Assembly: GCA_029053015.1 (NCBI GenBank)
Contig: JAIDHX010000014.1
Coordinates: forward strand, 45,848 to 109,847
DNA length: 64,000 bases
DNA from: Lachnospiraceae bacterium
GTDB lineage: Bacteria > Bacillota > Clostridia > Lachnospirales > Lachnospiraceae
Direction of reading: 5' to 3'
The notes below the pieces were generated by a model, which saw only the letters and a program-made list of their open reading frames with translations, searched no databases and was not told the origin of the DNA. Of this stretch, positions 1 to 64,000 are shown piece after piece. Positions within the stretch are counted from its first letter, which is position 1. Every line of letters starts with the position of its first letter. The translations under genes were made by a program, and so were the position numbers.

Positions 1-2
1 AC

Positions 3-1679
3 GTGAAAATGGGAGAGGGCGGTTCCGGACAGGACAGCTTTATCCTTGCGGGATTCCGGAATATTGACGAAATGATTCGCAGGGAGCAGGAGCAGAAGGA
101 GGTTTTGGCGGAGGCGCTGGCACAGGCTCAATATGCCAACAATGCCAAGACTACATTCCTGAATAATATGTCCCACGATATTCGAACGCCCATGAATGCC
201 ATCATCGGATTTACTTCTCTGGCGGTGACTCATATCGACAATAAGGCGCAGATACAGGATTATCTGGGCAAGATCATGACTTCCAGCAACCATCTGCTGA
301 GCCTGATCAACGATGTGCTGGATATGAGCCGGATTGAGAGCGGCAAGGTTAAGATTGAGGAAAAAGAGGCCAGTCTTCCGGAAATTATGCACGATTTGAA
401 GACCATCGTGCAGGCAGATGTGAAATCAAAGCAGCTTGAATTTTACATTGATACGCTGGATGTGGTAAACGAGACGATCATTTGTGACAAGCTTAGGCTG
501 AATCAGGTGCTTCTGAATATTCTGAGCAACGCCATGAAATATACAAAGCCCGGCGGCATGGTAAGTGTCCGCGTTGCCCAGCTTTCCGAAGCGCAGGAGG
601 GCTGTGCCTCATACGAATTCAGGGTCAAGGATACCGGTATCGGCATGAGCCGTGAATTTTTAAAACACGTTTTTGAACCATTTGAGAGGGAACAGACCGC
701 CACTGTAAGCGGTATTCAGGGAACCGGTCTGGGGTTGGCCATCACCAAAAATATTGTGGACATGATGGGCGGTACGATTACGGTGGACAGCGAGGAAGGA
801 AAGGGTTCGGAGTTTACCGTAACGCTCAGTTTCCGGATCGCTGACGACCCCCGGCAGTTTTCACGGGTGGAACAGTTAGCAGACCTGAGGGCTCTGGTGG
901 TGGACGATGATGTGAATACCTGCGTCAGCGTCAGCAAAATGCTCTCCGCCATCGGTATGCATCCCGATTGGACGACATTGGGAAAGGAGGCAGTGATTCG
1001 TACGGAGTTTGCACTGGAGCAAAACGAGCCTTACAGCGCCTATATCATTGACTGGATGATGCCGGATATGAACGGCATAGAGCTTGTCCGCCGGATTCGC
1101 AGGGTGATCGGAGATGTGACGCCTATTATTATACTGACTGCCTACGACTGGTCAGACATCGAGGAGGAGGCCAGAGAGGCCGGTGTTACGGCGTTCTGCT
1201 CTAAGCCGATATTCCTTTCAGAACTGCGGAATGTTCTGACAGCGCCCTACACGGAACAGGAAAGCGAGGAAGAGGAGGAAACATCCGCACCGCATTTTGA
1301 AGGAAAGAAAGTCCTGTTGGTGGAAGATAATGAACTGAATCAGGAGATCGCACAGACGATTCTGGAGGCGGAAGGCTTCGTCGTTGATACGGCAGAGGAT
1401 GGAAGCATCGCCGTGGAGATGATGAAAGAGAAGCCCGCAGGCACCTATGATTTGATCCTGATGGATGTCCAGATGCCCATTATGAACGGCTATCAGGCCA
1501 CAAGAACCATCCGAAAGCTGGATGATCCTGCAAAGGCGTCGATTCCGATTGTAGCGATGACAGCCAATGCCTTTGAGGAGGATCGGAAAGAGGCCATGGA
1601 GTCCGGAATGAACGGGTATGCAGCCAAGCCGATTGAAATAGAAAAACTGATGCAGACATTGGAAGATATTTTGAAATGA
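3..1679 (+). CDS. Hybrid sensor histidine kinase / response regulator (5' end cut by window edge)
   Basis: HisKA H-box (FLNNMSHDIRTPMN). HATPase boxes (ILSNAMKYT, DTGIGM, GTGLGL). Two receiver domains follow (LVVDDD..., LLVEDNELN...DVQMP...AKP). Confidence 0.9.
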   Translation: MKMGEGGSGQDSFILAGFRNIDEMIRREQEQKEVLAEALAQAQYANNAKTTFLNNMSHDIRTPMNAIIGFTSLAVTHIDNKAQIQDYLGKIMTSSNHLLSLINDVLDMSRIESGKVKIEEKEASLPEIMHDLKTIVQADVKSKQLEFYIDTLDVVNETIICDKLRLNQVLLNILSNAMKYTKPGGMVSVRVAQLSEAQEGCASYEFRVKDTGIGMSREFLKHVFEPFEREQTATVSGIQGTGLGLAITKNIVDMMGGTITVDSEEGKGSEFTVTLSFRIADDPRQFSRVEQLADLRALVVDDDVNTCVSVSKMLSAIGMHPDWTTLGKEAVIRTEFALEQNEPYSAYIIDWMMPDMNGIELVRRIRRVIGDVTPIIILTAYDWSDIEEEAREAGVTAFCSKPIFLSELRNVLTAPYTEQESEEEEETSAPHFEGKKVLLVEDNELNQEIAQTILEAEGFVVDTAEDGSIAVEMMKEKPAGTYDLILMDVQMPIMNGYQATRTIRKLDDPAKASIPIVAMTANAFEEDRKEAMESGMNGYAAKPIEIEKLMQTLEDILK

Positions 1680-1693
1680 ACTGAAAAAACAGA

Positions 1694-1739
1694 AAGGTCA
1701 GGGAATACCCCAGGTTAGGGAATACCCTGACCTTTTTTA
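1694..1739 (+). terminator. Rho-independent terminator after the kinase gene
   Basis: A 10-bp stem AAGGTCAGGG / CCCTGACCTT is followed by TTTTTT. Confidence 0.7.
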
Positions 1740-1773
1740 TGTGTTTGAATCCATATTCTTAAGAGGTCTTTGC

Positions 1774-1803
1774 GCATAATTGCGAGGACAAAAGTATATA
1801 CTA
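1774..1803 (+). promoter_or_regulatory. Candidate forespore (sigma-G/F type) promoter of spoVAA
   Basis: GCATA-N18-TATACTA, compared with the Bacillus consensus GHATR-N17-18-CATXHTA. It lies about 40 nt upstream of the spoVAA start. Confidence 0.35.
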
Positions 1804-1843
1804 ACCTTTAAAAATGCATGTATGCGATGAAAGGAATAACAAA

Positions 1844-2494
1844 ATGGCGGACACCGTTTGTTATATAAAATTGAATAGAAATGTTGAAACCACACAGGCA
1901 GATGTTTTCCTGAAGGACATCGGGAGTATCCGATGTGCGGACAAGCTTGTAGCGGCTAAGGTGAAAAGTATTAAAGTTTATAAGTTTTGCAGCACAGGAG
2001 AGAAGAAAAATCCATATGAAGAAAAGCGCTGCGTGGTCAGTGTTTTAAAAATCATAGAGCTGATTGAGGATACCTGTCCCGATGTGACGGTGGAAAGTCT
2101 CGGTGAGACGGAGGTTCTGATAGAGCGAATCAGTGTGGATACGCACAAGGGCTGGCAGCAGGCGCTCAAGGCATTTTTTATTGCCCTCATCAGCTTTTGC
2201 GGTACGGCGTTTACCATTATGGCGTACCACAATGATATCGGCATTGCGGATGTTTTTACCCGTATTCATCAAATTGTGATGGGAAGCGAGCCGGAGGGCG
2301 TATCGGCGCTGGAAATCGCATATTCGGTGGGACTTTCTCTGGGAATTATCGTGTTCTTTAACCATGTAGGCGGACGCAGGCTGACGAAGGATCCTACGCC
2401 AATCGAGGTAGAAATGCGCAAATACGAAACGGATGTAAACAATGCGCTTGTGGATACGGCGGAAAGAGAGGGTAGAACAATTGATGTGGAATAG
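1844..2494 (+). CDS. spoVAA: Stage V sporulation protein AA
   Basis: The N-terminus MADTVCYIKLNRNVE...DIGSIRC and a C-terminal transmembrane segment are typical of SpoVAA. RBS GAAAGGA precedes the ATG at 1844. spoVAB and spoVAC follow directly. Confidence 0.8.
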   Translation: MADTVCYIKLNRNVETTQADVFLKDIGSIRCADKLVAAKVKSIKVYKFCSTGEKKNPYEEKRCVVSVLKIIELIEDTCPDVTVESLGETEVLIERISVDTHKGWQQALKAFFIALISFCGTAFTIMAYHNDIGIADVFTRIHQIVMGSEPEGVSALEIAYSVGLSLGIIVFFNHVGGRRLTKDPTPIEVEMRKYETDVNNALVDTAEREGRTIDVE

Positions 2495-2972
2495 CCTGAA
2501 AATTCTTCTTCTGGTTCTATCCGGCGGCAGCTTTGGCCTCCTGGCATCAGCCGGCGTTTTTACGGTTCTGGTTGCTGTAGGGCTGATTCCGCGTTTTGCA
2601 GGCAAAAGCCATACAGCGGGGCAGATTATATTATACGAAGAGATGGTGATTCTGGGAACCGTGGCAGGGGGTCTGGTAAGCGTGTTTGAGCGTTACTGCC
2701 ATTTTGGAGAGTGGCTTGTCTCGGCGGGCGTTTCACAGGCGGCAGTACAATATGCGGGAACTGTATTTGTGACTGTTTTCGGTCTGTTTGCGGGAATGTT
2801 TATCGGATGTCTGGCGCTTGCCATTGCAGAAATGCTGGACAGTATTCCGATTTTTTCAAGAAGAGCCGGCTTCAGGCATGGGCTTGGCTTGGCGGTCTGT
2901 GCGATGGCGGCAGGAAAACTCTGCGGCTCTATATTGTATTTTATCTATCAGATTCACGAGGTAGTGAAGTAA
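2484..2972 (+). CDS. spoVAB: Stage V sporulation protein AB
   Basis: Polytopic membrane protein (MWNSLKILLLVLSGGSFGLLASAGVF...). Its ATG overlaps the spoVAA stop (ATGTGGAATAG). It sits between spoVAA and spoVAC. Confidence 0.8.
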   Translation: MWNSLKILLLVLSGGSFGLLASAGVFTVLVAVGLIPRFAGKSHTAGQIILYEEMVILGTVAGGLVSVFERYCHFGEWLVSAGVSQAAVQYAGTVFVTVFGLFAGMFIGCLALAIAEMLDSIPIFSRRAGFRHGLGLAVCAMAAGKLCGSILYFIYQIHEVVK

Positions 2973-3109
2973 GCACCAGGATTTTTGTTTCGCCATGATT
3001 GCGGTATAGGAAACAAAATATTGCGCATATTAAGAAAAAGGCGGACACAAAGAAAGGAACTGCAGTCCGCACATATGGAATAGGAAAAGGAAGAGAGGAA
3101 CAGGGTTAC

Positions 3110-3604
3110 ATGGCTGAGAAGGACGAGAACAGTAAACCGGAATACGGAGTGGAAGATAAAAAACAAAACTATGAAAAGTATGTCAAGGAAATGACGCCCA
3201 CCCACAACCTGTGGCTGCAAATGCTGAAGGCTTTTATAACAGGCGGGCTTATCTGCGTGCTGGGGCAGGGGATTTTGCAGCTCTGCACAGATGTGATGAG
3301 CATGGAAAAGGAAACGGCCGCGAGCTGGTGTTCACTGTCGTTGATATTTTTAAGCGTGCTTCTGACGGGACTGAATCTCTATCCCCGCATCGTGAAGTGG
3401 GGCGGAGCAGGCGCTTTGGTGCCGATTACGGGGTTTGCCAACTCGGTCGCGGCGCCCGCCATAGAATTTAAAAAGGAGGGCTGGGTGTTTGGCGTAGGCT
3501 GTAAAATCTTTACTATCGCCGGACCGGTTATCCTGTATGGTATTTTTACAAGCTGGGTGCTGGGAGTTGTCTACTGGCTTTGTACCATGTTTGGAATCGT
3601 TTAA
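3110..3604 (+). CDS. spoVAC: Stage V sporulation protein AC
   Basis: Contains the conserved SpoVAC/SpoVAE signature GAGALVPITGFANSVAAPAIEFKKEGWVFGVG. An internal ATG at 3110 has an upstream GAGAGGA. Confidence 0.85.
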   Translation: MAEKDENSKPEYGVEDKKQNYEKYVKEMTPTHNLWLQMLKAFITGGLICVLGQGILQLCTDVMSMEKETAASWCSLSLIFLSVLLTGLNLYPRIVKWGGAGALVPITGFANSVAAPAIEFKKEGWVFGVGCKIFTIAGPVILYGIFTSWVLGVVYWLCTMFGIV

Positions 3605-3627
3605 ATAAAAGATAATTGTTCTTTCTG

Positions 3628-3656
3628 TTGACTTCAAAAACCCTATGTTTTAAAAT
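3628..3656 (+). promoter_or_regulatory. Candidate sigma-A promoter for the HD-GYP regulator gene
   Basis: TTGACT-N17-TAAAAT lies about 60 nt upstream of the ATG at 3718. Confidence 0.35.
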
Positions 3657-3717
3657 AGTAGTAACCTTTTTGTACAGTACAGGATAAGAAGAACGTAAGG
3701 TTTCGGAAAGGACAATT

Positions 3718-4821
3718 ATGCACAGAAAAATACTTATAGTAGACGATTCGGATATAAACCGTGGTATTCTGAAGGAAATTCTTAAGGGTGCGCATCCCGT
3801 GATGGAGGCATCGGATGGCAGGGAGGCGCTGGAATGTCTGGAAAAGTTTCATGACGATATTGCCGTGGTTCTGCTGGATTTGATTATGCCCGAGATGGAT
3901 GGCTTCGCAGTGTTGGAGGTCATGAAAAAGAAAGGCTGGATGGAGAAAATACCGGTGCTTGTAATCACCGGCGAAGACTCGGTGGAAATCGAGCGGAAAA
4001 GCTTTGAATATGGCGCTTCTGACTTCGTCAGAAAGCCCTTCGACAATATACTGGTAAAGAGAAGGGTCAATAACATAACGGATTTGTACATGTACAAGGA
4101 TCGCCTGGAAGTTAAGGTAGAGGAGCAGACCAAGACGCTGCAGGAGCAGAATGAGCTTCTGAAGGTACAGGCAGACCGTCTGAAGGAAAATAATGCGCGG
4201 ATTTTGGATGCGCTCGGCACGATTGTGGAGAGCAGAAATCTGGAAAGCGGCGAGCATATTAAGCGCGTCAAGGACTTTACCCGTATTCTTGCAGAAGAAT
4301 TGATGAAGGATTATCCTGAATACGAACTGACGCCGGATAAGGTGGAAGTCATTGTTTCTGCAAGTTCCATGCATGATATCGGAAAGATAGCGATTCCCGA
4401 CAATATCCTGTTAAAGCCGGCAAGGCTGACGCAGGAGGAGTTTGAGTGCATGAAGACCCACACAACAAGGGGCTGTGATATCTTAAAGAGCATCAAGGGC
4501 GCGTGGGACGACAAATACGGTGAGGCTTGCTATGAAATATGCCGCTATCACCATGAGAGATATGACGGCAGGGGCTATCCCGATGGACTTGTAGGAGAGG
4601 AAATCCCGATTGCTGCCCAGATTGTATCCGTGGCTGACGTTTATGATGCGCTTGTCAGTGAAAGAGTATACAAGAGCGCTTATTCCAAAGATGAAGCGTT
4701 TCATATGATTATGCGGGGAGAATGCGGCACTTTTTCGCCCAAGCTTTTGAACTGTTTTAAAAATGCAAGACAACAAATGGAAGACATGGTAACCGAGCAA
4801 AAAGAAGGGGCGCATGCATAG
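3718..4821 (+). CDS. Response regulator with HD-GYP domain (putative c-di-GMP phosphodiesterase)
   Basis: N-terminal receiver (ILIVDDSDINR...DLIMPEMDG...KP). C-terminal HD (MHDIGKIAIP) and HHERYDGRGYPDGL motifs. Confidence 0.9.
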   Translation: MHRKILIVDDSDINRGILKEILKGAHPVMEASDGREALECLEKFHDDIAVVLLDLIMPEMDGFAVLEVMKKKGWMEKIPVLVITGEDSVEIERKSFEYGASDFVRKPFDNILVKRRVNNITDLYMYKDRLEVKVEEQTKTLQEQNELLKVQADRLKENNARILDALGTIVESRNLESGEHIKRVKDFTRILAEELMKDYPEYELTPDKVEVIVSASSMHDIGKIAIPDNILLKPARLTQEEFECMKTHTTRGCDILKSIKGAWDDKYGEACYEICRYHHERYDGRGYPDGLVGEEIPIAAQIVSVADVYDALVSERVYKSAYSKDEAFHMIMRGECGTFSPKLLNCFKNARQQMEDMVTEQKEGAHA

Positions 4822-4832
4822 CGCCCTTTTTC
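4807..4832 (+). terminator. Rho-independent terminator overlapping the stop codon
   Basis: GGGGCGC-ATGCATA-GCGCCC is followed by TTTTT. Confidence 0.6.
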
Positions 4833-4856
4833 TGTGCTTGGAAAAAAGGAGAAAAT

Positions 4857-6233
4857 ATGCTGCCGGAACAATTTTTGAAAAGAATGGAAAAGCTGCTGGG
4901 TGAAGAATATCCGGTATTTCTGGAAAGCTTTTCTGAGGAAAGCAGCCGCGGGCTGCGTGTGAATACGATAAAGACGGATGTGGAAGCCTTTTTGGCGGGT
5001 GGGTATTTTTCTCTTGAGAGAGTGCCGTGGGCGGAAAACGGATTTTATATAGGCGGGACGGACAGGCCGGGCAAAAGTCCGCTCCATGCTGCCGGTGCGT
5101 ACTATATACAGGAGCCGTCGGCGATGGCGCCCGCGGTGTTTTTGGAAGCGCGCCCTGGAGACAGGGTGCTTGATTTGTGCGCTGCGCCCGGCGGAAAAAC
5201 AACACAGATTGCCGATTCCATGCGGGGTGAGGGGATTTTAGTCAGCAACGAAATCCATCCGGCAAGGGCGCAGATACTCTCTGAAAATGTGGAGCGGATG
5301 GGGCTTGAGAACGTGATTGTCACCAATGAGACGCCGGAGCGGCTTGCTGCGATGTTTACAGGATATTTTGACAAAATTCTGGTGGATGCGCCCTGCTCCG
5401 GAGAAGGCATGTTTCGCAAGTCGGAGGAGGCGCGAGAGGAATGGAGTCCGGAAAATGTTGCGCTCTGCGCCGAAAGACAGGACGGTATTTTAGACTGCGC
5501 GGCTAAGATGCTGCGTCCGGGCGGAAGGCTTGTCTATTCGACCTGTACCTTTGCGCCTGAGGAGGACGAGGGGACGGTAAGCCGTTTTCTGGAGCGCCAT
5601 TCGGATTTTTCGATACGGCAGATAAAGCTGCCGGAAGGCTTTTGGGGCGGACAAAAGGAATGGGTGGCAAATCCGGCGGCGGGACTGGAATACACGGCGC
5701 GCCTGATGCCACACAGGCTGAAAGGCGAAGGGCACTATCTTGCGGTTCTGGAGAGAGCGGGCGAGGACGGCTTTTCAGCAAAGGGAAAAAACGGAACGGA
5801 AAAGAGTATCCCAGAGCGGGAATACAGTCTTTTTTCAGAGTTTAAAGAGCAGTATCTGTCCGGCAGGGATTTTGCAGGCACGTATCTGCGTTACGGGGAG
5901 CAGCTTTATCTTGGCATGTGTGAAATGCCGTCGCTAAAAGGGCTCAAGGCGCTTCGGCCGGGTCTGCATCTGGGAACTTTTAAGAAAAACCGTTTCGAAC
6001 CTTCCCATGCGCTGGCGCTTGCCTTAAAGCCTGAGGAGGCAAAACAGGTTGTGGAAGTCTCTTTTTCGGAGGCGGAGCAATATATCAGCGGAATGACTAT
6101 CACGGTCAATACACGGGCAAAGGGATGGTGCCTGGTTTGTGTGGACGGGTATTCCCTGGGCTGGGGAAAGGTCACCGGCAATGTGATGAAGAATCATTAC
6201 CCCAAGGGACTCAGAATTCCCGTGGTGGATTAA
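4857..6233 (+). CDS. rsmF: NOL1/NOP2/Sun (RsmF-like) SAM-dependent RNA m5C methyltransferase
   Basis: Motifs VLDLCAAPGGKT, DKILVDAPCSGEGMFRK and YSTCTF, with a C-terminal PUA-like extension. RBS AGGAGA. Confidence 0.8.
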   Translation: MLPEQFLKRMEKLLGEEYPVFLESFSEESSRGLRVNTIKTDVEAFLAGGYFSLERVPWAENGFYIGGTDRPGKSPLHAAGAYYIQEPSAMAPAVFLEARPGDRVLDLCAAPGGKTTQIADSMRGEGILVSNEIHPARAQILSENVERMGLENVIVTNETPERLAAMFTGYFDKILVDAPCSGEGMFRKSEEAREEWSPENVALCAERQDGILDCAAKMLRPGGRLVYSTCTFAPEEDEGTVSRFLERHSDFSIRQIKLPEGFWGGQKEWVANPAAGLEYTARLMPHRLKGEGHYLAVLERAGEDGFSAKGKNGTEKSIPEREYSLFSEFKEQYLSGRDFAGTYLRYGEQLYLGMCEMPSLKGLKALRPGLHLGTFKKNRFEPSHALALALKPEEAKQVVEVSFSEAEQYISGMTITVNTRAKGWCLVCVDGYSLGWGKVTGNVMKNHYPKGLRIPVVD

Positions 6234-6387
6234 GGTTTTCGGAAAAATTTCAGTCCAAAATTGCGCATTATGCGATAAAATACTATCCGAAGACATGGTG
6301 AGTGTGTTATAATCCCATTAGAGGCTATATTGTACTAAAAAGAAAATCGCACGGTGAATATAAAAAGAATGCAGAATGGGGAGAAAT

Positions 6388-8868
6388 ATGCGGACAGAAG
6401 AAACTATCAATAAGCTGGACAGATTGCTTACGGAAAACAAAGGTCAGGAAGCGCAGCAGCTTTTAGAGGATTCCATCAAACAAGCCATTGAGGAGGCGGA
6501 CGACAACGCGCTGCTTACTTTGCTAAATGAGATGATGGGTTACATGAGGGAGACCAGTCAGGTGGAAGGCTCTTATCATTATGCGGATGCGGCGCTTAAA
6601 CTGATGGAGCGGATGGGGATAAAGGGCAGTATGCCCTACGCGACTACGCTCCTCAATATAGCAAACGCCTATCGGGCCGGCGGCAGGCTGACAGAATCCA
6701 TGGCATATTACGAGGAGGTTTTGAAGCTGTATCAGGCAAGCCTTGACGGAAATGACATGTTTTTTGCCAGTCTCTACAACAATGTAAGTCTTTTGCATCA
6801 GGAAATGAAAAATTTCGGAAAGGCAAAGGAGAATTTGCTGAAAGCGCTGGCTATCGTAAAAGTCAATGAAGGCACATACTTTGAGGAGGCTGTCACCTAT
6901 GCCAATCTTGCCTCCACCTGTCTTGTGCTTCATGAGGACGAAACCGCCATGGAATACTGCAGGCGGGCAATAGAGCTGTTTGAAGCGCACGGTATTTTGG
7001 ATTCCCATTACTGTGCAGCACTGTCTTCCATGGGGACTTATTACTATGGGAAAGGGGAATATGAAAAGGCGGCGGCATGTTTTAAAAAGGCAATGGAAGG
7101 CATGAAGGCGTCTTTGGGAGAGAACGAGTACTATCAAAGATTGGCAAAAAACTTAGAAGAGTGCGAAAGAGCACAAAGGGAGGATGCAATGGAAGAAACA
7201 ACAAAATCAAAGGAACAGATGACCGGACTTGCACTGTGCAGGGCATACTATGAGGAATACGGCAAAGCCATGATTCATGAGAAGTTTGCGGATTATGAGG
7301 ACAAAATTGCCGTAGGTCTCTGCGGGGAAGGCTCGGACTGTTTCGGCTATGACGACAAGGTGTCCAGAGACCACGACTGGGGACCGGGCTTTGCCATGTG
7401 GATGAATATTGAGGTTTATGATGAAATCGGAGAAGAACTGCAGAAGGCATATGAAGAGCTGCCCAAAGAATTTATGGGCTTTAGCCGCATCCCGACAAAG
7501 CGTGCAAAAGGACGTGTGGGCGTATGCACCATAGCCGGCTTTTTCCAGAGAATCCTCGTCACGGAGGATTGTGCTTCGATGATAGATATTGTGTCGGGCG
7601 CATACAAGCTTGAGGAAGAGAGCGGAAAGGTAACAGAGGTACGTGGGGAGCATCCCTATTTTCCGGGCAGTGTGGAGGAGAAAGTAAAGCTGCTTCAAGC
7701 ATGCGCAAAGGAAGGGCAGCTTATCGTATACTGGGACGATATTGCGGACGAATCGCTGGCTGCTGCCGTAAACGGAGAGGTTTTTCGGGATGATGAAGGC
7801 ACTTTTTCAGCGATACAGGAGTTTTTGAGAACCGGTATGCCGCAAGAGGTGTACTATTTAAAACTGACCAATGCCTGTGCCCGTTTTGCACAGGCGGCAC
7901 AATACAATTTTGCCAGAATGGCAGCGCGAAACGATATGGTAGCTGCGGAGCTTTCTTTGGCAGAGGGAATGAAGAACGCAATGAAAATTCTGTATTATCT
8001 GGCCGGAAAGCATCCGCTGCATGATAAGTGGCTTCACAGGGGCATCGCGGAGATTGCGGATTATGAAAAGGAAGCGGAGCTGATTCAGAACATTGTGGAG
8101 GGCGAAGTAACAGCCGAACAGACGGCGCTTGTGGAAGAACTTGCACAGAGACTTGCAGACAGGCTTTATGAGGCAGATGCTATAAGCAGCCGCGAAAGCT
8201 TTTTGGAGTTTCATGTAGACGAACTGTATAAAAAAGAAGGGCTTGCAGAACTGCCGGACGAAGAACTGATTCAGGAAATTGTGGACGCGGAGTTCGAAGC
8301 CTTCGACAAAGTAAAAAACGTTGGCGGCAGGGCGTCCTGTCAGAATAATAAGCCGACTTTTTCCGTTATGCGCAAAAGCCAGTATCTGACATGGGAGCGT
8401 AAAATGCTGATTCAGTATCTGTATGATTTCCAGACGGAATATAAACGCGGGCGCAATCTGATTGAGGAAAAATACGGAAGAATGATGGAGAGCACATCGC
8501 CCGAAGAATATGCGCAGATAGCAGAGCGTTTTCCGATTCTGTCAGAAGAGAAAAAGCAGATCATCGAAGCCATTGTGCAGATTCAAGTGGGATTTATGGA
8601 GGAGTTTGCCGGACAGTTCCCGCGCCTCGCAGGCAATGCCAGACTGATTCATACCAGCGAGGACAGCCTTGGCGATACTTCCTACGAAACCTATCTGCGC
8701 GGCGAACTGGGCACGTATTCTGATAAAATGCTGGAGTTGTATGGGCGTTTTGTGGTCAGAATGTGTCAGGAAGGAAAAAATCTTGCCGCGCTCACCATGC
8801 AAAACAGCGCGCATTTGTACGGCTACCAAAGCCTTGAAGAGGCAGAGGAACGCTGCGATTTCAATTGA
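6388..8868 (+). CDS. Large TPR / DUF4037-like nucleotidyltransferase-fold / DUF4125-like fusion protein
   Basis: TPR-like repeats occupy the N-terminal ~260 aa. The central block GLCGEGSDCFGYDDKVSRDHDWGPGF is typical of DUF4037. The C-terminal ~200 aa resemble DUF4125. Assignment is by memory only. Confidence 0.65.
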   Translation: MRTEETINKLDRLLTENKGQEAQQLLEDSIKQAIEEADDNALLTLLNEMMGYMRETSQVEGSYHYADAALKLMERMGIKGSMPYATTLLNIANAYRAGGRLTESMAYYEEVLKLYQASLDGNDMFFASLYNNVSLLHQEMKNFGKAKENLLKALAIVKVNEGTYFEEAVTYANLASTCLVLHEDETAMEYCRRAIELFEAHGILDSHYCAALSSMGTYYYGKGEYEKAAACFKKAMEGMKASLGENEYYQRLAKNLEECERAQREDAMEETTKSKEQMTGLALCRAYYEEYGKAMIHEKFADYEDKIAVGLCGEGSDCFGYDDKVSRDHDWGPGFAMWMNIEVYDEIGEELQKAYEELPKEFMGFSRIPTKRAKGRVGVCTIAGFFQRILVTEDCASMIDIVSGAYKLEEESGKVTEVRGEHPYFPGSVEEKVKLLQACAKEGQLIVYWDDIADESLAAAVNGEVFRDDEGTFSAIQEFLRTGMPQEVYYLKLTNACARFAQAAQYNFARMAARNDMVAAELSLAEGMKNAMKILYYLAGKHPLHDKWLHRGIAEIADYEKEAELIQNIVEGEVTAEQTALVEELAQRLADRLYEADAISSRESFLEFHVDELYKKEGLAELPDEELIQEIVDAEFEAFDKVKNVGGRASCQNNKPTFSVMRKSQYLTWERKMLIQYLYDFQTEYKRGRNLIEEKYGRMMESTSPEEYAQIAERFPILSEEKKQIIEAIVQIQVGFMEEFAGQFPRLAGNARLIHTSEDSLGDTSYETYLRGELGTYSDKMLELYGRFVVRMCQEGKNLAALTMQNSAHLYGYQSLEEAEERCDFN

Positions 8869-8919
8869 TTTTAAATAACTTTTGCAGCAGCCAAATTATG
8901 ATTTTTGAGGGGAAATAAA

Positions 8920-9765
8920 ATGCCTATATTGAGCTTTGCTGATGTATTAAATAAGGTTGGATTAGAGCCTTCAAAGGTAAAATTGATTCGTCATGCACTA
9001 ACAGACAGAGGTTTTAAAGACTGCTATGAAAAGGATATGGTGTTAGAATATACATGTCAACAGAAAGTTGGGTTCAGTAAAAATTATGATTACTGGGCTG
9101 TTTTTATCAGTGATACGGGAAATTATGCAAAGTTGTTTGGGCTTTACCAAGTTGGAAATGCTGTATCAGATACACCTGATGTAATGCCCGTCGGCTTTCC
9201 ACATCCAGAATGGTTCCAAGGTAAAAACGCATTTTTTGACCTGCAACATGTAAATACTCTCCAAGAATATGAGGGCCGGCTTATTATTGATTGGGGAAAG
9301 TCGGCACGCATGTGGCATCAAAAGGGGACAACGGAGAAACCTATTGTTGCAATCCGGACGGATAATAAAAAAGTATTTTCGGGTTTTGAAAATTTGATTC
9401 TGAAATACGATGAGTTAAAAGAAATTGTAGAAAATCCAACTATCTATGATAGCTGGCATACGGCACTGTCATCAGTTAATGCAATTTATCTAATTGTAGA
9501 TACGGAAACAGGAAAACAGTATGTTGGATCTGCTTACGGAAAAGATGGATTGTTTGGTCGATGGGCTTGTTATGTGAATACTTTGCATGGCAACAATAAA
9601 GAAATGCAGGAGTTAATCTGCAATTATCCAGACCGCTATCATTATTTTCAGTTTTCAATTTTGCAAATACTTCCCAAAACTGTCACAGCCGATGATATAA
9701 TTCGTATGGAAACTTTATATAAAAAGAAACTAATGAGTATTTCTTTTGGTATGAATCATAACTGA
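8920..9765 (+). CDS. GIY-YIG nuclease family protein with an uncharacterised N-terminal domain
   Basis: The C-terminal block AIYLIVDTETGKQYVGSAYGKDGLFGRW...METLYKKKL fits the GIY...YIG...R...E pattern. The locus is AT-rich. Confidence 0.65.
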   Translation: MPILSFADVLNKVGLEPSKVKLIRHALTDRGFKDCYEKDMVLEYTCQQKVGFSKNYDYWAVFISDTGNYAKLFGLYQVGNAVSDTPDVMPVGFPHPEWFQGKNAFFDLQHVNTLQEYEGRLIIDWGKSARMWHQKGTTEKPIVAIRTDNKKVFSGFENLILKYDELKEIVENPTIYDSWHTALSSVNAIYLIVDTETGKQYVGSAYGKDGLFGRWACYVNTLHGNNKEMQELICNYPDRYHYFQFSILQILPKTVTADDIIRMETLYKKKLMSISFGMNHN

Positions 9766-9839
9766 CTGTGAAGAGTCTAGGTTCTTTGAGAAAATCTCTG
9801 ATTTCCAAACTGAATATTATCTGGTTAGGATAGATAGAG

Positions 9840-10082
9840 TTAAAAACCAGCCATCATGAGACCAATCAATTGGTCTCTCTGGGTGGCGGCTTCAGCACCC
9901 TTTCCTTTTCTTGCCATGCCTTCAAGTTCCAGCTTGTTGGCGTTAATGCGCATCAATTTTTCCTTAAATTCCTTTTGTTCCCGTTCCGCCTCGTCGGCTC
10001 TTCTCTCAGCTCTTGCGCGGTACTGCAGCTTTATGGTATTTTCCATGGAATTTATGTATTGTTTCATATCTGCTGCCATCAT
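9840..10082 (-). CDS. Small charged coiled-coil protein, function unknown
   Basis: 80-aa ORF with RBS AGGAGA 11 nt upstream. It has a Lys/Glu/Arg-rich heptad-like sequence. Confidence 0.5.
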   Translation of the reverse strand: MMAADMKQYINSMENTIKLQYRARAERRADEAEREQKEFKEKLMRINANKLELEGMARKGKGAEAATQRDQLIGLMMAGF

Positions 10083-10338
10083 ATTTGGGTATCTCCTGTT
10101 TTAAACTTATTTATATATTTATCGGCAGGTTTGGAAACTATTTAATGGTTAAGATTTGTTTTTGGGATTTCAGATAAAAACTAGCAGGAGGCCTATGGTA
10201 TGATGTATATGTGGAGGTCAAATAGAATGGAAGATGATATATTTAGCACAGCAGTTGACACATATCCTGCATGTATAAATTTTTATGTCAATGTCTACAA
10301 AGAAATGTGGGGAAAACGGAATTTTGAAAGGAGTATAC

Positions 10339-11379
10339 ATGAATCAACTTATAAGAATGGATGAAGAATACAGGAAGTGGATTGAGGAACTGGGAAAACG
10401 TTATAAACAGAGACAGATTAAGGCGGCCGTTTCTGTCAATCAGGAAATGATAGGTTTTTATTGGTCTATAGGAAGAGATATTGTAGAAAAGTCGGCTGAA
10501 AGTAAGTGGGGCAGTGGATTTTTTGATAATTTAAGTAAAGATATGAAAATAATTTTGCCAGAGGTGCAAGGATTATCTAGTTCGAATCTCAGGTATATGA
10601 AGAAATTTTATGAATTGTATAGCGATTCAAATTTTCCACAACTTGTGGGAGATTTATCAGATAAAGAGTTATTTTCAATTCCGTGGGGACATCATAGAGT
10701 TATTATTGATAAATGTAAGTTGAACAGAGAAAAGTCAATATTTTTTGTAAAGAAAACGATTTTAAATAACTGGTCAAGGGCAGTACTCTTAAATTTCCTT
10801 GATACGGATTTATATGAGCGCCAAGGAAAGGCAATTTCGAATTTTGAATATGCATTGCCTGAACCACAAAGCGATCTTGCGCAGGAAATAACCAGAGATC
10901 CATATAATTTTGATTTCGTAGCAATAGGGGAAGATTATAGTGAAAAAGAACTAAAAGATGCATTGCTGGATAATATTACAAAATTTCTTATGGAACTGGG
11001 GAAAGGGTTTGCATTTGTTGGAAGAGAATATATAATTCCTATTGAGGGAACAGAGGAAAAAATAGATCTCTTATTTTACCATTTGTATTTACATTGTTAT
11101 GTTGTTGTTGAAGTTAAGATAGTGCCTTTTACATCAGGAGATATCGGACAGGTTGGAACATATGTGAATGTTGTAGATAATTTGGTGAAAACAGATTTTG
11201 ATGCAAAAACAATTGGTTTGATTATATGTAAGAGTAAAAATAATATCCTTGCAAAATATGCAGTAAATAGTTCAAAAGAACCGATAGGAATATCGGCGTA
11301 TGAATTAGCAAATTTGTTGCCTGTGGAATACAGAACTTCGCTACCAACGATAGAAGAAATCGAGAATGAACTTAGATAA
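10339..11379 (+). CDS. DUF1016 / YhcG-family PD-(D/E)XK nuclease domain protein
   Basis: The N-terminal region (YRKWIEELGKRYKQRQIKAAVSVNQEMIGFYWSIGRDIVE) and the C-terminal DLLFYH...VVVEVK core are typical of YhcG-like proteins. RBS GAAAGGAG. Confidence 0.8.
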   Translation: MNQLIRMDEEYRKWIEELGKRYKQRQIKAAVSVNQEMIGFYWSIGRDIVEKSAESKWGSGFFDNLSKDMKIILPEVQGLSSSNLRYMKKFYELYSDSNFPQLVGDLSDKELFSIPWGHHRVIIDKCKLNREKSIFFVKKTILNNWSRAVLLNFLDTDLYERQGKAISNFEYALPEPQSDLAQEITRDPYNFDFVAIGEDYSEKELKDALLDNITKFLMELGKGFAFVGREYIIPIEGTEEKIDLLFYHLYLHCYVVVEVKIVPFTSGDIGQVGTYVNVVDNLVKTDFDAKTIGLIICKSKNNILAKYAVNSSKEPIGISAYELANLLPVEYRTSLPTIEEIENELR

Positions 11380-11406
11380 ATATTTTATGAGAGGTGCAAA
11401 TACATA

Positions 11407-12159
11407 ATGAATGGAATCGAAAAAGGTTTCAATGCAAATCACTTAAAGCTGCTTGCCATCGTGGCAATGACAGTGGATCATATTGCAGACTTGCTGTTCC
11501 CCGGCTTTCCGGCGAAACCGCTGCCGGTTTTATTACATATCATTGGCAGGCTTACCGCGCCGATTATGTGGTTTTTTCTATGTGAAGGTTTTTTCTATAC
11601 GAAAAATATCAAAAAATATCTGATAAGAATGTTTTGCTTTGCGGCAATCTCTCATTTTGCCTATTGCTTTGCGTTTGGGATACCGTATCTGCCTTACAGC
11701 ACAGGGAACATTTTTAATCAGACAAGTGTTATCTGGGCATTGGCGTGGGCGCTGGCGGCACTGTATATTATCCATGGAAAGCATAATCTGAAACAGTGGC
11801 AGAGATATGCGATGCTGGCATTGATATGCCTGATTTCCTTTTCGGCTGACTGGAGTTGTATCGCAGTTATGGCTGTGATTGCCATGTATTCTAACAGGGG
11901 CAGTCTGTCAAAGCAAATGAGGGCGATGATGATGTGGGTTCTTATCTATGCAGTTGTATCTTTTTTCTTTGTCAACAAAGCATACGGCATTATCACACTC
12001 TTTGCGTTTCTGGTCTATTTTCCTTTGCGGTATTATAACGGACAAAAAGGAAAGGCAGGCTGGATGAAGTGGCTGTTTTATGTGTACTATCCGGCACATT
12101 TGGTTGTGATAGGAATATTCCGACTGGTGATGTATGGCAATCTGCCGCTGCTGTTTTAA
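11407..12159 (+). CDS. TraX family membrane protein
   Basis: Opens with LKLLAIVAMTVDHIADLL, the TraX-family signature, and has multiple transmembrane segments. Confidence 0.8.
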   Translation: MNGIEKGFNANHLKLLAIVAMTVDHIADLLFPGFPAKPLPVLLHIIGRLTAPIMWFFLCEGFFYTKNIKKYLIRMFCFAAISHFAYCFAFGIPYLPYSTGNIFNQTSVIWALAWALAALYIIHGKHNLKQWQRYAMLALICLISFSADWSCIAVMAVIAMYSNRGSLSKQMRAMMMWVLIYAVVSFFFVNKAYGIITLFAFLVYFPLRYYNGQKGKAGWMKWLFYVYYPAHLVVIGIFRLVMYGNLPLLF

Positions 12160-12187
12160 GGCAGTTGCCATACAGCACAAAAAATCC

Positions 12188-13159
12188 TTATAATTTTCTT
12201 GCTTTTACAATAAAGGAAGGATTTAAGAGTTTTGCTCTTGCAGCAGAGTAAAAGCGTCCTTCCTGAAAAACTTCCGCTTCCTTTTCGTCATAGGCAGATT
12301 CCTCTACCACCTGCTCGATGAGAAATCCATGATTTGCCAGACAATTTAAATAGGTGGATAGTTTCCAGTTGTGCCGGTAGAAGGCTTCATCGACGACAAC
12401 ATCCCATTCCTGCACATAAGGTCGGGAGAGGACATGCTGTCCGTTTTGAGAGTCGATGCATTGCATAAGCGGATTGTCCCATGCAAAAACCAGCCTTCCC
12501 CCGGTCTTTAAGTATTCTGCTATATGAATTATGGTTTTATCCAAATCCGTAGTCCAGCCAAGTCCATAGATGGAAAATACCAAATCAAAATGGCCATGAG
12601 GCAGACCGGGATCCAGTTCCATAGGCGACACGAACAGCTTTGCCTTTTTTTCCTGTTTCTGAAACAGTCTTTCCGCGCGTTTAATCTGGGCAGCAGAAAT
12701 ATCCAGCCCCCATAACTCCTTTGCTCCCTTTTGTTCCAGCCAGATGAGGGATTCCCCACCGCCGCAGGCGAGTTCAAGCACAGTCTTGCCCCTCATGTCG
12801 CCCAGCAGGCAAAGCGTATCCTCAGTGGGTGTGAAAAAGCCGTAATGGGGGAGGGCAGTAGTTGTCATATCCGCTTCGGCGATGCCTGCCCACCAGTTGG
12901 AGTTGTGTTCCAGTAAACGGGCAGAGGCCTCCGGCAGCAGGTTGTCGGCTTCATTGACAAGAAACAAGCTGTCGATAGTTACGCCAAAATACTCCGCCAG
13001 CTTTGGCAGCAGCAGTAAATCCGGATTTGCCTTTCCTGTTTCCCATTTGCTTATGGCTTGTACCGTAACGCCCATGGTTTCAGCCAAATCCTCCTGACTG
13101 ACCTGCCGCTTGCATCGCAAGGCGCGAATGTTCTGTCCTACCTGAATTTTACCTGTCAT
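12188..13159 (-). CDS. XRE-type HTH domain fused to a class I SAM-dependent methyltransferase
   Basis: N-terminal HTH (IRALRCKRQVSQEDLAETMGVTVQAISKWETGKANP). Methyltransferase motif I (VLELACGGGE). RBS AGGAGA. Confidence 0.85.
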   Translation of the reverse strand: MTGKIQVGQNIRALRCKRQVSQEDLAETMGVTVQAISKWETGKANPDLLLLPKLAEYFGVTIDSLFLVNEADNLLPEASARLLEHNSNWWAGIAEADMTTTALPHYGFFTPTEDTLCLLGDMRGKTVLELACGGGESLIWLEQKGAKELWGLDISAAQIKRAERLFQKQEKKAKLFVSPMELDPGLPHGHFDLVFSIYGLGWTTDLDKTIIHIAEYLKTGGRLVFAWDNPLMQCIDSQNGQHVLSRPYVQEWDVVVDEAFYRHNWKLSTYLNCLANHGFLIEQVVEESAYDEKEAEVFQEGRFYSAARAKLLNPSFIVKARKL

Positions 13160-13194
13160 CTTAACATTCTCCTTTCAAGGTTGATAATTGTGAC

Positions 13195-13392
13195 AATTGC
13201 AAAACTTATATTTGCCAGTTTCGAATTGTACAGATTGTATACTTCATAAGCAGACCCTTGCTTACCGTCGGCACTTAGCTGCCGTATTTTGGCAGCTTAC
13301 GTACCGCTACGGTAAGCTCGGAGCGAAAGCGAGTCTGCGTTGAAGTATACAATCTGTACAATGACACTTGCTGCATAACGAGTCTTGCAATC
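13195..13392 (-). repeat. Long-hairpin repeat family, copy 1 (consensus orientation on the minus strand)
   Basis: Termini are AATTGCAAAACT...AGTCTTGCAATC. The outer stem TGTACAGATTGTATACTTCA pairs perfectly with TGAAGTATACAATCTGTACA. The core CTTACCGTAGCGGTAC...GTGCCGACGGTAAG matches the other copies. Confidence 0.9.
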
Positions 13393-13575
13393 ACTTGAAT
13401 TCATTATGTGTTGTGTCTCATAATATAGGAAAACAAGGAAAGCCACAAGCGAAGGTTTTTTGAAAGTGGTAAACCGGCAGTTGAAGAACATCATAAAATT
13501 GTGTAGGAGATAAACCATATCCTTTGTGCCGTATCTTTTGAATTGATTGATAAAATTATCGTTGATTTGTTTTGA

Positions 13576-13606
13576 CACCTGATACTGCAGGATGCAGTAT
13601 CAGGTG
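13576..13606. repeat. Perfect 14-bp inverted repeat with a 3-nt loop
   Basis: CACCTGATACTGCA-GGA-TGCAGTATCAGGTG, just downstream of the small minus-strand ORF 13623..13832. No T-tract on either strand. Confidence 0.7.
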
Positions 13607-13622
13607 AAGATTATTAATAGAT

Positions 13623-13832
13623 TTACAGATGATATTCCTTTAGCATTTCCTGATAAAAGTCTTTGTCTTCCTTAAGTCGGGGAATGCAATCCGTCTTTCC
13701 GTCGGCTATCAGGCGGGAAACCAGTTCCAGCATCTGCGCAGCTGCTTCTTCATAGCCGTTTTCATAGCCCGTTTTATAGCCTTGCTTATGCCCTTCGTCG
13801 TGTTCTCTTTTCAGCAACTCTCCTAACTGCAT
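13623..13832 (-). CDS. Small hypothetical protein
   Basis: 69-aa ORF with a G-Y/E-rich repeat (HKQGYKTGYENGYEEA). No family recognised. Confidence 0.4.
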   Translation of the reverse strand: MQLGELLKREHDEGHKQGYKTGYENGYEEAAAQMLELVSRLIADGKTDCIPRLKEDKDFYQEMLKEYHL

Positions 13833-13958
13833 ATACCCTTCCTCCAGTATTTTGCTCTGCTTCAGCGCTTTTATCCGTTCATGGATTCTTTCGATATTTT
13901 ATTTTGATATTATCGCTATTATAAACGAATAAAAACATTTTTGCAATCATTATTTTAA

Positions 13959-16466
13959 CTACTGAATACCCCAGCCGTCAAGGGAGAAGAAGCCATAACC
14001 GGTATCCAGATTGTGCAGCCCATAGCAGCCCAGCGTATCATTGGAATCCAGATATTCCCGTCGTTCAGGCTGCCAGCTTTGAAATTCTATTGCGCCGTAT
14101 AGCTCGGTGCCGGGGGCGTGTCCTTGTGCCTCGGGAGAATAGAGGATAAACTGCGCGTTTTCCTTTGGCATATTGCCGTTTGAATCCGAAAAACCGTATG
14201 GATTGCTTGCAATATAGCGTGTTCCGTCTAAAATCCACTCATCGTCGGTTTCATGTTTTGTATCCACAACCAGATTGTCCAAGGTCAGGCTCCAGCTCGT
14301 ATCGCTTATCTGCACAATATCTTTAAAACTGCCGTGAAATCGACAGATATACTCTGTGCCGTTGGGATAGCTATCGTTGTAAGAGCCCATCTCAGAATCG
14401 AGGTATACTCCTGAAAAACTACCGTCCGGATAGAGGTTAAGCATCGTCTGCCATCCGCCTGCGCCGCTGCAGAACATCATCTCCAATACGGAATCGGAAT
14501 CAATGGGAAGTCCGAGGGAAGAAATATAGTCGGCAATCTGTGCGGCGTAAGCCTCCCCTGCTTCCTGAAGCAATTGCAGATTTTCTGACAGGGATTTTGT
14601 GTTATCTCTGGTAAATTCGGGCTCCCAATCGTCAAAAAGAGTGCTGAGGTCATCATACAGTTTTCCGGTCCTCTCAAAGGTACCCAAAAGGGCATAATCC
14701 GTATTGAGCAGCTGCGTGCTTTGGGCAAGATAACCGTTTATTTCTTCCATAAAGGCGGCAATTTCTTCCGGATTGAATGCTTCGTGATAGGGAGCCTCGA
14801 AATTCACATCAAAAGAAACATGATTGTAGGCAATGGTTTCATACCCGTCTTTTAAGGTAAACAATTCATAGCTATAGCTGAACATTCCCTGATACAACGT
14901 TGGGTTATAGCGCAGCAGATAGCTCTCCCCATTTAAAGTACACAAAAACAGTGCGTTCCAGCCGGCATGGGCATAACCGCCTTCTGTATAAAAAATCCGC
15001 TCATCATTCTCATATATCTCCACAGCCTGTCCGTTGCCGTTGTCTATTTCTTTCTGCACCAGTGTTTCTTCTATGCCGTTCCGGTTTAAGTCCAGAATAA
15101 GCGGCAGGCTTGCAGCAGGGTCATCCGGATTTGTGTCAGAACCGGATGACGAACCGGAGTCCGGTGATTCTGTATTGTCCAAAGTGGAATCAGAACCGGA
15201 TGGTACGTCGGATGCAGGCAATGTGCAGAGCTGCGCCATAAGCGGCAGATTCATTTGTCCGGAAGCTGCCTGATAGAGCATATTCTGATATGCAATTTGG
15301 TGTTCGTCCAGCACGGATAAGCGTATTATCTCATTGTCGTCCTTGTCGTACCATGTGATTTGATAAAGCCATTTGTCAGGCTCTTTGACTTTCCCTGTTT
15401 TTTCGTAGTGATACTGCATAATATCTGCGGAAAGTGTCTCTAAGGGTGCCCCTGAGAGCCTTACGGGTTCTCCGCCATCCTGAGAGACGATGACTGCCAT
15501 ATCTGCATCTGCCAAATCAAATACCTTATCGGAGTAAGGATTGGTCAGAAAACAAATTATTACAACGACACAGGCGGCAAGGGCGGCTGTAACAATCCAG
15601 AAAGCCGGGCGTTTGTAGTTCAGCACGGATTTTACCCGCTTCTTTACATCCGTTTCCCCAAAGGCAAGCGGACAGGCAGTGATTCGGCGGCGGTCTGCGC
15701 TGCAGTCGAGTAAAGCCTGAGAATAGTCTGCTCTTGCTTCCCGGTCCAGCTCCCGTATCACCTTCTCATCACAGGCAAGCTCAATGTCCCTGCACAGCAG
15801 AATATAACTCAGCCACATCAGCGGATTAAACCAGTAGACTGCCAGCAGCAAAAAGCCAAAAGGCTTCCACCAATGGTCATGGCGACGCAAATGTGCCTGC
15901 TCATGTGCCAGCACGGATTCCAGTGATTCTTCCGGCAGGGAAAAGGGAATATATATCTTAGGCTTAATGATACCCAGAATAAAAGGGGAGGCAATGTTCT
16001 CGCTCTGATAAATATTGTCCCGAAAAAGAACGGCAGTATTGACTTTTTGCAGCAGCCGAAAATAGCTGATTGCGGCATATAAAAGCAGGAGGATAACACC
16101 CGCGCACCAGAAGGCAGCCAGTATGGGGAGTAATATCTGGAGCGGGTTTGCGCTTGCGCCGGGAGCCGGTGAAAAATTGTGCTCTATGATAGGGTTGAGC
16201 GCGTTGTTGACTGCCGGAATACCGCTTTCAATCGAAGGTTCTGCCTCCATCATAATTTCGGGGCGGATGGTTTCGGTACTGGGAATCAGACTCAAAGCGC
16301 TCTCTATGGAAAATGGACACACAAGGCGGATTCCCACAAGTCCCCAGAGAAGTACATTGACCCATTTGGGTGCTTTCTTTAAAACAGGGCGCAGCACAAG
16401 GACAGCCAGTACAAGCCAGCTTGCAGTAAGACTCATGTTGACAATCTTCAAAAATAAATTGGTCAT
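13959..16466 (-). CDS. BlaR1/MecR1-type M56 family peptidase with a long non-canonical C-terminal domain
   Basis: N-terminal transmembrane segments plus the zinc motif HEQAHLRRHDHWWK. It overlaps the upstream blaI-like gene by 4 nt. I saw no SxxK penicillin-binding motif in the ~540-aa C-terminal region. Confidence 0.85.
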   Translation of the reverse strand: MTNLFLKIVNMSLTASWLVLAVLVLRPVLKKAPKWVNVLLWGLVGIRLVCPFSIESALSLIPSTETIRPEIMMEAEPSIESGIPAVNNALNPIIEHNFSPAPGASANPLQILLPILAAFWCAGVILLLLYAAISYFRLLQKVNTAVLFRDNIYQSENIASPFILGIIKPKIYIPFSLPEESLESVLAHEQAHLRRHDHWWKPFGFLLLAVYWFNPLMWLSYILLCRDIELACDEKVIRELDREARADYSQALLDCSADRRRITACPLAFGETDVKKRVKSVLNYKRPAFWIVTAALAACVVVIICFLTNPYSDKVFDLADADMAVIVSQDGGEPVRLSGAPLETLSADIMQYHYEKTGKVKEPDKWLYQITWYDKDDNEIIRLSVLDEHQIAYQNMLYQAASGQMNLPLMAQLCTLPASDVPSGSDSTLDNTESPDSGSSSGSDTNPDDPAASLPLILDLNRNGIEETLVQKEIDNGNGQAVEIYENDERIFYTEGGYAHAGWNALFLCTLNGESYLLRYNPTLYQGMFSYSYELFTLKDGYETIAYNHVSFDVNFEAPYHEAFNPEEIAAFMEEINGYLAQSTQLLNTDYALLGTFERTGKLYDDLSTLFDDWEPEFTRDNTKSLSENLQLLQEAGEAYAAQIADYISSLGLPIDSDSVLEMMFCSGAGGWQTMLNLYPDGSFSGVYLDSEMGSYNDSYPNGTEYICRFHGSFKDIVQISDTSWSLTLDNLVVDTKHETDDEWILDGTRYIASNPYGFSDSNGNMPKENAQFILYSPEAQGHAPGTELYGAIEFQSWQPERREYLDSNDTLGCYGLHNLDTGYGFFSLDGWGIQ

Positions 16467-16834
16467 AGGGAACCTCCTTGCCGGAAGCGGTCGATTATCT
16501 GTTGGATTTCGTCAAGATCTTCCTCCGTCACCTTGCGGTGTTTGGTAAAGGCCGCAATAAAACTGGGAAGGGAGTCGTCAAATTTCTTCTCCACAAGTTC
16601 GTCAATCTCTGCTGCCTGCACCTCATCTTTGGAGACAAGTGATGTAACGATGGTATTTTCATTTTTTAAAACACCGCGCTCAGACAGACGCTTTATGACA
16701 GTGTAGGTAGTGGAATTTTTCCATCCCAGCTGCTCTTTGCACAAAGCAACCAGTTCACCGCTCTTAATAGGTTCATGTTCCCACAGAATCAGGCAAAAGC
16801 GGTATTCACTTTCAAAAATCTTTGGTGTGTCCAC
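16463..16834 (-). CDS. BlaI/MecI/CopY family transcriptional repressor
   Basis: 123-aa winged-helix protein (ILWEHEPIKSGELVALC...WKNSTTYTVIKRLSERGVL), translationally coupled to the M56 peptidase gene. Confidence 0.9.
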   Translation of the reverse strand: MDTPKIFESEYRFCLILWEHEPIKSGELVALCKEQLGWKNSTTYTVIKRLSERGVLKNENTIVTSLVSKDEVQAAEIDELVEKKFDDSLPSFIAAFTKHRKVTEEDLDEIQQIIDRFRQGGSL

Positions 16835-16850
16835 AATAGTTCCTCCTTCA

Positions 16851-16899
16851 CATGTAGTCTAACGCATTAGATTGTACATGTAGTCTAACACGTTAGATT
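16851..16899. promoter_or_regulatory. Two tandem operator-like repeats upstream of the blaI-like gene
   Basis: CATGTAGTCTAACGCATTAGATT and CATGTAGTCTAACACGTTAGATT are joined by TGTACATGTA. This is TACA/TGTA dyad content, as in BlaI/MecI operators. Confidence 0.55.
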
Positions 16900-17023
16900 A
16901 GATGTGTCAATAGGTTTTTCCAAAGTATATAAATATGCTAAAATGAAAAAAATATTTTTCTTTCATGTAGTTTTCTGCGGGAAAACCGTAGTTATATAGT
17001 AAAGACAAAAGGAGGCAGCGTGA

Positions 17024-17584
17024 TTGGCAGAAGATGAAAAAATCATAGAATTGTTTTTCGAGCGTTCGGAACAGGCGATACATGAATTGGACATAAAATA
17101 TGGAAAAGTCTGTCACAAACTTTCGTACAACATTGTAAACAGCAGGCAGGACGCGGAAGAGTGCGTCAATGACGCCTACTTAGGTGCATGGAACGCAATT
17201 CCACCTGCAAAGCCAAATCCCCTGCAGGCTTACATCTGTAAGATCGTTCGCAACATATCCTTGAGGATGTATTACCGAAACAAAGCGGCAAAGCGGAACA
17301 GTGTTTACGAGATTGCCATGCAGGAGCTTGAGGATTGTTTGTCTGCACCGAATACAGTTGAAGCGGAAATTGAAGCAGGAGAACTGGCGGGAATTATCGA
17401 CAACTTTTTGGAAACTCTGACCGTGGAAAACCGCGTTATTTTTATGCGCCGCTACGCTTACATGGATACTTATGCAGACATAGCCGCCCGTATCGGATTA
17501 TCTGAAAAGAATGTATCTGTCAGGCTTACCCGTATGCGCCGGAAGTTGAAACAGTACTTAATGGAAAGGGGAGTATGTGTATGA
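17024..17584 (+). CDS. ECF-type sigma-70 family RNA polymerase sigma factor
   Basis: Region 2 (ECVNDAYLGAWNAIPP) and region 4 (YADIAARIGLSEKNVSVRLTRMRRKL). TTG start 8 nt after AAGGAGG. Paralogous to 42582..43157. Confidence 0.85.
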   Translation: MAEDEKIIELFFERSEQAIHELDIKYGKVCHKLSYNIVNSRQDAEECVNDAYLGAWNAIPPAKPNPLQAYICKIVRNISLRMYYRNKAAKRNSVYEIAMQELEDCLSAPNTVEAEIEAGELAGIIDNFLETLTVENRVIFMRRYAYMDTYADIAARIGLSEKNVSVRLTRMRRKLKQYLMERGVCV

Positions 17585-18714
17585 ACAAAAAAATATTTTC
17601 AGAAGCAATGACCAAGATAAGCGATACGTATTATGAAGAAGCTGCCCAATATAAGCGCAGGCACAAGAATCCGGTTTGGGTAAAATGGGGAGCGGCAGCA
17701 GCCTGTCTGGCAATCGCGACTGCCTTTTGTATTATATTTCTCCCTTTTAGCGGAGGTATGGTGGTGTCGGCTTATGCGCACGGTACCGGTGAAGAAATCT
17801 CCGCAGCCGGCACAGTCATGAGCAGCGGCACTATCAGTGACGGAGGAGAACTGACAGGACATCCGCTGATGTTCTATCTTTCCGGCAAAGACATAGTTTC
17901 CGTTCGGTTTTCCTGCAAAAATCAGCAAATCTGCTTTATGGACTGGACCGAAAAGAGGGATGAATATGGAAATGCGAAAAACTTTACCGTTACCTATGGA
18001 GAGGACGAAAGCGAATACGATTACCTGACGATTGACTGGGTTCCCAATATGACTATCCGTGAATTGACCAACAATGCAGACAGCACGATTGCAACCCTGC
18101 CGGAAGAAATGCGCAGCGATATTATTGTGATGGAAATTACGTTTGAAAACGGAAAAACAGTAACGAAAGCAATTACCATTTCACTGTTGGATGATGGAAC
18201 GTTCTTTGCCGCTTTTGGCGATTACAAAATCAGCGAGGAAGATAATTTTGTAAAGAGTCCGGACAGCGAAGCAATTCCCCGTGACATTCTTTATGCGCAG
18301 GGCAGCGGGCAAATAGACAGCACGTCTGAAAACATGCAGGTTACAGAAGCGGAACAGACAAAATGGGGGATTACCTTATCCGTTGAAAATGTTACGCCTG
18401 CCGGACTGACCCTTGTGTGTACGCAATCCGGAGGGATACAAACGGGACAACTGCAGGCTGGCAGTTTCTATAAGCTTCAGGTATGGAGCAATGAAACCTG
18501 GCAGGAGGTCCCCTGCCTGATTGAGGATGTGGTATGGAAACAAGTAGCATATAACATTCCTTTGGAAGGCAGGGTAACATGGGAAATAGAGTGGGAGAGC
18601 TTATATGGAGAGCTGCCGGCAGGAACCTACAGAATTGTGAAGCCCATCAATGATTTTAGAGGACCCGGAGATTATGATACGGAGGAATGTTGGGTTGAGT
18701 TTGAAATAGAGTAG
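17575..18714 (+). CDS. Membrane-anchored protein, probable cognate anti-sigma factor
   Basis: It overlaps the sigma gene end. It has one transmembrane segment (WGAAAACLAIATAFCIIFLPF) and a large extracytoplasmic domain. Confidence 0.5.
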   Translation: MCMNKKIFSEAMTKISDTYYEEAAQYKRRHKNPVWVKWGAAAACLAIATAFCIIFLPFSGGMVVSAYAHGTGEEISAAGTVMSSGTISDGGELTGHPLMFYLSGKDIVSVRFSCKNQQICFMDWTEKRDEYGNAKNFTVTYGEDESEYDYLTIDWVPNMTIRELTNNADSTIATLPEEMRSDIIVMEITFENGKTVTKAITISLLDDGTFFAAFGDYKISEEDNFVKSPDSEAIPRDILYAQGSGQIDSTSENMQVTEAEQTKWGITLSVENVTPAGLTLVCTQSGGIQTGQLQAGSFYKLQVWSNETWQEVPCLIEDVVWKQVAYNIPLEGRVTWEIEWESLYGELPAGTYRIVKPINDFRGPGDYDTEECWVEFEIE

Positions 18715-18794
18715 TCAATAATGCGTGTTGGCTGAGGTTCCATAACCTACGGTGTCTTATAAGGGGCGGCATTTTACCTGCCGCCCCTGTACCA

Positions 18795-19367
18795 TTATAA
18801 TTCGGCGTCAAAGGCATGTAGCTTGGCCTTCGATTGGCTGAGCGCTTTGACATATTTTATCGTCAGCTTCCACAAGCCTTTTCCGGCAAGGAAGAGCAGC
18901 AGCCCAAACAGCACGGAAAGCGGAAATGCCGCAAGGGGATGTGCGGTATAAGAGCCGAATTGGAACATAACAAACGGAACGTCGAAACCCAAGAGAAATC
19001 CGACCAGCTTTATGATACCGCCTATGGGTGCGATGATGGCGGAAAACAGCAGACCGCAGGCAAGTACGCTTGTGATGGGAAGGACAAATATGCTGCCGCT
19101 AGCAAGTCCTGTAAATGAGGCGATGCAGAGCAGTTTCCGAAGGCTGAAGGAGCCGTCTTTTGCGATGGAACTGCCAAGATAAGCCGTTGCAAGTTCTTTG
19201 GGACTGCCCAGACGCTCTGTAATTTCAGTGGGCGTCAAATGCTTTTCTGCTTCCAGTTCCAGCATTTCGCTTTTGATTTCTTTTATAATGTCCACCCTTT
19301 CGCCGGCGGGCATCGGTCTTAAGTATCGGTCCGTTTTTTCCAGATAGTCATTTAAAATTTTGTCCAT
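18795..19367 (-). CDS. DUF1700-like membrane protein
   Basis: The N-terminus MDKILNDYLEKTDRYLRPMPAGERVDIIKEIKSEMLE is typical of DUF1700 proteins encoded next to PadR genes. It has C-terminal transmembrane segments. The internal ATG at 19367 follows AAAGGA. Confidence 0.75.
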   Translation of the reverse strand: MDKILNDYLEKTDRYLRPMPAGERVDIIKEIKSEMLELEAEKHLTPTEITERLGSPKELATAYLGSSIAKDGSFSLRKLLCIASFTGLASGSIFVLPITSVLACGLLFSAIIAPIGGIIKLVGFLLGFDVPFVMFQFGSYTAHPLAAFPLSVLFGLLLFLAGKGLWKLTIKYVKALSQSKAKLHAFDAEL

Positions 19368-19413
19368 GTGAGTCAATCCTTTCTTTTTATTTGTATATCG
19401 CAGAAAGCGTCTT

Positions 19414-19758
19414 TTAGGTGGTGCCGCTGATTTCTGCAATCGCCTGCAGCAGACTCTGCCATTCCGCGGACATTGCCGTCAGATATGTTTTGCCGTCCTC
19501 TGTTATGGTGTAATATTTTCTGGGCGGCAGTCCCTCGGTAGTTTCCTGCCAGTAGGAGGAGAGCAGCCCGTCTTTTAAAAGCCGCCTGAGCAGCGGATAG
19601 ATGGTGCTTTCCTTTGCAGCGAGCATGGGTGATTTCTCCAGCTCACTGATAATCTCATAGCCGTAATAAGCCTTTTTGCTTATCATCAGCAGAATACAAT
19701 ATTCAAGTGTTCCGCGTTTTATCTGGGATTTCCAATCTTCAAGATTCAATAAAACCAC
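19414..19758 (-). CDS. PadR family transcriptional regulator
   Basis: RGTLEYCILLMISKKAYYGYEIISELE...IYPLLRRLLKDGLL. The likely start is GTG at 19758 or TTG at 19749, not the far-upstream ATG of the ORF track. Confidence 0.75.
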   Translation of the reverse strand: MVLLNLEDWKSQIKRGTLEYCILLMISKKAYYGYEIISELEKSPMLAAKESTIYPLLRRLLKDGLLSSYWQETTEGLPPRKYYTITEDGKTYLTAMSAEWQSLLQAIAEISGTT

Positions 19759-19957
19759 CGTCCCTTCGAAGTTCTGTGTTGTCGTAAGCTTTGTAAATTT
19801 ATTTGACGATATACATCGTACCACATAGTATATTAGGTGTCAACAGTAGATTGACAGGAATTTTTACAAGTGATATAATGCATATTACTAATAGTAACAT
19901 AAACGTCGGGAAGCAAATTAGGAAAATGACAATAAAAGAGTTTCTTTAAGGTTTGGT

Positions 19958-20152
19958 AATTGCGAAGTTTAGAAATGCTGCTGTTGTCATTGTGTACATG
20001 GTATATTCCAACGCAGACACGCTCTCGCTCCAAGCTTACCGTAGCGGTACTAAGCTCGAAAATACCTCGCTAAGTACCGACGGTAAGCAAGGGTCTGCTT
20101 ATGGAATATACCATGTGCACAATTCGAAAGCAGCAGATGTGAGTTTCGCAAC
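19958..20152 (+). repeat. Long-hairpin repeat family, copy 2
   Basis: Termini are AATTGCGAAGTT...GAGTTTCGCAAC. The outer stem is CATGGTATATTCCA / TGGAATATACCATG. The core is CTTACCGTAGCGGTAC...GTACCGACGGTAAG. Confidence 0.9.
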
Positions 20153-20175
20153 TATCCTATGAAAGGCAGCAGGTG

Positions 20176-20308
20176 TTTGCGAAACTTTCTTGCAGTTACA
20201 GGAAATGGGCAATATAGACAAAATGAGGGCGACTTGCCACTGCTTCGGAGGCGTTTTTGTCTATATTGAACATTTCCGTCACTTGCTGAAGATACTTCGC
20301 AATCCCTG
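20176..20308 (+). repeat. Second hairpin element with the same termini but an unrelated interior
   Basis: It begins TTTGCGAAACTTTCT and ends CTTCGCAATCCCTG. The interior carries a perfect 14-bp inverted repeat, CAATATAGACAAAA (20210-20223) / TTTTGTCTATATTG (20255-20268), plus GGAAATG / CATTTCC. Confidence 0.75.
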
Positions 20309-20336
20309 CCTTATCACTGCCGGAAAGGAGAACACA

Positions 20337-20909
20337 ATGGAATACATTATACTTGGTCTTCTGCTTTTGAGCGACAGAACTATTTACGGGCTGCGGGACA
20401 GAGTCGGCAAAGGACTGCATTTGATGTACAGCAGCAGTATGGGGAGTATTCAGGCGGCAGTCAGAAAGCTGCTGCAGCATGGATATATTCAGTACAAAGA
20501 GCTGACGGAGCAGGGAAAGCATAAGAAACTGTACTCCATCACCGAAAGCGGAAAAGCGCATTTCAAGGAGTGGGTAAACCGGCCGATGTCACAGGAAAAT
20601 GTAAAAAACCCGGAACTGGCAAAAATTTATTTTATGGGTTTTGCGGATAAGGAAACACGGAGGCGGAATATCGAACAGTATCTGGAGGACTTAAGAGCCC
20701 GCCATCACGCGCTTGCCGCCGTCTGCGAGGAGGGAGAGCGGCTTGCCGTTTCAGAAAAGGGCGGAAAAGAAACAATTCCCGAAGAAGGGCGTGAAATTTT
20801 TGCATACCAGCTTGCGACGGCATATTACGGAAGAGATTTCCTGCAATTCCATATCGCATGGTATGAGAAACTGCTTTTGGAAATGCAGAGAAAGGATGGA
20901 AGGATATGA
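20337..20909 (+). CDS. PadR family transcriptional regulator (long form with C-terminal domain)
   Basis: MEYIILGLLLLSDRTIYGLRDRV...GSIQAAVRKLLQHGYI. RBS GGAAAGGAG before the ATG at 20337. Confidence 0.85.
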   Translation: MEYIILGLLLLSDRTIYGLRDRVGKGLHLMYSSSMGSIQAAVRKLLQHGYIQYKELTEQGKHKKLYSITESGKAHFKEWVNRPMSQENVKNPELAKIYFMGFADKETRRRNIEQYLEDLRARHHALAAVCEEGERLAVSEKGGKETIPEEGREIFAYQLATAYYGRDFLQFHIAWYEKLLLEMQRKDGRI

Positions 20910-21721
20910 AGAAGGTAGAACTGCCGGATTCCCCATTGGTTTATTTTTGTGAAAAGAAGGATGAAGCTGCGGAGTGGCTGCTTTTTTTGCACGCGGCATT
21001 TGTGGATCATCGGATGTATGACGCGCAGATTGCGTGTTTTAAGGAGCGGTACAATCTTTTGCTGCCGGATATCATAGGGCATGGAGAGTCTGTCAATGCG
21101 AAAAAAGGGGACAGTCTGGATAACATGAGCGGCTGGATAAAGGAAATACTGGCCAGGGAAGGCGTGGAAAAAATACACATAACAGGCGTCTCTTTGGGCG
21201 CTGTTCTGGCGCAGGATTTTGCCAATCACTACCCGGACAGGGTAAAATCACTGGCATGCTTTGGCGGCTATGATATCAATCATTTTGATTCGTCCATGCA
21301 AAAAGAAAACGGCGGCGCACAGATGCGCATGATGTTGAAGGCGATGGTTTCTGTCAAATGGTTCGCAAAGGAAAATAAAAAAATATCTGCCTATACGGAA
21401 GAAGCACAGGAAGCGTTTTATCAGTTGAATCTGCGCTTCCCGAAAAAATCTTTTCTCTATTTAGCGACATTGAACCGCATGGTAAATGTCTGCAAAACGG
21501 ATGGCAGAAGCTATCCGCTCTTGATTGGCTGCGGCGAGCATGACATTCCCATGGAAAAAGAGGCGGTGAAAAGGTGGGCGGAGAGCGAACCGGACTGCAC
21601 GGTGAAAATTTTTGAGGGAGCGGGACATTGTGTCAATATGGACGTTCCGCAGGCGTTCAATGCTGCTCTGGAAGCGTTCTGGCGGGGGAAGGCAGAGCCG
21701 GATGCACACGGATTTGTATAA
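20906..21721 (+). CDS. Alpha/beta hydrolase
   Basis: Nucleophile elbow ITGVSLGA, HG motif (LLFLHAAFVDH) and a C-terminal GAGHC. It overlaps the PadR gene stop by 4 nt. Confidence 0.85.
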   Translation: MKKVELPDSPLVYFCEKKDEAAEWLLFLHAAFVDHRMYDAQIACFKERYNLLLPDIIGHGESVNAKKGDSLDNMSGWIKEILAREGVEKIHITGVSLGAVLAQDFANHYPDRVKSLACFGGYDINHFDSSMQKENGGAQMRMMLKAMVSVKWFAKENKKISAYTEEAQEAFYQLNLRFPKKSFLYLATLNRMVNVCKTDGRSYPLLIGCGEHDIPMEKEAVKRWAESEPDCTVKIFEGAGHCVNMDVPQAFNAALEAFWRGKAEPDAHGFV

Positions 21722-21811
21722 AAAATAAAAAGTAAAATGACGTTTTATATAGTATAAAACAGACGGCCTGCGCTCATACTATGAAAAATGTGTAAGGAAA
21801 GGAAGTGTAGT

Positions 21812-22024
21812 ATGGAAGGCTTTAATAATGCAGGCATATTCCCGGGCGAAGACATGTTTTGGGGACTTCCCGTAGCCTTTGGCATGGATGAGGATATGAA
21901 GGCAAGAATCACCAGCATGTCCGACGAGGAGAGAGAAGTTCTTCGGGAGAAGAGTAAAAATGTCACGAGCGAGCACGAGATGAACGAGCTGGTGCGCATG
22001 GTCGAAGAAGGTAAATTTGAATAA
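21812..22024 (+). CDS. Small acidic hypothetical protein
   Basis: 70-aa ORF with RBS AAGGAAAGGAAG, followed by a strong terminator. Confidence 0.5.
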   Translation: MEGFNNAGIFPGEDMFWGLPVAFGMDEDMKARITSMSDEEREVLREKSKNVTSEHEMNELVRMVEEGKFE

Positions 22025-22025
22025 A

Positions 22026-22070
22026 AAAGCGCCGTAGCTGACAGGTGAAACTGTGAAGCGCGGCGCTTTT
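22026..22070. terminator. Bidirectional terminator between convergent genes
   Basis: AAAGCGCCG...CGGCGCTTT with the inner stem ACAG/CTGT. It is flanked by an A-run and a T-run. Confidence 0.6.
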
Positions 22071-22116
22071 GCTGTATCTGCTTTATCCCGTTGAACCGGT
22101 CTGCCGTTCCTGTACT

Positions 22117-22449
22117 TTACTTGGGGCGCACAGTCATTCTCTCAATCAGTCCGTCTTCGGATACCTTCTGCACAGTGGCAATGGCCATTACGTGAAAGCC
22201 GCCGAAGGAGGCGATGAACTCTGCCTGCGTGTCGTTGGCAACGGCAGCCTCTAAGATGGAGTACTGGCGGAAGGAAAATTTATTCCGGAAAAACATGGCG
22301 ATTGCTTCCTTTCCGTACAGGTGGTATTCGTGCTGGGCTGTGCCGTTGGGGCAGTAATCGCACAGATGCCCGTTTTTGGTGAAAAGCTCGCCTAACGCTG
22401 TAAAATCTTTATTTTCCATTGCTTCTACATATTTTTCAATCGGTCTCAT
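22117..22449 (-). CDS. SnoaL/NTF2-like (ketosteroid-isomerase-fold) protein
   Basis: 110 aa. The MRPIEKYVEAMENKDFTALGELFTKNG pattern is typical of the SnoaL-like fold. Confidence 0.6.
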   Translation of the reverse strand: MRPIEKYVEAMENKDFTALGELFTKNGHLCDYCPNGTAQHEYHLYGKEAIAMFFRNKFSFRQYSILEAAVANDTQAEFIASFGGFHVMAIATVQKVSEDGLIERMTVRPK

Positions 22450-22461
22450 GACATTCTCCTC

Positions 22462-23250
22462 CTAATATACTTTCTCGGTGTTCAAAAGTGCATCCGTGCC
22501 GCCGTCCACAAACATAATATTGCCGTTTACGCCGCAGGCTGCGGGGGAAGCCAGAAAGACAATTACGGAAGCGATTTCTTCAGGGTCCATCAGAGTTTCC
22601 TGTCCGTATTTTGTCGGAATCGGCAGGGCGTTTAATGCCATTTTTGCGTTGGTGGACATGGTTGCGGTCATGGCAGTGTTGACGTTGCCGGGCGCTACCG
22701 CGTTGATTCTGACGCCGTTTGCCGCAAAGGAAGCGGAATGGCGGCGTACCCATCTTGCCAGTGCATACTTGGTTGCCACATAAATACTGTTTCCTACGGA
22801 GAGGTTGGAGCCGTCCCAGGAGTCTACCAGATTGAGGATGCGCTGCTCGTCGCCTATGTTGTTTAATAAATCAGCAACGTCCATTCTGCCCGCGCCCTGT
22901 GAGATGGTGTTGGAAGCGGTGACTACACAGTTGCCGTGTTTCTTTTCCAGAAGGTCGTATACGCCTCTTGCCAGTGTCACGGTGCCGAAGTAGTTTAAGG
23001 AAATAATCAGTTTCAGGTTGCCGCATGCACCGGATACGCCGGCGTTGCAAATCATGCCGTCAAGCCCTTCGGGATGCATTTCGTGCAGTGCGTCGATTGC
23101 CTGCTGTCTGCCCTCAGGAGACGCGAGATTCACACAGATATCTCCGTCCTTTAAATCGATGTTGATTACTTCATGTCCTTCTTTTTTTAATAATTCAACT
23201 GTTTTTGCGCCGATTCCGCTGGAACCGCCTGTGATAGCATAAACGCCCAT
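22462..23250 (-). CDS. Short-chain dehydrogenase/reductase (hydroxysteroid-dehydrogenase-like)
   Basis: Cofactor motif [15 protein letters not shown] (CNAGV) and the catalytic YxxxK (YVATKYAL). RBS AGGAGG before the ATG at 23250. Confidence 0.85.
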
Positions 23251-23353
23251 GTCTATTTCCTCCTTCAAAGGTCTGTACAAATCTGATAAATCTCATTATA
23301 ATGAAAATTGATACCTTTTAAATAACCAAATCAATAAAAAATGAGGATACCAG

Positions 23354-24742
23354 ATGAAAGCGTATGATTTTTCAAAAAGGGGAAAACTTACTTTATATGA
23401 ATATTTATATCAATGTCTGAAGGAGGACATTTTAGAAGGAAAAATTGCAGCGGGAGAAAAGCTGCCTTCCAAGCGCGAACTGGCAGACGAATACGGTATC
23501 AGCGTAAAGACCGTGGAGAATGCATACGCACAGCTTATGACGGAAGGGTATCTGGAGGCGGAAGAAAAAAGAGGCTATTTTGCGACAAAGGTGGAGCATA
23601 TGGAACGCCGTCCTGCTACGGCGTTTTCGCAGGAAGTGCGTTATGCGGAGGAAAAATGGTTTGCGGATTTTACCTCTTCCAATACGGTCTATGACAAATT
23701 TCCTTTTTCCCAGTGGAGCAAGGTGATGCGGGAAACTTTAAGCTATCGGGAAAAGGAGCTTTTGCAGACAGCGCCTTTTCAGGGCGTGAAGGAGCTTAGG
23801 GAGGAGATTGCGGCGTACCTGTACAGAAACCGCGGCATGCAGGTGGCGCCGGACTGCATTTTAATCGGCGCGGGAACGGAATATTTATATGGAAGGCTCT
23901 TGGAGCTTCTGCCGAAGGATGGCGTTTACGCGGCGGAGGATCCTGGTTACAGGAAGATTACAAGACTCTACGAAGGACATGGCGTTCCCTTCCGGTATGT
24001 ACCTGTGGACGGGGAAGGAATTCGTGTGGATGCGCTTCTTGCGAGCGGCGCCAGTGTGGCGCATGTATCTCCGGGCTATCATTTTCCCATGGGCTTTGTC
24101 ATGCCGGTGGGGCGCAGGCAGGCACTTTTGTCATGGGCGAAGGAGGAGCCGGACAGGTATATTATCGAAGACGATTATGACTGTGAGCTCCGCTATTTCG
24201 GAAAACCGGCTCCCGCGATCCAGAGCATGGACTGCAATCACAGGGTCATTTACTTAAATACCTTCAGCAAGACGCTGACACCATCGCTGCGAATCAGCTA
24301 CATGGTGCTGCCTGAAAAGCTGATGGACAGGTATGTGCAAAAAATGAACTATTATTCCAATACGGTGTCGAGCTTCGAGCAGTATGCGCTGGCTTCCTTT
24401 CTGGAGCAGGGCTTTTTTGAGCGCCACGTAAACCGTATGCGGAAATATTACAGAGAGTACAAAAACAGGATTGTACAGTATATAAAAGAAGCTTCCCTGC
24501 CGGTAACGGAAATCGGGGGGAAGGATGCGGGGACCAGACTGCTTGTCAAGGTAGATACCACGCTTACTGATACCCAGATAAAATGGGCGGCGAGAGAGGC
24601 GGGGCTTAAAATAGAATGTCTGTCGGAATTCTGCCATGAAAAAAGACCGGAGTACGACAGCACCATTATTTTAAATTACGCGGATTTAAGCGAGGATGTG
24701 TTACACGAAGCCATCATGAGGCTGGCGCATATTTTTGCGTAA
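23354..24742 (+). CDS. MocR-type regulator (GntR HTH fused to a PLP aminotransferase-like domain)
   Basis: N-terminal GntR HTH (KLPSKRELADEYGISVKTVENAYAQLMTEGYL). The long C-terminal domain has SFSKTL around the PLP lysine. It is divergent from the SDR gene. Confidence 0.9.
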   Translation: MKAYDFSKRGKLTLYEYLYQCLKEDILEGKIAAGEKLPSKRELADEYGISVKTVENAYAQLMTEGYLEAEEKRGYFATKVEHMERRPATAFSQEVRYAEEKWFADFTSSNTVYDKFPFSQWSKVMRETLSYREKELLQTAPFQGVKELREEIAAYLYRNRGMQVAPDCILIGAGTEYLYGRLLELLPKDGVYAAEDPGYRKITRLYEGHGVPFRYVPVDGEGIRVDALLASGASVAHVSPGYHFPMGFVMPVGRRQALLSWAKEEPDRYIIEDDYDCELRYFGKPAPAIQSMDCNHRVIYLNTFSKTLTPSLRISYMVLPEKLMDRYVQKMNYYSNTVSSFEQYALASFLEQGFFERHVNRMRKYYREYKNRIVQYIKEASLPVTEIGGKDAGTRLLVKVDTTLTDTQIKWAAREAGLKIECLSEFCHEKRPEYDSTIILNYADLSEDVLHEAIMRLAHIFA

Positions 24743-24756
24743 TAACTGTCATACTA
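24727..24756 (+). promoter_or_regulatory. Sigma-G/F-type forespore promoter of spoVAD
   Basis: GCATA-N18-CATACTA fully matches GHATR-N17-18-CATXHTA. It lies 49 nt upstream of the spoVAD ATG. Confidence 0.5.
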
Positions 24757-24804
24757 ATCCTGTATCTGCCTGCAAAGAAAAGGCGGACGAAAGGTAGGGT
24801 TTGT

Positions 24805-25839
24805 ATGAGCGAGGATAATTTGTGTACGGCGGGAAGCCAGAGCGTAAAACTAAAAAAAGAAGTGTACATCAACGGCAGTGCATCCATTGTGGGCAAAAAG
24901 GAGGGCGAAGGTCCGCTTGGTCTTCTTTTTGATATGGTGGGCGAGGACGATATGTTCGGTTGTAAGACGTGGGAGGAGGCGGAAAGCAGCTTGCAGAAGG
25001 ATGCGGTTTATATGGCGTTAGGGAAGGCCGGAAAAAAGCCTGAGGATATGCGCTATATTTTTGCGGGTGACTTATTGGGTCAATCTATAGCCACTTCCTT
25101 TGGTATCATGAACTACAACATACCGCTTCTCGGTGTGTATGGCGCCTGCTCCACCTGCGGAGAGTCTTTAACACTGGGCGCAATGGCGGTTTCAGGCGGG
25201 TTTGCGGATAATGTCATATGTGTCACTTCCAGTCATTTTGCCAGTGCGGAAAAAGAATTCCGTTTTCCCTTGGGGTATGGGAACCAGCGTCCCTTATCCG
25301 CGACATGGACGGTCACGGGAAGCGGTGCCTTTGTGCTGGGAAGCAGGCAGGAAACGGGCGCAAAAGCGAAGATTACGGCGATGACGGTAGGAAAGATTGT
25401 GGACTTCGGACTGAAAGATTCCTTGAATATGGGAGCCTGTATGGCACCGGCAGCAGCGTCAACTATCGCGGCACATTTTATTGACTTTAACAGTCAGCCG
25501 GAAGAATACGATAAAATCATTACCGGCGATTTGGGAAGCGTGGGACAGCGGGTGCTTCTCGATTTTCTGCGGGACAAGGGGTATGATATCTCCGACAGGC
25601 ATATGGACTGCGGCATGGAAATCTACGATGCCGATACGCAGGATACCCATGCGGGCGGTTCCGGCTGCGGCTGCAGTGCGGTTACACTGTCGGCTTATAT
25701 TTTAAAACAGATTGCGGAGGGCAACTGGAAAAAGGTGCTCTTTGTACCGACCGGTGCGCTCTTAAGCAAGACTAGCTTCAATGAAGGACAGACGGTGCCC
25801 GGGATTGCGCATGGAGTAGTGCTGGAAAGTTTGGGATAA
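24805..25839 (+). CDS. spoVAD: Stage V sporulation protein AD
   Basis: Thiolase-fold SpoVAD signature (SASIVGKKEGEGPLG..., GACSTCGESL, HAGGSGCGCSA). Confidence 0.9.
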   Translation: MSEDNLCTAGSQSVKLKKEVYINGSASIVGKKEGEGPLGLLFDMVGEDDMFGCKTWEEAESSLQKDAVYMALGKAGKKPEDMRYIFAGDLLGQSIATSFGIMNYNIPLLGVYGACSTCGESLTLGAMAVSGGFADNVICVTSSHFASAEKEFRFPLGYGNQRPLSATWTVTGSGAFVLGSRQETGAKAKITAMTVGKIVDFGLKDSLNMGACMAPAAASTIAAHFIDFNSQPEEYDKIITGDLGSVGQRVLLDFLRDKGYDISDRHMDCGMEIYDADTQDTHAGGSGCGCSAVTLSAYILKQIAEGNWKKVLFVPTGALLSKTSFNEGQTVPGIAHGVVLESLG

Positions 25840-26024
25840 CACGCAAAAATTTGTAGAAACCAAGGGTGATTTCTGTTATACTATCTCTGATATATACCAG
25901 AAACCTTGGAAAGGAGCTTTCTATATGAAACGATATGTTATGGCTGCGTAGCACTGGCTATTGCAATCAAATAAATTGTTATAGCCAATGCAATTCCTGA
26001 AAAATATAAATTTAGGAGGCAGAC

Positions 26025-26306
26025 ATGGGCTATATAAGAGCAGAAGAAATTCTGCCCGTTGAGATAATCGAATTGATACAACAGTATGTTGACGGTACAA
26101 ACATATATATTCCGAGAAGGCAGGAAAACCGGCAGGAGTGGGGAAGCAAAACCGCATACAGATGGGAACTGCAAGACAGGAATCAACGGATTTACAGGGA
26201 CTATTTGTCAGGCAGGCCCGCCTGCGAGCTGGCAAAAAGCTATTATTTATCCGAAAAGAGCATACAGCGGATTATCAGACAGGAAAAACTTTCAAATGTG
26301 GGCTGA
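26025..26306 (+). CDS. Small HTH protein (CD3324-like family)
   Basis: 93 aa, MGYIRAEEILPVEIIELIQQYVDG...IYIP, with a C-terminal HTH (ELAKSYYLSEKSIQRIIR). RBS AGGAGG. Confidence 0.65.
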   Translation: MGYIRAEEILPVEIIELIQQYVDGTNIYIPRRQENRQEWGSKTAYRWELQDRNQRIYRDYLSGRPACELAKSYYLSEKSIQRIIRQEKLSNVG

Positions 26307-26393
26307 CTTTAAGTCAGCTCATATTTTTTTACAAAAAAGCTTGCGGCACATGTGTTTTAGGATATTTGGTAAACTATAGATAATTGTGTAGGC

Positions 26394-26588
26394 AATTGCG
26401 AAACTCATATTTGCCGATTTCGAATTGTACACATGGTATATTCCATAAGCAGACCCTTGCTTGCCGTCGGTACTTAGCGAGGTATTTTCGAGCTTAGTAC
26501 CGCTACGGTAAGCTTGGAGCGAGAGCGTGTCTGCGTTGAAATATACCATGCGTACAATGACAACGGTATCGTTTCTGAGTTTCGCAAA
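26394..26588 (-). repeat. Long-hairpin repeat family, copy 3 (minus orientation)
   Basis: The reverse complement is near-identical to copy 2. Termini are AATTGCGAAACTCA...TGAGTTTCGCAAA. It is flanked by CTATAGATAAT at 26374-26384 and 26592-26602. Confidence 0.9.
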
Positions 26589-26725
26589 CGCCTATAGATA
26601 ATCATGGGACGAAAGGAGAGATTTATTTTATGACAACACCCGTTTATTTTGCATAGCGAGGCTATTGCAAATAAGAAAACAGAAAAGAAGTAATAGCCTG
26701 CGCATCGGACTTTTATGAACAGGAG

Positions 26726-27304
26726 ATGCAGATGAGCTATTTAAGGAAAACAGAATATGAAATGATACCGCAGGAATCCTTTTTGGTGATTCATAATTGT
26801 TCCGGCTGCGGCGGAAAATCCCGTTTTAAAAACACAAAAAAATTCCGCGTCAATGCCAATGGCAGTAAGCTGGATGTCTGGCTGATTTACCAGTGTGAAA
26901 AATGCCGGCATACCCTCAATCTTGCCATTTATGAGAGGCAGAAGGCTTCCCTGGTGCCGAAAAACGAGTATAAGGGATTTTTAAGCAATGAGGAGCAGCT
27001 TGCGGAAATGTATGGTAAAAATATGCAGTTATTCAGGAAAAACAAAGCCGAGATTGACTTTGAAGCATTGCAGTATCAGTTTGTGAAGCGGCAGGATATG
27101 ACAAAAGAACATGACGGCAGACCGCAGACTGTGATTACCATACATAATCCATATGGGCTGAAAATCCGTCCGGAAAAACAAATCGCCGAGGTTTTAGGGC
27201 TGTCCCGAAGTCAAATAAGAAAGCAGATGGAACAGGGAGAAATCCGGCTGGAAAAGCTTTCGCCTTATATTATTGCTGCCTGTGTAAATGATTTGCAGGA
27301 ATGA
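26726..27304 (+). CDS. DUF1062 domain protein (Cys4 zinc-ribbon-like)
   Basis: HNCSGCGG...YQCEKCRH is the characteristic DUF1062 N-terminus. Confidence 0.75.
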   Translation: MQMSYLRKTEYEMIPQESFLVIHNCSGCGGKSRFKNTKKFRVNANGSKLDVWLIYQCEKCRHTLNLAIYERQKASLVPKNEYKGFLSNEEQLAEMYGKNMQLFRKNKAEIDFEALQYQFVKRQDMTKEHDGRPQTVITIHNPYGLKIRPEKQIAEVLGLSRSQIRKQMEQGEIRLEKLSPYIIAACVNDLQE

Positions 27305-27374
27305 GATAATAGAGTGTAGCAATCAGTCGGTAATTTTGGTATAATGAATGCATTAAAGTGAGGGAGGCGCCCAT

Positions 27375-27608
27375 ATGCGTGTAATGGAGTTTAAAATGGA
27401 AAGACCGGGGCTGCTTACGGTCGGACAGAAAATTACGGTGACGGAAGGCGTGCTTCCCAGCAACTACTACTATACCATAGACCCTTCGCTTGCCATGTCC
27501 GGTAATTTTCCGTTCAGGGAGCGCATGCTGGCAAGGGAGGGCGTCGTGCTGGATATAGAGGAAAAAGAAAGAGGCTTTTATGTGACGGCTCAGTTTGAGG
27601 ACGCGTAA
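27375..27608 (+). CDS. Small hypothetical protein
   Basis: 77-aa ORF with RBS GAGGGAGG 7 nt before the ATG. Confidence 0.5.
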   Translation: MRVMEFKMERPGLLTVGQKITVTEGVLPSNYYYTIDPSLAMSGNFPFRERMLAREGVVLDIEEKERGFYVTAQFEDA

Positions 27609-27645
27609 AGTCATGCCGTCAGACGGCAGAATGGAGGAAATGATA

Positions 27646-28020
27646 ATGAAAAAAATTGCAACAGACAAGGCACCGGCAGCAATCGGACCTTACTCACAGG
27701 GTATTGTGGCAGGAGATTTTTTCTTTGCTTCGGGACAGATACCCATCAACCCTGCGACGGGAGAGATTGAAGGAACAGACATTACGGCACAGGCTGAGCT
27801 TGTCATGAAAAATGTAGGTGAACTGCTTGCGGCTGCGGGCGCAGATTATACCAAGGTGGTAAAGACGACCTGCTTTTTGGCGGATATGGGAGATTTTGCT
27901 GCGTTTAACGAGGTTTATGCAAAATACTTTACCGAAAAGCCGGCGAGAAGCTGCGTAGCAGTCAAGACGCTGCCGAAAAATGTACTTTGTGAGGTGGAGG
28001 TCATTGCCTGCCTTGCATAA
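27646..28020 (+). CDS. ridA: RidA/YjgF family reactive-intermediate deaminase
   Basis: MKKIATDKAPAAIGPYSQG...PARSCVAV..LP..VEVE are canonical RidA motifs. RBS GGAGGA. Confidence 0.9.
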   Translation: MKKIATDKAPAAIGPYSQGIVAGDFFFASGQIPINPATGEIEGTDITAQAELVMKNVGELLAAAGADYTKVVKTTCFLADMGDFAAFNEVYAKYFTEKPARSCVAVKTLPKNVLCEVEVIACLA

Positions 28021-36117: not shown

Positions 36118-36625
36118 TATCATCATGGTTTCCCCGCTTGAGCTGACAGGCAGGGACGTATTAAGGCTGAAACATGAATACGAGACGGAAACGGACGGTT
36201 TCACCATCAGCAGCCGCGGGTGTGACGTAATCCTCTTAAACAGGGAAATAGAGGGCGCAGAGGAGATAAGGGCACTCGTTCTAAACATCATGGGGCGGCG
36301 TTACTGTGATGACAGCCTCACGGAGAAGCTGCTTGACGAGTTTGAGGAGAGGACAGACCGGGCGGCATACCTGGCACTATTCCGGATATGGCATGACTGG
36401 AGGGAAGCACGGCAGCAGGCGGACAGGAAGGAGCAGGCGGAATGGTACATAAGGGAATTCAAAAACCAGCGGCTTGCCCTGAGCCAAAAGAAAAAAGGAA
36501 TGCTGCAAATGCTGTTCCATATCGGTTACGGGCTGTATGACGGAAACCACAGGTGCGACTTTGAGACAGGGCAGCTATATTGCTACCTGTACGGGTACAT
36601 GTGCGGGAAAGGGCTTTTGAAATAA
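36086..36625 (+). CDS. Hypothetical protein (satellite accessory gene)
   Basis: 179-aa ORF preceded by GGAAGGGAAAGGAGA. No recognisable domain. Confidence 0.5.
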   Translation: MENITTKKEPDIIMVSPLELTGRDVLRLKHEYETETDGFTISSRGCDVILLNREIEGAEEIRALVLNIMGRRYCDDSLTEKLLDEFEERTDRAAYLALFRIWHDWREARQQADRKEQAEWYIREFKNQRLALSQKKKGMLQMLFHIGYGLYDGNHRCDFETGQLYCYLYGYMCGKGLLK

Positions 36626-36801
36626 ACAGAATGGGCTACCGGCAGGGGCGCAGCCCTGCGCCCTGGCCGGACATGGCGAGAAGGGAGAAAAGCACAATAT
36701 GGCAGACAAAGACAGGAAAAGCATTGGCATACATAAGCAGGAGGCGGACTACAGGAAGATGATAGCCGAGCTTCTGGAAGCGTTCGAGCGGAAATGGGGG
36801 C

Positions 36802-37014
36802 TTGGCTGATTTGGCGGTAAAAATAAGGGTGTCATATGAACAGCCGGAGGAACTGCAGCAGGTGCTTGACATGCTGGGAAAGGGCGCGGAGGACGTCAGA
36901 AAGCCGCGGCAGCAGGCGGGACGGTACAAAAAGGCGTACATAGATTTTGACGGCTTCCCGTGCACGCAGGGAAACACAGCGAAACATGAAAAATACGGTT
37001 GCAGGTCTCCGTGA
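36802..37014 (+). CDS. Small hypothetical protein
   Basis: 70-aa ORF with a TTG start. A 36-aa ORF (36699..36809) lies just upstream. Coding status is uncertain. Confidence 0.3.
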   Translation: MADLAVKIRVSYEQPEELQQVLDMLGKGAEDVRKPRQQAGRYKKAYIDFDGFPCTQGNTAKHEKYGCRSP

Positions 37015-37195
37015 CCCGTGATATACTACATACAGACGAATAGAGAGAGTACCCCAGCCGGAAGGCTGGAAGCCATAAGGCGCGGGAAATGGAAGCCTGA
37101 TAACGGGGCGGCTGTTTCCTGTGCCTTTTTTTGCGGAAAACAGGGAATAAGCCTGCTGCCGTGCAGGTTTACAGGGAAAGGAGGCAGAAAGAAAC

Positions 37196-37783
37196 ATGCT
37201 TACGGACAGACAGAGGCGCTTTGTCGGGGAATACCTGATAGACCTTAACGCGACACAGGCCGCAATAAGGGCAGGATACAGCAGGCGGAACGCGGACAAG
37301 ATAGGCTCTGAGCTGCTAGGGAAAACTGGTGTGTCAAGGGCAGTCAGAAGAGCCATGGAGGCACGCGCGCAGCGTACGGGGATAAAGCAGGACCGTGTTA
37401 TCAGGGAACTGGCAGCAGTCGCTTTCTCTGATGTCTCGGATTATGCAAGGGTAGTGGAGAAGCAGGCAGTGCATACCACAGCCGGCGGCAGGCAGATTCC
37501 GCTATTTGACAGCAGGGGGGAGCCTGTCATCATACAGGACGTGGAGCTTGTGCTTACGGACAGCCTTACACCGGATCAGAAAAGGGTGATCTCCGGAATC
37601 AGGAAGGGAAAGTATGGCGTGGAAGTCACGCTATGCGACAAACTACGGGCGCTTGAGCTTCTGGGGCGGCATCTCGGCATGTTCAGCGACAGGGTGGAAG
37701 TGCCGGGGCTCAATGTGGAAATGTCAAAGATGGATGCCTTGATTCTGGAGATGGGCATAAAGGTAGCAGCGGTAAAACTATAA
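37196..37783 (+). CDS. terS: Phage terminase small subunit
   Basis: MLTDRQRRFVGEYLIDLNATQAAIRAGYS...A...GSELL is the Terminase_2-type N-terminal HTH. RBS GGAAAGGAGG. Confidence 0.8.
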   Translation: MLTDRQRRFVGEYLIDLNATQAAIRAGYSRRNADKIGSELLGKTGVSRAVRRAMEARAQRTGIKQDRVIRELAAVAFSDVSDYARVVEKQAVHTTAGGRQIPLFDSRGEPVIIQDVELVLTDSLTPDQKRVISGIRKGKYGVEVTLCDKLRALELLGRHLGMFSDRVEVPGLNVEMSKMDALILEMGIKVAAVKL

Positions 37784-37837
37784 CAAAAATACACCATTCT
37801 TTACGGGGGAAGAAAGAGAAAGCGAGGAAAAAAGGAA

Positions 37838-38476
37838 ATGAGCAGAAAGTCAGAACTGATTAATCTTTTGGAAGGGTATAAAAAGCAGTATGCGGCGCTG
37901 CAGAAGCAGGCAGCAGAGACAAGAAGCAGCACGGCATACACAGAAGAGGGGAGAAGCCAGAAAATTGCGAAACTGGTTGACGGCTTCGCTTCAACGGCAG
38001 AACAATGTCATGACAGGGCTGTCGGGCTGGTGGAAGCAGCGCTTGCTGCCATGTCGGAGAAGTGGAGGCAAGGAAGCACGGGAAAGATTCAGGACGCAGG
38101 GTACCAGGCAGGGCTTGCGAATACCATCAAAATGCTTGAGATGGGAGCCGTGCGGGAAAAAGAGGATATACAGAACATTATAGACAGCTTTACCGGCGAT
38201 TTCAACGCGCTTGCTGTCATAAGAAAAGTGCTGGAGCAGAGCGGTGATGAAGAGCTTGCAGGCTGTGCCGCATTGGTGCCGAAGGATAACCGGGAGTACA
38301 GCAGGCGGCTTCTTGGGCAGCTCAAAACCAATATGGACAGAGATATCAACATACAGGCGGTGCGTGACGCGCTGTATTCACAGCATAATCAGGATTTTGA
38401 CCCCGTTCCGATGGGCATTGAAGGAATGCTGCAGTTCATAACAGACCGCCTTGATGATAATCTGGAGCTTCTGTAG
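37838..38476 (+). CDS. Hypothetical protein (satellite accessory gene)
   Basis: 212-aa ORF, helical, with no recognisable domain. Confidence 0.5.
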   Translation: MSRKSELINLLEGYKKQYAALQKQAAETRSSTAYTEEGRSQKIAKLVDGFASTAEQCHDRAVGLVEAALAAMSEKWRQGSTGKIQDAGYQAGLANTIKMLEMGAVREKEDIQNIIDSFTGDFNALAVIRKVLEQSGDEELAGCAALVPKDNREYSRRLLGQLKTNMDRDINIQAVRDALYSQHNQDFDPVPMGIEGMLQFITDRLDDNLELL

Positions 38477-38502
38477 TAAGGCAGAGTCGCGGGAGGGCAG
38501 GC

Positions 38503-39414
38503 ATGACGAATGAAGAGCTTGTGCGGCTTATCAAAGCCGGTGTTGACAGGGAAAACAACATGCTGCAGCTTTACATACAGGTTAAAGGCTTTATAGGCGC
38601 AATTGCCATGCGTTACCGTGGAAGGGCGGAAATGGAGGATTTGGAGCAGGAGGGCTTCCTTGCCTTGTATGACGCCGTTGAAGGGTATGATTCGGGGCGC
38701 GGGTGTATGTTTCTCACCTATGCCGGCTACTGGATAAAGCGCCGTCTGTCCCAGTATGCAGGCAGAAGCGGCAATGTTGCCGGCTTGTCGGTCGAGGCGG
38801 TAAAAAGTCTGTCCGTATATAAGAACATGGTTAATACATTCCTCCTGTGCATAGGCAGGGAACCCACAAGGCAGGAAACAGCGGAGTGTATGAACGTCCC
38901 GATAAGTCAGGTTGAGGAACTGGAAATGCTTGCCCACATGGAAAAGGCGGAAAGCCTTGAATTGCCTGCTGCCGGCAGCAGGCATGATACAGCGCTGTGT
39001 GACCTGTTGCCGTCTGCTGAGAATCTGGAAGCGGATGTGTTGGAGCAACTGCAGTGTGAACAGCTTTCCCATATCCTGTGGGCACAGGTGAACAGGCTGC
39101 CGGCTGAGCAGGGGTGTGTGATTCGCGCAAAGTATTTAGACGGGCGCACTTACAGGGAAATCAGCGCCGGTATGGGGATAGAAGCGGGAAAGGTAAGGAA
39201 CATTGAACATAATGCACTGTGGAAGCTGCGCCTTTCGCGTGATTCCTGCCTACTCCGTTCTTTTCTTCCGGAGTATGAGGATATCTACAGCAGAGGGATA
39301 AAAGGGAGCGGCTCCCGTCACTTTGATACCACATGGACCAGCTCGACGGAGCGGGTGGCATTGGAGGATATGGCAAGAAAAAGTGTCACTAGTAGTGTCA
39401 CTAGTAGAATTTAA
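38503..39414 (+). CDS. Sigma-70 family RNA polymerase sigma factor
   Basis: Region 2 (DLEQEGFLALYDAVEGYD...FLTYAGYWIKRRL) and region 4 (YREISAGMGIEAGKVRNIEHNALWKLR). The last codons coincide with the right-arm repeats. Confidence 0.8.
   Translation: MTNEELVRLIKAGVDRENNMLQLYIQVKGFIGAIAMRYRGRAEMEDLEQEGFLALYDAVEGYDSGRGCMFLTYAGYWIKRRLSQYAGRSGNVAGLSVEAVKSLSVYKNMVNTFLLCIGREPTRQETAECMNVPISQVEELEMLAHMEKAESLELPAAGSRHDTALCDLLPSAENLEADVLEQLQCEQLSHILWAQVNRLPAEQGCVIRAKYLDGRTYREISAGMGIEAGKVRNIEHNALWKLRLSRDSCLLRSFLPEYEDIYSRGIKGSGSRHFDTTWTSSTERVALEDMARKSVTSSVTSRI
39383..39409 (+). promoter_or_regulatory. Candidate integrase arm-type binding sites (right arm)
   Basis: GTCACTAGTAG at 39385 and 39397, the same motif and orientation as at 29092-29118. 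Confidence 0.5.
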
Positions 39415-39499
39415 TGCAATATTATGGCAAAAATAGTGAAGTAGAGAAAATGTTGTAAAGGCTGGATTTTTCAAAAAATAAATGACGGGAAAACAGGAT

Positions 39500-39533
39500 T
39501 TTATGAAGAGAATATTAATCTTTTTTTAAGATG
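39500..39533 (+). repeat. Right attachment-site core (34 bp)
   Basis: Identical to 29014..29047. Confidence 0.85.
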
Positions 39534-39623
39534 CGTAATATTTCCCCACTTTTTGTCGAAATGTGATAAAATATAGCGAGAAAAAAAGGCGTGCCCAAAG
39601 GCAGCCGAGGGAGTTGTTTAATC

Positions 39624-41819
39624 ATGTTGTGGGTTTTTTTGTTTTTTCTTGGTACCTTGCTCTATATGGAGCTGGTTTATCATTTCGGATGTTTTGGATT
39701 TGTAGCGGTGAATCCGGTTCTCGCATTGCCTGTGTGGCTTCTTCTCGCCGGATTGTCCGCTCTGGTTACGGGCTTTTTGCGCAAAAGGAAGAACAGGGTT
39801 ATATTCTGGATTCTGCTCGTGATAGATTATCTTATCTTTGCCAGCCAGCTTGTCTATATTAAAATATTCCGGCAGCCGCTTCTGATTGCCGCAGTCACGA
39901 ACGCCGGTAAGGATGCGGTGACCAATTACTGGAAGGAAGCGCTCTATGCCATACTGCGCGCGTCGGGATATCTTCTGCTTCTGGCAGTGCCGTTAGCTGC
40001 GGCAGGCTTTTTGCTACACTTTAAAGCGCTCAAGCTGAAGAGCCATACCTATGGAGAGAGACTGGCAAGCATTTCGGTTATGGCGGGCGGTCTGGTGCTC
40101 TATATTGTGGCACTGGTGGGCGGTTATTTCGGAAAGACGGAATATTTCGAGAGTTACAGTGAATTTTATGACCAAAAAGGCGTGATTTCCGCGTATGGGG
40201 TAACGCCCTCGCTGATTCGTGACATGTTCGGTGATTCTTTCCCGGGGAGGGATGATTCCCTGGAGGCGTGGGACAATTATGGAGGCGATGATTTTGTCTC
40301 CACGGGCGGGGATGTGACACCGCCGATTGTGGAAGATGATATATCAGGTGGGGACGCATCCCTGCCGGAAGAGGTGGAGCCGGTTCTGGATACCTCGCCC
40401 CATGTGCTCCCCATCGACTTTGAGAGTTTGATTGCAAATACGGATTCGAAGGAAATTCAAAAATTGGCGGAATATATGCAGAGTATACCGCCGACCAATA
40501 AAAACGAATACACAGGCATGTTTGCCGGTTACAATCTGATTTACCTGACGGCGGAGGGCTTTTGCCCCTATGCAGTGGACGAGGAGCTGACACCGACTCT
40601 GTACAGGCTGGTTCATTCCGGTTTTGTCTTTGAGGATTTTTACTGTCCTCTGTGGTATACTTCCACCAGTGACGGTGAGTATGCAAACTGCACGGCGCTG
40701 ATGCCGGACAACCAGATGTTCAGCTTGAAACGCAGCGCGGACATCAGTATGCCTTTTACCCTTCCCGCTTATTTTGCAGCGGAAGGCGTGAAGAGCTGGG
40801 CGTTCCACGATAATTCTCTTTCTTACTATGACAGAAACCGGACGCATCCAAATCTGGGATACAATTTTATGGCATGCAAGCTGGGTGATTTGGACGAGAA
40901 AGTCTGGGGCGGTCAGGTGTTTGAGATGGAAAACGCCAACAAATGGCCCGCTTCCGATTTGGATATGATGGTGGCTACCATACCCTATTACATCAATGAA
41001 GACAGATTTCATGTGTACTATATGACGGTATCCGGACATATGTATTACAGCTTCAGCGGCAACAGTATGTCCTACAAGCACAAGGACGATGTGGCGGAGC
41101 TGCCTTATGGTGAAGAGGGAAGGGCATATATTGCCTGCCATATGGAACTGGATTTGGCGCTGGAATATCTGCTGGAGCAGCTTGAGACGGCCGGAAAGCT
41201 GGAAAACACAGTAATTTGTCTTTCAGCAGACCACTATCCCTATGCCATGGAGATGTCAACCTTGGAGGAGCTTGCAGGAAGACCGCTTGACGGTACGCTG
41301 GAAGTTTACAGAAACAATCTGATTCTCTGGAACAGCGAGATGGAGACAGTAAATGTGGAAAAGACGGCATATTCGTTAGATATTCTGCCGACGCTTCTTA
41401 ACCTGTTCGGCTTCGAGTACGATTCAAGGCTTTATGTGGGCAGGGATATTCTTTCAGATAGTCTGCCGCTTGTCGTTTTTTCAGACAGAAGCTTTATTAC
41501 GGACAGAATTATCTATAACAGGAAGGGCAGCGTGCCGGTCATGTGGCGGGACGGTACGGAAGAAGATGAAGAGTATCATGAGGCGATGAAAAAGCAGGTG
41601 AAAGGGCTTGTCAATTATTCGTCCGGTATTCTGAACAACGATTTTTACCGTTATGTGGAGGAAGCATTGCCGGAGGAGTACCGCTCGCAGATAGATCCCG
41701 AGTGGATTGCGCCGCATCCGCCAGGACCAAAGCCGACGCCTCTGCCGGATCCGAAGGAAACACCGGCGGGTGAAACGGAGCAGGATACAGAACAGGATGA
41801 GACCGACGCTGTCGGCTGA
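39624..41819 (+). CDS. LtaS-family sulfatase-domain membrane protein (phosphoglycerol-transferase-like)
   Basis: About 5 N-terminal transmembrane segments, then an extracellular sulfatase-type domain (LIYLTAEGF...SADHYPY). The start is at 39624, or GTG at 39591. Confidence 0.75.
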   Translation: MLWVFLFFLGTLLYMELVYHFGCFGFVAVNPVLALPVWLLLAGLSALVTGFLRKRKNRVIFWILLVIDYLIFASQLVYIKIFRQPLLIAAVTNAGKDAVTNYWKEALYAILRASGYLLLLAVPLAAAGFLLHFKALKLKSHTYGERLASISVMAGGLVLYIVALVGGYFGKTEYFESYSEFYDQKGVISAYGVTPSLIRDMFGDSFPGRDDSLEAWDNYGGDDFVSTGGDVTPPIVEDDISGGDASLPEEVEPVLDTSPHVLPIDFESLIANTDSKEIQKLAEYMQSIPPTNKNEYTGMFAGYNLIYLTAEGFCPYAVDEELTPTLYRLVHSGFVFEDFYCPLWYTSTSDGEYANCTALMPDNQMFSLKRSADISMPFTLPAYFAAEGVKSWAFHDNSLSYYDRNRTHPNLGYNFMACKLGDLDEKVWGGQVFEMENANKWPASDLDMMVATIPYYINEDRFHVYYMTVSGHMYYSFSGNSMSYKHKDDVAELPYGEEGRAYIACHMELDLALEYLLEQLETAGKLENTVICLSADHYPYAMEMSTLEELAGRPLDGTLEVYRNNLILWNSEMETVNVEKTAYSLDILPTLLNLFGFEYDSRLYVGRDILSDSLPLVVFSDRSFITDRIIYNRKGSVPVMWRDGTEEDEEYHEAMKKQVKGLVNYSSGILNNDFYRYVEEALPEEYRSQIDPEWIAPHPPGPKPTPLPDPKETPAGETEQDTEQDETDAVG

Positions 41820-41826
41820 ATAAAAA

Positions 41827-41867
41827 CGCCTATGAGGTTACAGTTCCTCATAGGCGATTTCTTTTTT
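41827..41867 (+). terminator. Rho-independent terminator
   Basis: The 11-bp stem CGCCTATGAGG / CCTCATAGGCG is followed by ATTTCTTTTTT. It overlaps the 3' end of the convergent gene. Confidence 0.7.
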
Positions 41868-42341
41868 GTCAAGATATTGCCGAAATGCGGCATCCCAGAG
41901 CTTTTCCGGTTCCTTGTCAGGGACGAAGGAAGTAAAAGAGGTTCCGGTCAGAAGCAGCGCTTTTTCCCCGTCAAACCGTACTGTCAGCACAAATGCCTGA
42001 ACCAGACTTAGGGAAGAAGCGGCGCCGCCTTTTTCTAAAATAGAAGCCACGCCGGCAGGCTTCAGATGAAAGACAAACTGAAAGCGCAGCGGTGTGCGTT
42101 TTCCCTTGATAAAATCAAAGCATAAGCCCTTCATGTCCTTCCACTCTGCAAAATCATACGGGTGCAGAGCTTTGTCCTCACGTTCTTCAGGCGGGAAAAA
42201 ATCCTTGTGGATCCGTCCGTCAATGGAATATGTAACAAAAGTGTCGATGTCTGCTTTTTCCAAAAGGAAAGAATCGAAAAGCTCTCCCAATAAGAGGGAA
42301 TTCATAAAAGGTTTCAGGGTAGTGATTTGTAGTGCAAGCAT
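41838..42341 (-). CDS. Conserved hypothetical protein
   Basis: 167-aa ORF. No family confidently recognised. Confidence 0.55.
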   Translation of the reverse strand: MLALQITTLKPFMNSLLLGELFDSFLLEKADIDTFVTYSIDGRIHKDFFPPEEREDKALHPYDFAEWKDMKGLCFDFIKGKRTPLRFQFVFHLKPAGVASILEKGGAASSLSLVQAFVLTVRFDGEKALLLTGTSFTSFVPDKEPEKLWDAAFRQYLDKKEIAYEEL

Positions 42342-42581
42342 TGTTCATTTCTCCTAGGTCTGATAGATATACAAAATCAGTGCAAACTAGATATAGTATA
42401 TCGGCTTTGAAATTAGGTGTCAAGGCGTAGAGTGGGGTTGCGGCGAGGGACAACGGGGGATTTGCAGCGGGGGACGCCCGTACCGCATGCAGGGTGGAAA
42501 AATGATATAAATGTAACCAATAATGATTTTTTCCCTCTATATAGGTGAGAGGCTCTTAATGTTACAAGAAAGGAGGGTCAA

Positions 42582-43157
42582 ATGGAGGACTATGAAATTA
42601 TCCGTCTGTTTTGGAAACGTGATGAAGCAGCGATAAAACATACAGAAATCAAGTATGGAGGAAAGCTCTGCCATCTTGCCATGAAGATATTGAACAGCCG
42701 GGAAGATACGGCAGAATGTGTTAATGATACACTTCTCAAAACATGGAATACCATTCCGCCACAGAAACCTGCATATTTCTTTGCTTATATCGCAAAAATT
42801 TGCAGATATATTTCCTTTGGAATGTTAGATTGGAAAAATGCACAAAAGCGCAATGCGGAAATTGTGGAATTGACCAGCGAAATGCAGTCATGTATTCCAG
42901 ACCCATTATCCGACGTAGACTGCGAAATAGAAAGCAAGGAAATTGGACGCTTACTGAATATGTTCCTTTCTGGATTAACGCAGGAGAAACGTTTGATATT
43001 CATGCGGCGCTATTGGTATGCGGACTCTATTCATAGTATCTCTCAAAGATACGGCATAAGTGAAAGCAAGGTAAAAACAACTCTGTTTCGCACAAGAAAT
43101 GAATTAGAAAATTTTTTGAGAAAGGAGGGGATAACATTATGGACGGCAAAGACTTAA
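42582..43157 (+). CDS. ECF-type sigma-70 family sigma factor (paralog of 17024..17584)
   Basis: ECVNDTLLKTWNTIPP and a region 4 HTH (IHSISQRYGISESKVKTTLFRTRNEL). RBS AGGAGGG. Confidence 0.85.
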   Translation: MEDYEIIRLFWKRDEAAIKHTEIKYGGKLCHLAMKILNSREDTAECVNDTLLKTWNTIPPQKPAYFFAYIAKICRYISFGMLDWKNAQKRNAEIVELTSEMQSCIPDPLSDVDCEIESKEIGRLLNMFLSGLTQEKRLIFMRRYWYADSIHSISQRYGISESKVKTTLFRTRNELENFLRKEGITLWTAKT

Positions 43158-43960
43158 TGTACGGAATAGGATTTGTTGATGATAAGTTTGTTGAAGAAGC
43201 GGAATTCGTTACGCGGATAAAGAGAAATTCTTTGTCATGGAGCTATTATTTTGCAACAGCAGCATGTTTCATTTTTGTTATATTAATGGCAAAGCTAATT
43301 CCAAATATGTTTGACAGGCCTGAGACTTCGCTTGATGATGAGACAACTTTACCACATCAAACTGCTCCTGTGCCATATTACCCGGAGATGTATCAGGTTG
43401 ATATGAGCCAGATACTTGTGAATGATATTCATGGTGTTTTAGCGGGAGGTTCCTTATATGACCCGAAATTACATGAGATTGTTACATGGACTATGGACGA
43501 AATTGTTGCATATTACGGGAAAAATCCTGTTCCTGCATACATTCCGGACATTTTGGCAGCTTCTCCTTATAATGAAAGTGCAACTGTCCTTGTTGATAAG
43601 TCCGGCGTTGCGGTAAATGATCTTGTATATTTCGATTTTTACCATGCGTATGATAATAATGGAATCCCACTTTCGGACGCGGGTAGTGGAGCAAAAATTG
43701 GATTTTCTGTTGCTGTTTCAAAAATTGGAACGACAAGCAATTGTGCCTATGTTGATACAAATAATCTTGAAACAACTTATATTGGTGATACCGCTGTGAT
43801 TTTTGGCAGTATGAGTACCCCATATGAACTATATACGGCTGAGTTTCAGTATGCGGATATTCACTATTTGATCATTGCCGAACAAATGCAGCTTGAAGAA
43901 GTTGTAAAAGTGGTGGCGTCTATTATTTTCGAAAGTGAAACTATATCAATTATGAATTAA
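43139..43960 (+). CDS. Membrane-anchored protein, probable anti-sigma factor
   Basis: It overlaps the sigma gene end. It has a single transmembrane segment (YYFATAACFIFVILMAKLI) and an extracytoplasmic domain. Confidence 0.5.
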   Translation: MDGKDLMYGIGFVDDKFVEEAEFVTRIKRNSLSWSYYFATAACFIFVILMAKLIPNMFDRPETSLDDETTLPHQTAPVPYYPEMYQVDMSQILVNDIHGVLAGGSLYDPKLHEIVTWTMDEIVAYYGKNPVPAYIPDILAASPYNESATVLVDKSGVAVNDLVYFDFYHAYDNNGIPLSDAGSGAKIGFSVAVSKIGTTSNCAYVDTNNLETTYIGDTAVIFGSMSTPYELYTAEFQYADIHYLIIAEQMQLEEVVKVVASIIFESETISIMN

Positions 43961-43978
43961 CTTATGGAGGACAAGAAA

Positions 43979-44518
43979 ATGAAAAAAATGAGTACCCTTT
44001 ATATAGTCGCAATCCTTATTGTGACGCTTGCGGCTTGCGCTGACAATACCGAGCAGAGTCAAAATGCCCCTGTCATCTCTGTTTCTGTACAAGATGAAAG
44101 TGTGAGGGAACCTAAGATTGAGGATGAGCCGGAACAGAGCTACGATAATCCCAGCAATCCCGTTCTTGAACAGGATGCCAGTGTGAGTGAGCTTAAGGCT
44201 GAGGATGGGACGGAGCAGGGAAGCGATAATCTCAATAGTCCCGTTTCTGAACAGGGAGAAAGTGTGAGCGAGCCTGAGATTGAAGGCGAGCCGGAGCAGA
44301 GCTATGATAATCCCGGCAATCCCGTTTCTGAACAGGATGAAAGTGTGAGTGAGCCTAAGACTGAGGGTGGGCCGGAGCAGAGCGATGATAATCTCAGCAA
44401 TCCCGTTTCTGAACAGGATGAAAGTGTAGGTAAGCCTGTTATGGAGGGGTGCTATGATGACCCCAATAATCCTGTTGCAAATCAGAATTATAGTGTAGGT
44501 GAACCAAATCATGAGTAA
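43979..44518 (+). CDS. Lipoprotein with acidic 27-aa tandem repeats
   Basis: The signal peptide has a lipobox (LIVTLAAC). It is followed by about 4.8 repeats of the type SVSEPKxEGxPEQSxDNxxNPVSEQDE. Confidence 0.7.
   Translation: MKKMSTLYIVAILIVTLAACADNTEQSQNAPVISVSVQDESVREPKIEDEPEQSYDNPSNPVLEQDASVSELKAEDGTEQGSDNLNSPVSEQGESVSEPEIEGEPEQSYDNPGNPVSEQDESVSEPKTEGGPEQSDDNLSNPVSEQDESVGKPVMEGCYDDPNNPVANQNYSVGEPNHE
44093..44485 (+). repeat. 81-bp in-frame tandem repeats (4 full units plus 1 partial)
   Basis: Units start at 44093, 44174, 44255, 44336 and 44417. Confidence 0.85.
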
Positions 44519-44588
44519 ATTTCATCAAGGGGCGACAGCAAAGAGTGCTGCCGCCTTCCTGCATTATGAGAACCCAAGCAGCGAGTGG

Positions 44589-45323
44589 TTACTTTATCAA
44601 CTGAAGGTACGCTTCCGGCATAAAAGACGTCACTACAATTTGCACCGTCGTCGCTATATTCAAAAGCCAATGCCCTGCCATGATATAGCGGGGATTCTTT
44701 TTACGATAGTATTGATAGCATATCCATATCGTCAGAGGAAGAAATGACAGGAAACGATAGGTTATGAATTGCATATCAAGCATTGTCGGAATGAAACTAT
44801 GCTGCAGGGCGTAGAAAAATGCGGGGATAAAAATAGCTGCCCATTTGGACTGAAAGCCATTTACGCCATACCCCAGATACAATCCATCTTCCGCAACTGT
44901 TGTCGTTATCGGAAGTACCAAAACATTTATTAGGGCAAGATAAGGCGGGATTGGCGCTATCATCATCGGTGCAAGATAGGGGAGTTCACCGTAACAGAGC
45001 CATCCTGCCAGATACATTCCCGCCATACTGATGAACAGCATTATGATAATAAATAAAATTCCTTGGGGGACACTTTCTGTGTTTTTTTCATAATGTATCA
45101 GTTCGCGGTAAGTGATGTGGCGACGCTTGCAAATACGCCATAAAACGAGGATTGTGACAATGTTCAATGCAGATGCTATCACGGACCACCAATGTGTAAT
45201 TTCTGATAAATTTTTGTGGGTCATTATGCTGCATAAGAAAAACACAGCTATAAACAGGAAACAGCGCAAGGGAAGGAAAAGACCTGTTTTTTGATTATTC
45301 TGCATGGTTGCTATCCTCCTCAC
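44589..45323 (-). CDS. CPBP family intramembrane glutamic endopeptidase (Abi/CAAX-like)
   Basis: Polytopic membrane protein with the FFYALQHSF motif. Co-oriented with the tetR-like gene and overlapping it. Confidence 0.75.
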   Translation of the reverse strand: MRRIATMQNNQKTGLFLPLRCFLFIAVFFLCSIMTHKNLSEITHWWSVIASALNIVTILVLWRICKRRHITYRELIHYEKNTESVPQGILFIIIMLFISMAGMYLAGWLCYGELPYLAPMMIAPIPPYLALINVLVLPITTTVAEDGLYLGYGVNGFQSKWAAIFIPAFFYALQHSFIPTMLDMQFITYRFLSFLPLTIWICYQYYRKKNPRYIMAGHWLLNIATTVQIVVTSFMPEAYLQLIK

Positions 45324-45912
45324 CGGCTATGCCGCAAAACAGCATGGTGACTGTATTTGCTACGAATAAATCGCGTTCAGCCTTGGAATACAAATCATAT
45401 CCCAGAATTTCTTTTGCAGCATTTTTGGCAAGAAATGCTGTCTGCATAGCGGAAACAAGAAGGAATACAAGTAACTTTTTTGTTTCTTCATTTTTGTTGT
45501 CTCTGATTGCAAATGCAAACCCTTTCTGTGTATAGACAGAATTGCTGTCTGCCAAGTAATTCTGCATATCATTCAAAATAGATATATTGGCAATTGCCTT
45601 ATTTTCAAAAAGAAAATCAAAGACTTGGCTTGCCCAGGATATTAAACGCATTTTATCGGACAGTCCATCGGATTTTGAGCAATCTGTAATATCGGGCGTA
45701 AAGCCGACCAATATGTTGTTGATTATTTTTTGTACACATTCTGTGATAAGATTTTCTTTGCTTCCAAAAAAATAATTGATGGAACCTAACCCAATATCTG
45801 CTTTTTCTGCAATTAAGCGGGCGGTAATTTTTTTTGTGTCCCCATTATACTTTTCAATCAATTCGGTAGTAATTTCAATAATATGTTTTTTTGCTTTTTC
45901 GTTATCGCGCAT
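45295..45912 (-). CDS. TetR/AcrR family transcriptional regulator
   Basis: N-terminal HTH (ITARLIAEKADIGLGSINYFFGSKENL). RBS GGAGG before the ATG at 45912. Confidence 0.85.
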   Translation of the reverse strand: MRDNEKAKKHIIEITTELIEKYNGDTKKITARLIAEKADIGLGSINYFFGSKENLITECVQKIINNILVGFTPDITDCSKSDGLSDKMRLISWASQVFDFLFENKAIANISILNDMQNYLADSNSVYTQKGFAFAIRDNKNEETKKLLVFLLVSAMQTAFLAKNAAKEILGYDLYSKAERDLFVANTVTMLFCGIAGEEDSNHAE

Positions 45913-46096
45913 GATAACCTCCGTTCTGAACAATGTTCACATATATTATAGTGAACATTGTTCAGAAAATCAAGAGTCAATTTGCATCTTCCTCTTATCC
46001 AATCCACAAAATAAATGAAAAAGAACTTGACTGTAAACTTTGTTGATACTTTATATTTATATATAGTACCGGCTATTACATAGGTGGTACTATGTA

Positions 46097-46325
46097 TGTG
46101 TAGGGGCTGCGAAACTCAGAAACGATACCGTTGTCATTGTACACATAGTATATTCCAACGCAGACTCGCTTTCGCTCCGAGCTTACCGTAGCGGTACGTA
46201 AGCTGCCAAAATACGGCAGCAAGTCATGCCCGGCATGACTTTGGTACCGACGGTAAGCAAAGGTCTGCTTATGGAATATCCTATGTGCACAATTCGAAAC
46301 CGGCAAATAGGAGTTTCACAACTAC
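46097..46325 (+). repeat. Long-hairpin repeat family, copy 4 (with an extra apical hairpin)
   Basis: TGTGTAGGGGCTGCGAAACTCAG...GGAGTTTCACAACTAC. The core carries GCTGCCAAAATACGGCAGC plus the extra hairpin AAGTCATGC-CCG-GCATGACTT. Confidence 0.9.
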
Positions 46326-46342
46326 TTAGTCATATATAAGCA

Positions 46343-46389
46343 TTTGCGAAACTTTCTGTCCCTTGCAGAAACCATTTCGCAATCACCTG
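46343..46389 (+). repeat. Short element carrying only the family termini
   Basis: TTTGCGAAACTTTCTGTCCCTTGCAGAAACCATTTCGCAATCACCTG. Its ends match those of element 20176..20308. Confidence 0.7.
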
Positions 46390-46418
46390 AAAATATACCG
46401 GTGGAAAGGAGCAGCAAC

Positions 46419-47267
46419 ATGACAATAAAGGATGTTGAGGAGCGGACAGGGCTGGCGCGTTCTAATATCCGGTTTTATGAGAAGGAAGGCCTGATAGAAC
46501 CGTCGCGGAATGACAAAAACGGATATAGGGATTATTCTGAAAAGGACGTTGAAACGATTAAAAAAATTGCTTATTTGCGTACCCTGGAAATTTCCATTGA
46601 AGATATCCACTGCATTATGACGGATAAAGTGTCGCTGGCAGAAGTGATAGAAAAGCAGGCTGCAATAATAAAAGAGCAGATTGACGGCTTAAATAAAGCA
46701 AAAGCCATGTGCGAGAGAATGGTGGAGGCCGGAAACCTTAGCTTCGGCGAGTTACAGGTTGAAAAATATGTGGCAGACCTGCCGCATTATTGGAACGATC
46801 ATAAAGCCGTTTTCAAACTGGATTCGGTCGGTTTCCTGCATATATGGGGCAGCCTCATTACATGGATAATTATCACATCTTTATGCCTGATGGCCGGGTT
46901 ATTGTCGTATACAAAATTACCGGATAAAATGCCTGTTCAGTGGAATCATGGAATAGCAGTTTCTTTTATGGACAAAAAAATTATCTTTGCATATCCGCTG
47001 GTCTGTATCATCATCCGTATTTTGTTACGGCCGGTTATCTATGTAAAATTATGCATGCGCCATCCCTACGGAGAGCCCATCACGGAATACCTGACCAACT
47101 ATATGTGCTTTATTGCACTGTCAGTAGAGCTGTTTTCCATACTATTTGTGTTCGGGCTGGTAAAAAGCGTAGTATCCGTTTTGCTTGTAGATACAGTTGT
47201 ACTCATCGGCGTATTGCTAGCTGCCATATCAACCGTCCAACCGTATAAACATAATAACCGCGCATAA
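46419..47267 (+). CDS. MerR family regulator fused to a C-terminal membrane domain
   Basis: MTIKDVEERTGLARSNIRFYEKEGLIEPSRNDKNGYRDYSEKDV, followed by about 4 transmembrane segments. RBS GGAAAGGAG. Confidence 0.85.
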   Translation: MTIKDVEERTGLARSNIRFYEKEGLIEPSRNDKNGYRDYSEKDVETIKKIAYLRTLEISIEDIHCIMTDKVSLAEVIEKQAAIIKEQIDGLNKAKAMCERMVEAGNLSFGELQVEKYVADLPHYWNDHKAVFKLDSVGFLHIWGSLITWIIITSLCLMAGLLSYTKLPDKMPVQWNHGIAVSFMDKKIIFAYPLVCIIIRILLRPVIYVKLCMRHPYGEPITEYLTNYMCFIALSVELFSILFVFGLVKSVVSVLLVDTVVLIGVLLAAISTVQPYKHNNRA

Positions 47268-48083
47268 TACCAATCCGGACATACCGATAATTCCTGTCGG
47301 ATTGGGACCTAACAGTCCGCTTTTGTGTGAAACGGAAATAAAAACAGGAATTTCGCCGATGACATTGACTGCGCCGTGAATAATGGCGCTGTACATAACA
47401 TTATTGCTGATTACCATGACACAGGAACAGATAGTGCCCATTGTCATACATACCAGCATCATCATCGCCATATTGCTCCACGGCGCACCTATATTTTCCG
47501 AGCTGTAATTAAAACCGAAATAAATCAACGGCATATGTGCCAGACCCCAGCAAAAACCATTCAGCAGTATTCCTTTTTTCAGTCCATGTTGGGCAATTTG
47601 TTTTGGAAGCAGGTATTCACGCCAGCCGATTTCCTCGCCAAGCTCCAGCAATTGCAGAGGAATACAAAATGCCGCAATCAATACGCACGCCACGCAAAAT
47701 AAAAGTGGATTACGGATTTGTATGACAGAATCTGTTCCGACTAAACTGCCGATAGCAAAAACGCCGCTGTATTGCGCGGGAAACAGCAGGAAATAGAGAG
47801 CGGCTCCCATTGCAATCAGAATGGCGGGAACGAAGGCGCAAAAAGCCCATAGGATTGGATTTTTCCATAGCTTCAGTGAAAAACGCCACGTTGTTTTATC
47901 CTTCGTGATGCGCCTCGTCAGAATGGCGGCGGTAACCGGAAAGGCAGTAAATCCTTTCTGCAATATCTGATAGGCGGCATTTTCCCTGTTGTTTGGTGTA
48001 AAGAACGCCGCCATGCCAAGCAAAAAACATGTTCCCAGCGTCAATAGCAGATACAGTCGTATTTGTTTTTGGTTATCATTCAT
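47229..48083 (-). CDS. CPBP family intramembrane metalloprotease
   Basis: Polytopic. EEIGWREYL and FCWGLAHMP are the CPBP motifs. Confidence 0.8.
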   Translation of the reverse strand: MNDNQKQIRLYLLLTLGTCFLLGMAAFFTPNNRENAAYQILQKGFTAFPVTAAILTRRITKDKTTWRFSLKLWKNPILWAFCAFVPAILIAMGAALYFLLFPAQYSGVFAIGSLVGTDSVIQIRNPLLFCVACVLIAAFCIPLQLLELGEEIGWREYLLPKQIAQHGLKKGILLNGFCWGLAHMPLIYFGFNYSSENIGAPWSNMAMMMLVCMTMGTICSCVMVISNNVMYSAIIHGAVNVIGEIPVFISVSHKSGLLGPNPTGIIGMSGLVLCAVIMFIRLDG

Positions 48084-48513
48084 TTTTGGTCTGCTCCTTT
48101 AGCTGCTGTATCTTTTTTGTCATTGCTGCGGAATCGGTTATTTCCATGTAATAATCAATCAAATTTACAGCGGCATAGATGATGGCAACTGTCAACATAA
48201 TGGTTATACACAGGGATTTGCTGATTAACGCGCCCGCAAGATAGGAAACCAATAGTACAACCGCTTCAACCAATAAAAATTGAAGAATTTTTCTAAACAC
48301 CATCTGCTTCAGGCCTAGTTCTTTGGAGGAATAGACCACAAAAGAAGGGGGCAGGCAGAAAAGAGCATACACGAATGGCAGGAACAGAATGGAATAGTCC
48401 GGTCTGTCTGCAGATGGACTGGTACATCCGATAATGCCGATGGACAGGGTTATTCCGGCTTGTATCAGAAGAAAGTCAATCATACATTTTTTGAAAAATT
48501 CCCGAAATTCCAT
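48076..48513 (-). CDS. DUF3021-like small membrane protein
   Basis: Four transmembrane segments. Encoded directly downstream of a LytTR gene, the usual pairing. Confidence 0.7.
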   Translation of the reverse strand: MEFREFFKKCMIDFLLIQAGITLSIGIIGCTSPSADRPDYSILFLPFVYALFCLPPSFVVYSSKELGLKQMVFRKILQFLLVEAVVLLVSYLAGALISKSLCITIMLTVAIIYAAVNLIDYYMEITDSAAMTKKIQQLKEQTKNE

Positions 48514-48959
48514 TACAAACCCTCCATAATAGTTTTCTTTACGAACTTTGCATATTTTCTGGATATCATCACTTTTTCACCGTTTTCCATACAGGCAAGG
48601 TAACGTCCGTTCAAAGCAGGGCGGATAGAATTTACTTTCAGCAGACAGATTAGAAACGATTTGGAACAACGTACAAACTTATGAGGTTCCAATTCCCTTT
48701 CCAGCTCATAGAGCCGCTTTTTGATTTCCAATACATTTGTATGGGTATATGCAAATACATTTTCACCTACTGCTTCCACATACAGGATGTCTTTGATATA
48801 AACAGACTGCTGTTCGGCCGCATGCGTATATCCGGTCAGAAAGCTGCTTTTTGCGAGACAGTAATTTTTTATATCCTCAAATTCTTTTGTCATTTCCACA
48901 CATTCAATAATAATCTGCTCTTCCTGTTTTGATAAAACATTTCGTATTTTCACTTTCAT
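48513..48959 (-). CDS. LytTR family DNA-binding protein
   Basis: 148 aa. ILYVEAVGENVFAYTHTNVLEIKKRLYELE...FVRCSKSFLI is the LytTR domain. Confidence 0.85.
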   Translation of the reverse strand: MKVKIRNVLSKQEEQIIIECVEMTKEFEDIKNYCLAKSSFLTGYTHAAEQQSVYIKDILYVEAVGENVFAYTHTNVLEIKKRLYELERELEPHKFVRCSKSFLICLLKVNSIRPALNGRYLACMENGEKVMISRKYAKFVKKTIMEGL

Positions 48960-49259
48960 AATTGCATCGCGTCCTCTCTAAGCTGCCTTGCGTCACATTT
49001 ACTTTAGCAAAATGTTTTTAAAATTTCTACAGCTTTATGATAAGGTGCATTTTAAACGGACAAAATACACATAATTCAGTTTCTCTTTTTAAGTATTATG
49101 ATATAACGAAAATCCTCTTTACAAACATGTATGCATGTGTTACCATCATACATAGTAATAAAAACTACATATAAAAGTTTTGATTACTCTAAATATAATA
49201 CATATAAAAACCTTGCGTTGCAGAAAATAGCAGAGTATACAGGAAAGGTATGGTAAGAC

Positions 49260-50096
49260 ATGAGTTATAAAATTGTTGTGGACAGTTGTTGTGAGCTTCC
49301 AAAAGAACAGCTCCAAAGCGGGAACTTTGAGAGAGTGCCATTGGGAATTGAAATAGGAGACTATAATCTGCTTGACGATGAGAACTTCAACCAGGCGGAT
49401 TTCCTGAAAAGAGTCGCAGCTTACCCCAAATGTCCCAAGTCCTCCTGTCCGTCTCCCGAGAGATATGTAGAGGCGAGTTACACTGATGCAGAACATGTTT
49501 ATGTGGTAACGCTGTCCTCCAAGCTCAGCGGCAGCTATAACAGCGCGGAACTGGGCAAGAGGATGTATCTGGAAAAGTACGGGGAGAAGAAGATACATGT
49601 GGTAGACTCTGAGTCGGCGAGCTGCGGAGAAACGCAGATTGCGCTAAAGCTTCAGGAACTGGAGGAGGAAGGTCTTTCCTTTGAAGAGGTGGTGAAGCGG
49701 ATCATGGCCTTCAGGGACAATATGAATACCTATTTTGTACTGGATAATCTGGAAACGCTGCGGAAAAACGGCAGGCTTTCGAATATCAAAGCGGCAGTGG
49801 CGTCCACGCTGAATATCAAACCGATTATGGGAGCCGATAAGGGCACTATCTTTCAGATGGGGCAGGGCATCGGCATGAAAAAGGCAATTGCCAAAATGGT
49901 GGATAAGATTGCAGAGACGTTAAAGGGAGCGGAGAGAAAGCGGATTATCATATCCCACTGCAATGCAAAAGAAAGAGCAGAAAACGTTATGCGGCTTCTG
50001 CGTGAAAAAATACGGTGTCAGGAAATTATGGTCATGGATACTGCCGGAATCAGCAGCATGTACGCCAATGACGGGGGCGTCATCGTAGCCTTCTGA
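49260..50096 (+). CDS. DegV family fatty-acid-binding protein
   Basis: MSYKIVVDSCCELP...SSCPSP...VTLSSKLSGSYNSA are DegV signatures. Confidence 0.9.
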   Translation: MSYKIVVDSCCELPKEQLQSGNFERVPLGIEIGDYNLLDDENFNQADFLKRVAAYPKCPKSSCPSPERYVEASYTDAEHVYVVTLSSKLSGSYNSAELGKRMYLEKYGEKKIHVVDSESASCGETQIALKLQELEEEGLSFEEVVKRIMAFRDNMNTYFVLDNLETLRKNGRLSNIKAAVASTLNIKPIMGADKGTIFQMGQGIGMKKAIAKMVDKIAETLKGAERKRIIISHCNAKERAENVMRLLREKIRCQEIMVMDTAGISSMYANDGGVIVAF

Positions 50097-50116
50097 GGAA
50101 TCGGTGATGAAATCAC

Positions 50117-50410
50117 TCACATGGTAATCAGTTCTATCGGCGAATAAAAAAGCAGCACAATCAGCAATATCTGGATAATCAGAATGGCAGGCATGCCATA
50201 TACAAATTTAAAATGTCTTGTCTTGTGGCGGAATGTGTACATTCCTGCAATAGCGCCAATGCTGCCTCCAATGATGGCGATGATAAAGAGGGTGGCTTCC
50301 GGAATCCGGAAGGCACCCTTTATTGCTTTTCTTTTATCGATTCCCATAAGGGCAAACGCGATCAGGTTGATAAGCGCGAAATATGCCGCGATAAACAGAA
50401 TCACCATCAT
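50117..50410 (-). CDS. DUF1294 membrane protein
   Basis: LINLIAFALMGIDKRKAIKGAFRIPE...FRHKTRH are characteristic. Confidence 0.8.
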   Translation of the reverse strand: MMVILFIAAYFALINLIAFALMGIDKRKAIKGAFRIPEATLFIIAIIGGSIGAIAGMYTFRHKTRHFKFVYGMPAILIIQILLIVLLFYSPIELITM

Positions 50411-50425
50411 AATAAAATCTCCAAA

Positions 50426-51643
50426 TTACTTGTCGGAAGCCTCTTGAAGCTTCATAGCCCGTACCTTTAAGGAAAGACCGAACAGGTTAATAAAGCCTTC
50501 TGCGTCATGGTGGTCATACAAATCGCCCGTTGTAAAGGAAGCGATGGACTCATTGTACAGGGAGTAGGGGGAGGTGGTGCCGGCTTTTATGATATTGCCC
50601 TTGTAAAGCTTGAATTTGACTTCACCGGTCACATACTCCTGTGTCTTCTCCACGAAAGCCTGAATAGCCTCTCTTAAAGGCGTAAACCATTTTCCTTCAT
50701 AGACGATATCCGCAAAACGATTGCCCATCTCTTTTTTCATGGTGTAGGTATCGCGATCCAGTATCAGCTCTTCAAGCTGCTGGTGCGCTTCCATCAAAAT
50801 GGTGCCGCCGGGAGTCTCATAAACGCCGCGGGACTTCATGCCTACAACACGGTTTTCCACGATGTCGATAATACCGATGCCATGTTTGCCGCCAAGTTTA
50901 TTTAATTCGCGTACAATATCGGAATACTTCATTTTTTTGCCGTTTACGGAGACAGGAATTCCTTTTTCAAATTCCATGGTGACATATTCCCCTTCCTCGG
51001 GCGCTTTTTCAGGCGTGGTGCCGAGAACGAGAAGATGTTCATAGTTGGGCTCGTTGGCAGGATCCTCCAACTCCAGACCTTCGTGGCTGATGTGCCAGAT
51101 GTTGCGGTCGCGGCTGTAGGAGGAATCTGCAGAGAAGGGAAGGTGGATGCCGTGTGCTTCGCAGTAGGCGATTTCTGATTCACGGGAATCCATGGTCCAC
51201 TTGTCATTTCTCCATGCAGCGATGATTTTGATGTCGGGTGCAAGTGCTTTGATGCCAAGCTCGAAACGAATCTGGTCGTTGCCCTTGCCGGTAGCGCCGT
51301 GGCAGATGGCAGCAGCGTTTTCCTTGCGCGCAATCTCCACCAGTTTTTTGGCAATCAGAGGTCTTGCCATGGAAGTACCCAGAAGGTATTTGTTTTCATA
51401 TACGGCATGTGCCTGTACGCAGGGAGCGATGTACTCTTCGCAGAACTCGTCCGTCACGTCCAGAATATACAGCTTTTCTGCGCCGCAGAACTTTGCTCTT
51501 TCTTCCAGACCGTCAAGCTCTTCCTCCTGTCCGCAGTCTATGCAGACACACACAACGTCATAGTCAAAATTCTCCTTTAACCAGGGAATAATGGCGGTGG
51601 TATCAAGACCGCCGGAATATGCAAGTATTACTTTTTCTTTCAT
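50426..51643 (-). CDS. argG: Argininosuccinate synthase
   Basis: AYSGGLDTT is the N-terminal motif. [13 protein letters not shown] and the C-terminal regions are canonical. Confidence 0.95.
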
Positions 51644-51750
51644 GTCTTCACCATGTCCTTCCTGTGCCTTATGTAATGAGGCTTACACTTTCTTCTTTTT
51701 AACTTATTCCCTAATATACAACATCTTTGTCCCGATTGCAAGAGGAAATA

Positions 51751-51815
51751 TGAATATATAATAAAAAATATTTGCATAAATAAGGCACCAAAATGAATAT
51801 TGTGAATTTTCACAT
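51751..51815. promoter_or_regulatory. Candidate ArgR (ARG box) operators upstream of argG
   Basis: TGAATATATAATAAAAAATATTTGCATA and ATGAATATTGTGAATTTTCACAT resemble the TGAAT-AT-rich-ATTCA ARG-box pattern. Confidence 0.35.
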
Positions 51816-51978
51816 AAATAAAATGTATAAAAATGCACAAAAATAATTTAAAAAAGAAGTAAAAGAAAGGCAGTATGGCTATTTTACCTGTGAAAACTTT
51901 ATGTTATACTGTAGAAAGTAATTTTCAGACGGGCGCATGGATGCCGTCTCGGATTAGGCGCCTGAGGAGGATATAGGA

Positions 51979-53298
51979 TTGCTGTATACAGGATATGAGC
52001 TGCTTTGTTTTTTCTTTTTTTATGCGTTTGCCGGCTGGGTGCTGGAGGTGGCGTTTGCTGCCGTTACCAATAAGAAACTGGCAAACAGAGGTTTTTTAAA
52101 CGGACCTCTTTGTCCCGTGTACGGGTGCGGCATGGTGTTCTTGCTGGTATTCTTTGGCGGGCTTCTGCACAATTTATTCTTTCTGTTCCTGGGAAGTATG
52201 GTAGTTACTTCCCTGCTGGAGCTTCTGACCGGTAAGCTGATGGAAAAGCTTTACGGCAGAAAATGGTGGGATTATTCGGATTACAAATATAATTACGGCG
52301 GCTATGTGTGCCTGCGCTTTTCCCTGATATGGGCAGCCGGGGCAGTGGTTCTGATGAGATGGGTCAATCCTTTTGTCACTTCCGTTATTCGTCTGATACC
52401 CGCGCTTGTGGGGAGAATTATCCTGATTGCACTGGTGGTTCTATTGGTCTGTGACTGGCTGGTGACGACCAAAGCCGTTCTGCGGATGAAGAAGCAGGGG
52501 CGCAGAATACAGGAACTGACCGAGGGCATGAACCGGCTGACCGACAGAATGGGCAGCGCCATCTTCGGTGTGATTCAACGAAGAATGGCAAAGGCTTTCC
52601 CGAATATAAGGGAAGAAAGAGCCATTCCGGCAAAAGCCGAAGGGAAAGAAGAGGCGAAAGCCTTTGCAGAAGGCTGTTGCTTTCACAAGCTGGTATGGCT
52701 TTTCTTTCTCGGCGCTTTTTTGGGAGATATCACAGAGACCATTTGGTGTTATGTGACGATGGGAAAGCTGATGAGCCGCAGCAGCGTTATCTATGGCCCA
52801 TTCAGCGTTGTCTGGGGGCTTGCCGTTGTGATGCTGACGCTTTTGTTAGACAGGTACAAGGAAAAACCGGACAGATATATTTTTGTTTTCGGCACGGTGG
52901 TCGGCGGCGCCTACGAATACATATGCAGTGTATTTACGGAGCTGGTGTTCGGGACGGTTTTCTGGGATTACAGCCATATTCCCTTTAATCTGGGGGGAAG
53001 GATTAATCTGCTATTCTGCTTTTTCTGGGGGATTGCAGCGCTGGTATGGCTGAAGTTTGTTTATCCGTTCTTGTCACGCCTGATTGAAAGAGTGCCCAAA
53101 CGCGTGGGAACGTGGCTGAGCCGGCTGTTTATTGTGTTTATGGTGTGCAATATGGCAGTTTCCGCACTTGCCCTTGCCAGATACAGCGACAGGGCGGAGG
53201 GAAAGCCGGCGGGAAACGCCGTCGAGCGTTTTTTAGATGAGCGCTATACTGATGAAAGAATGGAAAAAATTTATCCCAATGCAAAGATGACTTCATAG
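51979..53298 (+). CDS. Polytopic membrane protein with a duplicated domain (putative ABC-transporter type IV-like, DUF1113)
   Basis: Two similar halves, each with a GxxxE...NGPxCPVYG/YGPFSVVWG type pattern. TTG start. Confidence 0.6.
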   Translation: MLYTGYELLCFFFFYAFAGWVLEVAFAAVTNKKLANRGFLNGPLCPVYGCGMVFLLVFFGGLLHNLFFLFLGSMVVTSLLELLTGKLMEKLYGRKWWDYSDYKYNYGGYVCLRFSLIWAAGAVVLMRWVNPFVTSVIRLIPALVGRIILIALVVLLVCDWLVTTKAVLRMKKQGRRIQELTEGMNRLTDRMGSAIFGVIQRRMAKAFPNIREERAIPAKAEGKEEAKAFAEGCCFHKLVWLFFLGAFLGDITETIWCYVTMGKLMSRSSVIYGPFSVVWGLAVVMLTLLLDRYKEKPDRYIFVFGTVVGGAYEYICSVFTELVFGTVFWDYSHIPFNLGGRINLLFCFFWGIAALVWLKFVYPFLSRLIERVPKRVGTWLSRLFIVFMVCNMAVSALALARYSDRAEGKPAGNAVERFLDERYTDERMEKIYPNAKMTS

Positions 53299-53334
53299 CG
53301 GCATTTGCACATGGGTACGAGGGAGGAAAAGACT

Positions 53335-53784
53335 GTGTATACAATAAGAACAATGACAATAGAGGATTATGAGGGCGTCTACGCCTTGTGGATGAGCATA
53401 AAAGGCTTTGCCATCAGGAGCATCGACGACTCAAAGGAGGGTGTTGCGCGCTTTCTTTTGCGCAATCCCGATACCAGCGTGGTCGCGGAGGAAGACGGCA
53501 GAATCATTGGCGCCATACTGTGCGGGCATGACGGCAGACGAGGCTGTCTGTATCATGTCTGCGTCAGACAGGAGTGCCGGATGCGGGGCGTAGGAAAGGC
53601 GATGGTAGTATTCTGTATGGAAAAGCTGAAAGCAGAGCAAATCAGCAAGGTATCCCTGATTGCGTTTACGGCAAATGATGTGGGAAACGCTTTTTGGCGG
53701 CGTATTGGCTGGACAAAAAGGGAGGATTTGAATTATTATGATTTTGTACTGAATGCGGAGAATATAACAGCGTTTAATGAATAA
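53335..53784 (+). CDS. GNAT family N-acetyltransferase
   Basis: Acetyl-CoA motif RMRGVGKAMV. GTG start 8 nt after GAGGGAGG. Confidence 0.8.
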   Translation: MYTIRTMTIEDYEGVYALWMSIKGFAIRSIDDSKEGVARFLLRNPDTSVVAEEDGRIIGAILCGHDGRRGCLYHVCVRQECRMRGVGKAMVVFCMEKLKAEQISKVSLIAFTANDVGNAFWRRIGWTKREDLNYYDFVLNAENITAFNE

Positions 53785-53803
53785 AGAAGAGAGGTAGGGT
53801 TTT

Positions 53804-55027
53804 ATGAAAATGGTAGAGGGCGGCGTATGTGCCGCAAAGGGATTTCAGGCTGCCGGCGCGGAAGCCGGTGTCAAATATAAGGACAGGAAGGATATGGCGC
53901 TTGTTTACAGCGAAGTGCCCTGTGTATGTGCAGGCACTTTTACCACCAATGTGGTAAAGGCGGCCCCGGTGCTTTGGGACAGGGAGCTTGTGGAGAACGC
54001 TCCTTTTGTACAGGCAATTGTAGTCAATTCCGGTATTGCCAATGCCTGCACGGGAAAGGAAGGACTTGACTGCTGTAAGGCGGAAGCAAAGGAGGCGGCG
54101 GACAGGCTGCAGATTCCGGAAAACAGTGTATTGCTTGGTTCCACCGGTGTTATCGGTATGCAGATGCCCGTAGACAGGCTGAAAACGGGCATTGCAGAGC
54201 TTGCGGGCAAAAAAGAGCGCTCCGTAAAAGCGGCAGACGACGCGGCAAGGGCGATTATGACGACGGATACCGTGGATAAGCAGATTGCGGTCAGCTTTGA
54301 AGTGGGCGGCAAAACCGTGACCATGGGCGGTATGTGCAAGGGCAGCGGCATGATTCACCCCAATATGTGCACCATGCTTTCCTTTGTGACCTGTGATGCG
54401 GCAATTTCAAAAGAGCTTCTGACAAAGGCGGTAAAAGAAAGTGTGGCCGATACCTTTAATATGATTTCCGTGGACGGAGACACTTCTACCAACGACACCT
54501 TCCTGTTTTTGGCAAACGGTATGGCGGGCAATCCGGAAATCGCGGAGGAAGGCGAGGCATACGAAACCTTTAAGGAGGCTCTGCTCTTTCTCAATACCAC
54601 GCTGGCGAAGAAACTTGTGGGAGACGGCGAAGGCGCGACAGCGCTGGTGGAAGTGCAGGTTGTGGGAGCGGAAAGCAAGGAAGCTGCAAAGCAGCTTGCC
54701 AAATCCGTTATTTGCTCCAGCTTGACGAAAGCGGCAATTTTCGGACATGACGCCAACTGGGGACGTATTCTTTGCGCTCTCGGCTATTCAGGTGCAGCCT
54801 TTGACCCCGAAAAAGTAGAACTGTTTTTCCAGAGCAAATCAGGACGTATCCAAATCTACAAAAATGGCTCTGCTGCGGACTACAGCGAGGAAGAGGCAAC
54901 GAAAATCTTATCCGACGAGGAAGTTACCATTTTGGCGGACATGCACATGGGCGATGCCACGGCAACTGCATGGGGCTGCGATTTAAGCTACGAATATGTC
55001 AAAATCAACGCGGACTATCGCTCGTAG
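53804..55027 (+). CDS. argJ: Bifunctional ornithine acetyltransferase / N-acetylglutamate synthase
   Basis: GFQAAG..AG.K, KGSGMIHPNMCTMLSF (autoprocessing T) and the C-terminal YVKINADYRS are canonical. Confidence 0.95.
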   Translation: MKMVEGGVCAAKGFQAAGAEAGVKYKDRKDMALVYSEVPCVCAGTFTTNVVKAAPVLWDRELVENAPFVQAIVVNSGIANACTGKEGLDCCKAEAKEAADRLQIPENSVLLGSTGVIGMQMPVDRLKTGIAELAGKKERSVKAADDAARAIMTTDTVDKQIAVSFEVGGKTVTMGGMCKGSGMIHPNMCTMLSFVTCDAAISKELLTKAVKESVADTFNMISVDGDTSTNDTFLFLANGMAGNPEIAEEGEAYETFKEALLFLNTTLAKKLVGDGEGATALVEVQVVGAESKEAAKQLAKSVICSSLTKAAIFGHDANWGRILCALGYSGAAFDPEKVELFFQSKSGRIQIYKNGSAADYSEEEATKILSDEEVTILADMHMGDATATAWGCDLSYEYVKINADYRS

Positions 55028-55113
55028 AATGGAGAATCATGTCGAATCAATACAAATGCATTGCAACGGCAATGCATTTGTGCTATATTGGTTTCCGTAG
55101 GAGGTGTATATTT

Positions 55114-55407
55114 ATGGCAAGTACAATTCAAATAAGAGTGGATGATGAATTAAAAATGAAATCTGATAACCTGTTTAGAGATTTGGGAACTGATACAACA
55201 ACAGCAATCAGAATTTTTTTAACACAGGCGATAGCTGCGAATGGATTTCCATTTGAAATAAAAAGAGCACAGGCGAATCCGTACGAGGCAATGCGGGAAG
55301 AGGAAATATTAAACAAACTGGAAAAATCTCGCGAGCATGCAAAGCAGGGGAAATATAGGGATGCCGGGGACGTTATTTCTGATATGAGGGGGAAGTATGG
55401 ATTATAA
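55114..55407 (+). CDS. relB: RelB/DinJ family type II antitoxin
   Basis: MASTIQIRVDDELKMKSDNLFRDLGTDTTTAIRIFLTQAI. RBS TAGGAGGTG. Confidence 0.85.
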   Translation: MASTIQIRVDDELKMKSDNLFRDLGTDTTTAIRIFLTQAIAANGFPFEIKRAQANPYEAMREEEILNKLEKSREHAKQGKYRDAGDVISDMRGKYGL

Positions 55408-55711
55408 GATAGTTCTCACTTCAGATGCAGAAGAGGATTTGGACAGATTTATCAAATATCTGCTTTTGGAGAAGAAAAGTGAACAGGCTGCCAGAAATGT
55501 ATTGGATGACTTTGAGGCTGCAAAAGAGAGCTTATCTCATGCTGCAGGAAGTTTAAAAATTTGTGATAATCCGAAATTGAGAGCATTGGGCTATAGAAGA
55601 ATTAACTTTCTGTCTCATAGATATTTTATGCTGTATCGAATTGTAGATAATATTGTCTTCATTGATAATATATTTCATGAATTACAGGATTATGAAAGCA
55701 GGATGTATTAG
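55397..55711 (+). CDS. relE: RelE/ParE family type II toxin
   Basis: 104 aa. It overlaps the antitoxin gene by 11 nt. It has DLDRFIKYL... and a C-terminal FHELQDY. Confidence 0.75.
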   Translation: MDYKIVLTSDAEEDLDRFIKYLLLEKKSEQAARNVLDDFEAAKESLSHAAGSLKICDNPKLRALGYRRINFLSHRYFMLYRIVDNIVFIDNIFHELQDYESRMY

Positions 55712-55752
55712 TGCAGACTAATTCAATAAATTGGATTTGATGGGGATATATT

Positions 55753-56295
55753 ATGGCAAAAAATGATAATGCACATTCTATTCGCTTGGTTGATAGTTTA
55801 AATAGAAATGCGGGACATGATACCGCGAAAGAATTTGAGGAAAAGTATCCATTGTCCCAAAGTGCAAATATTGAAAAGAAATATGAATGGGCAAAGGATA
55901 CATGCGGTTATCTTGAAGATCATTTTGATGCTGACACCATTATCAGAGTTAGAAAAGATTGTAGATGTAATGATGGAAAATCAATTGCCAACAAGCTTCT
56001 GAAATATTTGAATAAGGCGGATAGCATAGAAGAATTTGTAAACACATTTAACCAGAACGAAACATTTGCTTTTATGGAATATATGTCTGATAACAGAATA
56101 TTATTTTGCTACCCTGAATGTTATTGTGCTTGTGTAAAAAGAGTTCCAAGGGAGTTATCAAAAACGTGGTGTTATTGCACTTTAGGCAATGCAGAAGGCA
56201 TTTTTAGCAAAGTGTTCAGGAAAGACGTAAAGGTCACATTGCATGAAAGCATAAAAACCGGTGCAGATAAGTGTGTGATTGAAGTAGAATGGTAG
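55753..56295 (+). CDS. Cys-rich hypothetical protein (DUF6144-like)
   Basis: 180 aa with CRCNDG, CYPECYCACV and WCYCTLG cysteine clusters. Confidence 0.55.
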   Translation: MAKNDNAHSIRLVDSLNRNAGHDTAKEFEEKYPLSQSANIEKKYEWAKDTCGYLEDHFDADTIIRVRKDCRCNDGKSIANKLLKYLNKADSIEEFVNTFNQNETFAFMEYMSDNRILFCYPECYCACVKRVPRELSKTWCYCTLGNAEGIFSKVFRKDVKVTLHESIKTGADKCVIEVEW

Positions 56296-56365
56296 TTTAA
56301 CGGAACAAAAAATGCCATTTTGTAGTGCGCCGGCTTGTTAAAGTTCAAAGGAGAACAATTGATTG

Positions 56366-57049
56366 ATGGAAAAGGAAAGGATTCCGGATTGGGAAGACAG
56401 CACGGATGAGTACTTTATGATAGACTCCTGCCGGATTCCAAGAAAGGGACTGGATACCGTATATCTGGCATATAAACTCCGAGGAGGAGGTCCTTATGCC
56501 ATTGCAGCGCATATGCATTACTATGAACTGGAGTTTTGTTATGAGGATGGCACCCATTTTTCAGTGGGGCTGTTGCGTTCGGAAGAGAAGGATTTTGAGC
56601 AGTTGATTCGTAGATATGACGATAGCGTCAAAATCTATAGACACCGGAAAATGAAAGAAAATGCCCCATTGCTCTGTCCTTTTAAAAAGCTTAGGGCGGA
56701 GGTACCTTTTGTGAGAAAAGAAACCATGGAGGAATTGACCACATTGTGCAGCGGCAATCCTTTTTGGAGACTGGACGCAAAAAGCAGGAACAAGTATAAT
56801 GGCAATAAGGAAGTGGAATTGACTTTGTGCGGTACTGCACTGACATGGCTGCTTTGGCTGGCGTGGCTTTGTTTGTCAGTTTATTTCTTTTTCTTTGTCC
56901 TTATCCATTTGAAAACAGCCGAACTGCTTATTCCATTAGGATGCGGATTATGCTATTATCTGTTTTTTATCAGAAGCGCCCGGAGGATAACAGAAAAAGC
57001 GAAAGCTATTTTCTACCAGGCCATTTTTAGCGGAAAAATAGAATCATGA
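56366..57049 (+). CDS. Hypothetical protein with C-terminal transmembrane segments
   Basis: ORF with two C-terminal hydrophobic helices. No family recognised. Confidence 0.45.
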   Translation: MEKERIPDWEDSTDEYFMIDSCRIPRKGLDTVYLAYKLRGGGPYAIAAHMHYYELEFCYEDGTHFSVGLLRSEEKDFEQLIRRYDDSVKIYRHRKMKENAPLLCPFKKLRAEVPFVRKETMEELTTLCSGNPFWRLDAKSRNKYNGNKEVELTLCGTALTWLLWLAWLCLSVYFFFFVLIHLKTAELLIPLGCGLCYYLFFIRSARRITEKAKAIFYQAIFSGKIES

Positions 57050-57609
57050 GGGAAGATATTTTAGATTGTTTACAAAAAGAAGTACATCGTAGATGCCAAA
57101 AAGAAACGAACAAATTTGGAATGGGCTGCTACTATCACATTGCTGCAGTAGTGAAAAATGCAGGAATCCTCTCGGAAAAATATGGAGCGGACAGGGAAAT
57201 TGTTATGATTGCTGCCTGGCTGCATGATATTGCTTCCGTTACGGATTATGATTTATATGAGCAGCATCATATACATGGGGCAGAGATGGCATATGGTATT
57301 TTAAAAGAATACAATTATGACAATAAGAAAATTGCGCTGGTACAGGAATGTATAAAAAACCACAGAGGGAGTATAAATCTGGAAAAGAATAGCATTGAAG
57401 AATTGTGTGTGGCAGATGCGGATGCAATTTCTCATTTTGATAGTGTGCCCAGCTTATTGTATTTGGCGTATGTTACAAAGGGAATGGATATCGAGGAGGG
57501 GAAGGAATTTGTGAAAGCCAAATTGATAAGAAGTTTCAAAAAACTATCGGCAGACAGCAAAAAATATTATCAAAGCAAATTTGAAAAAGTGATGGAGGTT
57601 TTGAATTAA
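57046..57609 (+). CDS. HD domain phosphohydrolase
   Basis: HxxxV...LHDIAS...H is the HD motif. It overlaps the upstream stop by 4 nt. Confidence 0.8.
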   Translation: MREDILDCLQKEVHRRCQKETNKFGMGCYYHIAAVVKNAGILSEKYGADREIVMIAAWLHDIASVTDYDLYEQHHIHGAEMAYGILKEYNYDNKKIALVQECIKNHRGSINLEKNSIEELCVADADAISHFDSVPSLLYLAYVTKGMDIEEGKEFVKAKLIRSFKKLSADSKKYYQSKFEKVMEVLN

Positions 57610-57651
57610 TTTCTCTGAAAGAGAGATTCGGTTTTGCGGAGGAGAAACGAG

Positions 57652-58287
57652 ATGAAATATTGGGATACTGTCTGGCACAAAGAGGATATTGAGAATTATA
57701 AACATTATATAAAGGGATATGAAAATGTAAAAAATATAATGGTTCGTGAGTTTCAAAAGTATAACTGTCATGTTGTATGTGATGCGGCTTGTGGTTTTGG
57801 AGCGAACAGCTTAATTTTACAGTCTAATGGATTTGATGTCTGGGGATTTGATATTTCTGAAAGCGCAGTGTGGATTACAAAAGAATTATTGACTCCTTAT
57901 GGAATTCGAAAGGAGCAGTTTAAAACAGCGTCCATATTAAACACGGAATATCCTGATAATTTCTTTGATGCAGTTGCTGTAAGAGCCGCACTGGACCATT
58001 TGTGTGTGAATGAGTTTAACAGGGCGCTGGACGAATTAAAAAGAATAACGAAAGAAAATGGGTTATTGTATGCTTCTTTTGATTCACTTGAACCCGATGA
58101 CACAGAACTTGAACATAGTGTTTTGGAAGATGGAAGTTTTTTATATACTGATGAAAGCAGAGATGGATTATTGTTCCACTATTATTCCGATGAAGATATT
58201 CAAAAAGTGTTTCGAGGTTATGAAATTCTTGGTATGGAAACAGATGGGCGCGGTAATCGGCATTTGGTTGTGAAATCAAATTCGTAA
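57652..58287 (+). CDS. Class I SAM-dependent methyltransferase
   Basis: Motif [24 protein letters not shown] before the ATG at 57652. Confidence 0.8.
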
Positions 58288-58319
58288 ATAAAGAAAAGCA
58301 TTACAAGGAGGAAATCAAA

Positions 58320-59219
58320 ATGCAGGATAAAAACATGGACACCGTATTGCAGAAGGCAGAGGTTCTCATTGAGGCGCTGCCCTACATACAGCGATTCAAC
58401 AGGAAAATTATTGTGGTAAAGTACGGCGGAAGCGCCATGAGCAACGAAGACTTAAAAAGGAACGTCATAAAGGACGTGACCCTCTTAAAGCTGGTAGGCT
58501 TCAAGCCAATCATCGTGCACGGCGGCGGCAAGGACATCAGCCGCTGGGTTGGCAAGGTGGGCAAAGAGGCGCAGTTTGTAAACGGACTGCGTGTGACCGA
58601 TGAGGAAACCATGGAAATTGCGGAGATGGTGCTTGGCAGAGTCAACAAGCATCTGGTGTCCATGGTGCAGGAGCTGGGCGTAAAGGCAGTCGGCATCAGC
58701 GGCAAGGACGGCGGGCTTTTGCAGGTGGAAAAGAAATATGCGGACGGGCAGGACATTGGCTATGTGGGTGAAGTGAAAAAAGTGGAGCCGAAGGTGCTCT
58801 ATGATCTTCTGGAAAAAGATTTCCTTCCCATTGTGGCGCCCATCGGACTGGACGAAAATTTCCAGACCTACAACATTAACGCGGACGACGCGGCCTGTGC
58901 CATAGCCAAGGCGGTGGGGGCGGAAAAACTGGCGTTCTTAACGGACATTGAAGGGCTGTACAAGGATATCAACGACAAGTCCAGCTTTATATCGAGACTG
59001 ACGGCGACGCAGGCGGACGAGCTGATAGCGGGCGGCTTTATCGGCGGCGGCATGCTGCCCAAGCTGGGCAACTGTACCTCGGCAATCAAGAACGGGGTCA
59101 ATCGGGTGCATATACTGGACGGCAGAATCCCGCACTGCCTGCTGCTTGAAATTTTCACAAACAAAGGTATCGGCACTGCCATTATTGCAGACGAGGACAG
59201 CCACATGCTGATGGATTGA
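58320..59219 (+). CDS. argB: Acetylglutamate kinase
   Basis: [15 protein letters not shown] and NINADDAA motifs. RBS AGGAGG. Confidence 0.95.
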
Positions 59220-59446
59220 GAGGCAATTGCGGAACGCGGTGATTATGCCGTTGTCATTGTGTATCTTGTACATTCCAACGCAGACGCGCTTTCGCTTCGA
59301 GCCAGCCGTAGCGGTACGTAAGCTGCCAAAATACGGCGCAAGTCATGCGGGCATGACTTTGGTGCCGACGGCTGGTAAGGGTCTGCTTATGGAATATACA
59401 AGATACACAATTCGGATTTGGCAAAAAGGAGTTTTGCAATTACCTG
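59217..59446 (+). repeat. Long-hairpin repeat family, copy 5 (argB-argD intergenic)
   Basis: TGAGAGGCAATTGCGG...GGAGTTTTGCAATTACCTG. The outer stem is ATTGTGTATCTTGTA / TACAAGATACACAAT. The core stem is changed to CCAGCC...GGCTGG. It is flanked by TGATGGAT at 59209-59216 and 59447-59454. Confidence 0.9.
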
Positions 59447-59476
59447 TGATGGATAAAGTTAGAAAGGGAATAAATT

Positions 59477-60673
59477 ATGATGAAGGAATATATTGAGGAA
59501 GCGGAAAAAGCGCTGCTCCACACCTACAACCGTTATCAGATTGTGCTGGATAAGGGCGAGGGCGTTTATCTTTATGATATAGAAGGAAAAAAATATCTTG
59601 ATTTTGTGGCAGGTATTGCCGTATTTGCGCTGGGGTATCATAATCAGGCGTACAATGATGCCTTAAAAGCGCAGATTGATAAGCTGATTCACACTTCTAA
59701 CTACTTTTATAATGTGCCTGCTGTGGAAGCCGCAAAGCGGTTAAAAGCGGTATCGGGCATGGACAGGGTGTTTTTTACCAACTCCGGAGCGGAGGCGGTG
59801 GAGGGCGCAATCAAAGCAGCAAGAAAATATGCGTGGCTGAAGGACGGCTCCACCGACCATGAAATCATAGCGATGGAACATTCTTTCCACGGCAGAACCA
59901 TGGGTGCGCTTTCCGTGACCGGCAATCCCCATTACAGGGAGGCGTTCGAGCCCGGCATCGGCAATATCCGTTTTGCACAGCTCAATCAGATAGAGAGCGT
60001 CAGGGAATGTGTCAATGAGAAAACCTGCGCCATCATACTGGAAACTGTGCAGGGAGAGGGCGGTATCTACCCGGCGGAGGAGTCTTTCTTAAAAGAGCTG
60101 CGCGCTCTCTGTGATGAAAAAGATATTCTGTTGATTTTAGACGAGATTCAGTGCGGTATGGGACGCACCGGTTATATGTTTGCATGGCAGAAATACGGTG
60201 TAAAGCCCGATATTATGACAACGGCGAAGGCGTTAGGCTGCGGCGTGCCGGTGGGAGCGTTTCTGATGACGGAGAAAGTTGGCGCGGCATCCCTTGCGGC
60301 GGGCGACCACGGCACCACTTACGGAGGTAACCCGCTTGTCTGCGCGGCGGTCAACAAAGTGCTTGATTTATTTGAGGAGAATCATATAATAGAAAATGTG
60401 GGCAGTGTGGCGCCCTATCTGGAAGAGCGCCTGGATGTCCTTTGTGAAAAATATGACTTTGTAGAGACGAGAAGAGGCGCGGGACTTTTGCAGGGGCTTG
60501 TATTTTCAAGACCTGTCTCGCCGATTATCAAAAGGGCAATGGATAAGGGGCTGATTCTGATTAATGCGGGAACGAATATTATCCGTTTTGTGCCGCCCCT
60601 TATTATCACCAAAGAAAATGTGGACGAGATGATAGAGATTCTCGATAAATGTCTTTCGGAGGAGCCTGATTAA
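59477..60673 (+). CDS. argD: Acetylornithine aminotransferase
   Basis: Class III aminotransferase motifs (FTNSGAEAVEGAIK, LDEIQCGMGRTG, TTAKALG). Confidence 0.95.
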   Translation: MMKEYIEEAEKALLHTYNRYQIVLDKGEGVYLYDIEGKKYLDFVAGIAVFALGYHNQAYNDALKAQIDKLIHTSNYFYNVPAVEAAKRLKAVSGMDRVFFTNSGAEAVEGAIKAARKYAWLKDGSTDHEIIAMEHSFHGRTMGALSVTGNPHYREAFEPGIGNIRFAQLNQIESVRECVNEKTCAIILETVQGEGGIYPAEESFLKELRALCDEKDILLILDEIQCGMGRTGYMFAWQKYGVKPDIMTTAKALGCGVPVGAFLMTEKVGAASLAAGDHGTTYGGNPLVCAAVNKVLDLFEENHIIENVGSVAPYLEERLDVLCEKYDFVETRRGAGLLQGLVFSRPVSPIIKRAMDKGLILINAGTNIIRFVPPLIITKENVDEMIEILDKCLSEEPD

Positions 60674-60684
60674 GGAGAATTTGC

Positions 60685-62109
60685 ATGAGTATCAAGAAAA
60701 GATTGCCGGCTGTGCTGGCGGTTTTATGTATGCTTGCCGGTGTGTTTTATGTGGGAAGAAGCGGCATGGCGATAGAAGCGGAAGAGGATTTATCATCGAT
60801 TTTTAATCAGAAGGAGACGATTTATTTCTGGTACTCCGATGAAAGCCTGACGGATTTTATCAACAGCGCGGCGGTTTCTTTTGGCGAGAGCCGGGATGTG
60901 CGCGTGATTCCCGTTTTGACTTCTGACAGTGAATATCTGGAAGCCATCAATGAGGCATCTCTTCACGGAGAACATATTCCGGATGCGTATATTATAAGCA
61001 ATGATTCGCTGGAAAAGGCTTATCTGGCGGGGCTTGCCTCCAAGATACCGGGTGATGACAAGCTGTGCACGACGGAGCATTTTCCCCAGACAGCGCTTTC
61101 AGCGGTAACTTATAAGGATAAGCTGGTTGCCTATCCCTTTTATTATCAGACCAGTGCATTTTTGTACAACAAAACCTATTTGGAGGCGTGGACGGCGGAG
61201 CAGCTTGCGGCGCAGGCCGAAGGCAATGGAGAGGAAGACGAGGCTGTGCCTGAGGATATTCCCGATGCAGACGATGGAAGCGAATCCGATGAGGAAGGGG
61301 AGTATATTGATGAAACTCCTCTGGAGGTTACGCCTGAGCAGATAGCGGCGGGAATCCCTGCCAATATGGACGAGGTGCTTGCTTTTGCGGACAATTACGA
61401 TGCGCCCGAAAATGTGGAAGCCGTTCTGAAATGGGCTGTTTCCGATATTTTTTACAATTATTATTTTGTGGGCAGTTATATGATAGTCGGCGGCGAAAGC
61501 GGGGACGACGACAATAATATCAATATTTACAATGAAGAGACAAAAAAATGCCTGGAGGTGTACCAGAACCTGAACCAGTTCTTCTACATTGAGTCCGACA
61601 CGGTGACGCCGGAGTCGGTAATTCAGGATTTTCTGGAGGGCAAGATAGTTTTTACCGTGGCGACTACGGATGTGCTGAAAAAACTCGAGGAGGCACAGGC
61701 GGACGGCACCTTCCCTTATGAATATGGTATCTGTATGATTCCCCAGCCCAGCGCGGAGCTTAAGGGGCGTTCCCTGTCCGTGACAAGCTGTGTGGCGGTA
61801 AACGGCTACTCGGAGCATAAAGATTTGGCAAATGCTTTTGCGGCGTATCTGACGGGAAGCTGTTACGAAACTCTTTATGAGAGAACGGGAAAGACCTCGG
61901 CAAACCTTGCTGCCAATCAGGATAATGAGAATCTGATGGCTTTTATGGACGAATATAAAAATTCCAGCTCGCTTCCCAAGATGATGGAGACGAGTAATTT
62001 CTGGATTCAGCTTGAGATACTTTTCTCCCGCGTGTGGGAGGGCGGTGATATTGACAGCCTGCTGTTAGAACTGTCAAACCAGATTATGTCACAGATACAT
62101 GTGGAATAA
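60685..62109 (+). CDS. Membrane-anchored extracellular solute-binding-like protein
   Basis: An N-terminal signal/anchor, then a MalE-like periplasmic-binding-fold pattern interrupted by an acidic insert. Assignment is tentative. Confidence 0.55.
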   Translation: MSIKKRLPAVLAVLCMLAGVFYVGRSGMAIEAEEDLSSIFNQKETIYFWYSDESLTDFINSAAVSFGESRDVRVIPVLTSDSEYLEAINEASLHGEHIPDAYIISNDSLEKAYLAGLASKIPGDDKLCTTEHFPQTALSAVTYKDKLVAYPFYYQTSAFLYNKTYLEAWTAEQLAAQAEGNGEEDEAVPEDIPDADDGSESDEEGEYIDETPLEVTPEQIAAGIPANMDEVLAFADNYDAPENVEAVLKWAVSDIFYNYYFVGSYMIVGGESGDDDNNINIYNEETKKCLEVYQNLNQFFYIESDTVTPESVIQDFLEGKIVFTVATTDVLKKLEEAQADGTFPYEYGICMIPQPSAELKGRSLSVTSCVAVNGYSEHKDLANAFAAYLTGSCYETLYERTGKTSANLAANQDNENLMAFMDEYKNSSSLPKMMETSNFWIQLEILFSRVWEGGDIDSLLLELSNQIMSQIHVE

Positions 62110-62129
62110 ATTTGATAAGGAGAGTGTAT

Positions 62130-63542
62130 ATGAAAAAGCTGTTGGACATTGTGGTGACACTGTGCACGCTGGCTGCCGGTATCGGTCTTTTGGTGTTATG
62201 CGGGGGCCCGTTTCTGAAGCTTCAGACGGGGGCGCAGGCGCTTGGGAAAGAGACGCCGCTGGCTGAGGCAGAAGGCGAATATGTTACATATGAGGCTGCT
62301 TATCCGGTTGCTTCCTTTGGGGCGGAGTACTATTCCGGAGACCCTGACAGGGTGAAAAAGATGGGATATGTGGTATATGACGAAGCAAGACAGGCTTTTG
62401 TCTACATTATCATTGACGAACAAGATGATGCGAGGCTCAGTAACCTGCTGAATTATCTGGGGATGAATGTGGAGTTGCGGGAAGGCAGGGATATGACGCC
62501 GTTTGTGGCGGACGGTTCCCTGAAACTTATGGACAGTGATTCCGCAAGAAAGGTGCAGAAGGAGCTTGACAACGGTAAAGTAGCAAAGCTTTATCTCACC
62601 TACTACAATGACGGGGACTTTACCTCCTATTATTTCAGCGATCAGTATGGCGAGGTCATGAAGGGTATGTGTGCGCTTCTAAACGAAGGGCAGCAGAGCG
62701 AATGGTATTATATCGAGGAAGGCAGCATTGACGGCATGACCAAAGGACAGATATGGCTTTGCTTGCTGACGGCGCTGTTTAGTCTGCTTATTTTTGTGTG
62801 CAGTCTGATTTCTCTTTTGAAAGGAAAAAAGGAAGACAGTGTTGTGTCCGGCAAAACGGGTTCTATGGGCAGGCTTTTGGATGCGATTGGAAAGCGGATG
62901 GCAGAGCAGTGCGAGGAGAGGCTGAACCGGACAAGGCTGATGGCATTTCTGACGGCGGTTGGCACCACTTGTGTTTTGTCTGTGATCGGTTTTGCCGTAG
63001 GGCTGACTCTTCCGAAAGTTCTGGTGTTCCATTTTCCTTTAGGACTGCTTTTGGGTGAAATTTTCGCAGTTGTGCTGTGGAAAGCACAGAGTGGACAGTC
63101 GAAGCCGAAGAAGATTGTAAAGAAAGTAGAAAAGGAAATAAAGCGGCAGCTGCCGCAGCCCGCAGAGCAGGAGGCTTTTGCTGAGGATATCGTAACTGCA
63201 GACAATGAGTGGGATTTTACGGAGGAAGTAGGCTCCGAGCCCATGATTTATGGTACTGTAGGCAGCCGCTACTGGGCTAAATTTACTGAGTTTGGCTTAG
63301 TGACGATTGTGGATTCTGCACGCCTTGCTAAAATTGAGACGGAAAAGACGTCCGGCTCAGTCAGGGTCAATAGAGTGCGGACTTACTATCACTCCTATGA
63401 CATCAGATTTTTCTATCAAAGTGCCGAGGTGAAAACGCGCTTTGACGTGGCAATTTCCTTTAATCTGGAACAGACAGCAGGGCTCTTTATGACGCTTGTG
63501 AGAAGGCGTGTCGGAGAAAAGATAGAAATCGTAGCCAAATAA
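62130..63542 (+). CDS. Hypothetical membrane protein
   Basis: ORF with RBS AAGGAGA before the ATG at 62130. It has an N-terminal transmembrane segment and three central ones. Confidence 0.55.
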   Translation: MKKLLDIVVTLCTLAAGIGLLVLCGGPFLKLQTGAQALGKETPLAEAEGEYVTYEAAYPVASFGAEYYSGDPDRVKKMGYVVYDEARQAFVYIIIDEQDDARLSNLLNYLGMNVELREGRDMTPFVADGSLKLMDSDSARKVQKELDNGKVAKLYLTYYNDGDFTSYYFSDQYGEVMKGMCALLNEGQQSEWYYIEEGSIDGMTKGQIWLCLLTALFSLLIFVCSLISLLKGKKEDSVVSGKTGSMGRLLDAIGKRMAEQCEERLNRTRLMAFLTAVGTTCVLSVIGFAVGLTLPKVLVFHFPLGLLLGEIFAVVLWKAQSGQSKPKKIVKKVEKEIKRQLPQPAEQEAFAEDIVTADNEWDFTEEVGSEPMIYGTVGSRYWAKFTEFGLVTIVDSARLAKIETEKTSGSVRVNRVRTYYHSYDIRFFYQSAEVKTRFDVAISFNLEQTAGLFMTLVRRRVGEKIEIVAK

Positions 63543-63574
63543 CAGGTTCGGTTTATGAGAAAGGGAGATGCAAA

Positions 63575-64000: not shown

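Follow-up and report, generated by a model that had tools for sequence, protein, structure and literature searches.

Hairpin-forming repeats of Lachnospiraceae are MITEs, very probably mobilised in trans by a distantly IS1182-like insertion sequence

What are the long hairpin repeats that recur five times in a single stretch of a Lachnospiraceae genome, and what placed them there? The window analysed is a stretch of 64,000 nucleotides (contig JAIDHX010000014.1), in which a first-pass annotation, made from the letters alone, had described an unclassified family of five intergenic repeats. All five, here called type A, were found at the places indicated, except that their true ends, set by the boundary motif TAGG...CCTA, lie a few bases further out (Table 1). 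They align end to end, as had been proposed, with a mean column identity of 78%. Pfam scans of 20 ORFs in the window, made up of those adjoining the five copies plus ten further large ones, agreed with the earlier observation that no transposase, reverse transcriptase (RT) or integrase adjoins a copy. Neither a transposase nor an RT domain, the latter being the mark sought for a retron, DGR or group II retroelement, was detected among the 20 ORFs, and no Y1 or RAYT gene was found near any copy in the same scan. The only integrase in the window (29147-30322) is part of a separate island, as are the genes of IstB-like and integrase type at 29-36 kb. A scan for tRNA and tmRNA genes found none.

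Table 1. Positions in the window of the type A copies, their target site duplications (TSDs) and the sister elements.
Feature	Position	Strand	Remarks
Copy 1, type A hairpin MITE	13190-13397	-	Termini degenerate: CAAGTGATTGCAAGAC ... GTTTTGCAATTGTCAC
Copy 2, type A hairpin MITE	19953-20158	+	Type B element, then PadR-family gene downstream
Type B hairpin MITE, 140 bp	20170-20309	+	Terminal repeats CAGGTGTTTGCGAAAC ... CTTCGCAATCCCTGC
Copy 3 TSD, right-hand	26378-26388		CACAATTATCT on the - strand
Copy 3, type A hairpin MITE	26389-26594	-	91% identity to copy 2
Copy 3 TSD, partner	26596-26606		CATGATTATCT; 9/11 identical
Copy 4, type A hairpin MITE	46100-46328	+	Carries additional apical hairpin AAGTCATGCCCGGCATGACTT
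Mini element, 53 bp	46337-46389	+	Little beyond two terminal repeats, TAAGCATTTGCGAAAC ... TTTCGCAATCACCTG
Copy 5 TSD, left	59209-59219		TGATGGATTGA; includes argB stop codon
Copy 5, type A hairpin MITE	59220-59446	+	Between argB-like and argD-like genes
Copy 5 TSD, partner	59447-59457		TGATGGATAAA; 9/11 identical

Using nhmmer, we recovered 112 matches to type A, and the family was found at no fewer than 103 loci in public genome assemblies of Lachnospiraceae, Acetatifactor, Blautia and Dorea. The flanks of 56 copies were unrelated to one another, save for an adjacent element of another type (type B, below), and these copies therefore represent independent insertions. Conserved in all 56 are terminal inverted repeats (TIRs) of about 18 bp (TAGGYRWTTGCGAAACTC...GAGTTTCGCAAWYRCCTA), and helix 1 of the alignment (A2) reaches 93% pairing. 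The TSD measures 11 bp, its two sides matching at 9 or more of the 11 positions in 21 of 52 copies, compared with 42 of 2000 (2.1%) mismatched flank pairs. Eight copies have a perfect 11/11 TSD abutting the termini, among them L093 (GAAGTATAGAG), L008 (AATATTTCATT) and L102 (AAAAGTGTTGT). Copies range from 183 to 273 bp, typically about 190-230 bp, with length differences that are not multiples of 3, and the ATG-initiated frame of copy 2 is missing from copies 1, 4 and 5. A conserved small ORF was ruled out, since start codons and frames differ between copies. By their TIRs, fixed 11-bp TSD, small size, non-coding body and dispersal at unrelated loci, the type A repeats are MITEs. The first-pass view of a high-copy, non-coding, mobile-looking family with conserved termini and covarying arms is thus borne out by these loci and by an alignment of 53 copies, and its label 'unclassified' gives way to a definite class, a MITE with TIRs, an 11-bp TSD and an identifiable parent insertion sequence (IS). 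In the literature we found no published description of MITEs in Lachnospiraceae or of this parent IS, and the type A family appears to be undescribed, though the kind of element is well known; its hairpin arms are unusually well kept.

The insertions lie just 5' of a ribosome-binding site (RBS), 18-48 nt upstream of start codons, and often within operons. One end was 11-48 nt from a start codon in 33 of the 56 copies, and in most of the remaining copies a type B or mini element lies between the end and the start codon. Within the window, the right end of copy 1 lies 30 nt ahead of an HTH_3-methyltransferase gene (ATG at 13159), the left end of copy 3 is 36 nt from an ATG at 26631 that is preceded by an RBS, and copy 5 begins immediately after the argB stop codon and stops 30 nt short of the argD ATG. 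Copy 2 is probably transcribed, since a consensus promoter-like site (19851-19879) precedes it and its gene follows. The genes downstream of the window copies are unrelated (HTH-methyltransferase, PadR, MerR and argD). Among 40 operon-embedded copies, 28 are co-oriented with the flanking genes and 12 are antisense (p = 0.017). A consensus scan revealed no recurring promoter or terminator site inside the copies (the sole promoter-like trace was a weak hybrid -35 in copy 3, within its right terminus), and no U-tract follows the hairpin. Around argB, no type A element was detected in 80 relatives, whose proteins share no more than 87% identity and which are thus not strain-level comparisons. Of 26 argB-argD junctions read in such relatives, 13 had a spacer of 1-35 nt, which may reflect the ancestral state. 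No strain-level filled/empty polymorphism emerged from these 80 argB relatives, and an exact look-up of the window argD returned no record.

Other elements with the same termini can stand beside type A. The type B element of the window, whose body differs from that of type A and whose terminal repeats are common to both, starts 11 nt beyond copy 2 and stops 28 nt short of the PadR ATG (20338); its DNA also folds well (z = -6.4), and type B adjoins type A at 11 of the 56 loci. Similarly, the mini element lies 8 nt after copy 4, with its end 29 nt upstream of a MerR-family ATG (46419). Elsewhere, a weakly structured MITE without the long hairpin (L160) has the same termini, and a different TIR-sharing element (L229) occupies the same argB stop codon. 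What had seemed to be long direct repeats of variable length that included the left terminus resolved into the 11-bp TSD plus an adjacent type B or mini element with its own left terminus.

The first-pass annotation had proposed looking for a larger element, bounded by these termini, with a transposase gene, and this search succeeded. We found an IS of about 1.77 kb (1745-1796 bp) in seven loci (L139:440-2207, L164, L204, L120, L131, L170 and L288:2859-4629), bounded by the TIRs TAGGTAATTGCGAAACTC ... GCGTTTCGCAAACGCCTA and flanked by 11-bp duplications (ATGCTATTTCC, 11/11, in L288; GGTATTAACTA in L139). Like the MITEs, it is inserted just 5' of an RBS; the termini are the only sequence common to the two. 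It encodes a DDE transposase of 490-516 aa with the domains DUF772, scoring above the Pfam cut-off, and DDE_Tnp_1 and DDE_Tnp_1_6, both scoring below it. The best NCBIfam model was IS1182 (NF033551), with a score of 72.3 bits where the cut-off is 270, so far below it that the assignment is loose, and judging by its protein the IS is best called distantly IS1182-like. More than 4000 homologues, named 'transposase', are present in Blautia and Lachnospiraceae, and others in Butyrivibrio, Roseburia and Clostridium plasmids; the IS is common in gut Lachnospiraceae. The IS was not found in the window, and tblastn with the transposase gave no match in the 103 type A loci, each represented by a piece of about 8 kb; given this coverage per locus, co-residence of IS and MITE is seen at the level of family and genus only.

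We consider it very probable that the type A repeats are non-autonomous MITEs moved by the transposase of this IS, with RBS-proximal targeting. The DDE transposase would act in trans on type A elements through the same TIRs (TAGGYRWTTGCGAAAC), binding the termini and cutting the target with an 11-bp stagger, so that an 11-bp direct repeat would be left on each side. Integration shows a strong preference for an A/purine-rich stretch immediately 5' of the Shine-Dalgarno sequence, a preference that puts one end about 25-35 nt upstream of the start codon, often in a short operon spacer. Repeated insertion at one spot would generate the tandem arrangements with the type B and mini elements. The self-complementary body may be kept for propagation or persistence, for instance by uniting the termini of a very short element or by being tolerated in transcripts; alternatively, its arms may be homogenised at the DNA level. 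The L160 MITE shows that mobilisation can do without a long hairpin.

The fold itself is well documented. Each of the five window copies forms one long hairpin, with minimum free energies of -86 to -102 kcal/mol compared with -43 to -68 kcal/mol for dinucleotide shuffles (z from -7.7 to -14.7), and the reverse strand folds about equally well. The architecture described earlier is present, namely the termini, the arms, GCAGAC/GTCTGC, an asymmetric bulge (CGCTYTCGCTCC), the core stem and two apical variants, along with, in copies 4 and 5, the additional AAGTCATGC..GCATGACTT hairpin. The compensatory arm changes that had been reported are real and hold across 53 distinct copies from Lachnospiraceae genomes, in which covariation was tested by counting pairs in the alignment. 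Paired cells amounted to 94.2%, compared with 84.8% in shuffles and 30-43% when the structure was slid by 1-3 columns; both-sided changes occurred at 23 of 41 pairs, and the 212 doubly changed cells (64.5 expected) were reached by none of 500 shuffles. These data support the view that arm complementarity itself is maintained. Of the earlier claim that the fold is kept rather than the sequence, as RNA or single-stranded DNA (ssDNA), the maintained complementarity stands, and the words 'as RNA' find no support, given the wobble symmetry described below and the roughly 30% of antisense copies. Two asymmetric bulges are conserved, a 13-16-nt CGCTYTCGCTCCRAG and an AG bulge in CCGTAGCGGTAC, and the invariant core consists of a CGCTYTCGCT bulge, the CCGTAGCGGTAC/GTACCGACGG stem with its AG bulge and the apical module. 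The asymmetric core is also present in a distant copy, L165, that was retrieved by its termini only. A selfish-element model alone leaves three features unexplained: this invariant asymmetric core, the 28:12 co-orientation bias and a stem integrity unrelated to TSD decay (rho 0.004, with a crude stem measure that includes the conserved bulge).

Selection at the RNA level is one way to read these features. A cis-acting structured RNA, spread through the genome in 5' UTRs or within operons and regulating or processing the transcript of the gene just downstream (for example by RNase III recognition or as a module for stability or translation), would fit the position of copies close upstream of start codons, their orientation bias, the strong covariation, the core shared even with L165, the independence of stem integrity from TSD decay and the probable transcription of copy 2. 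We nevertheless hold it to be quite unlikely, because the downstream genes have no function in common, 12 of the 40 copies are antisense, both strands fold equally, and mismatches are strand-symmetric irrespective of orientation to transcription, both for G:U wobbles (121 and 121 in copies co-oriented with genes, 44 and 51 in opposed copies) and for A:C. Moreover, TIRs, TSD and parent IS, itself RBS-proximal, account for position and spread. Consistent with the first-pass failure to recognise a named RNA, Rfam gave no match at gathering score in the whole window, and at E values up to 10 (13-27 kb) only a spurious plant MIR2950 hairpin. A riboswitch or leader was rejected on the heterogeneity of the downstream genes, the antisense copies and the equal frequency of G:U on both strands. 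We infer that the type A hairpin has no role as a strand-specific regulatory RNA. Unlikely as well is a mobile regulatory cassette, in which the core and the maintained stem would form an RNA or DNA module recognised by a protein or RNase; the co-orientation bias, the stem integrity independent of TSD decay and the core in L165 fit such a cassette without being proof of it. If it were true, the transposon would carry this module to a precise site about 30 nt ahead of start codons and so bring dozens of unrelated genes and operon junctions under shared post-transcriptional or DNA-structural control.

Arm complementarity has two candidate causes, selection for mobility and DNA-level homogenisation of the two arms. 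Under the latter, the repeats would still be MITEs, with a functionless fold preserved by a neutral process such as gene conversion within the palindrome or mismatch correction in extruded hairpins. Such a process is possible though on balance doubtful: the strand-symmetric wobble, the stem mismatches that do not rise with TSD decay, the compensated differences found even between the 91%-identical copies 2 and 3, and the L160 element, for whose mobility no such fold is necessary, all agree with it, but indiscriminate homogenisation would tend to erase the conserved asymmetric bulges, and the loss of TSDs, which recombination between copies can also bring about, is a poor measure of age. An ssDNA element of the REP/BIME or IS200/IS605 type, with the hairpin as the recognition structure of an HUH/Y1 transposase, would explain a hairpin conserved by compensatory change, the similar folding of both strands and the high density of intergenic copies. 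Y1 transposases, however, generate no TSD, and the clear 11-bp TSD contradicts this reading. Also against it are termini identical to those of an IS with a DDE transposase, the lack of a Y1 or RAYT gene near any window copy and a length 5-10 times that of REPs; we give it almost no credence.

Type A can be compared with several known systems. Bacterial MITEs with hairpin bodies include Correia/NEMIS of Neisseria, ERIC/IRU of enterobacteria, RUP of Streptococcus pneumoniae and bcr1 of Bacillus cereus. Like these, type A is short (100-230 bp across the group), non-coding and high-copy, has TIRs and a long imperfect hairpin, lies beside or between genes where it is likely co-transcribed, and forms subfamilies with internal indels. 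The duplications of Correia and RUP are TA and that of bcr1 is TTTAT, in contrast to the 11 bp of type A, which also differs from all four in its IS1182-like DDE parent, its end about 30 nt upstream of the start codon and the compensatory arm changes documented in 53 copies, and has no sequence similarity to them. REP/BIME elements are likewise abundant intergenic palindromes, often between operon genes, but REPs measure 20-40 nt, lack a TSD and are associated with Y1 transposases, whereas type A has an 11-bp TSD, 18-bp TIRs and a DDE parent. The IS4 family, with IS231 and MIC231 in Bacillus, produces 10-13-bp duplications and short cassettes bounded by IS termini. Type A resembles IS231/MIC231 in its long TSD (10-12 bp), its trans-mobilised short derivatives and its occurrence in Firmicutes, yet type A and its parent differ from IS4 in the DUF772/DDE_Tnp_1_6 domains and in termini that do not start with CAT, and the target here is A-rich and RBS-proximal instead of GGG(N)5CCC. 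With the IS1182 family, the parent IS shares a single DDE transposase of about 500 aa with DUF772 and DDE_Tnp_1_6 and a length (~1.77 kb) within range, and is set apart by its low model score and by annotation only as 'transposase' or 'hypothetical protein'. For IS1272, an IS1182-family element of staphylococci, the features reported are targeting of inverted-repeat structures, tandem left-end duplications and insertion without a TSD (PMC5678879). The left-end duplications recall the additional left termini and sister elements that directly follow the type A right end, whereas the regular 11-bp TSD distinguishes the parent IS.

These results explain a conspicuous repeat of gut Lachnospiraceae and tie it to a very abundant transposase that has carried only generic labels. 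They are relevant to genome annotation, as spurious ORFs are called across type A copies, and to assembly, as the repeats break contigs. A DDE-type MITE with symmetrically covarying arms also offers a clean natural test of whether palindromes are selected for mobility or homogenised by repair. Because insertion is regular almost to the nucleotide between a gene's end and the next RBS, it can split operon transcripts with a hairpin of about 90 bp, alter protein C-termini, as the argB stop codon within a duplicated target illustrates, and build tandem arrays in the 5' UTRs of regulators (PadR, MerR), which makes the family relevant to studies of strain-to-strain variation in gene expression.

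Type A, the family of ~200-bp hairpin elements with five full copies in the window, is a transposon. At its clean copies, a direct repeat that is exactly 11 bp long adjoins TAGG on one side and CCTA on the other, as in the comparison loci L093 (GAAGTATAGAG), L008 (AATATTTCATT), L036 (AAAAATAAGTA), L102 (AAAAGTGTTGT) and L042 (AAAGCACACGC). This target-site duplication (TSD) was perfect in 8 of 52 copies and matched at 9 or more of the 11 positions in 21, against 42 of 2000 mismatched flank pairs used as a control, none of which reached 11/11. In the window, copy 3 is flanked by CATGATTATCT and CACAATTATCT and copy 5 by TGATGGATTGA and TGATGGATAAA, with the argB stop codon inside the left repeat of the latter.

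The five window copies reported in the first-pass annotation lie where it placed them, align end to end with 78% mean column identity and form the main dispersed family in a window-wide repeat search. As it also proposed, every copy forms one long hairpin when folded (z = -7.7 to -14.7 versus dinucleotide shuffles), and the complementary strand folds about equally stably. The conserved termini that it described are present, with limits that had to be redrawn: comparison with more copies showed that the inverted termini reach further out, the full ends being TAGGYRWTTGCGAAACTC ... GAGTTTCGCAAWYRCCTA.

An internal 20-mer scan of species-representative genomes yielded at least 103 type-A loci, nearly all in assemblies of Lachnospiraceae (Acetatifactor, Blautia, Dorea and unnamed MAGs). 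Among the MAGs, JAAUZU01 and CAZGGA01 are examples with many copies. A few loci were found on MAG contigs labelled Gastranaerophilales, Muribaculum or Bacteroides, from one sample series (NALB_7961); the loci with non-Lachnospiraceae labels (L003, L012, L014, L019, L031, L035, L039, L041, L042, L053, L055 and L074) probably reflect mis-binning rather than cross-phylum spread. With an nhmmer profile built from the window's five copies, we detected 112 non-overlapping matches in these loci and the window, 57 of them full length. The forward strand always scored far above the reverse, so type A has a defined polarity despite its palindrome. The 56 full copies analysed have flanks that show no mutual similarity and are thus independent insertions.

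According to a simple ORF-based gene call, type-A copies located between two same-strand genes were co-oriented with them in 28 cases and opposed in 12 (binomial p = 0.017), while 7 lay between divergent and 5 between convergent genes. One end was 11–48 nt (mostly 23–37) upstream of a start codon in 33 of 56 copies (21 by the right end, 12 by the left), and at most of the remaining copies a type-B or mini element occupies this start-proximal position. The other end of co-oriented copies often falls 0–14 nt beyond the upstream stop codon. The target that is duplicated is rich in A, which takes the first position in 23 of 33 sites, and an AAAGGAG-type ribosome-binding site (RBS) follows the target after 3–8 nt. 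In the window, 28–36 nt separate the end of each copy, or of its tandem partner, from an RBS-preceded ATG (5/5), and the genes downstream are unrelated (HTH-methyltransferase, PadR, MerR and argD). The left end of copy 3 adjoins an AAAGGAG RBS and then an ATG that opens only an eight-codon ORF, possibly encoding a leader peptide or marking where a gene start was disrupted; the DUF1062 gene starts further on, at 26726. A consensus scan found no recurring promoter or terminator consensus inside type-A copies. A perfect sigma-70-type promoter-like site is located upstream of copy 2, and from this arrangement copy 2, lying between the site and its gene, is probably part of a transcribed leader; if used, the site would give PadR a 5' UTR of ~450 nt holding both hairpin elements.

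No type-A element was detected near argB in 80 relatives, and of the 26 argB–argD junctions read, 13 had spacers of 1–35 nt. This fits an insertion of copy 5 into a short operon spacer, the relatives being at most 87% identical in protein and not strain-level empty sites. In L229, from a related species (argB 84% identical), the element at the same stop codon differs from copy 5, so that at least two independent insertions have struck the argB–argD junction.

Other short elements share the type-A termini. Type B ends 28–29 nt upstream of the PadR ATG (20338), and the mini element is likewise placed before the MerR ATG (46419). Of the 56 loci, 11 have type B directly behind type A, invariably as A(+)-spacer-B(+); the spacer is 9–16 nt long and not the same from locus to locus. 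Comparing the flanks points to two ways in which this tandem arose: the arrangements in L037 and L007 look like successive insertions at one 11-bp target, and those in L084 and L006 look like an A+B pair that moved as a unit.

Coordinates of the elements and of other features in the window; L-numbers are loci or contigs from public genomes used for comparison
Feature	Location	Position	Strand	Remarks
Copy 1, type A	window	13190-13397	-	bounded by full ends
Copy 2, type A	window	19953-20158	+	bounded by full ends
Copy 3, type A	window	26389-26594	-	bounded by full ends
Copy 4, type A	window	46100-46328	+	bounded by full ends
Copy 5, type A	window	59220-59446	+	bounded by full ends
Type B, 140-bp hairpin	window	20170-20309		directly 3' of copy 2; DNA fold z = -6.4
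Mini element, 53 bp	window	46337-46389		directly 3' of copy 4; shared termini
Weakly structured element, ~190 bp	L160			shared termini
Core-deleted relative	L229	2897-2995		at argB stop codon, stop inside its left terminus
Representative parent IS	L288	2859-4629		perfect 11-bp duplication ATGCTATTTCC; 32 nt to start codon of adjacent gene
Promoter-like site	window	19851-19879		TTGACA, 17 nt, TATAAT, upstream TG; ~75 nt upstream of copy 2
AAAGGAG RBS and eight-codon ORF	window	26605-26660		MTTPVYFA; ATG at 26631
Short repeats, 44 nt and 34 nt	window	29004-29118 / 39376-39533		91% identical, ~10.4 kb apart, swapped order
Tyrosine-integrase gene	window	29147-30322	-	start of segment bounded by the short repeats
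Paired ~150-bp segments	window	30636-30784 / 30940-31087		adjacent, 76-83% identical, 304 bp apart, just downstream of integrase
IstB/DnaC-like ATPase	window	35086-36117		same segment
Internally repeated upstream sequences	window	31899, 32173, 36037		same segment
81-bp in-frame tandem repeat	window	44081-44427		27 codons, 4.3 copies, 77% matches; inside 184-aa ORF 43964-44518

A longer element with these termini and a transposase, envisaged in the first-pass annotation, was found. With only the terminal repeat as query, 104 stretches were recovered from viral and prophage contigs; the majority probably matched by chance, and six had a left terminus followed by the right one 1.74–1.80 kb further on. 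These insertion sequences (ISs) have the same termini as type A (TAGGTAATTGCGAAACTC ... GCGTTTCGCAAACGCCTA), the only part common to the IS and the short elements; they are flanked by 11-bp duplications (GGTATTAACTA in L139) and lie directly upstream of RBSs. The IS encodes one protein of ~500 aa (Pfam DUF772, DDE_Tnp_1 and DDE_Tnp_1_6), for which the best NCBIfam model was IS1182, at 72 bits and thus well below the cut-off of 270. Among its more than 4000 relatives, the named ones are annotated as 'transposase' from Blautia massiliensis, Blautia sp. and Lachnospiraceae bacterium, many are on contigs of ~1.7–2 kb, the pattern of repeated ISs, and those on Butyrivibrio, Roseburia and Clostridium plasmids are unannotated or 'hypothetical protein'. 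The parent IS resembles IS1182-family elements and differs from one of them in its 11-bp duplication: IS1272 reportedly targets inverted-repeat structures and carries tandem left-end duplications, but has no TSD (PMC5678879). The best-supported mechanism is mobilization in trans, in which an IS1182-like transposase would move type A, cleaving the target with an 11-bp stagger at A-rich sites just 5' of the Shine–Dalgarno sequence.

The compensatory changes in the arms, claimed from the window copies, proved general. In an alignment of 53 distinct copies with an RNAalifold consensus of 41 pairs, standard pairs filled 94.2% of cells, versus 84.8% with partners shuffled, and sliding the structure by 1–3 columns left pairing in only 30–43% of cells. 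Both sides had changed in 23 of the 41 pairs, with 212 doubly changed cells against 64.5 expected, a number reached in 0 of 500 shuffles. The proposal that the fold is kept as RNA fared worse, as a wobble test gave no strand-specific RNA signal: G:U pairs numbered 121 on the top and 121 on the bottom strand in copies co-oriented with both neighbouring genes, and 44 and 51 in copies opposed to them. Stem mismatches were also unrelated to TSD decay (rho 0.004). Together with the wobble symmetry, this points to a DNA-level or strand-independent cause of arm complementarity.

Selection for transposability could keep the arms paired if the hairpin juxtaposes the termini of a very short element; alternatively, repair might homogenize the two arms. 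The L160 element, weakly structured and with type-A termini, shows that the hairpin is not obligatory for mobilization, and the conserved asymmetric bulges speak against indiscriminate homogenization. Given that the invariant core also occurs in L165, a distant copy retrieved by its termini only, core conservation is not merely a product of the search pattern. The TSD of 11 bp and the partnership with a DDE transposase rule out a REP/RAYT or IS200/IS605-type single-stranded DNA element. No reverse transcriptase was detected among 20 ORFs scanned.

The window also carries other repeats. The integrase-containing segment probably represents a mobile element that integrated, or what remains of a prophage, with no relation to type A, and the paired ~150-bp segments resemble a small gene or regulatory unit that was duplicated in tandem. 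The 81-bp repeat implies that part of the protein is repetitive and acidic or proline-rich.

In agreement with the first-pass annotation, type A could be assigned to no family of Rfam, whether the gathering score was applied or E was relaxed to 10. No tRNA-like gene was found. A search of the literature turned up no published description of the type-A/IS family. Its closest analogues are hairpin-like bacterial MITEs such as Correia/NEMIS, ERIC, RUP and bcr1. Together, type A and its IS are a solid and well-characterised MITE/IS pair; its RBS-proximal targeting is unusually precise, and the covariation of the arms is well documented.

Follow-up and report, generated by a model that had tools for sequence, protein, structure and literature searches.

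Two tandem elements between divergent PadR genes of a Lachnospiraceae bacterium are very probably MITEs of two families that share the ends of an insertion sequence

Several bacteria are known to harbour MITEs whose similarity to a parent insertion sequence (IS) is confined to the terminal repeats. RUP of Streptococcus pneumoniae is related in this way to IS630-Spn1 and MIC231 of the Bacillus cereus group to IS231, and the Correia (NEMIS) elements of Neisseria are bacterial MITEs of the same sort. Among other repeats, the BOX elements of S. pneumoniae are modular (boxA-boxB-boxC), and no transposase is known for them; REPs are about 20-40 nt long; and integron attC sites carry AAC/GTT core sites with the consensus RYYYAAC...GTTRRRY.

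The block at positions 19953-20308 of the DNA analysed here (64,000 nucleotides, referred to as the window) lies between two divergent PadR-family genes and very probably consists of two MITEs, of families that we call A and B, which are placed head to tail and share the ends of an IS (Table 1). The properties of MITEs that sequence comparison can reveal were all found: a suitable size, terminal repeats, target duplications, dispersed copies, an IS with the same ends, and both filled and empty sites. Like RUP, MIC231 and Correia, A and B are about 50-230 bp long, non-coding, bounded by IS-identical ends and flanked by target duplications, and they form high-copy intergenic DNA that is co-transcribed with neighbouring genes and offers several interiors per set of ends. 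They differ from those MITEs in the sequence of their ends, interiors and partner IS, in the length of the duplication (about 10-12 bp, compared with the TA dinucleotide of RUP and Correia), in that the whole element is a near-perfect hairpin with compensatory variation, and in the recurrence of ordered A-to-B tandems. BOX elements resemble them as modular intergenic repeats in which different hairpin modules stand in a fixed order within transcribed intergenic DNA; in A and B, however, every module stands as a full element that has terminal repeats and a duplication of its own, and a partner IS has been identified. No prior description of either family was found in the literature searched, and A and B appear to be uncatalogued representatives of ordinary mobile DNA of a well-known kind.

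Table 1. Coordinates of the PadR locus and of the family A and B elements in the window.
Feature	Position	Strand	Details
Left PadR-family regulator gene	19414-19749	-	111 aa, TTG start; Pfam PadR E 2.6e-20
Predicted back-to-back sigma-70-like promoters	19815-19879	.	consensus scan
Family A copy (MITE)	19953-20159	+	207 nt; ~205-nt near-perfect hairpin; bounds set by terminal repeats
Spacer between A and B	20160-20169	.	10 nt, TGAAAGGCAG; length of one target duplication
Family B copy (MITE)	20170-20308	+	139 nt; nhmmer family search
Right PadR-family gene	20337-20909 (RBS 20322-20330)	+	ATG 20337, 190 aa; PadR + Vir_act_alpha_C
Family A copy	13189-13396	-	between BlaR1-like M56 peptidase gene and HTH_3-methyltransferase gene; nhmmer
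Family A copy	26389-26594	-	end TAGGCGTTTGCGAAAC; nhmmer
Family A copy	46101-46328	+	nhmmer 219 bits, alignments; followed by B-type element
Apparent internally deleted B element	46337-46389	+	53 nt, TAAGCATTTGCGAAAC...ATTTCGCAATCACCTG; 8 nt after A copy, 29 nt before MerR-family ATG (46419)
Family A copy	59220-59446	+	between argB (AA_kinase) and argD (Aminotran_3); nhmmer

The original prediction, made from the letters of the window, had placed a second element at 20176-20308, 24 bp behind the first. That element is real, but its terminal repeats, CAGGTGTTTGCGAAAC (20170-20185) and TACTTCGCAATCCCTG (20293-20308), move its left boundary outward, and the facing terminal repeats of the two elements are separated by a spacer of 10 nt, the value of 24 being the distance from TTTCGCAA to TTTGCGAA. 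The remaining features read from the letters are all present, namely the family termini, the unrelated and self-complementary interior, the 14-bp arms (CAATATAGACAAAA at 20210-20223 and TTTTGTCTATATTG at 20255-20268) and the second stem formed by GGAAATG (20201-20207) and CATTTCC (20271-20277); the apex of this copy, GAGGGCGACTTGCCACTGCTTCGGAGGCG, is asymmetric. The A copy is closed by the terminal repeats TTGGTAATTGCGAAGT (19953-19968) and TTTCGCAACTATCCTA (20144-20159) and scores 216 bits on the + strand and 61 bits on the - strand (nhmmer). Folding, which had been proposed as a check, found both elements stable: compared with shuffled sequence, the A copy as RNA (-102.9 kcal/mol) has z = -12.0 and the B region z = -4.2, and as single-stranded DNA B has z = -5.9 on the + strand and z = -7.0 on the - strand. 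No ORF beyond chance was found in A (207 nt), B (139 nt) or the short form of 53 nt.

What unites the two elements is their termini. A and B have 16-nt terminal inverted repeats in common, TAGGnnWTTGCGAAAC, and unrelated interiors. At both ends of either family the consensus covers 16-18 nt, TAGGnnWTTGCGAAAC(TC), and when anchored on the terminal motif the consensus ends read TAGGtgATTGCGAAACTC...GAGTTTCGCAATTaCCTA for A and cAGnTaaTTGCGAAACTt...TATTTCGCAATtanCt for B; outside TAGG/CCTA, conservation breaks off sharply. A search for paired termini, another check that had been proposed, also supported the family: among TTGCGAAAC...GTTTCGCAA pairs 25-420 nt apart in 0.84 Mb of related loci, 62 face inward and 7 outward, although the bare 9-mer TTGCGAAAC, with at most one mismatch, is without enrichment in the window (20 matches vs 21.5 expected). 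The same ends also enclose a third interior class of about 210 nt (locus L054, 6644-6856), more interior classes among IMG/VR contigs (for example L145 and L184) and internally deleted mini-elements (loci L006, L042 and L004).

Both families are dispersed. Family A has five copies within the 64-kb window, with strand-specific nhmmer scores, and when these copies are compared, both bases differ in 16 of the 74 predicted pairs. When one genome per species was searched with the A core pattern, more than 102 loci were recovered, nearly all from Lachnospiraceae/Acetatifactor MAGs and with many copies per genome; 102 genome loci plus the window yielded 124 A matches. Between loci, the sequence match is limited to the elements, and the flanks differ. 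The A core pattern found no match in IMG/VR, and a blastn comparison of A and B with PLSDB plasmids and INPHARED phages found none either. For family B, nhmmer identified 13 copies in the 102 Lachnospiraceae genome loci, which had been chosen by the A core pattern, and a scan of metagenome contigs for the B apex, a sample selected on that apex and therefore unbiased with respect to A, gave 96 loci with 110 B copies, 91 of them standing alone. The second subfamily with the family termini, proposed from this one locus, is genuine. Its alignment has a conserved hairpin with compensatory changes in 11 of 38 pairs and a conserved asymmetric apex, AAAATAAGGGCGACTTGCCACGCTTCGGAGSCCGTTTTTG. One single MAG was seen to carry copies on at least 20 contigs.

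A 15-mer of the B copy, TTTGCGAAACTTTCT, is found again at 46343, just past another A copy. The short element recognised there (about 46343-46389) had been assigned to the same system, rightly so, since either end is closer to the consensus of B than to that of A: 18 of 26 positions agree against 13 of 26 at its 5' end, and 23 of 27 against 15 of 27 at its 3' end. Judged by its sequence, this element is a B copy minus its interior. As single-stranded DNA it has z = -4.05 compared with shuffled sequence, and the gene that starts at ATG 46419 has a MerR Pfam match.

The tandem arrangement likewise recurs, in genome loci as well as in metagenome loci. In the genome loci, ten B copies follow a co-oriented A copy on its downstream side at a distance of 0-21 nt, and in the B-selected metagenome sample all eight A copies stand immediately 5' of a B copy, again with the orientation shared; a single A/B tandem, at locus L020, is a truncated inverted fusion. 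The spacers between A and B are usually unrelated sequences of 0-16 nt, about one target duplication. At loci L033 and L289 the A element has its own 12-13-bp duplication, the right-hand repeat of which ends exactly at the start of B. Other combinations occur as well: B-B-B arrays exist with a period of 153 nt, and in pCY360 the IS adjoins the end of another IS copy, the two being separated and followed by the 14-bp repeat CATTTATTTATAAA. At locus L073, on the other hand, the direct repeat AAATTGAGAtAGAG flanks A and B as a whole, and an A-spacer-B unit with the spacer variant of the window, ATGAAAGKCAGCAGGTG, is present at three loci with unrelated flanks (the window, L062/L249 and L269). Two routes to A-to-B tandems are thus documented, insertion against a resident end and composite movement. 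In the first, a newcomer would land right beside a terminus of an element already in place, and the spacer would be one target duplication; in the second, the outer ends of an existing pair would be used, so that the pair moves as a composite.

Target duplications are widespread in both families. In the metagenome sample, direct repeats with a score of at least 7 flank 76% of 96 B copies, compared with 3.8% of shuffled-pair controls, and these duplications are typically 10 bp long and abut the termini (for example GAAATATACA at locus L287). For A, the same score is reached by 21 of 56 complete copies (38%) compared with 5.6% of a control in which left and right flanks were paired at random; examples are loci L010 (17-19 bp), L038 (14 bp) and L088 (12 bp). 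The duplications are about 10-14 bp long, abut the termini and differ in sequence from site to site. Within the window, the A copy at 26389-26594 is flanked by a 12-nt direct repeat with two mismatches, CATGATTATCTA / CACAATTATCTA (26595-26606 and 26377-26388), and TGATGGAT stands on either side of the copy at 59220-59446. Around A, B or the pair at 19953-20308 there is no convincing target duplication, the best candidate being TTTAAGG vs TGAAAGG, which suggests that the insertion is old or that the repeat has decayed.

Occupied and unoccupied sites can be compared directly in three cases. The 19-nt argJ-side spacer at 53785-53803 of the window is an empty site which at locus L093 is filled with an A copy, and filled and empty orthologous sites were also found at L088 and L091 and at L026 and L020, respectively; the members of these pairs are from different species, with 68-87% flank identity. 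Queries with the hydrolase and MerR genes yielded nothing beyond contigs of the same sample that break inside the repeats, with no strain-level empty site, and a search for the exact PadR2 protein was without a match. Where copies are present they take up nearly the whole intergenic spacer, from about 4 nt past the stop codon to some 30-36 nt short of the next start. Both orientations are represented, with roughly 50 copies co-oriented and 30 anti-oriented with the downstream gene, and the neighbours of the copies are unrelated genes such as argB/argD, tpiA-like, mutL-like and icd-like genes.

The setting between two divergent PadR genes invites a local reading, in which 20170-20308 is a locus-specific PadR operator and TTGCGAAAC/GTTTCGCAA are palindromic half-sites bound by both PadR proteins. 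The motif is indeed an inverted repeat, but it is also the terminal repeat of an IS, more than 100 B copies lie beside unrelated genes, and the predicted promoters lie upstream of both A and B, so that we give this reading almost no credence. The + strand promoter predicted at 19851-19879 (TTGACA-17-TATAAT, 12/12, with an extended -10 TG) and its - strand counterpart at 19843-19815 (TTGACA-17-TACGAT, 10/12) stand back to back, and a consensus scan of the + strand inside A or B found no promoter-like or terminator-like site of note. Since the + strand promoter is upstream of A, the two elements would belong to the 5' UTR of the right PadR gene and not to an operator; transcription of this gene, whose RBS reads GGAAAGGAG, would run from about 19886 through A and B and give a leader of about 450 nt. 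The 350-bp block had been thought to fill the shared control region of the PadR pair, and its termini to be PadR half-sites. On the position of the predicted promoters, the real shared control region is probably the stretch of about 130 bp upstream of A, and the same elements adjoin unrelated genes elsewhere; nor is the second element unique to this locus. A PadR operator is therefore best sought in 19750-19950. By their insertion A and B would add two long hairpins to the 5' UTR of the right PadR gene, and any putative regulatory effect would be a by-product. A Rex/CRP-like operator, considered for copies that read TTGTGAAA...TTTCACAA, was rejected because its half-site spacing would be far too long.

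That both elements lie within a 5' UTR here also bears on an explanation at the level of RNA, according to which A and B are structured cis-regulatory RNAs of leaders or intercistronic regions (for example RNase III or stability modules) which are selected in mRNAs and whose shared closing stem is a protein-binding helix. The very stable folds, the compensatory changes in both families, the strand asymmetry of the nhmmer scores, and the placement about 4 nt after a stop and 30-36 nt before a start, with an excess of co-orientation of about 50:30, are all what such RNAs would be expected to display. However, they would not be expected to carry site-specific target duplications of 10-14 bp or termini identical to those of a transposase-encoding IS, to lie in either orientation beside functionally unrelated genes, or to have filled and empty orthologous sites, and they have no Rfam family: at the gathering score there were no matches in the whole window, and at an E-value threshold only the noise of miRNA-precursor hairpins. 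We consider this origin improbable. The insertions may have side effects at the RNA level, but such effects cannot account for how the elements arose. A riboswitch or other leader RNA was likewise dropped, as it fits neither the duplications nor the lack of relationship among the downstream genes.

These ends also belong to an autonomous IS. A scan of IMG/VR for the terminal repeat TAGGNRATTGCGAAAC gave 116 loci; 29 matches lie less than 200 nt from the end of a locus and read outward, as is expected where assemblies break in a repeat, and at 27 loci a 485-aa ORF, full length in 20 of them, adjoins the match. Complete copies of the IS measure 1727-1796 bp, have the ends TAGGTAATTGCGAAAC and TAGGCGTTTGCGAAAC, and contain the 485-aa ORF as their single ORF. 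At least 9 of 17 distinct full copies are flanked by duplications of 10-12(13) bp that directly abut TAGG...CCTA. The IS is a common one in gut Lachnospiraceae, the clade that also hosts the MITEs, and is present on a plasmid of Roseburia sp. 831b (89% identity), in Butyrivibrio proteoclasticus B316 pCY360, in Agathobacter rectalis and in Clostridium felsineum, and in Lachnospiraceae bacterium 47-T17 it is flanked by the 10-bp duplication TGGTGATTAT; homologues of its transposase form at least 3,759 clusters at E <=1e-30, many on contigs of about 1.7-2 kb. The sequence common to IS and MITEs is confined to the terminal 15-18 nt. There, the B end AGGTGTTTGCGAAAC of the window is identical at 15/15 positions to the right end of the IS at L157, and the end of the A copy at 26389-26594 agrees with the right end of the IS at 16/16 positions. 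At its left end, the IS has the terminal repeat next to an inverted copy of it, and the two form a mini-hairpin. A search of the window, the 8-kb genome loci and the metagenome loci with the transposase (tblastn) gave no match, no long TIR-flanked ORFs were found within the 8-kb genome loci, and neither A nor B turned up in the IMG/VR loci carrying the IS. The motif GTGCGCC on the IS reverse strand had brought a group II intron end into consideration; this candidate was dropped, as the sequence lies inside the IS.

The transposase has a Pfam DUF772 match above the Pfam cut-off (E 2.5e-12) and a weak DDE_Tnp_1 match below it. Its best NCBIfam model is that of the IS1182 family (NF033551, E 4.6e-18), at 65 bits against a cut-off of 270. 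By these models the protein is IS1182-like and not an IS1182 member, and its family assignment is loose. With a single ORF of about 485 aa that combines an N-terminal DUF772 with a C-terminal DDE_Tnp_1-like region, 16-bp repeats and a length of about 1.75 kb, the partner IS resembles IS1182/IS5-like DDE elements. ISPse1, which belongs to the IS1182 family, measures 1653 bp and has 16/16 repeats and a 4-bp duplication (PMC3281130). The partner IS differs from ISPse1 in its duplication of 10-12 bp rather than 4 bp, and from the IS1182 family both in that score of 65 bits against 270 and in the mini-hairpin at its left end.

Two other kinds of repeat were weighed against MITEs. According to the first alternative, A and B are folded-DNA recombination sites, attC-type or another single-strand site, where a tyrosine recombinase or HUH enzyme reads the hairpin and not the sequence; the original prediction had leaned towards such a comparison and set the elements apart from a classical MITE. 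The resemblance to integron attC sites is real: A and B are imperfect palindromes of variable length with short conserved ends and variable yet always self-complementary interiors, their folding as single-stranded DNA is highly significant on both strands, and their AAAC...GTTT ends look superficially like the attC core AAC/GTT. However, GCGAAAC/GTTTCGC is a misfit to RYYYAAC/GTTRRRY, and the copies are single and dispersed inside operons instead of forming cassette arrays. The window has a single tyrosine recombinase (29147-30322), which at 24 bits against a cut-off of 265 for TIGR02249 is no integron integrase and is part of a separate 10.5-kb island. Target duplications of about 10 bp are a hallmark of transposition with a staggered cut and are not generated by site-specific recombination, and the enzyme found in partnership with these ends is a DDE-type transposase. 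Inverted repeats, duplications of about 10-14 bp and an IS with the same ends thus speak for a MITE after all, and a folded-site origin is exceedingly improbable.

The second alternative, that A and B are REP/BIME-like palindromic units spread by a RAYT (IS200/IS605-like Y1) enzyme, is hardly more credible. It would account for intergenic, palindromic units of high copy number that form mosaics and tandem arrays, but the elements measure about 135-205 nt, far beyond the 20-40 nt of REPs, and are bounded by 16-bp terminal inverted repeats and flanked by target duplications; a Y1 transposase was not observed, and the autonomous element encodes a DUF772/DDE protein.

If A and B are MITEs, as we favour, a transposase supplied in trans would bind both ends of an element and insert it at a staggered cut of about 10-12 bp, so that the target is duplicated, presumably by cut-and-paste chemistry. 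Since only the ends would be needed, any interior could be carried, which would explain why unrelated interiors (A, B, C and others) and deleted mini-elements have identical termini. Such a bare MITE model does leave some features unexplained. The full-length hairpins with their compensatory changes, together with the conserved asymmetric cores, exceed what a transposase needs, and a textbook MITE would not be expected to form tandems in a fixed order, end to end, or to lie so regularly a short way upstream of ribosome-binding sites. It is conceivable, though unlikely, that the transposase is guided to resident ends and to spacers upstream of Shine-Dalgarno sequences, building ordered arrays (A-B, B-B-B, IS-IS), and that the hairpins are kept by selection, either for the handling of a folded strand in transposition or because their transcripts have been co-opted to process or stabilise mRNAs, in leaders like the one of the present PadR gene.

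As MITEs with an identified partner, A, B and the IS offer a tractable system for the study of transposition in Lachnospiraceae. They also matter for annotation, as gut Lachnospiraceae of mouse, vole and other origin carry the repeats in abundance and the repeats are open to being mistaken for regulatory RNAs or operators, which did occur at this locus; a catalogue of A, B, the 16-bp ends and the partner IS would give annotators a simple masking rule. Finally, the repeats break metagenome assemblies: Logan contigs of the present strain stop within A and B, and in IMG/VR many contigs break off some 55-75 nt after an element begins.

The putative autonomous partner of these repeats, an IS1182-like insertion sequence (IS) of 1.73-1.80 kb, begins on the left with a mini-hairpin (IMG/VR locus L158, 64-95, and equivalents), in which the terminal repeat that it has in common with the hairpin MITE families A and B is joined to an inverted copy of itself, TAGGTAATTGCGAAAC-AAG-TTCGCAATCCTGA. 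This design is shared with the "short" elements of 40-65 nt. On the side of the transposase start, the flank of about 15 of the 17 IS copies (full copies, IMG/VR loci L105-L217) carries a Shine-Dalgarno-like AAAGGAG located 14-20 nt from the IS end, which places the IS, always in a single orientation, closely in front of a gene of the host or of a phage.

Within the ~205-nt A family, the asymmetric core CAACGCAGACnCGCTyTCGCTCC ... AAGGGTCTGCTTATGG (for example, window positions 20007-20031 and 20097-20115) is better conserved than the outer arms, the reverse of the usual MITE pattern, and many distant copies align to HMM positions ~22-178 or 51-152 only. The ~135-nt B family also occurs as head-to-tail arrays of two or three units with a period of 153-154 nt (L264, 2675-3112; L242, 3094-3378; L274, 6083-6368), in which one common spacer of ~13 nt separates the units and is present flanking the array as well. 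Further MITE-like elements have interiors related to neither family (see the table).

At one orthologous intergenic site, where the flanks are 86% identical, an A copy is found in L084 (7129-7355) and an unrelated stretch of 188 nt in L034 (910-1098). The latter includes a small hairpin, GGAGTTTGCACTGCTCTTTCGCAAACTCC, made of halves that resemble the terminal repeat, and may be a remnant or footprint.

Two Logan contigs from sample SRR14411295 (L103 and L104) encode proteins identical to those of the window and break within the repeats: in B the break lies ~78 nt before the PadR start codon (ATG), in A it lies 169 nt before that of MerR (ATG). Contig ends at these positions show that short-read assemblies are fragmented by the A and B repeats.

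Other features of the window and additional MITE-like elements
Feature	Location	Details
Integrated element (island)	window 29004-39533	~10.5 kb; bracketed by 44-nt direct repeats
Direct repeats of the island	window 29004-29047 and 39490-39533	44 nt, 34 nt exact
Tyrosine recombinase gene of the island	window 29147-30322	minus strand
Duplicated segment (repeat families D6, D9)	window 30636-30784 and 30940-31087	~150 bp; offset ~304 bp; 76-83% identity
Tandem repeat (family D1)	window 44081-44485	81-nt period; four overlapping 162-nt copies; 69-82% identity
MITE-like elements, TAGGnnATTGCGAAAC ends	L054 6644-6856; L145 ~7667-7770; L184 4352-4539	interiors unrelated to A or B

In addition to its tyrosine recombinase, the integrated island encodes XRE-type repressors, a sigma factor, a small terminase, an ERF recombinase and an IstB/DnaC-like ATPase. 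Genes for capsid or tail proteins were not seen in it, and the element looks like a phage-satellite (PICI-like) island. The duplicated segment lies directly upstream of the island repressor gene, and the tandem repeat of family D1 falls within a long ORF.

Follow-up and report, generated by a model that had tools for sequence, protein, structure and literature searches.

What separates argB from argD in this Lachnospiraceae genome, and did it give argB its stop codon? In the window (the whole stretch of DNA analysed here, 64,000 nt long), both genes lie on the forward strand with a spacer of 257 nt between them, and a first-pass annotation had placed in this spacer the fifth copy of a hairpin-forming element. 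argB (58320-59219) was recognised as the acetylglutamate kinase gene from its open reading frame (ORF), a Pfam AA_kinase match (E = 3.9e-45) and the names of homologues; its 299-aa product ends L-M-D, and the ORF search puts the following TGA stop at 59217-59219, exactly where it had been reported. argD (59477-60673; ORF and Pfam Aminotran_3) encodes a 398-aa protein of the acetylornithine aminotransferase type, and its leader (59458-59476), as read from the sequence, retains a ribosome binding site (RBS), GAAAGGG at 59463-59469, undamaged by the insertion. The arg cluster is loose: about 3.3 kb of accessory genes lie between argJ (53804-55027) and argB.

The intervening sequence, copy 5 (59220-59446, forward strand), is very probably a non-autonomous transposon (MITE) whose ends are those of a 1.8-kb insertion sequence (IS) widespread in gut Lachnospiraceae, and it belongs to a family that seems to be undescribed; searching the literature for a MITE in connection with Lachnospiraceae, Blautia or IS1182, we found no description of this family. 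The sequence-level marks of a MITE are all present, namely inverted repeats, a duplication of constant length, an autonomous partner, small non-coding size and presence/absence polymorphism. Copy 5 is a long irregular hairpin of 227 bp that matches the A-type family profile with E = 1.9e-53 and aligns with 41 other copies. Within it, the alignment identifies the 5' side of a core stem, CCAGCCG (59302-59308), whose partner CGGCTGG (59369-59375) is placed by both alignment and fold, and an optional 20-nt palindromic hairpin, AAGTCATGCGGGCATGACTT (59340-59359), which is shared with copy 4 and with one further copy (L022) and is missing from orthologous copies of the same site (L105-L112). ORFs overlapping copy 5 are chance ORFs only; a chance repeat and a coding small ORF were both rejected as readings of the element.

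A dispersed family of short elements

A family profile search returned exactly five copies in the window, the number counted previously. Copy 1 (13190-13397, reverse strand) lies 36 nt upstream of an HTH_3/methyltransferase gene, copy 2 (19953-20158, forward) upstream of a PadR-family gene, copy 3 (26389-26594, reverse) upstream of an uncharacterised 104-aa ORF, copy 4 (46097-46328, forward) upstream of a MerR-family gene and copy 5 upstream of argD. The flanks of copy 3 hold a decayed duplication, ATGATTATCTA / (C)ACAATTATCTA, and in copy 4 the optional hairpin is present and the left end degenerate. Two further short elements lie on the forward strand: a B-type MITE of 141 bp (20170-20310), 11 nt past copy 2, with the same termini and another interior, and a mini element of 53 bp (46337-46389), just past copy 4, that consists essentially of the two inverted repeats. 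The same ends can thus be assigned at least three interior types (A, B and mini).

Beyond the window, a scan for an exact 18-base core pattern, covering a single genome for each species, returned more than 100 loci, nearly all of them in Lachnospiraceae or Acetatifactor MAGs and often many per genome, and nhmmer confirmed 92 non-overlapping copies. Copies measure 199-232 bp and differ by indels of 18-21 nt and of other lengths that are not multiples of three; there are also internal-deletion derivatives of the A type that lack the centre (L053, L060 and L047), and further short elements with the same ends include a 188-bp type in phage contigs. No match to the element was found by blastn in plasmid and phage collections. 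Rfam 15 likewise returned nothing for the whole window at gathering thresholds, and relaxed searches of three sub-regions (E up to 5-10) gave noise or generic hairpins, among them miRNA-precursor-like matches that merely reflect the length of the hairpin.

Terminal inverted repeats and an 11-bp target duplication

The family ends, TAGGYRATTGCGAAAC...GTTTCGCAATYRCCTA, are present in 46 of the 66 aligned copies. Copy 5 begins with GAGGCAATTGCGGAAC (59220-59235), a form of the consensus TAGGYRATTGCGAAAC that is also the terminus of 1.77-kb ISs, and closes with GTTTTGCAATTACCTG (59431-59446), as located by alignment of the ends. Its first bases are GAGG, as against CAGG, pairing with ...CCTG, in the orthologous copies of sister strains; in these copies the left end reads CAGGCAATTGCGGAAC (L105-L112) and the ends are perfect, CAGGCAATTGCG...CGCAATTGCCTG, beginning right after the TGA.

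Target duplications were assessed against a control that paired left and right flanks taken from different copies. Of the 46 copies, 15 are flanked by direct repeats of 8 bp or more, compared with about 1% of the mismatched flank pairs. Placed exactly at the junctions, perfect 11-mers occur in five copies (L094, L009, L013, L043 and L103) and matches of 9-10/11 in several others; a match of at least 8/11 at the exact junction is seen in 9/46 copies, while 14/2070 controls reach 8 and 4/2070 reach 9. For copy 5, the family's rule of 11-bp duplications that abut TAGG/CCTA gives a left copy TGATGGATTGA (59209-59219, forward strand), which holds the last argB codons with the TGA, and a right copy TGATGGATAAA (59447-59457, forward strand). 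These are identical at 9/11 positions, a level found in only 4/2070 mismatched controls.

The flanking repeat is therefore a genuine target duplication, as the first-pass annotation had held, its match in copy 5 standing far above the mismatched flank controls, and the 8-bp direct repeat on which that claim was founded, TGATGGAT at 59209-59216 and 59447-59454, occurs only once elsewhere in the 64 kb, at 1459. Its length, however, has to be revised from 8 to 11 bp, the size made by the family in MITE copies and full-length ISs alike, and the 8-bp repeat can be read as the intact part of an 11-bp duplication. The consequence for argB is direct. Because the inverted repeat starts at 59220, the TGA lies outside the element: it forms positions 9-11 of the left duplication rather than the first three bases of the element, and the argB stop belongs to duplicated target instead of being supplied by the insertion, as had been thought.

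The earlier model, in which an 8-bp duplication of TGATGGAT flanks an element that begins with TGA and so supplies the stop of an ArgB that once ran into the argD start region, thereby becomes most improbable. It draws on flanks that are identical for exactly 8 bp, after which two of the next three bases differ, and on the finding that every sampled ...HMLMD* allele carries the element. Against it, the inverted repeat starts after the TGA (CAGGCAATTGCG pairing with CGCAATTGCCTG in L105-L112), a TGA ahead of TAGG is conserved in none of the aligned family copies, and clean duplications in MITEs and full-length ISs measure 10-11 bp. Moreover, a virtual empty site built from the sister lineage would end ArgB after two more codons (GAT AAA GTT TAG), with no long read-through. 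Even on its own terms, removing the element with one 8-bp repeat adds 13 codons to ArgB (KVRKGINYDEGIY*), not the roughly 17 calculated before. The model would fit an empty allele reading ...CTGATGGAT and then AAAGTT, with no third triplet, together with 8-bp duplications in the family, and would be incompatible with an empty allele reading TGATGGATTGAGTT.

Filled and empty argB-argD junctions in relatives

ArgB homologues of one 90% cluster were sorted into two allele types. Alleles ending ...DEDSHMLMD* comprise the window, P0121 (21 contigs, including two NCBI MAGs) and P0131, and the element occupies one and the same position in all of them. The 20-nt palindromic hairpin found at 59340-59359 of the window is missing from P0121 copies, and P0131 contigs hold a third variant of the element, with a left arm like that of copy 1 and a shortened end. 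In the empty alleles, ArgB ends ...DEDSHMLAEDEQHF (P0126; ...HMLAEDEQHF) or ...SHALAEEEQHF* (P0001), and argD starts 19-25 nt after argB with no element between. By locus, the filled orthologous sites are the window and L105-L116, and the empty ones are L001 and L117-L119; the latter, close relatives with the same junction and no element, bear out the proposal that a mobile element was inserted between argB and argD. The strains behind GCA_014804465.1 and GCA_014804555.1 are examples of the filled state, and the source of L117 is one of the empty state.

An insertion as recent as first envisaged is contradicted by the same comparison, for the same insertion is present in filled lineages that are ~3.4% diverged in argB/argD, and identity between the orthologous elements is only 92.8%, with an 18-nt indel in addition. 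The window, a filled sister and an empty sister are pairwise ~96.5% identical in argB and argD. Because filled and empty sisters are equally close and the orthologous elements have diverged, the insertion is, on these sequence comparisons, old yet polymorphic among close relatives.

The expectation that related genomes would reveal the empty site at the argB-argD junction was borne out in part: empty strains were found, but no empty allele with TGATGGAT was present among the relatives sampled, and the exact pre-insertion sequence is a reconstruction. Some 40 nt around the site differ between filled and empty alleles. A metagenome scan with ACATGCTGATGGATNNNGTT (17 specified bases) returned 120 loci, all chance matches and none in an argB context. 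Exact look-up of the window's own ArgB and ArgD yielded no recorded gene positions. By the same means, hypothetical pre-insertion proteins ending ...MLMDKV or ...MLMDKVRKGINYDEGIY were not in the protein collection.

Origin of the argB stop codon

Read in frame, the right flank of the sister lineage is GAT AAA GTT TAG; this TAG corresponds in the alignment to the stop codon at which the empty alleles end (TTT TAG). Two scenarios for the TGA of the filled alleles come out level, each with a probability a little short of even. In scenario (i), the target would have been TGATGGATTGA: the TGA would be native, the element would have landed right after the gene, and the right copy would have drifted to AAA. 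In scenario (ii), the target would have been TGATGGATAAA, and ArgB would first have ended two codons later, at the older TAG. After insertion the reading frame would then run 34 codons into the element, a change from AAA to TAA (selected) and on to TGA (neutral) would restore the argB stop, and the window would since have lost the old TAG by a 1-nt deletion. Scenario (ii) is favoured by the position of both duplication differences in the stop triplet and by the old in-frame TAG that is still visible, and scenario (i) is made unremarkable by the frequency with which stops in the family fall inside the duplicated 11 nt: this holds for the upstream gene in 16/35 long incoming ORFs. At five family copies the upstream ORF ends at the terminal TAG of the repeat and at nine it ends inside the element.

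Under (i) and (ii) alike, the element's own sequence would not have brought the TGA. The C-terminus of ArgB may nevertheless have been remodelled (...HMLMD* in filled against ...HMLAEDEQHF* in empty alleles); any loss would amount to about two residues, and in none of the three scenarios entertained for the stop would a tail of 13-17 codons have been removed. Rickettsia palindromic elements and enterobacterial intragenic MITEs are mobile palindromic repeats that land at or in gene ends and can change a C-terminus or provide a stop. Unlike these elements, copy 5 stays outside the reading frame, with the stop in the duplicated target.

An IS1182-like partner insertion sequence

Scanning viral and prophage contigs with the end sequence revealed full-length ISs of 1.77 kb with the same ends, in Blautia and other Lachnospiraceae (L248, L255, L262, L274, L278, L288 and L291-L300). 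Each has one ORF, encoding a transposase of 490-507 aa with DUF772 (E = 1.1e-12) and DDE_Tnp_1_6/PF01609 (E = 0.0019 for DDE_Tnp_1_6) domains; homologues of this transposase abound in Blautia and other Lachnospiraceae. The top NCBIfam model is IS1182 (NF033551), at 78 bits against a cutoff of 270 that is thus not reached, and the partner is best called IS1182-like, being either distantly related to that family or a group of its own in the IS5/IS1182 assemblage; it resembles the IS1182 family in having a single ORF, with DUF772 at the N-terminus and the DDE domain at the C-terminus, and departs from it in this low score. Duplications at full-length ISs measure 10-11 bp, with GGTATTAACTA, (A)ACAAGGATAG and one 10/11 repeat in addition to ATGCTATTTCC in a Blautia chromosome.

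Only the terminal inverted repeats of ~16-18 nt are shared between MITE and IS, and the interiors are unrelated. Because the full-length IS lacks the A-type interior, that interior is dispensable for transposition, and the MITE would presumably be mobilised in trans by the DDE transposase of its partner. No long end pairs of the kind that mark the partner IS were found within the genome loci of the core-pattern scan. End pairs 987 bp apart in viral loci were discarded as chance matches inside phage genes.

A covarying hairpin fold

The hairpin is very stable, as the first-pass annotation had stated: the region 59200-59470 folds with -106.7 kcal/mol (z = -5.55 against 200 shuffles) and the element alone (59220-59446) with -101.9. 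RNAalifold applied to 42 copies gives 45 pairs, with 95% of cells paired. Changes on both sides are seen at 27/45 pairs, in 188 cells; none of 500 shuffles reaches any of these measures, and controls with slid partners give at most 14 pairs and 37 cells. The A-type interior fold is thus backed by strong covariation. It is not a simple palindrome, having an asymmetric conserved bulge (CGCTYTCGC), a three-way centre, optional hairpins and loops that are likewise asymmetric and conserved. Conservation of CAACGCAGACnCGCTyTCGCT is partly built in, as the genome loci were retrieved with the exact 18-base core pattern.

The compensatory change that had been singled out in the core stem of copy 5 is real, with CCAGCCG/CGGCTGG standing against CTTACCG/CGGTAAG in the other four window copies at three adjacent pairs, but it is not unique to this copy: the CCAGCC/GGCTGG stem also occurs in L007, L044 and L105-L112 and is a subfamily trait. 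Across subfamilies, the core-stem pairs (alignment columns 90-92 with 193, 219 and 220) alternate between AU, UA, GC and CG. In a palindromic DNA repeat, compensatory change can also arise by hairpin-templated repair, and a strand test on the copies, counting 57 G-U against 40 A-C mismatches (p = 0.10), favoured neither strand significantly.

Genomic context and predicted effects on RNA

All five window copies are intergenic and lie sense to the gene downstream. Across the family loci, for which genes were called crudely from ORFs, elements between co-directional neighbours are sense in 32 cases and antisense in 14, and in tight spacers (both gaps at most 60 nt) 17 are sense and 3 antisense. 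Many copies, like copy 5, follow a stop codon by a few nucleotides and precede the next start by 20-40 nt. This proximity could stem from a preferred target or, just as well, from a filter, with tight operons tolerating insertion only in the few nucleotides between a stop and the next RBS.

No promoter- or terminator-like signal was found in or beside the element, and no terminator-like site between 58900 and 59700. Since copy 5 shares its strand with argB and argD and has no such site, it is probably co-transcribed with both. The sequence after the hairpin, GTGATGGATAAAG, has no U-tract of the kind that defines an intrinsic terminator. A resident attenuator or terminator of the arg operon, sitting between argB and argD with no insertion involved, might have been supposed from the position in an operon spacer and the stability of the hairpin. 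Yet the same sequence recurs at four unrelated loci of the window and, outside it, in dozens of further unrelated contexts, the argB-argD junction of close relatives does without it, and no U-tract, terminator-like match or Rfam family accompanies it. Empty sites and dispersed copies refute this reading, which we leave with practically no probability.

The argD RBS and start have a predicted accessibility of 0.59 when the element is present and 0.57 when it is absent. Because this value is unchanged, copy 5 should have little effect on argD translation. The model leads us to expect copy 5 to be near-neutral for arginine synthesis and, at most, to alter how the message is processed or decays at the hairpin; an effect on processing or stability there is possible by analogy with Correia, ERIC and bcr1 repeats.

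Fold and context together raise another reading, in which the A-type interior is a selected, strand-specific RNA module carried on IS ends, for example as an RNase III site or as a hairpin between cistrons that serves to process or stabilise the message, and copy 5 would tune the argB:argD ratio. We consider this possible, though unlikely. It gains from the paired stem cells and doubly changed pairs, which the shuffles never match, from a bulge and loops that are asymmetric and conserved, from the sense bias between co-directional genes and its sharpening in tight spacers, from the uniform orientation of the window copies, and from the absence of the interior from the full-length IS, by which it is dispensable for transposition. 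It is weakened by retrieval through an exact 18-base core, by which conservation there is partly built in, by G-U and A-C counts that favour neither strand significantly, by the deletion derivatives without a centre, by the capacity of hairpin-templated DNA repair to yield compensatory change, and by the crude gene calls on which the orientation count rests. The more specific proposal that the A-type interior is a functional strand-specific RNA fold on IS1182-like ends, spread through Lachnospiraceae and kept in sense orientation just after operon stop codons as a module for intercistronic processing, stability or insulation, strikes us as rather doubtful. Against the MITE reading that we prefer stand the 9/11 match of the duplication, a pre-insertion sequence that had to be reconstructed, the low IS1182 score of the partner transposase, and the strong covariation and sense bias, which are unexpected for a purely neutral passenger.

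Discussion

The history that we propose for the MITE at argB-argD begins with a transposase, acting in trans, that would have made an 11-nt staggered cut right where argB ends and inserted the element there, duplicating TGATGGAT and three more bases. This insertion would predate the split of the window lineage from a sister lineage ~3.4% diverged, and since then the element would have gained substitutions, its 20-nt internal hairpin would have changed, and the duplication copies would have come to differ twice. In the present-day cell, the element would be transcribed in the argB-argD message and fold into a self-contained rod of about -102 kcal/mol, leaving the argD RBS, 17 nt downstream, as accessible as before. 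Copy 5 is an ordinary kind of element, though one that folds unusually well.

The closest described analogues in kind, with no sequence relationship to the A-type MITE, are the Correia, ERIC and bcr1 repeats. Correia elements (nemis, in Neisseria) and ERIC/IRU elements (in enterobacteria) are co-transcribed inverted repeats that often lie between genes of one operon, and their long RNA hairpins can serve as RNase III substrates and can alter mRNA stability. The target duplication of Correia elements is TA, and they contain promoter and IHF sites; ERIC is not known to have a transposase. The nemis repeat is pictured in a review of bacterial MITEs derived from IS families (Delihas 2011, PMC3184786), which have also been surveyed elsewhere (PMC11602168). 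In the account that this review gives of bcr1 from the Bacillus cereus group (Klevan et al. 2007, via PMC3184786), the repeat has 5-bp direct repeats and a cruciform of two stem-loops, and no identified transposase partner is named. The A-type MITE resembles bcr1, as described there, in its occurrence in Firmicutes, its size of ~150-200 bp, its direct repeats, its variability between strains and the compensatory changes that keep the fold (PMC3184786). Transcription of bcr1 is reported there as demonstrated (PMC3184786), whereas for the A-type MITE we infer it.

Like other IS-derived MITEs, the element is small and non-coding, has the ends and the duplication length of an autonomous IS, and occurs as dispersed intergenic copies that are polymorphic among strains. 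It differs from them in its IS1182-like Lachnospiraceae partner, in its 11-bp duplication, and in an interior that has no relation to the IS and shows conservation and structure of its own, with at least three interior types on the same ends.

These results give an abundant repeat of gut Clostridia a definition that can be checked, consisting of its ends, its 11-bp duplication, its partner transposase and three types of cargo. Such a repeat breaks up assemblies, occurs within operons and may pass for a regulatory RNA; at the present locus, an old transposition, and not arginine regulation, probably accounts for the odd argB C-terminus and for the 257-nt spacer. Covariation, sense bias and landing within 11 nt of stop codons might reflect a role of the element at the RNA level. 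If the RNA-module reading were true, the A-type element would be a mobile regulatory RNA instead of a passive MITE, and the B-type would be a second cargo on the same ends. A role at the RNA level, if true, would provide a tractable natural example of a transposon-borne RNA structure shaping the expression of a gut operon, for which filled and empty strains already exist for comparison.

Variants at the argB-argD site and the adjoining accessory genes

Copy 5 of the A-type MITE family lies between argB and argD, and we found that this one site is occupied by three element variants among different strains. The variant in the window carries a 20-nt palindromic hairpin (59340-59359), which is missing from the filled site of a sister lineage (L105:2401-2609), while in a further strain with the site filled (L115:1355-1442) the element combines a left arm like that of copy 1 with a shortened end. 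These variants could have arisen by gene conversion between dispersed copies or by repeated hits at the same site. Upstream (window 55397-55711 and 53804-58287), about 3.3 kb of accessory genes are located on the same strand between argJ and argB, encoding a ParE toxin, a DUF6144 protein, a protein with an HD domain, and a methyltransferase. Gene content here also varies among strains: L105 harbors DUF4160 and DUF2442 genes, and the methyltransferase is absent from the stretch in L117, in which the argB-argD site is empty.

Shortened elements and a second MITE type

Internal-deletion derivatives of the A type, with the same ends and shorter interiors, were identified at L053:3152-3295, L060:6231-6339, and L047:4995-5062, and in all three the central three-way junction is gone. 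Within the window, a mini element of 53 bp, barely more than both inverted repeats, is located 8 nt past copy 4 (46337-46389).

A second, B-type MITE of ~141 bp, whose ends are identical to those of the A type and whose core contains ...GGAAATGGGCAATATAGACAAAATAAGGGCGACTTGCC..., is present on the + strand at window 20170-20310, and also in L007, L017, L022, L038, L044, L051, L072, L085, and L096. Because the B type recurs 11-16 nt past A copies, with a spacer that differs each time, these arrangements suggest that resident element ends attract new insertions.

Three of the five window copies reside in the leaders of transcription-factor genes (13160-13397, HTH_3/methyltransferase; 19953-20330, PadR; 46097-46420, MerR), all in sense orientation.

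Copies assigned to other phyla

Copies of this Lachnospiraceae element are also present in MAGs labelled as other phyla: Gastranaerophilales (L004, L015, L020, L032, L036, L042, L043, L054, and L056), with about ten copies in a single bin, Muribaculum (L013 and L075), and Bacteroides (L040). Either bin contamination or cross-phylum transfer would account for these occurrences.

Elements at the ends of upstream genes

Among 35 long ORFs running up to elements (examples are found in L022, L030, L031, L037, L049, L090, L094, L096, and other loci), 16 have their stop codon within the 11 nt directly next to the element. In five others the stop is the TAG that forms the tip of the inverted repeat, while another nine run into the element before they terminate. 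Gene ends are a frequent location of this MITE family, with the stop codon sometimes supplied by the element itself.
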